DNA from: Mobula hypostoma
Lineage: Eukaryota
NCBI RefSeq assembly: GCF_963921235.1
Contig: NC_086108.1
Span: 58,716,001-58,780,000 of the forward strand
DNA length: 64,000 nucleotides
Direction of reading: 5' to 3'
Both the position numbers and the translations under genes were made by a program. The notes beneath the pieces were generated by a model that saw only the letters and a list, made by a program, of their open reading frames with translations, had not been told where the DNA came from and ran no database searches. Positions 1 through 64,000 of the stretch are shown piece after piece. How positions within the stretch are numbered: the first letter of the stretch is position 1; each line of letters starts with the position of its first letter.

Positions 1-532
1 GAACAGCTGTACTGTACTTGGTTTTAAAAATTAATCAACTTTAGTTTCAAGAAATTCAAATTAATGTTATCTTCTATGTTAAAAAAAACTAAGGATCATT
101 TACATCAAAAGCTCTGAATTGGTTTAATCTCATAGGATTTTTGGGGGGTTTATTTTAACTCAATTATAGCTTGTTGTGTATTATACTATAATTCAGATTA
201 ATAAATCTTCATTTCTAGAATCCTTCAGAGAATGAAAGATATTTAATAACTAAAATCTCTATGAAAAAGGGGTGAATTTTGATGGAAAGGCTAAGAGAAA
301 GGTCTATTTCACAGATCAACCAATTAAAGATCTATTACGAAATTTAATACACTCTTTACTGAATGATGGTGAGTTTAAGATCTTAATCCTTCCATGGAGA
401 GAGAGAGAGAAGTGAAAATGAAAGAATTAATCCTCCAGTCAGTAATGGTAAACTTCTGTAACATAGTGTCAGCACTATACTCTATCTCTGAAATCATTCC
501 ATTGAGTTCAATGCAATAAAGATTCCAGAGAC

Positions 533-1307
533 ACTACACTTGTTGATGACACTACACTGATTGGCCTAATCTCAAATAATAATGAGGCAACCTACAGAGA
601 AGAAATCATCATCCTGACTTCTGACACAGTGGTGTCAAGAAAACAACTCTTTCAATGTTGCAAAAATAAAGGAGCTGGTTGTGGACTACAGGAAGAATGG
701 AGACAGGTTAGCTCCTATTGACATCAATGGACCTGGGTTGAGAGGGTGAACAGCTCTAAATTCCTCGGCATACATATCACTGAGCATCTCATGTGGTCTG
801 TACATACTGGCTATGTGGTGAATAAGGCACAACAGCGTCTCTTTCACCTCAGGTGATTGAAGAAGTTTGGTATGGGCCCCTAGATCCTAAGAACTTTCTA
901 TAGGGGCACAATTGAGAGCATTCTGACTGGCTGTCAGTCACAGATGTGAACTTCCTGTTATTCAGGACATTTACTGAGAAAAGTGTGTAAAAGGGGCCCA
1001 AAGGATCATTGGGGACCTGAGTCACCCCAACCACAAACTGTTCCAGCTGCTACCATCCGGGAAACAATACCACTGCATAAAAGCCAGGACCAGCAGGCTC
1101 TGGGACAGCTTCTTCCACCAGGCCATCAGACTGATTAAATCATGCTGACACAACTGTATTTCTGTGTTATATTGACTGCCCTGTTATACATACTATTTAT
1201 TATAAATTACTATAAATTGCACATTGCACATTTAGACGGAGACGTAACGTAATGATTTTCACTCCTCATCTATATGAAGGATGTAAGTAATAAAGTCAAT
1301 TCAATTC
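533..1307 (+). mobile_element. Rex1/Babar-type LINE 3' fragment
   Basis: DDTTLIGLISNNNEATYREE and KELVVDYRK remnants. Tail AATAAAGTCAATTCAATTCA. Confidence 0.8.
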
Positions 1308-2112
1308 AGTTCTATAGATTTGCTAAGTATACCCGCAGAAAAGGAATCTCAGGGTTGTATGTAGTGACATGTATGTACATAAATTGTACTTTGAGTTTTG
1401 ACATTTTAGATGGAGTACAGTACACTGATGCTACAGTACAGCACATTGAGCCATTGCAGCGAAGGCGTAGGAAGGCTGCAGCCGCAAAGGGTCCCCAGTT
1501 GTCTTGCACTCTATGCTGTTGGAGCCTGACTCCGATATGTGTAGGACCACGTGGTGGCTCCCCACAGTGAACAAAGCCACACACCAGTGTTCTCCATTAA
1601 GGGAATCCACCCTGACATCCAAATCATGTGGGCGCCAGACTGGCTTATACAGCCACCTGAGGACCCCCCAATAGACAACCCCTTTGGAGAACATCACGCT
1701 CGACTAGAGTGATCACCCGACATTGTGAGCTACTGATCAGAGGAGAGTTTCTGGTATATGTTCATACCACCGGCATAAAACTGAATAACATCAGTATTTT
1801 CCCTATGCAAATTTTTAAGTGTGCCAATGCTCAGTTGGTGTCATGAGAAAGTACTTTAAAAGGATTCAGACTCTTTGATTATATCTGATAAACTCAGTTA
1901 GTACAGGAATTGAATTAATTGAAAGCAGCTGTGTTTATTTATGTAAAAATACTTTCACAAGGTCTTTGAAGGTGTGCCAATATCATTGAAGTTTTGGACA
2001 TAATATCTATTTAGTTTATTCAATAGTTTCTGCATAGAATAAAGCATCTCCTTCTAAGATTTGTATTAAACCCACGCTGAAAAGGTACTCTTAATCGACA
2101 GTCACCTGTGTT

Positions 2113-2320
2113 GGGCACGTGGCCAAGTGGTTAAGGCGTTTGTCTAATAATCTCAAGGTCGCAGGTTCGAGCCTCAGCTGTGGCAGCGTGTTTGTGTCCT
2201 TGAGCAAGTTGCTCAAATATCTGTGCGAGGAGTGGCGCCCCACGCAGACTTCTAATATGCGCCTTGTACGGCATGAAAATGCCTGATGCAGGCCTCTCAT
2301 GGTCTGAGTCAACATTCCCT
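2113..2320 (+). mobile_element. tRNA-derived SINE
   Basis: A box TGGCCAAGTGG (2120-2130) and B box GGTTCGAGCC (2164-2173), then a GTGTCCTTGAGCAAG core. Confidence 0.75.
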
Positions 2321-3271
2321 TCCCCACCTGGGCAACCATGTGCTCTTTACAGCAGTACATGTTAATGTAATTTTTCTGGAGTCCAAAAGAACTGTTTGTA
2401 GGAATTTGCAATACAGTACTATTAATGATCTTCTGTATTCCGCAGTCATTTTATCTTCATTATAAATTCCATGGGGAAAGGGACAGAATTATTTATCTAG
2501 CTATGTGATTCACCTAGTTGTAATCTCTCTCTTTGCAGGTTCAATGATGCCTCCAGAGAGTCAAATTAAACTTCTACATCAAAACTAACCAATTAACATA
2601 TTTAACAGTGTCAAAAATGACCTGTAACACAATCTTCCTGTTACATTTTGATAGTTAAAAACGAAAAAAAAAGTTCCTTAGCAAATCTAGCCATCTACAA
2701 GAATGGGGCAGATGGCATATAGTAGGTGGGTAAGTGTGAAACATATGCTCCTGATAAGGAGCAAACGTAGGTTTTACTTTGAAAGTCAGTATTGGTTGCC
2801 CATTGATTTAATTCTACTCAAGAAGTAGGGGAAGCTGCAAACTGCCATAATCCATCCGCATGTTTTCACTGAAATATTTAAAAGCCAGTCTCACTACATT
2901 GGATATTCTTCCATGTTAGAGGTAAAGATGACAGATATCCTTTCCTGATAGATATTAGTGAATTTAGTGGACTTTTACAATTCTTTGTGCCATCGTTATC
3001 TCTACTGATATTAACTTTTTAATTCACAATTACTTAATGATTAAAATGTAAACCATCTAACAATTGTGGGATTTGAACTCACAAATCCATCTGCATCAAA
3101 GAGCAAGTCAAAGGCTGTGTGTCTGCACAGGTTCCGAAAGCATGTGCACACTTATAGCTCCTTTATCAGTGTGGAGTATGGCTTATAGCTGAACGAGAGT
3201 GGTGATGCCTTTAAAGGGAAGGGCAAATATACCTGCACAGATGCATGCTGCCCCTGGAGAAAGCCCAACGT

Positions 3272-3585
3272 ATAACAATTACAGCACGGAAACAGACCAT
3301 CTCGGCCCTTTTAGTCCATGCCGAATGCTTACTCTCACCTAGTCCCACTGAACTGCAGTCAGCCCATAACCCTCCATTCCTTTCCTGTCCATATACCTAT
3401 CCAATTTTTCTTTAAATGACAATATCAAACCAGCCTCTACCACTTCTACTGGAAGCTCGTTCCACACAGCCACCACGCTCTGAGTAAAGAAGTTCCCCAT
3501 CATGTTACCCCTAAACTTTTGTCCCCTAACTCTCAACTCATGTCCTCTTGTTTGAATCTCCCCCACTCTCAATGGAAAAAGCCTA
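3272..3585 (-). mobile_element. CR1 3' fragment
   Basis: TRGHELRVRG...FFTQSVVAVWNELP. Confidence 0.85.
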
Positions 3586-4339
3586 TAAAAGTTAAAAAGG
3601 TTTCTTCACAAAATGAGAACTCACATGAGGGTAATACACCTGTGTTGTTTGAGAATTGGTTGGCAAAGATATGTGGATGGTAGGTGGAAAGTAAATTGTG
3701 AGGAGAACATGAAATGTCTGCAAATGGATATATAGACAGTTTAGATGAGTGGTAAAAGATGGTGGGTGGAGGGAAATGTTATATTTTTCACTGGGTTTAG
3801 GAAAGGAAGAGTAAAGTTGCTGATACTTAATTGGTGCCCAGAGATGCTGATGTTTAATTGGTCCCTAATAGGAAATTTTGGGAGTTAGCTTTTAGATACA
3901 CTAAGTTATTCGGAATGCAGATACCATATTGGCCTATACTTCAGAAAATAAGGTACAGAAGCAGGGAGGTTTAGTTACATCTACTCAGGAATTCAGTGAT
4001 AACACATCTGGAGTTTCTTCTGTAGATATAGTCTCCTTAAGAAAGAATGTACAGTACTGGCCTTTGAAGCACTTCAGAGAAGATTCATTGGATTGATTCT
4101 TCATGAAAGTAGTTCTTTTGTAAAGGAAGACTGGCCTGAATGGTTGATAAAAAGCATACAAAAAGTAATGGATATGGCGCACTCCATCACAGGAAAATTA
4201 CTTCCCACCATTGAGCACATCTACAAGGAGCGCTGCCACAAGAAAGCAGCATCCATTATTAAAGACCTCCATTATCCAAGTGATGCTTTCTTCTCACTGT
4301 TGCCATTAGGAAGGAAGTATAGGAACCTTTTGGGCAACA

Positions 4340-4690
4340 TCTAGTAACATGAGGAAATGAATTGCAACTGTAGAGATATGGTTTTTGAGGAGGATGCAAA
4401 GAATATCATGGACAAAACAAATATCTAAGGAGGATGTCATGAACAGAGCAAACACAAAAAGAGAAATAACGTATGAGATCATGAAAAGGCAACGTAACTT
4501 CATTGGACACGTGATTAGGAAAGAGGAGTTAGAAAGCTTGGTAATTATAGGAAAGACTGAAGGGAAGAAAGCAAGAGGAAGACAAAGACAAATAATGATG
4601 GAGACAGCAGCCTGAGAATTGGAAATGAATACAATGAGTTGATCCACTTGACCCGAAACAGGAGGGTGTGGGCCATGGCAGTCAAAGCTC
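4340..4690 (+). mobile_element. RTE-clade LINE 3' fragment inside a Rex1-type remnant (~4150-4800)
   Basis: RRMQRISWT...NFIGHVIRKEELESLVIIGKTEGKKARGRQR, a typical RTE C-terminus. Confidence 0.7.
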
Positions 4691-5506
4691 CTGAACCAGC
4701 ATGGTTAATTCACTCACCTCAACACTGAACTGATTCCACAACCTTCAGACTCACTTTCAAGGACTCTACAACTCATCTTATCAGTGTTATTTATTTATTT
4801 CTTTAATATTATCATCATTATTATTATTTGTTTTACCAGAAAGCTATGGACATTGCCAGGAGGTACATACAAGGCTCAGATAGATTTATTGCAAAATTAA
4901 AGGGATAAGGCATGAAAACAGAAGTAAAGACAAAAACTAAATCGCCATTACCTCAAGAAAAAGCAACAAAAACTGCAAATGCTGGAATCCAAAATAAAAA
5001 TAAAGTATGCCGCAAATTCTCAGCAAATCTGACAGCATCTATAGAGGGAGAAAGAGAGTTAACAATTCAGATTGATTACCCTACATCAGAACAGGTAAAG
5101 TTAAGAAGGTGAGCATGTTTTTAAGTTGCAGAGAATGGCAACTTATTGAATGGAGGAGGGGCCAACATCAGCCATTTTCTTATCTGTTTAAATATTGCTG
5201 TAAACTTACTTCTCCTGAAAGTTTGTTAGTTGAATGCAGGTAATGATAATTTAATTAATCGACTAAGAAACAATATGATGTAGAAAGCTCCTGGGATTTA
5301 CAGATCACAATCCCTTTAACAGTGTTCATACGTTTTGTAAATTTATATCCAGGACTGAGGCATTACAAGCATTTATTGCCCACTACTGTTTGTCACTGAG
5401 AATGTGACATCTTCTTGATCTACCACAGTCCTCACAGTCTAGGTAATGCAACATTGCTTTTCGATAGGGGATACTAGGATTTAGAGCTAGCAACAGTGAA
5501 GGATAT

Positions 5507-6012
5507 AAGCTCAGCGGTCACTTTATTAGGTACTTCCTGTAACTAATAAAGCAGTAACTGAGCCTATGTTCCTGGTCTTCTACTCCTGTAGCCCATCCAT
5601 TTCAAGGTTCGCTGTGTTGTGCATTCGGAGGTGTTCTTCTGCACACCACTGTTGTAACATGTGCTTATCTGAGTTACTGTCACTTTCCTATCAATTTGAA
5701 CAAGTCTGCCTATTCTCCTCTCACTGCTCTCAATAACAAGACATTTTCGCCCAGAAAACTGCCACTTGCTGGATGTTTTTTTTTGTTTTTGGCACCATTC
5801 TCTGTAAACTATAGAGACTATTGTATGAGAAAATCTCAGGAGATCAGCAGTTTGTGACCCTATTTGGCATCAACAATCATTCCATTATCAAAGTCACTTA
5901 GATCACATTTCTTCCCCATTCTGATGTTTGGTCTAAACAACAACTGAACCTCTTGACGATGTCCGATGATGATTGGCAGATTAAATATTTGCATTAAAGA
6001 CCAGGTCTACAA
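5507..6012. mobile_element. Tc1/mariner-derived non-autonomous element
   Basis: TIR-like CTCAGCGGTCACTTTATTAGGTAC. Body homologous to 30408-30953. Confidence 0.7.
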
Positions 6013-7600
6013 GTCTGGCAGATGGAGCAAAATGTTGGTAAATGTGAGGTCATCTACTTTGGAAGTTAAAATGGAAGATCAGATTATTACTTAAATGGTA
6101 AAAGATTGCAGCAAGCTGCTGTGCAGAAGGACTTGGGAGTGCTTGTGCATAAATCACAAAAGGTTATTTTGCAGATTGTTATGCACCAACAGCAATGGAT
6201 ATGAAACTGAGTCAACAACGAAATGTATTAACCTCTACTCAAAACATCGAAAAATAAACAAACGACTAACTTAAACGGAAGTTAACAGTTAGGTGGCTAT
6301 ATGGAACAAACAGTCAAACTTATAAACTGTTCTTAACGAGTTCTCATCCAAGCACAGACTTAAAGTGATAAATTCAAAAGTCCAAGTGATTTATACAGTC
6401 ATTAAGGAGAGACTTCCCTGAAACAATGAATTACTTCGAAGTAATGACGAATCTGCCGATCACAGCCAAGAAATGCCCTGTCCGAAGAAATCACGAAGAA
6501 ATAAAGTGTCCTAAAGGAACTGACCTTTCGGCTGGAGGGTGGTCACTGCACAAACCTTCCCAACCTTATAGGGGTTTAACTCAAGCATGCATGCCACAAT
6601 CCCCGAACGAAAATTCAAAAAGGTCGATCATTCCCAAGACGCCAAATGACGTTAACTTTACCCAATCCTTGGGGTTTGGATAACGCTGGTAATGTCTTCA
6701 CTCTCCAATACAAGACTGTAAGGGGAAAATAAATGTGCAACAAACAAAACCGGTGGCACCTCCAAAACATCCGACCGGCAACAACGTTGCGCCAAATATA
6801 AAAATGAGAACTGCGTCACAGTGGCGGGCTTTTCTTTTATACCATGCCATCATGTGACATCACATCACTCCGCTATCATGAGACAATTACATCATGCCCA
6901 TCACAAGATAATGACATCATGCTCACAAGATAATTACATCATGCTCACGCGATATGTAACAAGATACAGTAGACTATCAAGAAGGCAAATGGAATGTCGG
7001 CCTTCATTGTTGAGGGATTGAACTTAAGAGCAGGGACGTTATGCTGCAACTGTATATAGTACTGGTGAGACCACATCTGGAGTACTGTGTGCTGTTCTAG
7101 TCTCCCTACTTGAGGAAGGATATACTGGCTTTGGAGGGATGAGAGGGTTAGACTATCAGGAGAGATTGTGTCAGCTGGGACTGTACTTGCTGGAATTCAG
7201 AAGAATGAGAGGAGATCTTATAGAAACATATAAAAACATGAAAGGGATAGATAAGATAGAGGCAGGAAAGTTGTTTCCGCTGGTAGGTGAGACTAGTACT
7301 AGGGGACATAGCCTCAAGATTCAGGGGAGTAAATTTAGGATGGAGTTGAGGAAGAACTGTTTTTCCCAAAGAGTGGTGAGTCTGTGGAATTCTCTACCCA
7401 TTGAAGCAGGAGGCCACCTCAGTAAATATATTTAAGACAAGGTTGGATAGATTTTTGCATAGTAGGGGAATTAAGGGTTATGGGGAAAAGGCAGGTGGGT
7501 GGAGATGAATCCATGGTCAGATTAGCCATGATGTTATTGAATGGTGGAGCATGCTTGATGGGGCAGATGGACTACTCCTGCCCCTATTTCTTATGTTTTT
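6013..7600 (+). mobile_element. CR1 3' fragment interrupted by a solo LTR
   Basis: KCEVIYFG, LEFRRMRGDLIETYK and a CR1 3'UTR. The sequence is continuous across 6176/6962. Confidence 0.85.
6177..6961. mobile_element. Solo LTR (785 bp) with 4-bp TSD
   Basis: Termini TGTTA...TAACA. TSD AGAT at 6173-6176 and 6962-6965. Internal 22-bp tandem repeats at ~6880-6945. Confidence 0.8.
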
Positions 7601-7944
7601 ATGTGAACTGTACCTAATAGAGTTCCACTGTGTGTATATCCCATTCTGCATGGCATATGACTTGGAGGGGAACTTGCTGGTGTTGGTGTTCCCTTGGGCC
7701 TGGTGTTTTTCCTCTTCTTGGTGATACAGATCTAAAGTTTGAGAACTAAGAGGGGTGGGCATGGTCTCATGAGTATTTAGCTGTAAAGCCTGCAACTTGC
7801 CATTTCTGTACAGGGGATGAAGGGAATGAATATTTATGGTGAAGACTGCACACAAATCAGGCTGCCTTGTCTTGGATGATTTCAAGCTTCTTGCAAGTTG
7901 TTGGTACTGAACTCATCAAGGCAAATGAAGAATATTACATCATG

Positions 7945-8695
7945 TTCAATCCAGGGAAGTGTGAAGTTATATACTTTCAAGGTGAACTTGAAGGCAGAGT
8001 GCAGGGTTAAAGGCAGTTTTCTTGGCAGTGTGGAGGAACATTGGGATCTTGAGATTCACATCCATAGATCCCTTAAAGTTGCCACGCAAATTGATAGGGT
8101 GGTTAAGAACATGTATGGTATGCTGGCCTTCATTAGTTGGGGGACTGAGTTCAAGAGCAGTGAGGTATTGTAGCAGCTTTATAAAATGCTAGTTAGACCA
8201 CGCTTGGAATATTGTGTTCAGTTCTGGCTTCCTCATTTGAGGAAGGATGTGGAAGCTTTAGAGAGGAGAGGAGATTTACCAGGGATGTTGTCTGGATTAG
8301 AGAGCATGTTTTATAAGGACAGTTTTAGTGAACAAGAGCTTTTCTCTTAGGAGTGGAGGAGGATGAGAAGTGACTTGATTGAGGCATTGAAAGAGTAGAC
8401 AGCCAGCACCTTTCTCCCAGGGCAGAAATGGCTAATACAAGAGGGCATAATTTGATGGTGATTGAGGGAATGTATTGGGAGGATGTCAGAAGTAGGTTTT
8501 TACACAGTGTGATGGATGCATGGAATGTGCTAACAAGAGTGATGGTAGAGGCAGATTCATGAAGGTGCATAGATGAAAGAAAAGTGGAGGTCTATGTGGG
8601 AGGGAAGGGTTAAATTGATCTTGGAGTAGGTTAAAATGGTGGGTTGAAGAGCCTGTACTGTGCTGAACTGTTCAATCTTCTTTGTTTTATGTCTA
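7945..8695 (+). mobile_element. CR1 3' fragment
   Basis: SLKVATQIDRVVK...YGMLAFI and RPRLEYCVQFW. Confidence 0.85.
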
Positions 8696-10959
8696 TTCTA
8701 TCAGCATTAACAGTAATAGTCAACATTAAAATAAAATAATCTGGATCACTACTTTAATTTAAAAAATTTTCTTTGAAAGCTTTCACACAGCAGGCACACT
8801 ATTTATTTATTTTTCCTAAGGTGTAAATTCAGTGTGACTAAGATTCTTTATATATATATAGTCCCAATAACAGAGCATGTGACTTTTGAGCAGAGTCAGA
8901 GTAAACAAGCTTGCACTTACATTATTAATTATGGCTTGAAAGCATTGTACCAGGAGTTATTGTACCTCAAAGCACATATTGTGAATTGTTTATAGAAAAC
9001 AACAAACTGATGATTGTGAAAATGAATAATCCTTCAAAGCTGTTATATTAAGAGAACTCTTTTAACTATTATATCATAACTCTATTTCAACACATCAACA
9101 GTGAGGGACACAGCTCAGGGAAAACAAATACCTGACTACCCACATGCAATTCAGAACATGCCACATATGGAAATATAATACTTTGCAAACAACAGAAAGT
9201 TCAGCTGTGGAGAAATATAGTGTTCTTCCAGTATAGAAATCTGATTGAAATAAGCCAATCTGACCAATGCTCTGGATGTTTTTGTGTCGTGAAAGGACGG
9301 TGCTGAATTCTCCATGGACTGAATAGTGATTGGTTTAGCCTGTTGCCCAGACTCAGCCTCTGCTCTCTCCTAATACCACTGTTAGAGTGATTTTTGGGTC
9401 TAGGACAGATACATTTAGCTATTGACTTTGGCTACCAGTCATCACATCTGAAAATGTATTGTGCATTTAGTTTGGAGTGCAGCCCTGAACAATGGGTCCC
9501 TAAAAGCTGCGAAACCCAGTCCAGACAACGCTGATTAAAATTCATTTGGATGTCTGTGGTGTGACGTAAATCAGGAGGTGTGAGGATTGTACGTAGTTTC
9601 AAAAAAAGCATTGTCCATACATTGTAAATACGGAGTTGTCCTTTGATGTTTGGCACATAAAATATGGAGCCCCATGTTGGGCCAGCAGACCTTTCCACCA
9701 AAAGTTTCTCCACATGATGCCTGCTGTGCCTTGTTTTGTCGAATAGAGAAGCTGCTTTGTATCTACCAGTAATTTTCTCCGGCGACTTCTTTCATACAAC
9801 ACCACGATTAACAGTTTACTGATACATGTTGCAATGGGTTCAGAGTGGGACAGCAAGGTGCGAGACCTTGGTGGTGATTAGGCTTCCGATAATGTACCAC
9901 TGAGGCTGTGTGCTATAAATGCCCTAACATCCCTTGACAAGATGGGGCCTTTAAAAACAAATAGGAATTTACATATTTTTGAATTTAGATTTTTGAGAAA
10001 AAATAAAATTGAAGAAGCTGATAATTAACTAAAGCCTTAAAACAAGTGAAATATAAATTTCAGTCCTAATCTCTAGACCAGCATTTCAGATGACCCCTAC
10101 ACCAGGTCTAGATAGAGTCTAATGGAGCTGAATGACAGAATGCACGTGCATCTTCCTGAGAGTGGTTGAACACTAACAGTTGCCCTCGGCCCACTGGCTG
10201 TACCTATGGCCTGGCCCCCTCCCTTTTCAAGCACTTTCTCCATGCAGCTTCAAAGAAATTAATAGTATAACAATATGATCTTTTTATGAAATCTATTACT
10301 AGGACTAGCTTTGTGCTTCAGATTGATTGAATTATTTGAATTTGAATTCCCTGTCCGCCGTGGTGGAATTTGAACTCATACCTCTGGAACAACTGTTTTC
10401 CTTCTACTCCTTCAATGCTGTAACCTTACACTAACTACATTGAGATTATGATCTTTGTGGAGATGTTATTGAAAAGATGATGCCTAGACTTCCAAGCTCG
10501 TTTTTTCTCCTCTTTCCAACACACACAGACAGTTCAGAAAAAGACACAAACTTTAGTGCTCAACAATAAAGAAAATAGTGCCTTTGCAAATGAGCACATG
10601 GGTCCGATGTAAATTCCAGGATTAATCACGATTTGTCACAAAGGTGAAACTTTTTGCAATTTTCCCCTGACCTTCTAAGTTAATCAAGTAGAGCTACAAG
10701 GTATCAATTTGACTCTGCTGCCTCTAATCAGCTGTATCGTACATCTATATCCCATATCAATACCTCAGGCTCTAATATATTTTCCAGTTTGTTTCATCAT
10801 CCAAGTAGGTACTCGCAACCTTGAAATCTAATCTAAGCCAATCATTTATAAAATCATTTAATCACATTTTCAAGTGCAAAAATATGGTAATTGGATCTTA
10901 TTATCCATGCTTCTAATCTTTTTTCTGGAGAACAATTTTTTTCTGTACGTCTGCCCTCA

Positions 10960-12740
10960 CCCAATCCCCTCATCCAACATAACAGGATAGGGCTCCCCTA
11001 GTTCTCACCTACCACCCCACGAGCCTCCATTTCTAACACATCATTCTACAATCTCCAATGTGATACTACCACTAAGCACATCGTTCTCTCCACCACCACC
11101 CTGCAGATTTCAGTAGGGATCGCTCTTTCCATTGAGTGGGGAGGGTTGAGTAGACTCCCTTGTCCACTCATTCCTACCCACTGATCTCCCTCCTGGCAGG
11201 TATCCCTGAAACTGTGACAAGTGCTAGATCTGCTCCTACACCTCCTCTCTCACCACAATTCAGGGTTCCAAACAGTCCTTCCAGTTGACGGGGCACCTCA
11301 GGAGTTTGCTGCAGTCATTTATGGTATCTAGTGTTTCTGGTGCGGCCTCTGCACTGGTGAGATCTGCTGCAGGTTGGAGTACCACTTTGTTGAACTCTTT
11401 TGGTCCGTCTGCCACAACAGTCAGGATCTCCTGGTGGCCTCCATCTCAATTCGACTTCTCATTCCCACACCAACATACCTATCTACAGCCACCTTTACTG
11501 CCACGATGAAGCCAAACGCAGGTTGGAGGAGCAACACTTCATATTCGGTCTGTGCAGTCTCCAAGCTGAAGGCATGAATATCAAATTAGATTCTTAGAAT
11601 AGATTAGATTATGAGGACACGCAGTCCTCTTTTATTGTCATTTAGTAATGCATGCATTAAGAAACGATACAATGCTTTTCCAGAATGATATTACAGAAAA
11701 ACATGACAAACCGACTTAAAAACTGACAGAAACCACATAATTATAACATATAGTTACAACAGTGCAAAGCAATACCATAATTTGATAAGAAGAGACCATA
11801 GGCATGGTAAAAGTCTCAAAGTCTCTTGAAAGTCCCATCATCTCACGCAGACGGTGAACCTCCAGCGCCGCAAACTTGCCGATGCAGCATCCCTGAAGCA
11901 TCCGACCACAGTCCGACCCCAAGTCCATCCGAAAACTCCGAGCCTCCGACCAGCTCTCTGACACCGAGTACTGAGCACCATCTCTGCCGAGCGCTTCGAC
12001 CCCGGCCCCGGCAACAGGCAATAGGCAAAGCCGAGGATTTGGGGCCCTCCCCTCCGGAGATTCTCGATCGCACAGTAGCAGCGGCAGTGAAGTGGGCATT
12101 TCAGAAGTTTCTCCAGGTGTTCCTCTGTGCTTCTCACGTCTGTCTCCATCAAATCAGGATTGTGCACGGTACCTACTTCACAAATACGATATCATTCGTA
12201 ACGGCCACGCACACTGCGTTGCGCCGCCATCTTTGCCTCCCTCCTCCTTCTAGTAGGAGGTAAATTCATTACCTTCTAGTAACCTCTCCTCTCTGTTTCT
12301 CACCCCAGCTTTGTTTTGTTTTCCCTCTTTCTGGTGGCCCTCTCACCCTCGTCTTCATGATTTGCAATCACCTTCCTCTAGTTCCCCACCTTCTTCCCTT
12401 CTCTTTATTCCATAGCTCACTGTCCTCTCCTATCAGATTCCTTCTTCTCCAGCCCTTTACCTCTTCCATCTATCACCTCCCAGCTTCTCAAATCATTCCC
12501 TTTCATCCCCCCTCCCCCAACCACCCATCTTCCCCCTCACCTGGTCTTAACTACCTTGTCCTCCAACCATCTTCTGCTCTGGCTTCTGTCCCTTTCCTTT
12601 CCAGTCCTGATGAATAGTGTCGCACCTAAACATTGACTGCTCTTTTACCTCCAGAGATGCTGCCTCCACAGAGATGCTGAGTTCCACCACAATTTTGTGT
12701 GTTTTACCCAAGATTTCTAGCATCTGCAGAATTAAATGTG
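10960..12740 (+). mobile_element. Penelope-like 3' fragment interrupted by a non-autonomous element
   Basis: GIY-YIG remnant at ~11310-11400, RRLEEQHFIFGLCSLQAEGMNI, CT-rich tract, and degenerate hammerhead CAGTCCTGATGA...AAACATTGACTG at ~12602-12639. Confidence 0.8.
11588..12247 (-). mobile_element. ORF-less non-autonomous retroelement, copy A
   Basis: Head GGAGGAGGGAGGCAAAGATGGCGGCG. Tail AATAAAA-GAGGAC-TGCGT-GTCCTC-AT(AATCT)n. Homologous to 40483-41099 and 49521-50052. Confidence 0.75.
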
Positions 12741-13154
12741 GCTCTATAGTGAAAATACTTCTACTTGTAGGGTGACGAGCACTATACTGCTTCTTTACAT
12801 TGTTTTTAGATCCTTACTTCATTATAAACACCTTTATCAGGTCATCCTCTTTTCTAGAGTATTATTCAATACCTCTGATAAATATAATCTGTCGGTTTTA
12901 CTATCATCATTGTAGATTGTTGTATCATCTTCCAAAATGCATTTGCAACCATTTTATATTATGAATATCAAATTTGCTCACAGCATTCTGAATACGTTCC
13001 TGGCAATATTCCATGAACATTAAAAACAAATTTTCTGTAATGCTGTTCCCCTACAAATAAATGACAAATGATTGATATAGGTCTCTTTAATATTTTTGTT
13101 AGCCCTATTAACACTTGGTGATTTGTGAATTTGTGACCCCGGATCTTTCTAGCC

Positions 13155-14147
13155 CATTGTGACATTTCCAAATGCCACTCCACACTTTAAGAAGGGAGGG
13201 AGGCCGAAGAAAGGAAATTATGGGCCTGTTCGCCTGACTTCAGTGGTTAGGAAGATGTTGGAGTTCGTTATTAAGGATGAGGTCTCAGGGTACTTGGAGG
13301 CACATGATAAAATAGGCCAAAGTCAACATGGTTTCCTTAAGAGGAAATCTTGCCTGACAAATCTGCTGGAATTGTTTGTGAAATAACAGGCAGGTTAAAC
13401 AAAGGAGAGTGAATGGATGTTGTTCACTTGAATTTTCAGAAGGCCTTTGACAAGATGCCACACATGAGGCTGCTGAACAAGACAAGAGTGCATGGTATTA
13501 CTGGAAAGATACTAGCATGGAGAGAAGATTGGCTGATTGGCTGGAGGCAAAGAGTGGGAACAAAGGGACCTAAAGATTAACTTGCAGATTGAGTGAGTGG
13601 TAAGGAATGTAAATGCAATGTTAGCATTCATTTTGAGAATACTAGAATAAAGGAGCAAGGATATGATGCTGAAAATTTATAAGGCATTGGTCAGACTGTG
13701 TTGTGAGCAGTTTTGGACCCCTTATCTAAGAAAAGATGTGCTGGTATTGGAGAGGACCCAAAAGAGGCTCACGCTGATGAGTCCAGGGATGAAAGTGTTA
13801 ATGTATAAGGGGTGTTCGATGGCTCTGGAACTGTATTCACTGGAGTTTAGGAGAATAAGGGAGGATCTTATTGAAACCTATCAAATATTGAAAGGCCTGG
13901 AAAGAGTGAATGTGGAGAGGATGCTTCCGATAGTGGGTGAGTCTAGGACCAGACATCACAGGCTTAGAATAAAGGGATCTCAATTTAGAACAGAGATGAA
14001 AGGAATTTTTTTAGCCAGAGGGTGGGGATTCTGTGGAATTTACTGCCATGGATGGCTGTGGAGGCCAAATAATTGAGTACATTTAAAGCAGAGTTTGATA
14101 GGTTCTTGATTAGTCAGGGCATCAAAGGTTAAGGGGAGAAGGCAGGA
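13155..14147 (+). mobile_element. Older CR1 copy whose 3'UTR is split by the young CR1 (remainder 16344-16445)
   Basis: Degenerate RT pieces (GNYGPVRLTS, SQHGF). The 3'UTR GGCAGGA continues as GAATAGGG...TCAGCCGTGATTGAATGG after 16343. Confidence 0.85.
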
Positions 14148-16343
14148 TAAGGTATGAGACGTGAATTAGCTAAGATAGACTGGCAAATGACACTTAAAGG
14201 ATTGACATTGGATATGCAATGGCAAGCATTTAAAGGTTGCATGGATGAACTACAACAATTGTTCATCCCAGTTTGGCAAAAGAATAAATCAAGGAAGGTA
14301 GTGCACCCGTGGCTGACAAGAGAAATTAGGGATAGTATCAATTCCAAAGAAGTAGCATACAAATTAGCCAGAGAAAGTGGCTCACCTGAGGACTGGGAGA
14401 AATTCAGAGTTCAGCAGAGGAGGACAAAGGGCTTAATTAGGAAGGGGAAAAAAGATTATGAGAGAAAACTGGCAGGGAACATAAAAACGGACTGTAAAAG
14501 CTTTTATAGATATGTAAAAAGGAAAAGACTGGTAAAGACAAATGTAGGTCCCCTGCAGACAGAAACAGGTGAATTGATTATGGGGAGCAAGGACATGGCA
14601 GACCAATTGAATAATTACTTTGGTTCTGTCTTCACTAAGGAGGACATAAATAATCTTCCAGAAATAGTAAGGGACAGAGGGTCCAGTGAGATGGAGGAAC
14701 TGAGGGAAATACATGTTAGTAGGGAAGTGGTGTTAGGTAAATTGAAGGGATTGAAGGCAGATAAATCCCCAGGGCCAGATGGTCTGCATCCTAGAGTGCT
14801 TAAGGAAGTAGCCCAAGAAATAGTGGATGCATTAGTGATAATTTTTCAAAACTCGTTAGATTCTGGACTAGTTCCTGAGGATTGGAGGGTGGCTAATGTA
14901 ACCCCACTTTTTAAAAAAGGAGGGAGAGAGAAACCGGGGAATTATAGACTGGTTAGCCTAACGTCGGTGGTGGGGAAACTGCTGGAGTCAGTTATCAAGG
15001 ATGTGATAACAGCACATTTGGAAAGCGGAGAAATGATCGGACAAAGTCAGCATGGATTTGTGAAAGGAAAATCATGTCTGACAAATCTCATAGAATTTTT
15101 TGAGAATGTAACTAGTAGAGTGGATAGGGGAGAACCAGTGGATGTGGTATATTTGGATTTTCAAAAGGCTTTTGACAAGGTCCCACACAGGAGATTAGTG
15201 TGCAAACTTAAAGCACACGGTATTGGGGGTAAGGTATTGGTGTGGGTGGAGAATTGGTTAGCAGACAGGAAGCAAAGAGTGGGAATAAACGGGACCTTTT
15301 CAGAATTGCAGGCGGTGACTAGTGGGGTACCGCAAAGCTCAGTGCTGGGACCCCAGCTGTTTACAATATATATTAATGACTTGGATGAGGGAATTAAATG
15401 CAGCATCTCCAAGTTTGCGGATGACACGAAGCTGGGTGGCAGTGTTAGCAGTGAGGAGGATGCTAAGAGGATGCAGAGTGACTTGGATAGGTTGGGTGAG
15501 TGGGCAAACTCATGGCAGATGCAATTTAATGTGGATAAATGTGAAGTTATCCACTTTGGTGGCAAAAATAGGAAAACAGATTATTATCTGAATGGTGGCC
15601 GATTAGGAAAAGGGGAGGTGCAACGAGACCTGGGTGTCATTATACACCAGTCATTGAAAGTGGGCATGCAGGTACAGCAGGCGGTGAAAAAGGCGAATGG
15701 TATGCTGGCATTTATAGCGAGAGGATTCGAGTACAGGAGCAGGGAGGTACTACTGCAGTTGTACAAGGCCTTGGTGAGACCACACCTGGAGTATTGTGTG
15801 CAGTTTTGGTCCCCTAATCTGAGGAAAGACATCTTTGCCATAGAGGGAGTACAAAGAAGGTTCACCAGATTGATTCCTGAGATGGCAGGACTTTCATATG
15901 AAGAAAGACTGGATGAACTGGGCTTGTACTCGTTGGAATTTAGAAGATTGAGGGGGGATTTGATTGAAACGTATAAGATCCTAAAGGGATTGGACAGGCT
16001 AGATGCAGGAAGATTGTTCCCGATGTTGGGGAAGTCCAGAACGAGGGGTCACAGTTTGAGGATAGAGGGGAAGCCTTTTAGGACCGAGATTAGGAAAAAC
16101 TTCTTCACACAGAGAGTGGTGAATCTGTGGAATTCTCTGCCACAGCAAACTGTTGAGGCCAGTTCATTGGCTATGTTTAAGAGGGAGTTAGATATGGCCC
16201 TTGTGGCTACAGGGGTCAGGGGGTATGGAGGGAAGGCTGGGGCGGGGTTCTGAGTTGGATGATCAGCCATGATCATAATAAATGGTGGTGCAAGCTCGAA
16301 GGGCCGAATGGCCTACTCCTGCAACTATTTTCTATGTTTCTAT
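14148..16343 (+). mobile_element. Young 5'-truncated CR1 LINE with an open 699-codon ORF2 fragment (RT domain)
   Basis: ORF 14154..16253 has KSPGPDG, YLDFQKAFDKVPH, GVPQSSVLGP, FADD, RPHLEYC and LWNSLP. No endonuclease domain. Ends in a TTTCTATG repeat tail. Confidence 0.95.
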
Positions 16344-16948
16344 GAATAGGGCCGAGAGGGACACTAAATCAGCCGTGATTGAATGGCAGCACAGACTCGA
16401 TGGACTGATTGGCCCAATTCTGCTCCTATCTCTTAGTGTCTTACGGTGTATTTATTTTCCATGAGGTGTGCGAACTTCTTACTCATCTTTTCAAATCAGA
16501 GCACTTCATAGTTAACTTGTCAATTGTATGCCCATTTGTCAGGTTTATTTATGCCTTACTATTTGGATATATGATTCTGAGCCTAATTAACTATTTGAAA
16601 TGGTTTAGACAAATAGTCCCAACTTCAATCTTTTACAGAAGTTTTGCCAATCTAAATAACCAAATAATGTATGTTTTATGGTCAGCTATTCATTCTGATG
16701 TTTGTCCCAGCTCCATTTGTTCTGATTTAAGTTACTTCTCTGGAATCACATCATTCTTCGTAAAAGGTCTTAATCCACTTTAAAATATAGTTAAAGGTTC
16801 TTTTTAAAATTTGGTCAATAAATTTTCATAAAGCTTGTCTTTTAATGCATTAGTTATGAAGTGATATGATAGAGATGTCATTCCTACCCCAGTGGAAGTT
16901 TCGGGAGTTCCCTGCATTTCCTTGTTTTCCAGTGCTGGTGTGGATCTA

Positions 16949-17123
16949 CACACAAAAGGATGGAGGAACTCAGCGGGTCAGGCAGCATCTATGGAGGGAA
17001 ATTGACAGTTGACTTTTTAACTTGACCGTCCATTTTCTTCCATAGATGATGCCTGACCTCTAGGGTTCCTTCAGCTTTGTGTGTGTCGACCCAGAATCCA
17101 ATGTCTGCAGTATCTTGTGTTTC
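16949..17123. mobile_element. Fold-back Penelope-terminus element, older subfamily, 14-bp TSD
   Basis: Inverted arms (...GGCAGCATCTATGGA / TCCATAGATGATGCC...). TSD CTG[G/T]TGTGGATCTA at 16935-16948 and 17124-17137. Confidence 0.75.
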
Positions 17124-17419
17124 CTGTTGTGGATCTAAACCAGTAGCAACATCAGTAGCTGTTAAGGTAATTCACTGAGTGTGACAATTGTTTGTATCAA
17201 GTCAGCTCTACTTGGAGACAACTAGTAAATGTGATGGTGAGATATTGCATAAAATTTACTGTAATTCCCTTGACACTTTCAAATACTTTTCTAAATATAT
17301 ATATCAGAGACAGTCTCTATTTTAGTAGCCTTGTAACTAGCAAATATAACTATATAGCTAGATACTAAATCTGTGAAACAGAGGTAGTATTCTTTCATTC
17401 CTACAATGAACAAATACAA

Positions 17420-18273
17420 ACAGTGAGGAAGGTTTTCAAAGCTTGCAGAGGGATTTGGACCAGCTGGAAAAATGGGCTGAAAAAATGGCAGATGGAGTGT
17501 GACAGACAAGTGTGAGGTATTGCACTTTGGGAGGACAAACCAAGGTAGAACATACAAAGTAAATGGTAGGGCACTGAGGAGTGCAGTGGAACAGAGGGAT
17601 CTGGGAATACAGATACAAAATTCCCTAAAAGTGGCGTCACAGGTAGATAGGGTCGTAACGAGAGCTTTTGATACATTGGCCTTTATAAATCAAAGTATGG
17701 AGTATAAGAGTTGGAATGTTATGGTGAGGTTGTGTACAGTTTTGGACACCAAATTACAGGAAGGATATTAATAAGGTTGAAAGAGTGCAGAGAAGGTTTA
17801 CAAGGATGTGGCCGGGACTTGAGAAACTGAGTTACAGAGAAAGGTTGAATAGGTTAGGACTTTATTCCCTGGAGCGTAGAAGAATGAGGGGAGATTTGAT
17901 AGAGGTATATAAAATTATGATGGGTATAGACAGAGCAAATGCAAACAGGCTTTTTCCACTGAGGCTAGGGGAGAAAAAAAACAGAGGACATGGGTTAAGG
18001 GTGAAGGGGGAAAAGTTTGAAGGGAACATTGGGGGGGGGGCTTCTTCACACAGAGAGTGGTGGGAGTGTGGAATGAGCTGCCAGATGAAGTGGTAAATGT
18101 GGGCTCACTTTTAACATTTAAGAAAAACTTGGACAGATACATGGATGAGAGGTGTATGGAGGGATATGGTCCACATGCAGGTCAGTGGGACTGGGCAGAA
18201 AAATGGTTCAGCACATCCAAGAAGGGCCAAAAGGCCTGTTTCTGTGCTGTAATGTTCTATGGTTCTATGGTTC
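17420..18273 (+). mobile_element. CR1 3' fragment
   Basis: KCEVLHFGR and LGLYSLERRRMRGDLIEVYK. (TTCTATGG)n tail. Confidence 0.9.
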
Positions 18274-18434
18274 TAAACAACACATTGAAATCTAAAGGAA
18301 TCATCATGTGCTACAAACAAAATTCTAAATGGCATTTACTATTGTAAGTGCTTCATAATTCAAGACTAAATAACATATGTGTAACTCCTGATTGACATCT
18401 TTACTCAGATGACATTATCACCATTCCTTAAGTA

Positions 18435-18705
18435 AGACCATAAGACATAGGAACAGAAGTAGGCCATTCATTCATGGCTGATCTAATTCTTCCAGTCATC
18501 CCAACTCCCCATACCCTTTGATGCCCTGGCTAATCAAGAACCTATCTATCTCTGCCTTAAATGCACCCAATAACTTGGCCTCCACAGCTGCTCGTGGCAA
18601 CCAATCCACAGATTTACCACGCTCCGACTAAAGTAATTTCTCCACATCTCTGTTCTAAAGGGATGTCCTTCAATCCTGAATTTGTGCCCTCTTGTCCTAG
18701 ACTGT
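18435..18705 (-). mobile_element. CR1 3' fragment
   Basis: SRTRGHKFRIEGHPFRTEM plus 3'UTR. Confidence 0.8.
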
Positions 18706-19684
18706 CCAAGAGAAACGCCCAAGGTAATCACCCACTGTTATACTGCATGGTGCCTTTGCATACCAGTTCCAATGTCTTCCAGTAGTAGGCTGCAACGTGG
18801 TCTGTATCTAGGCTCAGTGCAGCTCCACCGACAAACTGGAAACCCTGGCTGGTTCCCCCGATCAACAAGCAGCTCCCTGATGGGGTAGACCACAGCACGT
18901 GAAGCACTTGGAGCCCAGCACCATCTTGTGATTGTAAAAAAAAAGAGGCCAATGTGTCTGAATGCATCACCATCTTACTCAAGGTTTATCAACATTACAC
19001 ATTTTAAAATTGGAGGATCTAAGTATTGAACCAAAGAATAGGAACTAAACCACAATCATCCAGACTGAATGGGGTTCGAGAAGTTAAAAATAGTGATCAG
19101 GTTATAGCAAATATGAGTTAAACACATTTCATTTGTGATTTAAAGGGATGGCCTAGAGAGTTAAAGTGTACCACACCTTAAAACATTGGAGAAAGTATCA
19201 GTAAGTGGTTAGTTTTATTATTTTGATATTTGGGGGTCATATTTATTCCTGACAAGGGGTGGAAAATAACTCCTGCTTGGATAGATCAACATGAGAAATA
19301 CAGTAAAAAGCTACCTCGGCTGTGCTTAGAAGTCAACATTTATCTGAGAAAAGTGCAGGGTGATGTCAATTTTGATTAAACTCAACAGTACAAAATAGTT
19401 AAAAAATTATTCAAAACAGTCCGCTGCACTTGCATGAACAATTTATATAGTAAGTACAGGACCAACTTAGGACACAAAACAAATTGATAACTTTATTGGA
19501 TATATACTGCGTTTTCTCTCTCTCTCACACACACATATATATATATATACAATGTAATTAACACTCTTACAGTGACAATAACAACTCCATATTGAAAAAT
19601 ACATCACTGATGAATTCCATATGATTAAAATACAACTCTTCAAATTAAATTTTGGATCTGCATTACATAAATTCTGTATTTAAT

Positions 19685-21120
19685 TGCTGCAGCTCCTCAG
19701 GGAACTTGCTAAGGAACTGGAGCTGCAGCGCGATGACCTTTGGCATAAACTGGAAAATAGGAGCTACAGGGAGGTAGTCAACCCTAAGTAGCAGGAGGCA
19801 GGTACCTGGGTGACTGTCAGAAGAGGGAAAGGACATGGACAGCCAGTGCAGAGTAACCCCGCTTTGGATACTTTTGGAGGAGATGACCTACCGGGGTGGG
19901 GGTTGGGGGGGACCGCAGCAACGGGGACTCTGGCGCTGAGGATAGACAAAGGAGAATCAGTTGATGTTGTGTACCTGGGTTTTCAGAAGGCCTTTGACAA
20001 GGTGTCACACATGAGGCTGCTTAACAAGCTATGAAATTACAGGAAGGATTGTAGCATGGATAAAGCAGTGGCCAATTGGCAGGAAGCAAAGAATAGGAAT
20101 AAAGGGAGCCTTTTCTTATTGGCTGCTGCTGATCAGTGGTGTTCCACAAGGGTTGGTGTTGGGGTCACTTCTTTCTACATTATATGTTAATGATTTGGAT
20201 GATGGAATTGATGGCTTTGTGGCCAGGTTTGTTGACGTTATGAACATAAGTGGAAGGGCAGGGAATGTAGAAAGTGGTAGGCTGCAGAAGGACTTAGACA
20301 AATTAGGAGAATGGGCAAAAATGAGGCAGATTGAATACTATGTTGGGAAGTATTGGTTATACACTTTGGTAGAAAGAATAAATGCATAGACTATTTTCTA
20401 AACAGAGAGAAAATTCAAAATCCGAGGTGCAAAGGGACTTGAGGGTCCTCTGCAGGATTCCCTAAGTGTTAACTTGCAGGTTGAGTCCATGGTGAGGAAG
20501 GCGAATGCAATGTTAACATTCATTTCCAGTGAACTAGAATATAAAAGTAGGGATGTAATGCTGAGGCTTTATAAGGCACTGCTGAAACCTCATTTGGAGT
20601 ATTATGAACAGTTTTGGACCACTGATCTAACAACGGATGTGCGACATTGGAGAGGGTTCAGGGAAGGTTCACAAAAATGACTCTGGAAATGGAAGATTTA
20701 TTGTATGAGGAGTGATCGATGGCTGTGGGCCTTTACTTCCTAGAATTTTGAAGTATGGTGGGGGGGATCCCATTTAAACCTAAAAGTTTTAAGTTGGACA
20801 TGGAGAAAATGACCTCTGTAGTGGGGGAAGGTTAGAACCAGAGGGCACAGCTTCAGAATTAAGGAACAACCACTGAGATGGAAATGCAGAGGAATTTCAT
20901 TAGCAAGGGCACTGAATTTTGGAATTTGTTGCCACAGGCAGCTATGGAGGCCAGGTCATAGGATGTTTATGGCAGAGGTTGATAAGCTCTTGATTAGTCA
21001 AGGCATGAAAGGTTATGAGGAGAAGACAGGAAAATGGCGTTGAAAGGGGAAATGGATCAGCCATGATGAAATGCTGGAGAAGTCTAATTTTGCTCCTGTG
21101 TCTTATGGTCTTTGGTCTTA
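19685..21120 (+). mobile_element. Internally deleted CR1 copy downstream of the PTGER3 stop
   Basis: VDVVYLGFQKAFDKV, GVPQG and KPHLEY remnants, with a CR1 3'UTR. Confidence 0.85.
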
Positions 21121-21579
21121 ATTATATGTCACTGATTTCTGAATTATATAAGAAAAAAATAATTACCACATTAACTACAACACTATATGTGCAAATATTT
21201 AATATTGCCTTTAAATTGTACAGTTATCATATGCATATATATTGGTAACTTTCACGAAGAGAATATTGTTTAGATACTTCTGAATGCAGTTAGTCTGCAA
21301 TTCTGTATTAGACATAGAAGCATATAATCATTTTTTTAAAACTTCCTTATCCGTTTTGATGCTGCTGTCTTCTTCCCAAGTACGAAATTCCTATTTCATA
21401 TGAGCTATTGTTTGACACAAGACAGAGGTTCTCTGTCATTTCCTGGGTGTCCATTAGTTATGCAGTTATCTAGTAAGGAACTAAACTTTAGAAGAATAAT
21501 TAAGAGCTGGTTTACATGCACAGTCTAAAGTGTTCAAATTTTCCTCATCTTGCCGTCAATCAGGCTGTAAGGCATTGAT

Positions 21580-21879
21580 TTATGGTTGTTTTCTCAAATG
21601 GACCCTTACTTCAGCTGTTACTGGAACCTCTTTCAAACCCTCTACCGAGCAATTAGTAACAGCAGTGGCCACCTGATGTGCCTTCCTTAATAGGATTGCT
21701 CGGAGTAGCAAATAAACCCAGGGGTCAAGGATCTGATTTAATGATGCCAGTCTAATCGCTGTGAGGAGAGAACTGCAATTACTTTGCTGCTCAGTGTTGG
21801 AGATTGATGACTTGGCTAGAAAAGAAACGGAGCAGGCCTCAGGCGAACTTTTGATGTAGATCATTTTCAGCATCAATAC
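21580..21879 (-). CDS. PTGER3: PTGER3 coding exon 2 (ECL3, TM7, read-through C-tail, stop)
   Basis: Acceptor ttcctcag|GTA is phase 0. Encodes VLMLKMI...[19 protein letters not shown]...[10 protein letters not shown]...KQP*, matching EP3 TM7 ([14 protein letters not shown]). Joined protein is 363 aa. Confidence 0.95.
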
Positions 21880-21967
21880 CTGAGGAAGATATGATTAAAA
21901 GATATTAGTCAAAAGCAGAAGTTTATGATATAAAACATTATATACAGTACATACATATTTATATATA

Positions 21968-23548
21968 GAATGCCTTAACAAAGTATTTAGCATCCCCAAC
22001 AATTTTCACATTTTGCTGCCTCATTTTCTAAACTTAAAATGTATGGAAGTACAGTAGGATTTTTGAACTAATCTACAAAACATGTCAAATCAAAAGAAAA
22101 ATTCCAAAACCTGTCACCAATTTACTAAAAATTGAAAACCAAAATTGTGAGGCCAAGGAAGTATTCATTCCTATGCTAACTTTCCTCAGGTGCAATATAC
22201 TGTATCACCTTACCAACTCACCCAATTTGTTGATGTAGAGAACTGGAGGAGCACCTGCTTTCAATGAATTCATAAGAATAAATACTCCCTCTCTCTGCAA
22301 GGTCCAATAATATGGTAGATTTTCAACAGACCAAACCAAAATGAAGACCAAAGAGCAGTCAAAACAAGTCGGGGAAATGATAATAGAAAAGCAGAAATTG
22401 GGGAAGAGTACAAGGACCATCTCAAAGGCACTGAACATATGTTGGAGCTCAGTGCGGTCCATAGTGAAAATGTGGAAAAAATATTAAACCATAGCCACAC
22501 TACCTAGGTCAGCTTGCCCTTCTAAACTTAATTGCTGGAGAAGAATGGCACTTGTAAGAGAGGCTACTGCGACACCAACAGTCACTGAATGAACTGTAGA
22601 AGTCAGTAGCTGCAACTGGAGATGAAGTTCATGACTAAACAATCCCTAAGGCTTTGCAAAAAAATGCTATTTTAAGGAAGAGTGGCAAGGAAGAACCCCT
22701 GGCTAAAAATAAAACATATCCTTGCCTGTAAAGACTTTCCATACTGTAAAGATGTGGAAGAAAGTCTGTGGTCAGATGAGACTAAAGTGGAACTTTTTGG
22801 CCTCAACAGTAAGCAGTACATGTGACGTAAATATAATATTGTGCATCACTACAACACTAACCCTACTGTAAAAGATGATGGAGATTGCATCATGTTATGG
22901 GATACTTTTCAGCAGCAGGAACTGGAAATATGATCAGAATTGATGGGAAAATGAATGTTGCTAAATACAGCGATATCCTGGATAAAAACCTGCTAGCCTC
23001 TGCCAGAAAGCTTAAACTGGGTAGGAAATTTTCAGCTGGACAATGACCTAAAACACAATGCACGCTGCCAGAGCAACTACGGAGTGGCTTCAAATGAAGA
23101 AAATTGATGCCCTTGAGTGGCCCTGTCAGAGTTTTGACCTTAACTTGATCAAACAGCTCTGGTAAGACATCAAGATTGTAGTCCACTGCCACTCCCCAAC
23201 TAACCTGGCACAGTTTGAGCAATTGTGCAAGAATGGGCAAATCTTGCTCCAAAATGTTGTGCAAAGCTAATAGTGACTTATCCAAAAAGACTACCAGCTG
23301 TTATAGCTGCGAGAGGAGGTTCTATTAAGTACTGAGCAAAGGAGGATGAATACTTTTGAAATGCTGACATTTTAGATTAGAGTTTTCAGGTTTTCCTGCT
23401 TTACAATTATTCCTGTTTTTTGGGGTCTACTGTGAAAAAAAGGAGCACGTGAAATAAAAATTCTCAGTTAAATTGATCAAAATCCTTGATTGTAATACTC
23501 ATGTATGTGAACAAAGGGTTGGGGGTTGAATACTTTTGCAAGGCACAG
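21968..23548 (+). mobile_element. Decayed full-length Tc1-like DNA transposon
   Basis: TIR ends ATGCCTTAACAAAGTATT / AATACTTTTGCAAGGCAC. Transposase remnant 22341-23335 includes MKTKEQSKQV, WSDETKVELFG, DNDLKH and [13 protein letters not shown], with stops and frameshifts. Confidence 0.9.
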
Positions 23549-24019
23549 CATAGTTTCAAATATTTCCTGAATAATCTACTGATCTGAGTGTGATTTGTGA
23601 AGAGGGTAATACCTATACCATATTTTACAACACCACTGTAAGAATCTCAAACTTCCCACATATTTCAGGAATGAAGAAAGTACATAGAAATAAGGTTCTG
23701 CAAAGCATTTTAAGCTCATCTAAATAAACTGATATTCAGAAGAGATAAAGTTTACTGTATGGAGCATCTTTGAAGTTAGAATTGGCTGCATTGCTGGGTG
23801 AAAGCAGCAGCGGAAGCTTACAGATGCATAGAAACATTATTGATCATACTGATTTTAGCAAACTGAACTCCCAGTGTTGAGTTTCACTTTATACTAAATG
23901 AGTTTTGATAAGACAGGCATTAGTTTTATGATAACATTTCATTACAGAAGGCAATCAGTGAAGAAATATCTAGATGTGGATGACATTCTGTGAAATTACA
24001 GCTTTGGGTGGTGGTGTGA

Positions 24020-24720
24020 TGTTGAGGTTAGCACAGTTGTCTCACAGTTCCACAATCCAGACTTGATCTACTTTGGGTGCTGGCTGTGTTTAGTTGTACA
24101 TTCTCCTGTGACTGCTTGGTTGTCTGTTTTCCTCCTGTCTCCTAAAGACGTGCTGACTAATAGGTTAGTTGGTTACTGTAAGTTGCCTACAAACTACTGT
24201 CCCTCACATGCCCACTAACATTCCCTGATTCTCCAACTTCAGTGGGATGTTAGTGGGCATGTAAGGGAAAGTAGGTTAAAGGGAAATAAGTGGAGAATTG
24301 AGATTGATTGGATTGTACTGAGAGGCAGAATAGATTCAATGCTCTTTTTCTATATTATAAGGGAGTACAAGTAAGAGGACCTGAGTGCAATGAAATATTC
24401 CAGGCTCACTCTACCATTTGGGAATGACAACCAATGACAACTCAGCTAGTGGAGCTGCTGCCTTGTAGCTCTAACAGCCTGGTTTCAAACCTGACAACCA
24501 ATGATATCTGCGTAATTTCCCTAGTTCTCCCCCCTCCCCATTCCAGAGATACTGTACTGTATACAGGTTGATATGCTAATTAACCTACAGAGGTGAATGG
24601 TAGATCTGGGGGAGTTAATGGGAAAGTGGGGAGAATAAAAGAATGGGATTACTGTCAGATAAGTCAAATGGTTAGTTGATAATTGGTGCAGAATGGCCTG
24701 TGCCTGTTCTGCATGAATTA
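24020..24720 (+). mobile_element. Two decayed V-SINE-like tRNA SINEs
   Basis: Degenerate heads near 24022 and 24442. CATTCTCCTGTGACTGC...TTTCCTCC...AAAGACGTG core. Confidence 0.5.
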
Positions 24721-26004
24721 AAGCTGTGGCTTCACAATGAACCACTGTGAGATGATGTAGTTCATATTAGTCTTTCCGCTCAAGAGTATTCTGCATTTCT
24801 ACCACAGCAATAGTAAGATATGTCCTTAAAAATGTACTTTCTTCTACACCACTCCACTCTAAATGTTAATGTTTTGCACGGAAATGTAGACCCTGAGCTG
24901 TAATGTTATATTTCATGGCTTTGTATTTATGGCCATTTGTTCTCTTTTAAGTTAAAACCAATATTCACCAATAAAGTTAACAATAGTCTATATACCCTAA
25001 CTTTCAAATGTCCCCTTAGCAGAGTAAATAGCAAATGTTTCTTCAGCTTTTTCATGAACTCTGATTTCTCCAATAGGTTGAAATTCCCACAGGATCAATT
25101 AGTGTCTAAGATTGGACACAGCATTTGAGATTTGAAAAGTGTCCATTTTGATCATGATGTTCTGGGATATCTTCTTTTTTAGTTATGTCTTTCAATATTC
25201 AATAGACTTTCTTGATTGCTATTTTGCAATAATTGGATATGTTCAGTGACAATCTACCAGGATTCACAAGTCATTCTGTGCTTATCCATAGCCGTATCAG
25301 CACCATTCATAGACTTTATTCATGGCTTATATTTCCTTTCCTACATCCAGTTATTTGCAATTTGCTGCATTAATTTTCATCTACCAGTTATTGGCCTACA
25401 TATTTATTTTGTTAGTCTCAGTATAGTTTTAAGATGCTTATTCCATCTTCATGACATTATCCCACCATTTGCTCTGTGTTTCTAAAGTTATTACTTTAGG
25501 CCTGTTGGAAGTCCAGGGACAGAGGATAATGATTCATCCTGGCAAAGTATTACACACCCAACTGGGCGGACTGATTTATTTTGACCTATGCAAAAACAAT
25601 AAGATAAACAGTTTCCCATAAAGCTTATCCTTCAGATGGGAAGAAATAAATATGATATCAAAAAGAAATTATAACCATACAAAAAGGTATCGATATTATA
25701 AAGTTCAAGATTAAGTGAAAAATAATTTAACCATAATATAACATCAAAAGTATATTCAAGTTCTCTTGAACCAGTGATGAACGACAAGCATACAGAAAAG
25801 ACCGATTTTCTAATTATTCATTCATAACCAGGAGGAAAGCTTCCAAATAAGCTAAAAACAAAATTAGAAATCCTCTGAGGCTCAAAATAGACTAATAAAA
25901 TCAATAGGACAATTCAATGTGTGACTCCCAATCAAAACTTAATTTACCAGAAGCCAGAAATGACAGAACCATATATTCTCTACAAAACTGTTGACTTTTT
26001 CGTT

Positions 26005-26745
26005 GGCACACACACAAAATGCTGGAGGAACTCAGCAGGCCAGGCAGCATCTATGGAAAAGAGTAAACAGTCAACGTTTCAGGCCGAGACCCTTCATCAG
26101 GACTGGAAATAAAAGATGAGATGAGAGTACTGTAAGCAGGTGGGGGAGGGGAGGAAGAGTACAAGGTAGTAGGTGATAGGTGAAACTGGGAAGGGAGAGG
26201 TGAAGTAAAGAGCTAGTAAATCTATTGATAAAGAGATAAAGGGCTGGAGAAGGGAGAATCTGATAGGACAAACAGCCATGGAAGAAAGGGAAGGAGGAGG
26301 AACATCAGAGAGAGGTAATAGGCAGGTAAGGAGATAAGTTGAGAGTAGAAAATGGGAACAGGGAATGATAAAGCAGAGGAGTGTGGGGCAATTACCAGAA
26401 GTTCAAGAAATCAGTGCTTATGCCAGCAGATTGGAGGCTACCCAGACGGAACATAAAATGCTGCTCCTCCACCTGAGTGTGGCCTCATCGCAACAGTAGA
26501 GGAGGCCATGGACTATCATGTCTGAATGGGAAAGGGAAGTAGAATTAAAATGGTGGCCACCGGGGGATCGTGCTTTTTCTGGCAGACGGAGTGTAGGTGC
26601 TTGGTGAAGCAATCTCCCGATCTACATCGTGTCCCATCACTATACAGGAGGCCACACCAGGAGCACCGGATCCAGTAGATAACCCCTGGAAGGACTATTT
26701 GGGACCCTGAATGGTAGTGAGGGAGGAGGTGTTGGAGCAGGTGTA
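26005..26745 (-). mobile_element. Penelope-like 3' fragment (GIY-YIG remnant + hammerhead terminus), in PTGER3 intron 1
   Basis: GVIYWIRCSWCGLLYSDGTRCRSGDCFTKHL and GHHFNSTSLSHSDM remnants, then a CT-rich tract and the conserved terminus. Confidence 0.85.
26068..26105 (-). ncRNA. Minimal type I hammerhead ribozyme motif in a Penelope-like terminus
   Basis: Minus strand reads CAGTC CTGATGA AGG GTCTCGG CCT GAAAC GTT GACTG. Stem I CAGTC/GACTG, intact CUGAUGA and GAAA boxes, palindromic ACGT stem III, NUH cleavage triplet. Confidence 0.75.
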
Positions 26746-26854
26746 GTTTTTTTCTTTCTCTGCTTTTTCTTTCTTCATTTGGGATTAAAGTAAACCACAT
26801 ACATAGAGATATACTGGGTGTGGGGGAATGAAACATTATCATTTGAGGATTATA

Positions 26855-26990
26855 TCTATAATTCGGCATCTTCACTAATCCGGCACCATTGGGACCTGAG
26901 GAGTGCTGGATTAGTGAAGATGCCGAATTACAGAAGGATCACATTAGGCATAATCAGTGCTGGATTATTGAAGGAACCGGATTACAGGTA
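26855..26990. mobile_element. MITE-like hairpin element (Tigger/pogo-like, tentative)
   Basis: TAATTCGGCATCTTCACTAATCCGGCAC / GTGCTGGATTAGTGAAGATGCCGAATTA, plus a third degenerate repeat at ~26956-26988. Confidence 0.55.
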
Positions 26991-27242
26991 GTCAGATTAG
27001 TGATGGTCGACCTGTACTTTGCAGTTTTTGAAGTACGTTTTCAACTCCAGTGTGAAAAACATGACAGCATTCTTTTGCATGCAGAAAGATTCCACAAAGC
27101 TTTGTGTAATCAGGGCTAAATGATTTGTTTGAGATGCTGATTAGAGAATAAATACTTGCCAATACTGGTTAACTGTGGTTCTCCTTTTAAACAGTACCAT
27201 GAGATGTTTAACACCACCCTAAGAATAATAGGACCTTGATTA

Positions 27243-27890
27243 TCAGAATCAGGTTTGTGACATGAAATTTGTTAACTTAACAGCAGCGTTCAATGTAATA
27301 CATAATCTAAAAGAGAGAAAAAAAATAAAACATCATAATAAATAAACAGGTAAATCAATTACATATATTGAATAGATTTAAAAATGTGCAAAAACAGAAA
27401 TATTGTGTATTTTAAAAAAAGTAATGTAGCTTCAATGTCCATTTGGGAATCAGATGGCAGAGGGCAAGAAGTTGTTCCTGAATCACTGAGTGTGTGCCTT
27501 CAGGCTTCTGTACCTTCTACCTGACAGTAACAGTGAGAAATGGGTGCTGGAGGTCTTTAATAATGGACACTGCCCTTCACTGCTCCCTAAAGATGTCCTG
27601 GGTACTTTGTAGGCTAGTGCCCAAGATGGAGCTGACTAGATTTACAACCTTCTGCAGCTTCCTTCGGTCCCATGCAGTAGCCCTTCCATACCAGACAGTG
27701 ATGCAGCCTGTCAGAATGCTCTGCACAGTACAATAGAAGTTCTTGAGTGTATTTGTTGACATGCCAAATCTCTTCAAACTCCTAATAAAGTATAGCCACT
27801 GTCTTGCCTTCTTTATAACTACATCAATATGTTGGGATCAGGTTAGATCCTCAGAGATCCTGACACCCAGGAACTTGAAGTTGCTCTTAG
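27243..27890 (-). mobile_element. Rex1/Babar-type LINE 3' fragment
   Basis: KRFGMSTNTLKNFYCTVQSILTGCITVWYG. Confidence 0.8.
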
Positions 27891-28437
27891 ATACCTCATC
27901 CTAAAGGTTTCTCTTCCGGAAACTTAAAGTTATATCAGAACTAGTGAATGATTGTTTAGATTTGTAGAGACGAATCTCAAGAGAGGGAATTAGAAGTCAC
28001 AACTATCAATTGTGAAGAGTGCTACGAACTGACCCATGAAATAAAGTAAAAGTAAATGATTTGTGCTCTGAGCTGGTCAGGTGTGTAAAGTGTTAATTCC
28101 CATGGATATCTAATAGATTCACAGCTTTTCTGTATTTCCATCATTAGCTTAAATTAAAAAAGAGAGATAATAATCTAAGCCTACAAATGGCATAAAATAA
28201 TTGTTAATATACTGTATTTAGGAAGATACAAAGGGACACAGGAGGACAAAATGGTGCCTGAAACAATAGAAAATTGAGTTCAAAATGGAGGTTTAATCTT
28301 CTTCTAATCTGAGTCAGAGAAAGATAATTTAGAATAACTTATTTTCAGTAAAAATATACTAGCAAACATGCAGAACCTTTGAATTTCAATTTAGAATCTC
28401 AGAATCAGAATTGCCATTGTTTTCTTACTGTATACCA

Positions 28438-28542
28438 CATCGACTGTACCTCTTCCTAGAGATGCTGCCTGGCCTGCTGCGTTCACCAGCAACTTTGATG
28501 TGTGTTGCTTGAATTTCCAGCATCTGCAGAATTCCTGTTGTT
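28438..28542 (+). mobile_element. Single arm of the Penelope-terminus element inserted in a Rex1-type 3' end (host ~28390-28770, minus)
   Basis: Near-identical to 53560-53660 and to 33025-33093. Confidence 0.8.
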
Positions 28543-30407
28543 TATGGTGTGAAATTTGTTTTATGACAACTGTACATGCATACATAAAATGACTAAGAAT
28601 TACCAAATAAATAGTACAAAAATGTGATTATAAGGTAGTGTTCATGGGTTCATGGACCATTCAGAAATCTGATGACAGAGGTGAAGAAGCTGTTAATGAA
28701 TCATTGAGCATGGGTCTTCAGGCTCTTGTATGTTACACTGAAGGTAGTATTGAGAAGAGGACATTGCAAATTGATCATTAAAATGGCATCAAAGATTGAT
28801 CATATCAGTAATTACTCTTTCAACATCAACAAGGTATAACAGCAAATTATAGATTCCACACAATTGTATAGTCACACACCACTGCATGAAACACTAGAAT
28901 AACTATGCAATTAGCAAAATACTTGATTTTAGTGAGATGAAGGTTAATTTGTATCTCATTCCAATCATCTCTAAACCCTTTGCCAGCAAAATATATTTAC
29001 ACTTTCTTGACTGAGAACTATCAATTCCTATGAAGTTAATTAATCTCAATCAAATGAACCTTCTCATCTGGAAAAGCCAAGGCCAGTTTTTGTAATTGCT
29101 CAACCTAATAGATGAAACCCTCATAATATGTGGTGAGTCTGCATATATTCAATGCCAATATGTCCCAAGATAGTCGTAAGAATTACAATATCTCAAGCAT
29201 ATATAATTTCATTCGCTTTTGACCTAGCCCTGCAATGTTTTTATTAATTTGTGGACCTAATCACATCTACATTAAACAGCAAACACATTTACTTCAGAAG
29301 AGCTTTGGCATCGTGTCTTCTTCACCAGACCACAGATTGGTTTATAACAAGTTTTCGTTTGAATGAAAACGATAGCCAGGAAAAGGCAGACCATTGGCAT
29401 CTATTTCAAAGGGTCACCCACACCAACCTACTATCTGAGTGAAGGCCCATCTCCTTGCCCACCAGCCCTGTTTCTTCTCGGTGCGAAAGGTCGCAGATTC
29501 CTATCACTCCCGCCTGCACAGCTCGACGTTCACAGATATCTGGTAAGGGGCAGCAGGCTGTGAGCTACGGGTGGGTCTCAGACAGAATATTTCGATACTT
29601 GCTGGCAGTATCGGATGGTGCGCCGACCCGTCGAAAACCTGCCTGAATAACTGTTCAAAAGAATGAATTTTTAAACAAAACTATTTGAATCTCATTTACA
29701 ATCTTAACGCCGAACAAATAATTTAAAACAGTAAATACTGTATAATAAAATAAAATAAGGGAAGTATTTATCTATAAGCGACCCGACTTAAGTGCGAATA
29801 TCTGGAAGCCCAAGACGTCCAGGACCGACCACAGCTAGCAGCCCAATTTCGCTCACTGGCCGGCCGGCATTTGGTCACCACTATTTGCCTTGTAAATTGC
29901 CCTTCCCTTCCCAAATTATGACCGACTTGCTGGGCAGTTCCCGCATCTCAAATCTAAAATTTCCTTTTAGATTAACCTAGTAAAACGTCTGAGAACAAAC
30001 TAACACTATAAAAATATAACTGGCCCAAAACAATGTGTGTGTCCCTTACATCCACGTTACCTAACTATCATCAGAACCTGTTACTTGTTAGTCTAATTTT
30101 GACTTCAATCCATCCAATTCAAGGTGTCATAATTAATCATTGCGGGAGCACGTGACAGGTTCTAGGGTAAATAATTTGCTCCTGAATCCCCTTTATTTTG
30201 CATTAGTCTCTATCTTGAATAAATATCCCCGTCTTTTCTATCAAATCCTTTCAAAATCTTAATATTTTGTAGCTCACGACTCATCTCGTCATTTTTAGAT
30301 GACAGTGGCAGTCCGTACCCCTCTACGGACAGGCACAACGTGGTAGCTCCGGTAACTTCCGGAACAACTACTCAGTATTGGATCTGCATTAACTCAGAGC
30401 GGACACA

Positions 30408-30953
30408 TACTCGGTGCCCTCCCGTACCTAATAAAGTGGCCCCTGAATGTATGTTTGTGGTCTTCTGCTGCTCTAGCTCATTCATTTTTAAGGTTCAGCA
30501 CGTTGTGTGTATAGAGATGCTCCGCTGGTGTAACGCGTTTGAGCTCCTGTCGCCTTCCTGTCGGCTTGAACCATTAATAAAGGGTTTTCACTCACAGAAC
30601 TGCAGCTCACTGGACTTTTATTTTGTTTTTCGAACCATTCTCTGTAAACTCTAAGAGACTGTTGTGTGTCAAATCCCCCGGGATCAATAAAGTATGACTA
30701 TGACTATGAAAATCCCAGGAAATCAGTAGTTTCTGAGGTACCCTAACCACCCGTCTAGCACCACCAACCATTCCACGGTCAAAATCACTTGGATTACATT
30801 TCTTCCCTGTTGTGAGGCTTGGTAACAACAACTGAATCTGTTGTTCATGCTTGTTACTTTTATGCATTGAGTTGCTGCCACGTGATTGGCTGATTAAATA
30901 TTTGCATTAATGAACAGGTGTACAAGTGTACCTAATATAGTAGCCAGAGTGTA
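30408..30953. mobile_element. Tc1/mariner-derived non-autonomous element in PTGER3 intron 1
   Basis: GTACCTAATAAAGTGGCC and GTACCTAATATAGTAGCCAGAGTGTA motifs. Homologous to 5507-6012. Confidence 0.7.
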
Positions 30954-31505
30954 TTTAGGAGCGTAAATCACATCAACGTGACAAGTGTGAAAACGATGAA
31001 GATATTATACTTCTATGTGGGTTTATCAATTGTATGCTTTTGTTGAGTTGATATTTACAAAGCTGATATCCCCCCCCCCAACACACACACACACATCGAC
31101 ATTTTATGTTCGCATGCTTCATTTATTCAAAGTCTTTAGTCTGATCCTGCTGATGCACGGAAGGGACAAAAAGTTAATTTCTGTACCGCACATGCCGTCA
31201 CAATAATGTCGCATTCAAAATAACATATCGAGAAGAACTAAAATGCAAACTCGCTTTTGATAACAGGCGAATAACTAAGCGGAAAAATATCACTTCCTTT
31301 TAAGACCACATTATCTACAAAAGACATTTTGCAAAATGAATTTGGTTGATATTAAGACATACGATGTGCCAATTGGCCCAATTCTGGTCCTTTGGTCTTA
31401 AGGTTAGAAATCCTGGCAGCCGGTGTTGGCTGGACCTTGCCCACTTCTGAACACTAATAAAAATTGTTCTGTAAGGTATTCTCAACGAGGGTTCAATTTA
31501 CTCAC

Positions 31506-32297
31506 CAAGAGAGGCGACCAGCAAACAGAGAGCACACACATGATCCCCGATAGCTGGATCAGTGTTTCCACTGCGATTCTTTCCCATTGCTTATTGGAGG
31601 ACGGCACCTTCTTCCTACAGCGAATTACCAGACCTCGGATTGTAGCGAAGTTGCAGACGAGTGTGACCAGCAAGGAAATGATCCCCAGCAGAGTGAATGC
31701 CGAAGCAAAAAAGTTGATGCCCACGGCAGGCTTTCCAATATCGATGAAACACCAAGTACCCGGCCACTGTAGGGTGTACTGCCCAACGCCAACGACCGGC
31801 AGCAGGGCAAAGATCACTACGGCGAACCAGATGGAAAACACCACCAGCTTGGTGAGCCTGGTTGACACGTGGTTGGAATAATAGTGGGGTGCATAGATGG
31901 CCAACGTCCTCTCAATCGCCATAGCATTAGCTAGAAATAAGGGGCAGAGCCCAAACATGGTCATGCATGCGCCGAAGTAAGCGCACAAGTTACCCGATGT
32001 GTCCACTCTACTCCACTGCCGGTTGGCTAGATACACTGAAATGACGACGGGACTAATGAGAAGTTTGCCGCTCAGGTCGGTTAGAGCCAGGGCTCCAATA
32101 ATTATCAAGAAAGACTTCTTCTTCTTGTTCCCCTTCTTGTGATAGGACCTGTACGCTAGGAGCAAGGCAAGCGTGTTGCCCAAGATGCCCGTGACCATCA
32201 TGATGACCGGGAAGGCGATAGACACCGAAGTACATTGTTCAGACCCTGGCAGGGAATTGTTGCTGCTCCCGGAGCTGAGGTTAGTGTTGTTCCACAT
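31506..32297 (-). CDS. PTGER3: Prostaglandin E2 receptor EP3, coding exon 1 (264 codons, TM1-TM6)
   Basis: ORF 31482..32297 encodes a class A GPCR with prostanoid motifs (GILGNTLAL, LALTDL, MAIERT, ECL2 QWPGTWCF, CWSPLL). ATG at 32295-32297 has A at -3. Donor TTG|GTGAGT at 31505 is phase 0, at the TM6 intron position typical of prostanoid receptors. Confidence 0.95.
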
Positions 32298-32700
32298 CCT
32301 GCACTCTCCACAGGTCCACTGGCTGCGATGAGTAGAGATGTGCGGGGCAAAGTGAGATCATCACCGCGTGGAGGGGCTGAGCACAAGAGACATTTTCACA
32401 ACCCGCTTCACTCCTGTCGGCGAGCAGTACGGCTGAAATCTGGCAGTTCCTCAACCAATGAATTTAGTATTCGCTTCAGGGTTGCTTACGGCGAAGAGGC
32501 ATGCTCACCAACCACGCCAATCGTGTCTCGATCGATCAGAGATCAGACCAGCCATCGCTAGCTGGAGGAGTAGGGGGAAGGGAGGGCTGGGTTAGATCAA
32601 AATAGTGTATATATATACACACACACACACATATATTACACGCATATCAGTTTTAAAGTGTGAAGAGCTTCGAAATTATTTCTTTCAAATGCACTTACGA
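32298..32700 (-). promoter_or_regulatory. PTGER3 5'UTR/proximal promoter, CpG-rich
   Basis: Visibly CpG-enriched and continuous with exon 1. CCAAT motifs near 32455 and 32517. (TA)n(CA)n tract at ~32607-32635. TSS not determinable. Confidence 0.55.
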
Positions 32701-32945
32701 ATTTAAGACCAGACTAATCGTAAACAGTAGAACGCTGTATAAAATCCGATAGATGGTTCTGTAGCATTCCTGACGCATGTCGTTATTGGTTATTATAAAA
32801 TCTGGTGCTTTCTGATACAATAGTTTAGTTCTTTGGCGCATAGTTTGCGATTCTAAACATGGAGATGATTGCTTGGGTCCCGCTGTTGTGATTGTACGGC
32901 TACAATGCACTGATTTAAGAAGGAAAAAAAAAGCCCGAAGGACTT

Positions 32946-33092
32946 TAACAACAGGAATTCTGCAGATGCTGCAAATTCAAGCAACACACATCAAAGTTGC
33001 TGGTGAAGGGTCTCGGCCTGAAACGTCGACTGTACCTCTTCCTACAGATGCTGCCTGGCCTGCTGCGTTCACCAGCAACTTTGACGTGTGTT
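32946..33092. mobile_element. Fold-back Penelope-terminus element with 13-bp TSD, upstream of PTGER3
   Basis: Same arm sequence as 53454-53673. TSD GCCCGAAGGACTT at 32933-32945 and 33093-33105. Contains GGGTCTCGGCCTGAAACGTCGACTG. Confidence 0.85.
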
Positions 33093-33526
33093 GCCCGAAG
33101 GACTTCTTTAGTTTTTGTCCAATATAGACGAAAGCAGAACGTGAAGCATTTACTTCAGCGAAAAGTCAAGGTCGATCGATGATGCTCGTTCTCTTATAAG
33201 ATAAAACTGCCCCCGTAATTTTGGTAAATTGGTTTATTATTGTTACATAAACCGAGATACAGCGAAAACAAAACGTCTCTTGCGTACCGTTCAATACAAT
33301 ACAAGGTGCATTGAGGTAGCGAGAAGTCAAACAATAGAGAATAAAGTGCTACAGTACAGTGAGGTGTAAAGCCACAACTAAGCAGACTGTGAGATCAAGA
33401 GTTCATTCTTATATTCTCGGAAATCTTCAGTAGTCTTAGGGCAACGGGATGGAAGCTGCCTTTGATCCTCGTGTACGTGCTTTCCGGCATTTGTATCTTC
33501 TGCCTAACGGGAGTGGGAAGAAGTGA

Positions 33527-33660
33527 GAAACAGGGAAAGCTTGCAGGTGCTGGAAATCGAAGCAATACACACGCAGAGTGCCGGAGGATCTCAGCAGGCC
33601 AGGCAGCATCTATGGAAAAGAGTACAGTCGAGGTTTCGAGCCGAGACTCGTCATCAGGAC
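33527..33660 (-). mobile_element. Penelope-like terminus fragment
   Basis: TGCAGGTGCTGGAAATC...GGCAGCATCTATGGAAAAGAGTACAGTCG followed by the hammerhead motif. Confidence 0.75.
33625..33660 (-). ncRNA. Minimal hammerhead motif, variant copy
   Basis: Minus strand reads GTC CTGATGA C GAG TCTCGG CTC GAAAC CTC GACTG. Stem II is GAG/CTC instead of GGG/CCC. The stem III palindrome is broken. Confidence 0.6.
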
Positions 33661-33929
33661 AAAATGTCCCGGGTGGATGGGGGCACGTTGGCTGCTTTAC
33701 CGAAGTAGTGAGAAGAGTAGGCAGAGTACATGTAGGGGAGGCTGGTTTCCCTGCGGTGCTGAGCTGTGCCCACAACTCTACAGTTTCTAGTAGCCGCACC
33801 CGTGACACATCCGAAAGCCTTTCATGCAGTCATTGACAGAAAAACCCGATGAGATCAGAGAGAACATGCCAAATGTCTTTAGCCTCCGAGGAAGTAGTCA
33901 ATGGTGAGCTTTCTTGGCCATGCTGACAA

Positions 33930-34558
33930 TGGGGAAAATAAATGCAATATTAGCATTCATTTTGAGAGAACTAGAATACAAAAGCAAGGGTGTAATGCCG
34001 AGGCTTTACTCCAAGCCCACACTTGGAGTATTGTGAGCAATGTTGTGCCCCATATCTAAGAAAGGATGTGCCTGCGTTGGGGAGGGTCCAGAAGAGAATT
34101 AACCCAGGCATGAAAGTGTTAACATTTGAGGAGCATTGATGGTTCTGGTCCTGTCTTCGCTGGAGTTTAGAATAATGAAGGGGTCTCTCATTGAAACTTA
34201 TCAAATATAGTAAAGCCAGTATAGAGTGGACATGGAGAGGATGTTTCCAATAGCAGGGGAGTTTGGTACTAGAAGGCACAGCCTCAGAATACAAGGACAT
34301 TCCTTTAAAACAGAGAGGAGGAATTTCTTCAGCTAGAGGTAATGAATCTGTGGAATTCATTGCCAAGATGACTGTAGAGACCAAGTCATTGGGTATATTT
34401 AAAGTGGAAGATGATAAGATTTTGATTAATCAGGGCATCAAAGTATGTGGTGAGACGGCAGGATAATGGGGGTTGAGAGAGATAATAAATCAGCCATGAT
34501 GAATGGTGGAGCAGGCCTGATGGGTCAAATGGCTTAATTCTGCTCCTCTTATCTTATA
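33930..34558 (+). mobile_element. CR1 3' fragment
   Basis: NAILAFI...PHLEYCEQ plus 3'UTR. Confidence 0.8.
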
Positions 34559-34580
34559 GTGGCTGGACCAGGGCAGACTA

Positions 34581-35921
34581 TGTCATGGTCCGGATCGGGG
34601 TCCCTTCAAATTTACTTTGTTTATGTTACGATCCGGACCGTTGACTCCCTGTTTCCCTTTGGTTCCCTGTTTTCCCGTGTCCCTCGGCCTTGGTGATTGA
34701 AGGCAATTTACTCCCGGCTGAACCGGTAGTTTATAGTCTCCGGCTTTCAGCTGTTCAGCGCGAGAGCGTCTGCAAAGTCATCAAAGGTACGGTGTGCCGA
34801 TGTCATCTGGCCGGAGCAAGCCTTGTCTCCGCCCGAAGCGAGTGCCGGTAATTCGCCCCTCTCCTCACCGGAGCAACCCTGTCAAGTTACCTCGCTAAAG
34901 CGAGCCTGCAAAGTTTCCTCACCGACATGGGTCTGTCAGTTAATCCGTCGGAGGGAATCAAGAACCGCTGTTTACTGTTCCCGGGCCGAGTTGAGAGCTC
35001 GCCACTACCCGGAGGCTCCAAGTCAAGTCCCGTCCCTGGCAGCATCCACGTACCAAGTTAAGTCCCTACCCTGGTGGTCTGTGATTCCTGTCCTACCCCC
35101 GTGTCTGAATCCCTTCTCTGCCCCTCTTGCCTCTAGCCCTTGTCTGCAGGCCTCGCCTGCACTTCGGTCTAGTTCTATCGCTGGAGCTAGATAGGTACTG
35201 TCTGGTGTTCTTTCGTGTTGGTCTTGTCTTGTCCTCGCCTCCATGGAGTAAGTCTGGCTGTCTTGCCGTTGCCCCGCAGAGGGTCATGTCTTGTCTTGTC
35301 TTGTCCTCGCCTCTGTGGGGTAAGTCTGGCCATCTTGCTGTTGCCCCACGGGGGGTCATGTCTTGTCTTGTCCTTGCCTCCGTGGGGTAAGTCAGGCCGT
35401 CTTGCTGTTGCCCTGCGGGGGTCATGAGTCCTGGCCCTATGTCCTGTTCCTAAGGAAGGGTCCCAGCTCTCTGTTCTGTGTGAGAGTCCCAGCCCTATGG
35501 CCTGTACCCAAGGGGTCTCGACTCTGTGTTCTGTGTATGTGTCCATGGTTCCATGTAGCTGCTCTCCTGAGACTGAGGCTCTGTTTTTCCATGTTCCTCC
35601 TCTCCCTAGCCCATGTCATGTCCATGCTGGTTCTGGGGTCTGAGCCCGAGGCAAGACTGAGGTTCTGGGTCTTTGCCAGTCCCTGGCTTGGAGTCCATAC
35701 CGTAGCCTCTTCATGTTGCCTCTAGCTCTGGGATCCGATTCTGAGCCCTAGCCCAGACCCTTGTCCCAGCCTAGTCGTAGTCCTGAGTCCTTGTCCAATT
35801 TGCTACTCCTGCTTCTGCTTTGCTCTCCTGGTATCAAACAATGAACTCAATTTAATTAACCTCACAAGATGAGTCTTGCATTTGGATCCACCCTTGCTCC
35901 CAATGCCCCACCATTGTGACA
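34581..35921 (+). mobile_element. Solo LTR (1341 bp) with 5-bp TSD
   Basis: Termini TGTCA...TGACA. TSD GACTA at 34576-34580 and 35922-35926. Three ~70-bp internal repeats at 35221-35426. Orientation tentative. Confidence 0.85.
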
Positions 35922-36170
35922 GACTATGTGTAATGTTCATTCTCAAGAATTTGAAACTCTCAACCTTCTTGACTTAAGGACGGTTAACATGCTAATATGA
36001 GCATGTGCTCTGCCCCCTTCTGAAGTCATTGCTTGGCTTTTTGCTGATATTAAAGACAGATTGTTGTTATGACACCATGCCACTAGGCTGTCTATCTCCT
36101 TCCTGTACTGAAACTCAGGTTATTTGAGATTTTGTCCCATTATGGTGGTACCATCTGGAAACCTGCATAT

Positions 36171-36247
36171 CAGGGGTTCCCAACCTTTATGCCATGGACC
36201 AACACCATTAAGCAAGGGGTCTGTGAACCCCAGAATGGGAACCCCTG
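36171..36247. mobile_element. hAT-type MITE (77 bp)
   Basis: TIRs CAGGGGTTCCCA / TGGGAACCCCTG. Flanks are compatible with a diverged 8-bp TSD. Confidence 0.75.
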
Positions 36248-37264
36248 TTGTGGATGTAGTAAGAGCAGAATCAGGCCAAGCAGTCACGAGTGTATGAGTA
36301 AGCAGTTGTTTATACAGTCGTGTGGGCTGCCTATCCCTGTGGTGGCGTGTTGGTCAGGAAGTGGTGGTAATGCACCACTAAGCTGGGTGCAAACTGCCGT
36401 AAAACAAGACGGAGAAGAAGGAGGTCAGGAAGTCAAGGATCTAATTTCAGAGAAGTGAGGGGTCTAATAGTTTGGGGATGAGATTGTTTGAAATTGAAGG
36501 CAGGGCTGTAGTCACTAATCATTAGTCTAAAGTACTGTAGGTATCTTTACTAAGCCTGTGCTACACAGATGAGTGCTGAGCCAGGGAAGTGGCATTAACC
36601 ACAGACCAGCTTTTGCAGAAGGTGAATTGCTGTGGGTTAAGGTTGTCTGTGAGACCAGAGTTAATGTGTGTTATGACCTGTCTCTCAAAGCACCTCATAA
36701 TGATGGATGTCAGAGCTACAGGGTGGTAGTCATTAAGGCACATTATCTTGGTACCGGGATGATTGTGGTCTTCTTAAAGCAGGTGCGATGTCTGTACACA
36801 TCCATGCTAGCTGATCTAGGACACAGGATCTAAGTACGTGACCAGAGACACCATCTGGGCCAAATAATTTCCGGAGGTTCACACACTGAGGACTGATCAT
36901 GCATTCACAATAGAGACTGTGCATTCAGGTACATTGGAGGCTGACAAGGTGGATGATGCCATTTTAATCCTTTCCTGTTCAAAATGTACACAGAATGCAT
37001 GAAGCTCACTGAGAATAGAATTCTGTTGTTGATGTTGGTGCCCTTCATTTTGGAGTCTTTTACAGCATCTAAAACCTACCTGGGAGGTGCTGATCCAGGA
37101 CACTATTTTGGACTGGTATTGTCTTTTGGCATCGAGTTAGAAGTCGTATCTTGATTTCTCACAAACATCAGGATAATCTGATTTGAACGCTGCAGCCCTA
37201 GACATCAATAGGTAGTGAATCGCCTGGTTCATTCATTGTTTCTGACTTGAAACCTCTCACTTTG

Positions 37265-38270
37265 AAAGGGTTAACACATGAGGAGTGTTTGATGGCTTTG
37301 GGCTGTACGCATTGGAGTTTAGAGGAATAACAAGGAGTCTCAGTGAATCCTATCAAATATTGTAAGGTCTGTATCAAGTGGATGTGAGAAGATATTTCCA
37401 ATAGTAGGGAGTCTAGGACATGAGGGTACAGCCTCAGACTACAAGGATGCCCCTTAGGGACATCTGCATTTGGTTTCTCCACTTTCAGATAACTAGAATT
37501 TCCTGTTCAGGTCACAACCAATTAGTTTGGATGCAAGCCCATAAGAAGTAGGAACAGGAGTAGGCCACTCTGCTGTTCTATAGGATTGCGTCTGATCCAA
37601 AGTTCTTCAACTCCATTTTCCTGCCCTTCCCCTCCAATCCTTAATTCTCTTACCAATTGGAAATTTTCTTCAGCCTTAAATATACACAAGCACTATGTGA
37701 CAAGATGTTCCAAAGCCTCAACTGCTGAGAGAATAAATTATTTTTCAAGTCAGTCTTAAGTGGGCTCTGACTAATTCTGGTACCCCATCCTTTGGTTCTG
37801 GGCTTTCTGATTAGTGAAAACATCGTCTCAGACTTACCCTATCTAGCCCTCCAAGAATCTTGTATGTTTCAGCAAGGTCACCTCACATTCTTCTAAACTC
37901 CAATGAACAGGGCCCAAACTTGTTTAATTATCCCTCAAAGGATAACCCCTCACTATCTGGGATCATCCTAGTGAAATTTCTCAGAATCATGACCAGTGAA
38001 ATAATATCTTTCCTTAAACATTGGCACCAATATTGTTCACAATATTCTAGATGTAGACTCACACTTGTATAGATGCAGTAAGATATTTTACTTTTATACT
38101 CCCACTTCCCTTGAAATAGGATAAGGCTTCCATTAACTATTCCCTATTAACTATTGCACTTGTGATCTAGCTTTCTGTGTTACACACACAAAGACCCACC
38201 AATCCCTTTAGTTGCAGTTTTCTGTAATTTCTATTTCAGTAATACGGTTCTTATATTCTTCCATTTAATA
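37265..38270. mobile_element. Two old CR1 fragments (+ 37265-37460; - 37540-38270)
   Basis: Degenerate matches to the CR1 ORF2 3' region seen elsewhere in the window. Confidence 0.65.
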
Positions 38271-38287
38271 TAAACAACTTGATAATT

Positions 38288-38897
38288 TGATAAAGAAATT
38301 TGGCCTGTCCCCTAAAACCCTCACTAATTTTTATAGATGCACTGTACATTCTTCTAGTGTGCATCCCAACCTGGTATGGAAGTTGTCCTGTCCAAGACAG
38401 AAAGAAGCTGCAGAAGATCGTGAACACGCGCAGCACATCACACAAACCAATCTTCCGTCCGTGGACTCACTTTACACCGCATGCTGTCGGAGCAGTGCTG
38501 CCAGGATAATCAAGGACACGACCCACCCAGCCAACACACTTTTTGTCCCTCTTCCCTGCGGGAGAAGGCTCAGGAGCTTGAAGACTCGTACGGCCAGATT
38601 TGAGAACAGCTTCTTTCCAACTGTGATAAGACTGCTGAACGGATCCTGACCCGGATCTGGGCCGTACTCTCCAAATATCCAGACTGGCCTCTTGGTTTTT
38701 TTGCACTACCTTACTTTCCATTTTTCTATTTTCTATTTATGATTTATAATTTAATTTTTTAATATTTACTAATTTTAACTATTTTTAATATTTTAATATT
38801 TGTAATCCAGGGAGTGGGAAGTGCAGAATCAAATATCGCTGTGATGATTGTACGTTATAGTACCAATTGTTTGGCGACAATAAAGTATAAAGTATAA
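38288..38897 (+). mobile_element. Rex1/Babar-type LINE 3' fragment
   Basis: KKFGLSPKTLTNFYRCT...RFENSFFPTVIRLLN. Tail AATAAAGTATAAAGTATAA. Confidence 0.8.
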
Positions 38898-39705
38898 TTT
38901 CCCTCAAGTATTATTTTCCTTCATTCATTTATTCTACAAATGTTTATTCACCTGTTTAATCTTTTCACGCATCCTGCCTGCTCTGATGAGTATGAACCAC
39001 ATGCTTTTTTAATTTAGAACTGCAATGTTTTCCATTAGTTCCAGCATGTATTTTCATTTTTTCCTGATTGCCCATTTAATCTATTAATAAAGAGGTATTG
39101 AAAGTATAGTGTCACCTAGACAACTTTAGACTCCATCATACACGAACGAGACCTTTATTCTTTCCAATCCTCTTTCTGCAACTTAACACATTTGTTTTCT
39201 CATGTTTCTAGTTCTAATAAAGGGTCTTTGAGCCACATTAACTTTTATTTCAAGCTCTATACAAATGATGCCTCACAGTTGAGTATTTCCAGTACTTTAT
39301 ATAGATACTTAAATACATTGAGACAATATTTAGTTCACTGTGGGAGCACAACACTAGAATTAAGAGCAGGAGTGAGCCTGCTCTCTATATCACTGCTATG
39401 ACCCTGCATTGCCCCTATATCACTCAAATTCTTTAACATCTAGACATTTATTGGTCCTTAAAATGAATTAACTCTATAGCTGTATCTCTCAAGACAGAAC
39501 ATTACATTAACTCAGGATGCAGAGTGAAAAATTCTTCCCATTTCAAATGTAAATAGACTACTCCTTTTTCTGAGAAGCTCCTGGCTTAAGACTTTTCAGC
39601 CAAGAGAATTTTGTACATTTCAGTGAGATTATCTCTCATTCTTCTGAACACCCAAGAATATAGATCTACTCAATATATTTCCATACAAGAAACCTGCCAT
39701 ATCCA

Positions 39706-40073
39706 GTGGTGTCTGAAAAGAGGATGCTGTCTAAGTTGCATGCCATCTTGGTCAATGTCTCCCATCCACTACATAATGTACTGGGTGGGCACAGGAGTAC
39801 ATTCAGCCAGAGACTCATTCCTCCAAGATGCAGCACAGAGCGTCATAGGAAGTCATTCCTGCCTGTGGCCATCATACTTTACAACTCCTCCCTTGGAGGG
39901 TCAGACACCCTGTGCCGATAGGCTGGTCCTGGACTTATTTCATAATTTACTGGCATAATTTACATATAATTATTTAACTATTTATGGTTCTATTACTATT
40001 TATTATTTATGGTGCAACTGTAACGAAAACCAATTTCCTCCTGCGATCAATAAAGTATGACTACTACTATACT
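39706..40073 (+). mobile_element. Rex1/Babar-type LINE 3' fragment
   Basis: SHPLH...RCSTERHRKSFLPVAIILYN. Tail AATAAAGTATGACT. Confidence 0.7.
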
Positions 40074-40213
40074 AACATGTATAGTACACATTTGTTTCAT
40101 TCTCTACATGACATGTCCATCCTTTTTGTTGTAAAGAGGTCAAAATTCCACCAGGTATTCGCTCACCAAGACTCAATATAATTGCAGTAAGATATTGTCA
40201 CTTCTAAACTACA

Positions 40214-40405
40214 GGGCAGCATGGTAATGTAGCAATTGGGATAAGGCTTTACAGCACCAGCGACATGGGTTGACTTCCCACTGCTCTTTGTATGGTCATG
40301 TTCTCTCTGTAACCATGTACATTTCCTCTAGGCATTCTGGTTTCCCTCCACATTCAAAAGTCGCAAGGGTTAGGGTTACTAAGTTGTGAACAAGCTATGT
40401 TGGCA
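40214..40405 (+). mobile_element. Decayed V-SINE-like element
   Basis: GGGCAGCATGGTAATGTAGC head. TTCTCTCTGTAACCATG...CTGGTTTCCCTCCACATTC core. Confidence 0.5.
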
Positions 40406-40482
40406 CTTTCTCAGCCTGAGTTTGTTGTTGGGGTGTTTGAATCTGTTAGCTGCTTTACTAAGGCAGCAAGAAGAATTATTAC

Positions 40483-41099
40483 TAGATTATGAAGACACGC
40501 AGTCCTCTTATATTGTCATTTAGTAATGCATGCATTAAGAAATGATACAATATTTCCTCCGGTGTGATATCACACAATACAGGACAGACCAAGACTGAAA
40601 AAAAACTGATAAAACCACATAATTATAACATATAGTTACAACAGTGCAACAATACCATAACTTGATGAAGAAGTCCATGAGCACAGTAAAGTTCAAAGTC
40701 TCTCAAATGTCCCACATCTCACACAGACGGGAGAAGGAAGAAAAACTCTCCCTGCCATGCCAACCACAATCCGATTCTGAGTCATCCTAAATCTTCGAGC
40801 TCTTCGACACTGAGTACTGAGCGCCATCTCTGTCCGAATGATTCAACCACCTTCTCGGTCACCAAAAGCAGGCAAGGCCAGGGATTTTGAGGCCTACCCC
40901 CCAAAAGATTCCCAACCACGCAGTAACGACAGCAGCGAATGAGCGTTTCAGAAATTTCTCCAGATGTTCCTCTGTGCTTTCACGTCCATTCTCCATCAAA
41001 TCAAAATTGTCCACCGCCCCTATTTAACAGATACGATATCATTTTTCACCAGAGGGCTGCGCATGCGCAGGCACACCGCCATCTTCTCCTCCCTCCTCC
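40483..41099 (-). mobile_element. ORF-less non-autonomous retroelement, copy B
   Basis: Same head (GGAGGAGGGAGGAGAAGATGGCGG) and tail as copy A. Inserted in a Rex1-type remnant. Confidence 0.75.
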
Positions 41100-41871
41100 A
41101 TGGCAGACTGGTTTCCCTGCTGTGCTGAACTGTGTCTGTCACAACACTCTGTAGTTTCTTGCAATCACAGGCTTTCTATGGTGTATCAATAAAAACATAA
41201 TGTAAACTGTCCTCTCCTGAAGTCAATGACCAGCTGTTTTTGTCTCCTCCTTGTACTCTGACTCATCATTATTTGTGATCTGACCTTCTACAGTGGTGTC
41301 ATCTGTAAACTTGTAGATGGAGTTTGAGCAGAATATGGCCACACAGTCACAAATCTATAGGGAGTAAAGTTAGGGCTGAGGACGCAGGACTGTGGGGCAT
41401 TAGCATAGAAGAAAATAGTGGGAAAGCTGTTGCTGCCACCCAAGAAGTCAAGAATCCAGGTGTAAAGGGCGGGGTAGGGTTCCAGATCTAGGAGTTTCTA
41501 CAATATTCAGTAATTCAAGCACATTTGACCACAAGAGCTAATATGAACCTTATGTTGCCTTTGCCTGAGTAATAAGCCAAGTACAGTGGAGGAGAGTTTC
41601 TCAGATGACAGGACTGAGGAGAACAGATAGAAGACGTTACAGTATTACCTGTGCCTGAGATGCTTTAGAGACCACCAAAAGCACATGGCTTGGTACACGC
41701 TAAACCACTGGGGCAAAATGCACCAGCTCCACCCAAGAACTGGTTTTGAGTAGGCTGGCCATGGGAGGCAATGTTCAACTCTAAGGTATATGGCAGAAAG
41801 GTACCCCCAGCTGATGTAGTGTTTGTGACCATTGCTGGGGACTGATAAGTGCTAGTCCATGTGCTGACTAA

Positions 41872-42075
41872 CACACACAAAATGCTGGAGGAACTCAGCA
41901 TCTATGAAAGGAGATAAACGGTCAACATTTCAGGCTGAGACCCCAAAATGTTTATATTCCTTCATAGATGCTGCCTCACTTGCTGAGTTCCTCCAGCATT
42001 TTTCATATGGAGCAGGTGCCAGTCCCCAGAAATGTTTTGCTCAATATTTCTAGCATTTGGAGATTCTCTGGTCCC
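41872..42075. mobile_element. Fold-back Penelope-terminus element with diverged 16-bp TSD
   Basis: Arms AAAATGCTGGAGGAACTCAGCA / TGCTGAGTTCCTCCAGCATTTT. TSD TCCATGTGCTGACTAA vs TCCATGCATCGACTAA (12/16 identical). Confidence 0.7.
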
Positions 42076-43439
42076 TCCATGCATCGACTAATCGCTTGGA
42101 TCATTTCTTCTCTGTCATCACCTCCCACTTCTGTTTGGTTGGACTGCTCAAGCCAGACTAGAAATATCTCTATGATAACAAGTGTATTAGCCTGTAATGG
42201 ACGAAGAGCTTGTTACCATAGGCACATGTCTGGGATACAGAAAGCTGATGCAATTTATGGGAACACCTGACTGATGCTTCAAAGGTGGAGATGCTGCATT
42301 AGATAGCAAGCACGTTTTGCAGCTCCTGAATAAGATGAAACTGCAATTTGAACTGTATATCCTCGATCACAAATGGAGCAGCTACTCCACCAAATAAAAA
42401 GTTTTGTCAATCTGATTTTTGAATTGAATTAGATTTCATGAAGTCATGATTTTGTGGAGATATGCAGCACAGAAATAGGCCCCCCAGTTTTCCATGTCTA
42501 TGCTGATCTTTTTGTCCATGTACAGTAATTCTAATTGCCCACACTACTTTTATATCCTCCTTTTACTTACCAATCTGAATATCTCTTAAACATAGTGCCT
42601 GAATCCGATTCCATCACCTACTCTGGCAGCACTCTCTGTGTAAAAAAAAATAATTTCCCTGAAATCCCTTTAAAACCGCTTCCTTTCATCTTAAACCTAC
42701 GCCTTCTTGTCACCTAATCAGTATTTTATAAAGTATTACAATAAACAACATTCACCAACATTATATTCTCTGTCCCAGCTACAGCCCATACATCTTCTTC
42801 ATAACATTATCTGCTTGCGCTGCCACCTTCAGGAACCCTCGTGCTTCTACATGCAAATTCCTGTTTCTCAATTCTCACTAGGGTCGGTCCCACTGTTCAT
42901 TGTGGATGCCATACCCTTTTAAGTTTCTCCCACCACCAATTTTTATTGATGTACCATAGGAAGCATTCTATTTGGATGTATCATGGCTTGGGTTATTAAC
43001 TACTCCACCCACGATCACAAGCAACTGCAGAGTTGCGGACGCCACTCAGCACATCATGGAAACCAACCGCTTCTCCACGGTCTCTGCCTACACTTCTCAC
43101 TGCCTTGGTAAAGCAGGTCAAAGTGGTCAAAGTTCCTACCCACCCAGACATTCTCTCACCAATTTCCCCCAAACCCCCACACAAGAGAAGATACAAATAC
43201 CTGAAAGGACATTCTGGCAGGCTGAAGGTTAGCTTCTAATCCACTGTTATAAGACCATTGATTGGATCTCTGGTACAATTAGATGGACTTTTGACTGCTT
43301 AATGCATCTTATTGTGACCTTGCACTTTGCACTGCGACACTTTACTTTGCACTCTTACTGTTCCACCTTGAACTACATTATGTCCTGTTGCAATGGATCC
43401 ACCTGTATGGGCAGCAGGCAAGCCAAGTTTTGCACTCTA

Positions 43440-45670
43440 AACACAAGAAATTCTACAGCTGCTGAAAATCTAAAGCAACACATATGAAGTGCTGGAAGAA
43501 CTCAGAAGATCAGGCAGTATCATTGGAAATGAACATTAGCTGACTTTCTCATGTTTAAAATGAACAAACAGTTGATGTTTCAGGCTGAGACTCTTTCTTC
43601 AGGACAGGAAAGGAAGGGGGAAGATGCCAGAATAAACAGGTGGGGGTGTGGGTGAAGAATATCTAGAAGGTGATAGATGAGGCCAGGTGGGCAGGACAGG
43701 CAGAGGGCTGGAAATGAAGGAATCTGAAAGGACAGCAGAGTGGACCATAGGAGAAAGAGAAGAAGGAGGGACATCAAGCAAAAGTGATAGGTAAGTGAGA
43801 AGAGGTAAGCCAGTGGGGAACAGGAGGAGGAGGAAAGGGAGGAAAGGGAAAGATAATTTTACAAGCAGGAGAAATTGATATTCATACCATCAGGTTGGAG
43901 GCTACCTAGAGGGAATACAAGCTGTTGCTCCTCCATCCTGAGAGTGACCTCATTGTGGCAAAAGAGGAAGCCATGGACCCACATGTCGAAATGGGATTGG
44001 AAATAAAATATTGGTCCACCAGATGGTTCCACTTTTGCTGGATATAGCGGAGGTGCTTGATGAAATAGTCCCCGGTTTATAACAGGTATCACCAACATAG
44101 AGGAGGCTGCATCAGGAGCACGGGATATAATAGGCAACTCCAGCAGATTCACAGGTGAAGTGGTGCCTCACCTGGAAGCGCCATTAGGGGTCCTGAATGA
44201 GGTGAATGGCGGGTTGGCTGCTTGCAGAGATAAGTACTAGGAGGGAGATTAATGGGGAAGGAGTGATCCCTGCCGAAAGCAGAGAGTGGGGGAGGGGGGT
44301 GGAAGAGGTAAAGATATGCTTGGTGGTAGGATTCCTTTGGAGATGGTGGAGGTTGCGGAGAATGACCTGTTGGATACGGAGGTTTATGTGGTGGTTAGTA
44401 AGGCCAAGAGAATGCTATCACAGTTAAGGCAGTGGGAAGATGGGGTGAGCGCGGATGTCCATGAAATAGAGGAGATGTGGATAAGGACAGCATCAATGGT
44501 GGAGAGAGGAAACCCTGTTCTTTTAAGGAGAAGGACATCTGATGTCCTGAAAGGATGCAGTAGAGATGAAGGAACTGAGAAAAGGGAACAGCATTTTTAC
44601 AGGAGACAGGGTGGGAAGAGACATACAGTAGCTAAGATAGCCATGTGAATCAGTAGCTATATAAAAGATGTCAATCGACAGTTCATCTCCAGAGATGGAG
44701 ACAGAGAGATCGAGAAAGGGGAGGGAGGTGTCAGAAATGGACCAAGTGAACTTAAGGGCAGGATGGAGGAGGCAAAGTTGATGAAAACTGTCAAGCTCAG
44801 CATGGGTGCATGAAGCAGCACCAATGCAGTCACCAATGTAGTAGAGGAAGAGTTGGGTAGCATTACTGGGGAAGGCTTGGAACGCGGACTGTTCTACGTA
44901 GCCAACAAAAAAAAGCAGGCATAGCTGGAGCCCATGGCTACCCCTCGAAAGTGGAGAAAGTGCGAGGAGCTGAAGGAGAAAATCTTGAGAGTGAGACCAG
45001 TTCTGCCAGATGGAGGAGGGTGGTGGTGGAGGGGAACTGGTCGATTCTTTTATTGAGAAAGAAGCAGAGAGCTTTAAGGCCTTATTATTGGGTAACAGAA
45101 GTGAATAGGCACTGGACTTCCATGATGAAAATGAGGTTCTCAAGCCAGGGAATTGAAAGCTAGTAAGGAGATCAAGAGCATGCGAAGTGTTGCAAATGTA
45201 GGTGGGAAGGGACTGAAACAAGTGGGATAGAATGGAGTCGATGTATGAGCACGTGTTCAGTGGGGCAGAGGCAGGCAGAGACAATGGGCCTTCCTGGACA
45301 GTTAGGTTTGTGGAACCTGGGTAGGAGGTAGAAATCACCAATGTGAGGTAAGGGAACTATGAGATTGATGGCAGTGGATGTGACTCTAGAGTTGATGAAG
45401 TCAGTGATGGTGTCAGACACAGTTTTATGATGGTCCATAGTGTGGTCCTCTTCAAGAAAGAATGAAGTATGAGGAAATGTCTGAGAGTTGCCACCTGACT
45501 TCAGCAAGGTAGTCAGTGCACCACACTAGAACAGCAACCCTCTGTGGGTTTGATGGTGAGGTTGTGGTTGGTGCGGAGAGAGTGGAGGGCAGTGCGTTCT
45601 AAAGAGCAAGATTCAAGAGGAGAGAGGAGTGCTGAAGTTTAGCCGGTTGATGTCTCGTCGGCAATTAGAG
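43440..45670 (-). mobile_element. Decayed Penelope-like retroelement (RT + GIY-YIG + hammerhead terminus)
   Basis: Frameshifted ORF pieces FYLLPRFHKPNCPGRPIVSA, YIGDCIG (YIDD-like), LKFTWSISDTSLPFLDLSV, EEQQLVFPLGSLQPDGMNINF. Degenerate CTGAAGA...GAAAC motif at ~43570-43607. Confidence 0.85.
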
Positions 45671-45939
45671 ATGATTCAAGTTCTGCGCTGTAACTTATTA
45701 CACGTGATAATAAAACAACTTAAATTTACCATAGGGTTATCTCTGGACTGCAGAAAACTATTGCAAATTATGAGAATAATGACTCATGCTTTAAAGATGG
45801 AAATGCTGCATTAAACAGTAAGGCTTTACTACAGCTCAGCTAGTTAATTTGTATACCCTCAATCACAAAAGGCAAAGGTACACTACCAAAGAGTAAATTT
45901 TCCTAAACTGATATTTCAATTGAATTAAATTTCATAGTC

Positions 45940-46800
45940 ATGTAGTCATGGAGATATACAGCACAGAAACAGGCCCTTTGCCCCATGACATCCGCTCTGA
46001 TCATATTATCCTTGTACAGTAATTCTATTTACCCAGACTATGTTAATATCCTTCTTCACCTCACCTATTGGAATACCTGTAGAACTGTCCCTTATACATA
46101 GTGACTGTATCTGATTCCACCAACTTCTCTGGCAGCAAGTTCAAGATATCATCTGCTGTGTACAAAAAGAAATTACCCTCAAACCTGCTTTAATTTTTCC
46201 TTTCTCCTTAAACCTACACCACGTTGTCTTAGACACATGTACCACAGGGAAAGATGGTTACTATCTACCCATTCAATACTTCCATACCTTTATCAGGTTG
46301 CCTCTCTGCCATCCTTTGCTCCATAGAAGCAAGCTTATCTAACTTTTCTCAAGGCAACATCCTGATGAATCTCCTCTGCACCTTTGCCAGTGTAATCACA
46401 TCTTTCCTGTAATATGACAATCAGAAATGTAGCTGTGGTCTAACCAATGTTCTCCAAAATTATATTCTTTGTCCCACCTGATGAAGGTTACATCCCATGC
46501 CTTCTTCCTGATGTTGATTATCTGTTTGTGCTGCCACCTTTAGGAATCCTTTGGCTTCTACATCCACATTCCCATGTTACAAGACCTCAAGCTTGTTAGC
46601 TTGTTTCAAGCTTGTCATCTCCTTTTGCTGCTTCCAAAGAGCATTACCTCACACTTTTCAGTATTAAGTTCAATCGGGCCATTATTCTGTCCATTTTTAA
46701 CAATTGTTCAGTATTATTCTGTAATGCACAATTACCCTTCTATCAGGATAATCATACACTACAGAACAACACAATTGATTTTTGTGTCACTTGCAAACCT
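45940..46800 (-). mobile_element. Old CR1 fragment (similar remnants at ~42460-42920 and ~47580-48330)
   Basis: ACAGCACAGAAACAGGCCCTT 3' end and degenerate RT-region matches. Confidence 0.6.
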
Positions 46801-48353
46801 TTTTATTTATGGAATAGTTATAAAATTGTAAATCATGATGAGAAGCTTAACTAAATGAAAGATTGAAGTAATGTGCAGCTAACATGCAAGTTATGCATAT
46901 GGTGTTATTTCTGTCTACTATGATAATGATCTTGGTTCTGAGGAAATGCTGCAGAACAAAAATGACACGCAAATAGCTCTTCGTTACAAGTGTATTTGTC
47001 TGTGCAATGACTATTAGTTCAATCAGTTATTTGTTTTATATTTGGGGAGATGCATAGGGAGAAGGCAACTAGACCAAATCTGTATGGGTGATTTAATTGG
47101 CATCAGCACGGAGATATGAACAAAGGCAAGTTTGGAGACATGCCTGAAGAATGGGGATAGAACTGACGTGCATGATCCGTGTAAAGAGATAACTGGAAAC
47201 AATAACCAAACCATCACAAGATTCTGACCTCGGAGCTAAAACATCACTTCTGGCAGTAACCACTACAGCAATGAGAATGTGGGATCTGTTAAAGACTGTT
47301 ATGTGTATGTTGGTTAAATGGGTTTTGTCAGAACAAAGCTAAGCAGATGGAAGAAAGATTCAGAGAGTTAAGTGTGCATGGTAAGACAGGAAAGGCAACA
47401 GACTGAAGACAAACTCAACTCTGTTCAAGGTCCTCCCAAGACCAAGGGCTGTTAACTACTTATCAATTATTTTCCATTATAGTTTCATAAATATGCAGTT
47501 TTGTTTATTATTGCCACATGCACCACATGATGCATCTGAATTGCCAACTAAATCTGCACCCACTTTTGAACATACAATATAGTAGTACAGAACAGGAACA
47601 GGCCCTTTGATCTACAATGTTGTGCTCAACTAATGAGAAATCAAATGCACAACCAAACAAGTCCCTTCTGCCTACACAATGCCCACATCCCTCTATTTCT
47701 TGCGTGTTCACATGCCCAAAAAGCTCTTCAGGGCCTCTGTCACCTCCTCGGAAAACCCAATCATTAGTAAGGCACGACTTGGCCTGTTTCAAGCTTCTGT
47801 AATTCAAATAGGGAAACACGGCACACATTAAGGTGGTCAAGGATTGGACAGGCAACCTTCAATGTAGCTTAACCAGATAAGAACATATCTAGAAATTGAA
47901 TTTCACCTGTTGTTGGTATAGAACAGAACATTACAGCACAGGCCTTTTGGCCCACTGTTGTGCCAAACTTTCAACCAACTTTAAGATCAACCTAACCCTT
48001 CCCTCCAATTTACAATCATCCATGTGTCTCTAAGAGTTTAAAATTCCCCTAATGTATTTGCCTTGACTATCACCCCAGCTAGGTGTCTCATACACCCATC
48101 ACACTTAAAAAAAACCTTAACCTCTGACACCCACTCTATACTTTGCTGCAATTATATTAAAATTATGCCCTCTTGTATTAGCAACTTCCATTCTGGGAAA
48201 AAATGTTTGGCTATCAACTTGATCTATGTCTTTCATAGATTTGGCTGTCTTTCATAGTTTGGCTATCAACTTGATCTATGTCTTTGATCTATCATCTTGA
48301 ACGCCTCTATCAAGTCACCTCCCATCCTTTCACTCCAAAGAGAAAAGACCATA

Positions 48354-48743
48354 GCCCCACCCTATTTATATACAGTCATCCAGTAAGGAGGGGGGCATGG
48401 AGGGATGAGGATGTCCTTGTCAACTTGCTCCTGGGGCTGGCAAAAACAGTCATCCGTGGGTATTGGAAACGGGTGGCGGAAGGATCTACCCAAGTAGACT
48501 GCCTGGCCATGTTTAGGGGGTATGTTCGTGCCCGGGTAAATATTGAGAAGGAACACGCACAGTCCACGACGACCATAGAGGCTTTCCGGGACTGTTGGGT
48601 TCCGTGAGAGGTAATTGCCATCATTGACAGAGATGGAAACGTTTTGGTTTAATGTGTATTGTCTATTTGTAGTGAAGTAATTGTGTTAGTCACTATTTTG
48701 TATATATAGCACTGAATTTGTAATAAAGATATTTTGTATAAAA
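48354..48743 (+). mobile_element. Tx1/L1-type LINE 3' fragment with 17-bp TSD
   Basis: SPTLFIYSHP...VLVNLLLGLAK. AATAAA plus A-tail. TSD AAAGAGAAA[A/G]GACCATA at 48337-48353 and 48744-48760. Confidence 0.75.
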
Positions 48744-48756
48744 AAAGAGAAAGGAC

Positions 48757-51700
48757 CATAAGACGTCAGAGCAGAATTAGGCCATTTGTCCCATCAAGCC
48801 TGCTCTGTCATTTGATCATGGCTGATCCACATAATCTTTCATGCCCTGACTTATCAAGAATCAATCTCTGCATTAAATACACTCAAAGGCCTGGCCTCCA
48901 CAGCTGCCTATGACAACAAATTCCACAAATTCACTACCACCAGACTAGAGAAATTCATACTCATCTCCATTCTAAATGGATGACCGTCCATTCTGAGGTT
49001 TTGTCCTCTGGTTCTAGCCTCCATTCTCTTCACATCCACTATTTAGGTCTTGAACATTCAATAGGTTTGAATGAGATCATCCCTCTCCCCCCCCCCCCCA
49101 CCCCACTCTAAATTCCTGCAAGAATGGGCCCGGATCCATCAAATGCTGCTTATATATATTAATAAGATTTCAATTCCAGAATCATTTTTGTGAATTGCCT
49201 TTGAACCTTCTCCAGTGTCAGTACATCCTTTCTTAGATAAGGGGCCTAAAACTGGTCACAATACTCCAAGCGAGGCCACACTAGTGCCTTAAAGCCTCAG
49301 CTTTTATATTCTGGTCATCTCAAAATAAATACTAACATTGCATTTGCCTTCCTCACCACCAACTCAACCTGAAAGTTAACCTTGAGGGAATCCTGGATGA
49401 GCTTTCCCAAGTCCCTTAGCAACTCAGAATTTTAAATCTTCTCTCTGCTTAGAAAATAGTCCACACTTTTATTCCTTCTAGCATAAGGAATGACCATACA
49501 ATTTACCACACTGTATTCCATCTGATTTGATGGAGAATGCACATGAAAGCACAGAGGAACATCCGGAGAAATTTCTGAAACGCCCGTCCACTGCTGTCGT
49601 TACTGTGTGGTCCGGAATCTTTCGGAGGGTAGGCCTCAAAATCCCCAGCCTTGCCTGCTTTTGGCAACTGAGAAGGAGGTTGAATCGTTTGGCAGAGATG
49701 CCGCTCAGTACTCGGTGTCAGAGAGCTGATCAGAGCTCAAAGATTTCCAATGACTCAAGTCAGATTGTGGTCGGCATGGCAGGGAGAGTTTTTCTTCTTT
49801 CTCCCGTCTGCGTGAGATATGGGACATTTGAGAAACTTTGAACTTTACTGTGCTGACGGACTTCTTCATCAAGTTATGATATTGTTACACTGTTTGTAAC
49901 TGTATGTATAATCATGTGGTTTTGTCAGTTTTTTCAGTCTTGGTTTGTCCTGTGTTTGTCACACCGGAGGAAATAATGTATCATTTCTTAATGCATGCAT
50001 TACTAAATGACAATAAAAGGGGACTATGTGTCTTCATAATCTAATCTAATCTATCACTTTGTCCATTCTCCTAACTCAAATCCTTCTCCATCCTCCTCGC
50101 TTCCTCAAGACGACCTGACCCTCCATTTATCTTCATATCATCTGCAAACTATGCCACAAAGCTATCAACTCAGTAATCCAAATCATTGACATAAAACTCA
50201 AAAAGTGGTCCCAACACCAACCCTTGCAGAGCACCACTAGTCATCAACACCCGATCAGGAGGTGCCCTTTATTCCCACTCTTTGCCTCCTGCCATTCAGC
50301 CAATGCTCTATCCATGTTGATAACAAGAGCCCATGGAAAGGTAAGAGCATAAGAAATAGGAGAAGGAGTAGGCTATCTAGCCCGTCGAACCTGCTCCACT
50401 GTTCAATAAGATCATGGCTGATCTGACCATGGACTCATCTCCACCGACCCGCCTTATCCCCAAACCCTTAATTCCCCTACTATGCAAAAATCTATCCATT
50501 CTTGTCTTAAATATATCTACTGAGGCAGCCACCACTACTTCATTTGGCCGAGAATTCCACAGATTCACCTCTTTGGGAAAAGCAGTTCCTCATCTCTGTC
50601 CTAAATTTACTCCACTGAATCTTGAGGCTATGACCCCAAGTTCTTGTCCCACCTACCAGTGGAACAACTTTGCTGCCTCTATCTTATCTATCCCTTTCAT
50701 AATTGTATATGTTTCTATAAGATCTCCTCTCATCCTTCCAAATTCCATTGAGTACAGTCCCAGGCAACTCAATTTCTCTCATAGCCTAACCCCCTTATAC
50801 CTGGAATCAACCTGGTGAACCTCCTCTGCACCACCTCCAAAGCCAGTATATCCTTCCTCAAGTAAGGAGACCAGAGCTGCACACAGTACTCCAGGTGTGG
50901 CCTCACCAGTACCATACACAGTTGCGGTATAACCTCCCTGCTCTTAAATTCAATCCCTCTAGCAATGAAGGCCAACATTCCATTTGCCTTCTTCACAGCC
51001 TGCCACAACTACAAACCAACCTTTTATGATTCATGCACAAGCACTCCCAAGTCCTTCTGCACAGCAGCATGCTGTAATCTTTTACCATTTAGATAATAAT
51101 CTGATCTTCCATTTTTCCTTCCAAAGTGGAGACCGTGCATTTACCAACATTGTACTCTGTCAGACCCTTGCCCACTCACTTAACCTGTCTATATCACCCT
51201 GCAGACTCTCCATATCCTCTGCACAATTTGCTTTTCCACTCAATTTAGCGTCATCAGCAACCTTAGATGCACTACACTTGGTCCCCTCTTCCAGATCATT
51301 GATGTATATTGTGAACAGTTGTGGGCCCAGCACTGAACCCTGCGGCACATCGCTCATCAGTGATTGCCAACAAGAGAAATACCCATGCATTCAAACTCTC
51401 TGCTTTCTACTGGTTAACCAATTCTCTATACATGCTAATACATCAGCCTGACTCTATGCATCCTTATTTGATAGATAAGTTTTTTTTTTAAATGTGGCAT
51501 CTTATTGAATGCCTTTGGGAAATCCAAGTAAATAATGTCTATCTGTTCCCCTTTATCTACTGTGCTTGTTGTATCCTCAAAGAATTCCAATAAGTCTGTC
51601 AAACAGGACCTGGCTTTGCTGAATACATGCTGCGTCTGCATGTTGGATCAATTTTTCCCCCCAGATGCCTCGCTATTTCTTCTTTAATTTCTTTGCTTCA

Positions 51701-53430
51701 TGCATTTTCCCAACTACATGTGTTAAAGTAACTGGCCTATAGTTACCTCCTTTTGCCTATTCTTTTTTTTGAACAGTGGGTGAAATTCGCCTTCTTCCAA
51801 TCTGCTGGGACTTACCCAGAGTCCAGAGAATTTTGGTAAATTATCACCAAAGCCTCAACTACAACCTTTGCCATTTCTTTCAGTACCCTGGGATAAATTC
51901 CAGGGGACCTGTCTATCCTTAGGCTCACAAGTTTACTCAGCACTACCTGTTTAGTGATAGCTGTTGGACTGAGGTCCTCTCCTCCCATCACATCCACATA
52001 ATCTCTCTTCAGCATGTTAGACATGTCCTCCACCATGAAGACCAACACGAAATAGTCATTCAAAGCCTTGGCCATTTCCTCATTACCCAATATCGATTCC
52101 CCTGCTCGTCCTCAAGGGACCCATGTTCACTTTTGCCACCCTTTTCTGCTTTATATAATAAAAACTTTCATTATCTGTTTTATATTTTGTGCTAGTTTAT
52201 TTTCACAATTTATCTTCCCTTTCTTTATTGCTTGCTTAGTGGCTCTGTGTTGCTTTCCCAATCTTCCAGTTTCCCAATACTCTTGGTGACTTTATTAGCA
52301 TGAGCTTTTAGTTTGATGCTTTTAAAAAATTTCCTTAGTTAACACACGGCTGGCTCTCACCACCCCTGTACTGTCCTGGCTTTTAACTGGAATATACTTT
52401 TGTTGAGCACTGAAAATCTTTTTGAAAGTCTTCCAGTATTCCTCAACCGTCCCACCATATAGCCTGTGTTCCTAGTCTACCCTTCCTCATCCTGTTGTTG
52501 TCTCTCCTGTTTAGTCATAATACACTGCAGCCTCATGTATGGCATCATGCCAATGGTCTCTGAAAATCCAAATACACAACATTCGCTGATTTCTCCCCCC
52601 TTTAGTCTTTATATATCTGAGAAAACCATTATCATTTTTTGTTATTGGCTAGCTTACTTTCACGTTTCATCTTTCCCCTCCATATGGCTGTTTTTTAAAT
52701 AAAGTTTCCATCTGTTGGTTTTTAAAAGCTTCACAATCCTCTAAATTCCCACTAATTTTTGTTCTATTATATATCCTCTCTATTGCCTTGGTTGGTTTTG
52801 ACTTTCCTTGTTAGCTAGAGCTGTGCCATCCTGTTTTTAAAATAATTTTTCTTTGGGACGCATCTATCCTGTGTATTTCAAATTACTCCCCAAAACTCAA
52901 GCCATTTCTGCTCTACCATCATCCCTGCTAGTGTCCCCTTCCAATTGACTTTGTCCAACTCTTTTCCCATGGCTCTGTAATTCCCTTTAATGCACTCACA
53001 TCTAACTTTAGCAACTCCTTCTCACATTGCAGGATGAATTCTACCATATTATGATCACTGCCTCTGAAGGATTCCTTTATTTTAAGTCTCTGATTCAAAT
53101 CCAGTTACACAACACCAATCCAGAATTGCCTTTCCCTTGGTGGGCTCAACCATAAGCTCCCCTAAAAATGCCATCTCACAGGCACTCTACAAATTCTCTT
53201 AGGGTTTAGCACTAACCCAATATTCCCAATCTACCCGCATATTGAAATCCTCCATGACTATCATAACATTGCCGTTCGGACATGCATTTTCTATCTCCCA
53301 TTGTAATTTGTAGCCCACATCCTGGTGACCGCTCTGGGCCTTTATGTAACTCCCATCAGGGTCTTTTAACTCTTGCAGTTCCTTAACTCTACCCACAATG
53401 ATTCTACATTTTCCAATCTTCCACACTAAG
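48757..53430 (-). mobile_element. Cluster of three or more minus-strand CR1 copies, including an endonuclease-region remnant
   Basis: DVPQGSVLGPQLFTIYIND, VADD, YLDFPKAF and VMIVMEDFNMRVDW. 3' ends near 48757 and 50345. Confidence 0.85.
49521..50052 (+). mobile_element. ORF-less non-autonomous retroelement, copy C (5'-truncated)
   Basis: Reverse complement of copy B body. Ends (AATCT)3. Interrupts a CR1. Confidence 0.75.
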
Positions 53431-53453
53431 AATTCCACCATTAACTATGTATT

Positions 53454-53673
53454 GCAAGCAACACACATAAAAGTTGCTGGTGAACGCAGCAGGCCAGGCA
53501 GCATCTCTAGGAAGAGGTACAGTTGACGTTTTGGGCCAAGACCCTTTGTCAGGCCGAAACATCGACTGTACCTCTTCCTAGAGATGCTGCATGGCCTGCT
53601 GCGTTCACCAGCAACTTTTATGTGTGTTGCTTGAAATTCCAGCATCTGCAGATTTCCTCGTTTGCGTTTTTAA
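53454..53673. mobile_element. Fold-back Penelope-terminus element with 14-bp TSD
   Basis: ~80-bp inverted arms (53455-53536 / 53553-53633). TSD ATTAACTATGTATT at 53440-53453 and 53674-53687. Confidence 0.85.
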
Positions 53674-53864
53674 ATTAACTATGTATTCTTCCTTCAAACT
53701 CAACCTTCCAAAGTGAATTATGTCACACTTTTCTAAACTGAACTTTATCTGCCACTTCTCAGCGTAGCTCTGCACCGTTAATGTCTCGCTGTAACCTAAT
53801 ACAACCCTATCTACAACTCCAACCCTCATGTCAATTTTAATACCAGAGAGTAGTAAAGCATTAT

Positions 53865-54131
53865 TGAATTGAATTGACTTTACTTCTATTCTTCACACAC
53901 ACAAGGCGTAAAAATCTTTACGCCTCCATTTAAATGTGCAATTATAGTAATTCATAATAAATAGGTACAACAGGATAATCAATATAACATAGAAATACAG
54001 TTGCGTTATCTTGAATTAAGCAGTCTGATGGCCTGGTGGAAGAAGCTGTCTTGGAGCCTGTTGGTCCTGGCTTTTATGCTGTGGTACTGTTTCCTGGATA
54101 GTAGCAGCTGGAGCAGTTTGCAGTTGGGGTG
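53865..54131 (-). mobile_element. Rex1/Babar-type 3' end, inverted and abutting the previous copy
   Basis: Reverse complement of the 1020-1307 and 54886-55138 tails. Confidence 0.8.
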
Positions 54132-55138
54132 ATAAGCTTAGCCTTGACCTTGCCTTGTGCAGCTGGAACCTGGACTTCCTGTCAGATTGCCAGCAGGTTG
54201 TAAGAGTGGGTTCCCTCACCTCCAACCCTCTGACTCTCAATACAGGAGCCCCTCGGGTCTGTGTACTGAGTCCCCTCCTTTACTTCCTGTATACCCATGA
54301 ATCACCATCCACAGCGCCAATCTGCTAATTAAATTTGCAGACGACACTACATTGATTGGGCTTATCTCAAACAATAATGAGGTGGCCTATAGGGAAGAAG
54401 TCATCCCTCTGACACAGTGATGTCAATCAAACAACCTCTCCCTCAATGTCACAAAAACAAAGGAGCTGGTTGTGGATTACAGGAGGAATGTAGATGGCTA
54501 ACCTGTATTGCCATCAATGGATCTGGAGTTGAGAAGGTAAACAGCTTCAAGTTTCTCGGCATCCACATCACCGAGGACCTCACGTGGTCTATACATACCC
54601 GATGTGTGATGAAGAAGGCACAACAGCGTCTCTTTTTCCTCAGACGGTTGAGGAAGTTTGGTATGCCCCCCAAATCCTAAGAACTTTTTACAGGGGCACA
54701 ATTGAGAGCATCCTGACTGGCTGCATCACTGTCTGGTATGGGAACTGTACCTCCTTTAATCGCCAGACTCTGCAGAGTGGTGCGGACAGCCCAGCGCATC
54801 TGTAGTTGTGAACTTCCCATGATTCAGGATATTTACAAGGACAGGTGTGTAAAAAGGGCCCGTAGGATCATTGGGGACCCGAGCCACCCCAATCACAATC
54901 TATTCCAGCTACTACCATACAGGAAGTGGTACCACAGCATAAAAGCCAGGACCAATAGGCTCCAGGACAGCTTCATCCCCCAGGCCATCAGACTGATGAA
55001 TTCACGCTGACTTGAGTGTACTCTATATTACATTGACTGTTCTATTTATAATAACTATGATTGCATATTTGGAGACATAACGTAAAGATTTTTACTCATG
55101 TATGTGAAAGATGTAAGAAATAAAGACAATTCAATTCA
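54132..55138 (+). mobile_element. Rex1/Babar-type LINE 3' fragment
   Basis: KFADDTTLIGLISNNNEVAYREEV, FKFLGIHITEDLTW and AQQRLFFLRRLRKF. Tail (CAATT)n. Confidence 0.85.
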
Positions 55139-56644
55139 TAATCTCTATTACATATATTTTATATTAAAAAATCTTTGACTCCTGTTGAGAACCAGCTGCT
55201 ATCTTTCCTCAACCCTTATTCTTTACAAACAAATGTCCCAAGAGAAAGGGAATATTTTCCTCTCCTCACATCTGTGCTGGACTGGGCAACATGCAGCCCT
55301 GACTCTCAGCCAGATTCAGAATGGACCTCTGCCAGCAAGGCGGCCCAACTCCCCAAAATTCTCACAGCATAGGGGAATAAGAGTGATTACAGCATGGAAA
55401 TGATAGTCACAGAGGGACAGCCTAAAATAGAATCTGCCAAGTGAGAATTAGGGGCTGACAGAACAGTGTCATCTGCAAAATTCAAATATTAAAGACATTT
55501 TCTGTTTATTACAAGTTCCAACTAACTACCCAAGCAATTGCACATACATGACCAGTTTGTTGGCTTATATTAGTCAGTATGAGACCAAGGAACTGTGGTT
55601 AAAAAAATAAATAAGTAAATCACAACTGCCTGCTTTACTAAAGAATGTGGAACTTGTCATGCAGGTTAGATGATCACCCTGTTACATTCAACAATATAGG
55701 CAAGCACATGCAAAAAGTTATGCAGACAGTGTACAGCCACATGTACTATAGATAAGTAAACCAAATGGCCTATTCTTCAGTAAATTCCACATATGCAAAC
55801 AGGGCTACAGAAATATCTGGAAACCTCAGCTTTATGACCTCTAGTGTGAAGATAGTACAAATGAAATGTCAATTCAAGATTTAAAGGAAAAGTTGGAGAT
55901 GTAAACTGGAGTCAGCAACCTGCCACTGATAACTACAGTCCAATACTTGACCTCCCTAATCCTAGTTTAGAACATATTAATTATGCACATTAAAGACGAG
56001 TAGGATATTTTAGCTCTCAAGGTTGCTCTGTCATTCAAGATCATAGCTGTCTTCTGAACACCATTATCCTTCTGTATTTCTAATTCCCTTTAACTGGCAG
56101 AGATCTGATTGTATTGAAAACATTGATGAATGGCTGTCCCCAGCCCTGCAAGCAGAGAATTCCAGGTTCATCATCTATGGAACATTGTTTTCCTCATTTC
56201 AGGGTAAACAAACCATCTGCAACTGAAAACAAACTCTGGTTCCAAAGATCTTCATTAAAGGGGAAAAAAATGAGGAAACAATGTTAAATGCAGAGTTTCT
56301 GCTCACATCTAACTTACTGAACCCTTTAAGAATGTTATATTGTCTGCCTGAAAAATCTCTTGTTGCTCTCCATAGTATCGAATCCTTTGTGTGGTACCCA
56401 GAAGTGTGCAGCCTACCCAAACACATAAACAGATCATTATCAGCTCTTCAGTATCTTGACTAATAGAATCATGTTAATCACAAACATTAAAATTATCTTG
56501 AGAAATTATGCCATACAGACTGAAACTGGACAAATTTTATCAAAATTCTTCAAGGTGGGGAGTACTGGTCTCATTTAACAAACCAAAGACCCATCACTAA
56601 TGTTACTTTTACAAAATATTTAAAACAAATTAAATCAAGATACA

Positions 56645-58986
56645 GTTCAAACCACTTATTTCTTTTTATTGGTGCTTGAACAAGACATGTGATAAAGTAC
56701 CATTGTAAGTATTTACATACATGGTCTACAAAGGGCTTTCGTTTCCAATGAAACTATTACATAGAGGACTAGATGAATGAGCTGATGACCTTAAGCAAAT
56801 TAATTGTCACTTTTACCATTTACCAATAGCCAAAACTTACGACTAATAAAATTGTCAAAGCCCTACCCAGATATCAGCAATTAAGGCTCAGCTAATTGTT
56901 TTTCTAAATACAGCAATACTCCAGGTGGTGAAAATCTGAAGACAGAAAAATTCTAAAGAATTCAGCATTTCACTGGTTTTGATAAAACTACAGTCTTGAA
57001 AGTGATGAAAGTCACCTTATCAATTTACGTCTTTCTGCAAGGTTGTAAATTTAACTAATTTTGCACATTATATGTCACTGTGTGTAGATCTTGTTGCTCA
57101 TGAAAGTCATATTGCAAAAGTCTATGCTTAGAGGAATTCTGCAAAACTCAGATCTTCAAATATTTCCAGAGCTGAATCCCAAAACACATCAATAGATAGC
57201 AGGCACCTGTTCAAGTTGACTTATACGAACTACAAATAGAAATGGTCGTGCAGACTTGCTGGTTCTGAAAGAAGGTGTTAAAGAGATTAAAACTATAAAT
57301 TTTTTACAAAACTAGAACAATAATACAATAAGGTGCCTTGCTCCTTATAAAAGCAAACCCTTACTTGCCTAACATGTCTGGTTCCTGTAAGATAACAAAA
57401 CAAAGATTTGGGAGGAAAAAAACATTGTCCACAATTACACCAGATAGGCAGTTACTTGGTAAACCAAGTACTTGTAGAATTTTTGTTTCCAGAATACTTA
57501 CCTGTTTCTACTATCTGTACTGAAGCCAGAGAGTTCAGAAGACCAGAGCTTCTGCATGATGGTGCTAACACCATTTATTTGCAACCAGGTCAAGAATGAA
57601 GAGCTATATTAAGCCATAATTCGTCAAGAACAGAAGGCAATCGATCAAAAAGAATATTCTTAATTTTGACTAACATTTTAAAACATTTAAAGAATGAAGG
57701 TGCTATGCCTTAATGCATTTAAGCCGACAGCGTTTAAAAAAAAATGACGTTACTTTTGTTAGTATGCATTAAAATTATCGCCCACTTCCCAGGACGTGTA
57801 AAGCCCTGGTTATTATTCTATTCTGCCCCAAAAGGGGAACTAAAACAGCCCTCTCCATCTCTACAGTACCATGGCACATTGCTATATTTATACATAGCTG
57901 TAGTTACTATGACAGGCTGAACTTCAGGGCAAAATTATGCTAAACTGTAAGCTCTTCACAATTTAAAACTATGCTTAATTCTAGAATAGAGTGAAAATCT
58001 TCTCTTTTCAAGGATCCCCAAATAACCAATGGTGTTGTAGGTCTGAGGTTTTAATTATTTGTTTTAAAGATAATTGAACACAAACTAAAACTGAAAAATT
58101 TGCTAAGGCTGTAGATCTGAAAAAATGTTATCCACCGTTCAGAAGAAAATGGAAAGCTACAAAGTCTTTTTGCAACTAACATAAGGCATACAAGGTTTTG
58201 AAAGGTTAATAATATAGAAACAATTCAGTCTGGGGTGGGGGGGAGAAGGTGGTGGGATAAAACCCTATTATCACTAAATTCAACACTGTTGTGCTGTCTT
58301 AATGGTTCCACAAAAAAGTTGACAAACTGAAGATCATTTTGCACACAACTTTCCCACAGAAGTCAGCATGTGACTGGGAGCTAAATAACAAACTGCAAAA
58401 AGCACAAAGGTCAATAACAAGCACATTGAGAATTAATGGCTAAAGACTCCAAGTTCTAGTAGGAGAATTGATGTATAACAAACGTGGCAAATATTTGTTA
58501 GCCTGGAATGCTAGTTTGGTGAGCAAATTAATCTGAACAACAACCTTCTTAGGATTTCCCATCCCTTGAATATTTCTTTTCATAAAAAAAGCCACCAGCT
58601 CTTCCATCATGAGTTACTGGTGGTCTGAAACATGAAGAGAAGTGCTCGACACTCTTAAATCTTTAGACCACGCCATTCAATAACTACTTGCCTTTATAGA
58701 CTTTTAAAGAGAATGCATCAAAATCAGATGTATAATTCTTCAAAAACACTATTATGGCTTAATATACTCCTTAAATACACCTGGGTACAATTTCTAACAC
58801 TCCTTAAAGCAACAAAAAGGTTTAAGATTACATCAGCAAGACTTCATCAGAACACATGTCCAGTTTTTTTTAAATGTTTCACAACATCAGGTTAATTTGC
58901 TCAAGACACTAATAACTTTAAAATAAGTCTTCATGCATTTTCCAGAAATTGTTTTTTTTTAAAAAAAAACTGTAGTTGTTAAAATA
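56645..58986 (-). other. ZRANB2: Probable ZRANB2 3'UTR (~2.3 kb)
   Basis: AT-rich stretch after the stop codon with no transposon I could recognise. Minus-strand AATAAA at 56665-56670, with another at 57574-57579. Confidence 0.6.
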
Positions 58987-59050
58987 TTATTTCTGCTTAG
59001 AACTTGAACGGGAGCCTGAGTGAGAGGATCCAGAAGACGATCCACTGCGC
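58987..59050 (-). CDS. ZRANB2: ZRANB2 last coding exon
   Basis: Acceptor tgtcttttgcag|G. Encodes RSGSSSGSSHSGSRSSSKQK*, compared with the human C-terminus RHRSSSGSSHSGSRSSSKKK*. Phase 2 matches the upstream exon. Confidence 0.92.
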
Positions 59051-59285
59051 CTGCAAAAGACAAAAACATCAGCGAGGTGTGCAAACCTGAGTTTAAGATA
59101 CATCTTACAAGTAACCCATCTAAAAATGCATTGCTTATATTATATAGCTCAAAACCTGTGTGAAGGAACAACCTGAAATATTAATTTTAACTCTTTAAAA
59201 AAGTTTCTTAAAATTTGATAGCTTCTGCAATCCTATTAAAATCTATCAACCCTGTATGCTAATCTTATTCTACAGATGCCCAAAC

Positions 59286-59453
59286 CTTTCTGCAGACCAA
59301 GATCTCGAGTCAGAACGTCTAGTTTTTTTGCGGCCACTGGAGGACGATGATCTGGAGCGACTTCGTTTTTTCCCTCTTTCAGAGGAAGTTGATGATCGAG
59401 AACTTGAGCGCGACCTCTTCCTTGGAGATGATGACCCCCGGCGTGATCTGGAG
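59286..59453 (-). CDS. ZRANB2: ZRANB2 penultimate coding exon (RS domain)
   Basis: Translates as SSRSRRGSSSPRKRSRSSSRSSTSSERGKKRSRSRSSSSSGRKKTRRSDSRSWSAER, like the human RGSSSPRKRS...RSRSPER segment. Donor AAAG|GTTTG. Acceptor atccag|C at 59453, with an in-frame alternative at 59447, so the 5' edge is uncertain. Confidence 0.88.
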
Positions 59454-59904
59454 CTGGATTTTGATTGATTGGAAGAAAGTTAGATCTATACCAAATAACA
59501 TTCTAAAACATTAAAAGGCTACATTTGAGTTTGTTTTAACTTTACTGGAGACTTCACTGCAAATGTTATACCATTATGATAACCCAAAAAGCAGCAAATA
59601 ATTTCATTAAGGCCTCTAAAAAAGCAGAAACAAAATTGTGAAGATATTCCCTGTTGTGCAGACAACAGAAACAATGTTAGCAGTTTAGAAATAATCACAT
59701 AGATGCAGCTGTGCAGTTGTCTTATAAGGGCAGAGTTCCATATACCTAGCAAGAAGTCAATTTGGCAAAGAAGTAAAGAAACCTGGGTTCAAAGTTTTTC
59801 AATCCTGGGATAGTAAGCAGCATCTCTATCTAATCTCCCCCCACCCATTTTATTTCTCCCATTTATTAAGTCTGAGACTTCTGCTTTTAACATTGTTTTC
59901 TCAC

Positions 59905-61235
59905 TTAAGATGTTGGAGTCAATTGTTAAGGATGAAGTTATGGAGTACTTGGTGACACAGGAAAAGATAGGACAAAGTCAGCATGGTTTCCTTGAGGGAA
60001 AATCTTGCCTGTCGAACTTGTTGATATTCTTTGAGATTACAAGGATAGATAAAGGGGATGCAGTGGATGTTGTATATTTGGACTTTCAGAAGGCCTTTGA
60101 CAAGGTGCCATACATGAGGCAGCTTACCAAGTTAAGAGCCCATGGTATTACAGGAAAGTTACTGGCATGATGGAAAGCACTGGCTGATTGGTAGGAGGCA
60201 GCAAGTGGGAATAAAAGGATGCTTTTCTGGTTGGCTGCCTGTGACTAGTGATATTCCGCAGGGGCTGGTGTTGGGACCGCTTCTATTTATGCTGTATATT
60301 AATAATTTAGATGATGGAATAGATGGCTTTGCTACCAGGTTTGCTGATGATATGAAGATCAGTGGAGGGGCAGCTAGTGTTGAGGAAACAGGAAGGTTGC
60401 AGGAGGACATGGATTAGGAGAATGGGCAAGATAGTGGCAAATGAAATACAATGTTGGAAAATGCATGGCCATGCACTTTGCATCTCAGGTTTTTGGATTT
60501 TCTTCCAGTTTAGAAAGTTATCTCCACATTTATTTCATGCCAAAGGGACTTGGGAGTCCTTGTGCAGAACACCCTAAAGGTTAACTTGCAGGTTGAGTCA
60601 GTGGTGAGGAAGGCAAATGCAATGTTAGCATTCATTTCAAAGGGATGTGATGCTGAGGTTTTATACACGGCAGTGGTGAGGTCTCAGCTTGAGTATTCTG
60701 AACACTATTGGGCCCCTCATTAAGAAAAGATGTGCTGGTATTGGAGCGGGTTGAGGCGGTTCACAAGGATGATTCTGGGAATGAAAGGATTATCACATGA
60801 AGAACGTTTGATGGTTCTGGGACTGTACTTGCTGCAGTTTAGGATGGGTGGGGGGGGCGTATCTCATTGAAACTTTTCAAATGTTGAGAGGCCTGGACAG
60901 AGTAGATGTGGACAGGATGTTTTCCATGGTGGGGGGAGTCTAGGACAAGAGGGCACAGCCTCAAGATAGAGGTGCATCCATTTAAAACAGCCGTGGAGAA
61001 ATTTCTTTAGCCAAAGGGTGGTGAATTTGTGGAATTTGTTACCACAGGAAGCTGTGGAGGACAGGTCACTGGCTGTATTTAAAAGTGGGGATTGATAGGT
61101 TTTGATTGGCCATGGCATCACAGACTATGTAAGATGTCTGGGAGTGGGACTGAGGAAGGGAAAAAAAGTATCAGTCATGATTGAATGGAGGCGCCAACTG
61201 GATGGGCCCAATTCTGCTCCTATGTTTTACGGTCT
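59905..61235 (+). mobile_element. CR1 fragment in a ZRANB2 intron
   Basis: YLDFQKAFDKVP, PQGLVLGP and FADD, frameshifted. Confidence 0.9.
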
Positions 61236-63454
61236 AAGATGGGCACATGGGATTAGTTAGATTGGCATCATGGTCAGCACAGACAAGGTAGGCTGAGGGA
61301 CCCACCTCTGTGTTGTTCTAATGTAATAAATAAAACAGAACATAACAACTTCCCAAAGTCCATGAATCAAATGCTGAACTATTTCCTGTAAGTACAGCAG
61401 AGCCACCTACTGAATTTAATATGAACTAGCAAAGGAATGCACATTGTAGAACATTAAATTCTGAGCTCAAGCCCTTTATCATACAAAAACTACCATATAC
61501 TACACTTTACAGATGATTTTTTTCCTTATTTCTTATGTTATAGGATAAAGGATTACTGAATATAGTACGTATTATAAATTTATGCAATCAGCTTCAAAAA
61601 GGAAGCACCTTTTTCTAGGACTATATTAACCTGGAACATTAACTTTGCCATCTTTATTTTTCTCTTAATGCTATTATTGTGGGAAATAGCAAACCGAACC
61701 AGATGTTCTCCAATAACAGAAAACATCAATCACTTTCAAGTACTGTGGTACAATTCTAGATTACAAGCAACATTACAAAGAAATCATGTAACAGGCAATT
61801 TTCTACTGTTAATATCAGATTTAATTTATGAAACATGTTGGTAAGTGTTAAGTTACTGAAATGAATTATTTATAGTACCCAATCATTAGCTTCTCTTACT
61901 TGCCCATTTTAGAGTCACCTCCCTGCAACTCCAGTTGACATTACCCTCCAAACAGCAACTTAAATATTGCACTCATTCCCAATTCCCATTCACCATTACT
62001 CATTCCAGCCATTCCATGATCTTCCCTGCTTGTTTCACACCCCACTCAGTATTCAAATTTCCATAGGTTAAAATCTGAACATTGATCTCAGTCTCTGCTC
62101 TATTCTTTGGAGATGGAACAGATTGTTTTAAATTGTGAAGGATGAAATGTGATTAATGGGCATCAATTTTACATTTGAAATATACTTAGTTGAAGGTCTT
62201 GAGATGAGCACCTGGCTACCCCCGATGATCAAAGCATTTTATTACTAAGACTTACAAATGGCAAACAGATTTCACATGCAAACAGAAACTCAGCTGCTAG
62301 TCTATGAATACAAGATCTTACATTAGTTGAAAGACCAAGTACAAAATCAAAGATTTTTCTTAGTATGTTTCACAAAGTTCTGAGCAGCTGAATTAAGATC
62401 AGAAATTTATGACACAGGAGCCAGTCAAGCCGTCACATCACTGCTGAAGTTATTTCGACTACTTATACTTCACAGCTCTCAAGTCTACAGGTTTCACTTC
62501 AAGTGCCATGAGTTTTTCCATGCCCAGATCCCTAGTAAGCTGTGTCAGTAAAAAAAAATCAATTAAGTTTTAAAAGTTTGCCTGACAAAATAATCTGGGC
62601 CAGAGCAGGATTAGTCCCACAGGACCTTACCATGCTTAGTATGGGAACCCTACGCAAGGAAAATTGCATCAATCTGACCATTTGTCACCTGCGGATCACA
62701 GTTTCTATTTAAATAAGGTTTGATGCCAAATTTGTCTCCGGGTGTGGGAGGGACAGAACAACAAGTTGAGCATATGTTGCACTGATCACTCTCCAGAAGG
62801 ATGCAAGAAACTAACCAGTGAAAGTCTTTATACAAATAACCAAAATAGTGAAAGCCAAAAAATGATAAAGCACTTTAAAGCTTCATAAAGCTTTGAGGTT
62901 CCTTAATGCTATAAAGGCAGTAGTGGTGAAAGTGCTCATACAGAAACAACATTTAAATTCTGATGATTTTGCCAAATGAGATGATCTTCTGGATGGATAA
63001 GACTCTACTTATTGAAGAAACGCAAACTGTGAAGGTCTTTAGAAATACAACTGTATTTTCACAAATTCAAATGGTGACAAATCCACAAAAAAACTGAAAT
63101 GGTAAATTGCACAGAATCTGACAGTAAGTTTTTCCAAATGTTTCATGATTTCTAAAATCAAACAAACTCAATAAAGGAAGAACAGAAAACATAAAAGATC
63201 TCAATAAACCTACTCTTCTTGATGCAAGATCATTTTGTTATAAGTGTTCTGTGGTTCCTTTCATTCTGGAATATGGAGGATAATAATTGAGGAAGAATAA
63301 AGAGACGAAGATGGGAATAATCTAAGAAAATTACATTGAGGCTAATAGCATTTTCACTCGAACATTTTGGATCTACTGCCAATAAAGTTTACAAAAGTAA
63401 TTCCAAATAGTTACTTTAACACTTAAGTCATGCAACTCACCCCTCCCTCTCAAA

Positions 63455-64000
63455 GAAATAGACAATAGGTGCAGACGTAGACCATTCGGCCCTTCGAGCC
63501 TGCACCGCCATTCTGAGATCATGGCTGATCATCTACTATCAATACCCGGTTCATGCCTTGTCCCCATAACCCTTGATTCCCCTATCCATAAGATACCTAT
63601 CTAGCTCCTTCTTGAAAGCATCCAGAGAATTGGCCTCCACTGCCTTCTGAGGCAGCACATTCCACACCTCCACAACTCTCTGGGAGAAGTTCCTCCTCAA
63701 CTCTGTCCTAAATGACTTACCCCTTATTCTTAAACCATGCCCTCTGGTATTGGACTCTCCCAGCATCTGGAACATATTTCTTGCCTCTATCTTGTCCAAT
63801 CCCTTAATAATCTTATATGTCTCAATCAGATCCCCCCCTCAATCTCCTTAATTCCAGCGTGTACAAGCCCAGTCTCTCTAACCTCTCTGCGTAAGACAGT
63901 CCGGACAGCCCAGGAATTAACCTAGTGAACCTACGCTGCACCTCCTCCACAGCCAGGATGTCCTTCCTTAACCCTGGAGACCAAAACTGCACACAATACT
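63455..64000 (-). mobile_element. CR1 3' fragment running off the window
   Basis: TRGHGLRIRGKSFRTELRRNFSQRVVEVWN plus 3'UTR. Confidence 0.9.

Follow-up and report, generated by a model that had tools for sequence, protein, structure and literature searches.

Four short fold-back inserts (E1 to E4) in a 64,000-nucleotide stretch of the Mobula hypostoma genome, referred to here as the window, are probably independent abortive insertions, extremely 5'-truncated, of an autonomous Penelope-like element (PLE) that carries an endonuclease; the parent would be an element with a Neptune/Nematis-type linker resident in a cartilaginous fish. Read in this way, the fold-backs are small-scale versions of an insertion pattern already known for PLEs and no separate ribozyme-driven family. 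The detailed dissection that follows rests on these four inserts.

Structure and target sites of the fold-back inserts

All four inserts described in the initial annotation are present (Table 1), and they make up four of the ten arm-bearing loci in the window. They have a common layout of target-site duplication (TSD), inverted arm, direct arm and TSD, in which the 5' ends of the arms face the centre. When folded, each insert scored below all 60 of its own mononucleotide shuffles, and a z-score of -22.8 was obtained for E4 against 200 dinucleotide shuffles.

Table 1 Fold-back inserts, arms, TSDs and PLE-derived loci in the window; plus and minus numbers give nucleotides relative to the predicted hammerhead cut.
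Feature	Position	Strand	Remarks
E1 insert	16949..17123		175 bp
E1 left TSD	16935..16948	+	13/14 vs right copy, 10 exact
E1 tail-less arm	16949..17016	-	older subfamily; about -3 (to -7) to +63
E1 tailed arm	17021..17123	+	about -3 to +97
E1 right TSD	17124..17137	+	
E2 insert	32946..33092		147 bp
E2 left TSD	32933..32945	+	13/13
E2 tailed arm	32946..33007	-	younger subfamily; +40 to about +100; short of hammerhead
E2 tail-less arm	33004..33092	+	-24 to +65
E2 right TSD	33093..33105	+	first 7 letters may pair with element RNA
E3 insert	41872..42075		204 bp
E3 left candidate TSD	41856..41871	+	12/16; 4/4 differences are transitions
E3 tail-less arm	41872..41943	-	older subfamily; -20 to about +63; internal 12-nt deletion
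E3 tailed arm	41941..42075	+	start near -11 (by eye); unrelated insert of ~25-30 nt
E3 right candidate TSD	42076..42091	+	
E4 insert	53454..53673		220 bp
E4 left TSD	53440..53453	+	14/14; within old LINE fragment
E4 tail-less arm	53454..53553	-	younger subfamily; -29 to +71
E4 tailed arm	53554..53673	+	-10 to +110
E4 right TSD	53674..53687	+	
Single arm	4962..5086	-	strongly decayed
PLE 3' remnant	10947..12728	+	interrupted by another repeat; decayed hammerhead and tailed arm at end
PLE 3' remnant (GIY-YIG piece)	26008..26745	-	best-kept minimal hammerhead; end tail-less
Single tailed arm	28437..28542	+	younger subfamily; begins 5 nt before predicted cut; no clear TSD
Single tailed arm	33528..33664	-	hammerhead nearly complete (stem I 4/5, stem II 4/4); no TSD found
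Decayed PLE body (RT, thumb, GIY-YIG region)	43439..45711	-	ends in older arm with tail

It had been proposed that one arm of each insert is complete and the other truncated. This proved wrong, since both arms are truncated at their 5' ends and it is the outer ends that differ, by a tail of an extra 34-40 nt. Beyond the predicted hammerhead cut, tail-less arms end at +63 to +71 and tailed arms at about +97 to +110. Every insert possesses exactly one arm of each type, which random pairing would produce in four of four cases with a chance of 1 in 8 to 1 in 16; of the two E2 arms, the one with the tail is shorter. The two arm subfamilies recognised at the outset could be confirmed, with E2, E4 and the solo arm at 28437 agreeing in 57-60 of 61 core columns, or in 21-22 of 22 where the short overlap of E2 is concerned, as against 33-49 of about 60 in comparisons with other copies. 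Tail sequence differs between E2 and E4, and no origin for the internal insert of E3 was found within the window.

The claim that each insert has its own long TSD stands for E1, E2 and E4, whose scores were matched by none of 600 random boundary pairs, and is weak for E3. Because the E3 score was reached by chance in 188 of 600 cases in a loose search, and in 30 of 20,000 when the repeat was forced to abut both ends, a genuine E3 duplication is plausible, not proven. The four duplications (13, 14, 14 and ~16 bp) are unlike each other in sequence. At the six single-arm loci of the window no convincing TSD was found.

The direct repeat was expected to be single at an empty site, and this was found for E4 in a LINE paralogue at 7939-8023 of the same window, which has the site once: a query carrying one TSD copy aligned to it without a gap at the site, the match being a paralogue of the host repeat, not an orthologue. 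In one public contig, from run X9 (depth 7.4), the alignment opens exactly where the right TSD of E4 does, at 53674; the contig's 95 preceding letters lie outside the element, and no skip joint was present among those listed. This contig fits an empty E4 site by its sequence, and may instead derive from a paralogous LINE copy. Contigs of runs X1 and X5 span 53647-53950 and so reach just 27 letters into E4, short of the 31 letters required for bridging.

Penelope-like origin of the arms and the fate of the hammerhead

The Penelope-like origin proposed for the arms was upheld, as the arm forms the 3' terminus of three PLE bodies in the window that match the RT and GIY-YIG proteins P0001 and P0008 (tblastn, E down to 1.9e-60). 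Their PLE identity is drawn from these homologues; a Pfam search assigned no family to two PLE remnants of the window. P0001/P0008 themselves matched GIY-YIG and RVT_1 with E-values of 5e-4 and 1e-4, too weak for the Pfam cut-offs. A feature of endonuclease-bearing PLEs, as described in the accessible text of PMC8557442, was found at 26552-26686 in the remnant there, and P0001 has it too. In addition, P0001 possesses the CX2-5CxxC linker between RT and endonuclease, a motif common to Neptune and Nematis, which is partially retained in the remnant near 11200. The bodies in the window bear the older arm type and match E1 and E3, not E2 and E4, and none within the window is joined to the younger arm. 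In run X1, 354 contigs continue beyond the hammerhead end into mixed sequence, which suggests that the younger arm may also belong to a PLE body.

The parent terminus had been expected to contain a minimal hammerhead, and the best example of this predicted motif lies at 26075-26100 on the minus strand, with both boxes, 5/5 pairs in stem I and 4/4 in stem II. An Rfam search up to E = 5 returned 11 matches, none of which reached the gathering score or represented a hammerhead; E2 gave sub-threshold miRNA matches. Short hammerhead pieces, when folded freely, did not adopt the catalytic fold, as is to be expected of a motif without a stem III loop. The motif resembles the metazoan PLE hammerheads described in extracts of Cervera and De la Pena 2014 (PMC4209133) in its conserved boxes, extra base before stem II, 5-bp stem I and palindromic two-pair stem III without a loop, whereas the fold-backs retain parts of it only. 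The same extracts note opposite-strand motif pairs 100-700 bp apart for PLE hammerheads, and an absence of in vitro cleavage by single minimal motifs.

None of the four fold-backs contains a complete hammerhead core together with stem I; in the tail-less arm of E4 the core is there in decayed form, with 2/5 pairs in stem I. The description of the inserts as ribozyme-associated is therefore correct by descent, and not in the sense of any fold-back carrying a complete hammerhead. Seven of the eight arms run upstream past the predicted cut, which argues that the template RNA was uncleaved, and the inserts consequently give no reason to expect RNAs with an end at the GUC/GUU site.

Non-LTR retrozymes of animals, reported from one chondrichthyan (bioRxiv 10.64898/2026.07.22.740005, available portion), are likewise short, non-coding, derived from a PLE terminus and hammerhead-linked. 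In that account they are head-to-tail tandems with a complete hammerhead per unit, whereas the fold-backs are head-to-head, and this layout, together with the incomplete core and stem I in all four, speaks against a retrozyme identity.

Arm junctions in the window and in public contigs

When the centres of E1 to E4 were compared, none of the six pairs had a junction in common. The E1 arms meet almost symmetrically within the palindromic cut region. In E2 the arms have 4 exact letters in common at the junction (7/8 with one mismatch), and each arm has sequence missing from its partner. The arms had been said to meet at the hammerhead, which does not apply to the tailed arm of E2, as this reaches no further than +40, still downstream of the predicted cut. 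Uneven junctions could also arise by post-insertion deletion at the centre of a palindrome.

The arm is very abundant in public data, occurring in tens of thousands of contigs per run, where contig depth is not equivalent to copy number. Both the tail-less and the tailed ends of the window arms reappear in these contigs; in run X1 the change from arm to mixed flanks comes at +69 in 142 contigs and near +98 in 416. Thirteen left-arm-to-right-arm junctions among those listed are all different, and the six that have counts are each represented by one contig per run. There was no dominant junction among the contig junctions listed, and none of the 32 contig pieces listed spans the E4 junction. Since contigs break in high-copy palindromes, the listing stops short of a further 660 joints and 246 between-letter rows, and some X1 joints are uncounted, a moderately amplified fixed junction may escape notice.

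Two further candidate signals were rejected. An approximately eightfold drop in depth over the hammerhead bin was not accepted as a sign of a truncation hotspot, because a single private mismatch (53591) by itself lowers depth about sixfold. The 32 metagenome loci with a 20-nt arm motif were taken as chance, as alignments among the matches listed span just 20-32 letters.

Routes to a fold-back insert

As a route to abortive insertions of this kind we lean, if only slightly, towards twin priming, a mechanism that we infer from the structure of E1 to E4. The GIY-YIG endonuclease would make a staggered cut with an offset of 13-16 nt, and both target 3' ends would serve as primers for the reverse transcription of uncleaved element RNA, with one start at the distal (tailed) site and the other at the proximal (tail-less) site. 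Each cDNA would abort at ~60-120 nt, and the two would then be joined, often via short complementary patches, several of which could be supplied by the self-complementary hammerhead stems. The resulting inserts would be dead on arrival, with an incomplete hammerhead. L1 elements also undergo twin priming, in which both target ends prime reverse transcription and a 5' inversion is joined by microhomology. There the inverted segment is for the most part a continuation of the direct one, whereas both arms here start near the same 3' end, duplicating 25-70 nt or more.

Closer parallels are found among PLEs, for which the accessible text of Craig et al. 2021 (PMC8557442) describes insertions with an inverted truncated copy and a one-sided 30-40-bp tail, and that of Arkhipova et al. 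2013 (PMC3846280) describes rotifer elements with inverted ends, a 31-bp tail and 8-10-bp TSDs. The inserts share with these the head-to-head terminal copies, one-sided tail, TSD around the unit and strong 5' truncation; they differ in being non-coding and only 147-220 bp long, and their TSDs, of 13-16 bp, are longer than those of the rotifer elements. In PAc, the Poseidon element of Anolis carolinensis, both strands undergo cleavage and extension, the tail lies between two RT start sites, the main substrate is uncleaved RNA, the target is AT-rich and the start site is not homologous to the target, according to extracts of Frangieh et al. 2024 (PMC11167929). Both systems have a hammerhead followed by two preferred 3' ends that mark the borders of the tail, and would share the extension of both DNA strands and the use of uncleaved RNA; short fold-back products are not dealt with in those extracts. 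PAc, however, belongs to the Penelope/Poseidon clade, whereas the relatives here have the extra cysteine linker of Neptune/Nematis. A point against our reading is that, unlike in PAc, the E2 target is GC-rich and its TSD partly complementary to the element, with a possible RNA pairing of 5 matches and 2 wobbles just past the arm end. This possible 7-letter primer-RNA pairing at the tail-less end, like the shared letters (7/8) at the E2 junction, is in keeping with an abortive insertion and was noticed post hoc.

A variant of the abortive-insertion explanation, whose probability overlaps with it, is self-priming, which we regard as possible but not as the favoured route. One cDNA (or an antisense template) would fold back at the hammerhead stem or palindrome and copy an inverted arm, endonuclease resolution would leave the one-sided tail, and later central deletions would give the uneven junctions. 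Self-priming has been proposed for head-to-head PLE repeats (PMC3846280, accessible text), as has endonuclease resolution as the source of tails (PMC8557442, likewise), and it is in line with the near-symmetric E1 junction and with the agreement of the E4 arms in 60/61 core columns. Against this, the two arms of an insert resemble one another no more than they resemble other copies: the E1 arms agree in 48/63 columns and its short arm agrees with PLE26 in 50/63, while E4 matches the solo copy in 60/61 columns as well, and arm-pair clustering gave no clear sign of one template behind both arms of an insert. The private sequence in each arm of E2 would also require later deletion under simple self-copying.

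The initial annotation had favoured a non-autonomous palindromic family, transcribed as a unit and moved in trans by a PLE protein. The share of fold-backs among the arm-bearing loci (4/10) speaks for such a family, the contig analysis has blind spots, and the literature describes both non-autonomous derivatives of PLEs and mobilisation in trans between pLTRs (PMC8557442, PMC3846280 and bioRxiv 10.64898/2026.07.22.740005, accessible portions). We nevertheless consider it unlikely: the four window junctions and 13 listed contig junctions are all different, with neither a dominant junction nor any piece spanning that of E4 among those listed, the tails of E2 and E4 differ, and a complete hammerhead is present in 0/4. 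Since the autonomous element itself terminates in this arm at its 3' end, truncation in cis suffices. A MITE of a DNA transposon, suggested by size and palindromic shape and nothing else, can be dismissed as highly improbable, because the arm sits at the 3' end of PLE bodies, where it occurs singly, and because the ends are asymmetric, with a tail on one side only, and the long TSDs are mutually unlike, all of which bears out the earlier preference for a retroelement.

Returning to abortive insertion with priming from both target ends, we tentatively suggest that the uncleaved hammerhead might act as a stop-and-join site, with a protein dimer priming the two target ends at the two different RT start sites, both cDNAs stalling in the hammerhead, and the self-complementary hammerhead stems allowing them to anneal. 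In the window, seven of the eight arm ends fall in the 29 nt that precede the cut, and all four inserts combine a tailed with a tail-less arm; by contrast, just 6 of the 26 ends of the 13 listed contig junctions fall in that zone, in what is a biased sample.

A literature search through listings, with most subscription journals outside its reach, brought up no account of short palindromic PLE insertions from cartilaginous fish, and the accessible part of PMC12910113 holds nothing relevant to such inserts. As the fold-backs resemble MITEs or microRNA hairpins, they are at risk of being mislabelled. Given the abundance of the arm, the junctions, tails and TSDs tabulated for a single long-read assembly could separate twin priming from self-priming and, should the stop-and-join suggestion be true, the abundant fold-backs of ray genomes would document, in vivo and genome-wide, the way in which the inverted ends and tails of PLEs arise.

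Fold-back inserts and their target sites

The initial annotation described four fold-back inserts (E1-E4), each built of two head-to-head copies ("arms") of the terminus of a Penelope-like element (PLE) and each flanked by its own long target-site duplication (TSD). All four fold below 60 of 60 of their own shuffles, confirming the fold-backs. As for the TSDs, the description stands for E1, E2 and E4, whose scores were reached by 0 of 600 random boundary pairs, and is weak for E3, whose score was matched by 188 of 600 pairs under loose search conditions, a figure that dropped to 30 of 20,000 once the repeat was required to abut both ends. Since all four mismatches in the E3 repeat are transitions, three of them compatible with CpG decay as read from the sequence, a genuine duplication there is plausible, if weakly so.

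Fold-back inserts and other features of the window (arm limits in nt relative to the predicted hammerhead cut; minus, upstream)
Feature	Position	TSD	Tail-less arm	Tailed arm
E1, fold-back insert	16949-17123	13/14	~-3 to +63	~-3 to +97
E2, fold-back insert	32946-33092	13/13	-24 to +65	+40 to ~+100
E3, fold-back insert	41872-42075	12/16	-20 to ~+63	from ~-11 (by eye)
E4, fold-back insert	53454-53673	14/14	-29 to +71	-10 to +110
Unrelated sequence in E3 tailed arm	42005-42034
Paralogue of E4 host site	7939-8023
LINE reverse transcriptase frame	14151-16253
Imperfect ~100-bp palindrome	24183-24285
PLE remnant	26008-26745
Best-preserved hammerhead	26075-26100
80-bp palindrome	26855-26934
EP3-like exon	31482-32300 (minus)
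Hammerhead with differing stem II	33622-33667 (minus)

E4 lies in an old LINE fragment, which we take from its motifs to be CR1-like. Its empty site was examined by paralogy, using a copy of the host repeat within the window: a query from which E4 and one TSD copy had been deleted in silico matched this paralogue in an 87-column alignment (67% identity, E 9e-5) that is gapless at the insertion point. Only the one-TSD query aligned across the site.

The window is 41% GC and holds many LINE fragments; one unbroken 700-codon LINE reverse transcriptase frame (Pfam RVT_1, E 1e-30) has many decayed relatives there. E2 lies ~650 bp upstream of the likely start codon of a prostaglandin E2 receptor EP3-like exon (E 2e-96); ~430 bp beyond E2, farther from this exon, is a lone arm whose hammerhead is nearly complete. 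Of two other palindromes, the longer is unrelated to the arm and gave only sub-threshold miRNA hits, while the 80-bp one, directly outside the 5' end of a PLE remnant, lacks arm sequence and is possibly a separate short inverted-repeat element.

Penelope-like arms and their arrangement

Ten window loci contain the arm, which is the 3' end of the PLE. In four of them, the fold-backs, it is doubled; three others are single arms, and in the last three it ends a PLE body. These bodies match the related RT/GIY-YIG PLE proteins P0001 and P0008 by tblastn (E 1.9e-60 to 1e-5), which bears out the Penelope-like origin proposed initially; the closest named relatives of the window retroelement protein belong to Mobula hypostoma and Hypanus sabinus, which makes the host a cartilaginous fish and probably a ray. 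Read along the coding strand, the PLE end runs from body to hammerhead, then ~65 nt, then tail. The best-preserved hammerhead retains both boxes, with 5/5 pairs in stem I and 4/4 in stem II, and the copy at 33657 is nearly as intact. The motif fits the minimal type described in PMC4209133; it went undetected in an Rfam search. In a single pair of copies, stem II of the minus-strand hammerhead differs on both sides from the copy at 26100, with pairing kept.

Each insert combines one tail-less arm with one carrying an outer tail, and the four centre junctions are all unlike. At its junction, the arms of E2 have four exact letters in common, or seven of eight, and those of E3 ~3; we looked for overlap in E1 and E4 and found none that was clear. 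The E3 tailed arm also includes ~25-30 nt of unrelated sequence, for which no source was found within the window. The hammerhead is incomplete in every fold-back: a near-complete core with just two of five stem I pairs is retained in E2 and E4, and E1 and E3 are without a full core. In E4, folding predicts that the hammerhead region is locked inside a long hairpin.

E1-E4 are a real feature of a known kind, miniature inverted PLE insertions. According to PMC8557442 and PMC8969392, PLE insertions typically comprise a 5'-truncated copy in inverted orientation and, on one side, a tail of 30-40 bp, like the 34-40 nt tails seen here. For rotifer PLEs, PMC3846280 describes inverted ends with a 31-bp tail and TSDs of 8-10 bp, and minimal hammerhead pairs on opposite strands, 100-700 bp apart, were recorded in 2014 (PMC4209133). 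Retrozymes, as outlined in bioRxiv 10.64898/2026.07.22.740005, are head-to-tail with complete ribozymes, whereas E1-E4 show neither trait. The results of a literature search contained no account of short palindromic PLE inserts in cartilaginous fish.

Routes of formation

We consider it probable that E1-E4 are independent abortive PLE insertions, and lean towards twin priming, a process known from L1, as their route of formation. The target would be cut with a stagger of 13-16 nt, both target ends would prime reverse transcription, one at each of two RNA start sites, and both cDNAs would halt early and then join. The PLE protein studied in PMC11167929 is predicted to dimerise; it cuts both strands and extends them, initiates at two internal RNA sites bounding the tail, and has uncleaved RNA as its main substrate. 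In the window, seven of eight arms include sequence upstream of the predicted cut, which cleaved RNA could not have templated. In a post hoc observation, the target at the E2 tail-less end could pair with element RNA over seven letters, including two wobbles.

Self-priming, the other route to inverted arms, is possible but the less probable one: each E2 arm holds sequence that the other lacks, which favours twin priming over simple self-priming, although a central deletion after insertion would yield the same picture. Within an element, the two arms resemble each other no more clearly than they do other copies, so they may or may not share a template.

Contigs aligned to 52950-53950 in four of 24 listed public sequencing runs (X1, X5, X9 and X10) numbered 77,493, 54,382, 34,773 and 24,585, counts that include LINE flanks and are not copy numbers. 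In X1, contigs exit the arm into mixed sequence at +69 (142) and near +98 (416), in agreement with the tail-less and tailed ends in the window, and 354 continue beyond -29 into mixed sequence. Among the joints listed, at least 13 different left-arm-to-right-arm junctions occur, with ends from -29 to +74. That the hammerhead itself stops and joins twin-primed cDNAs seems unlikely: just 6 of the 26 ends of these junctions fall upstream of the cut, which counts against it as a hotspot, bearing in mind that asymmetric forms assemble more easily.

A self-amplifying palindromic family, which the initial annotation saw as mobilised in trans, is improbable. E1-E4 have no junction in common, the listed contig junctions differ too with none dominant, and the six with counts are each represented by one contig per run, only one recurring, in two runs. 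The E4 junction was spanned by 0 of 32 contig pieces listed; contigs break in abundant palindromes, a further 660 joints and 246 between-letter rows fall outside those listed, and counts cover some of the X1 joints, so a moderately amplified junction could go unseen. That the inserts are MITEs is very hard to credit.

Older and younger arms

The proposed division into two arm subfamilies was upheld: E2, E4 and a single copy at 28437 agree at 57-60 of 61 core columns, unlike the remaining copies. In the window, each of the three PLE bodies carries the older arm. At position 53473, typical of the younger arm, summed depth reached 9.3 million in X1, 5.5 million in X5 and 1.6 million in X9, against 734 in X10. 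Because depth there is near nil in X10 although the tail bin is deep in every one of the four runs, we infer that the younger subfamily probably expanded after the split of the X10 organism's lineage. The abundance of the younger arm in X1, X5 and X9, set against its near absence from X10, may help to date the burst.
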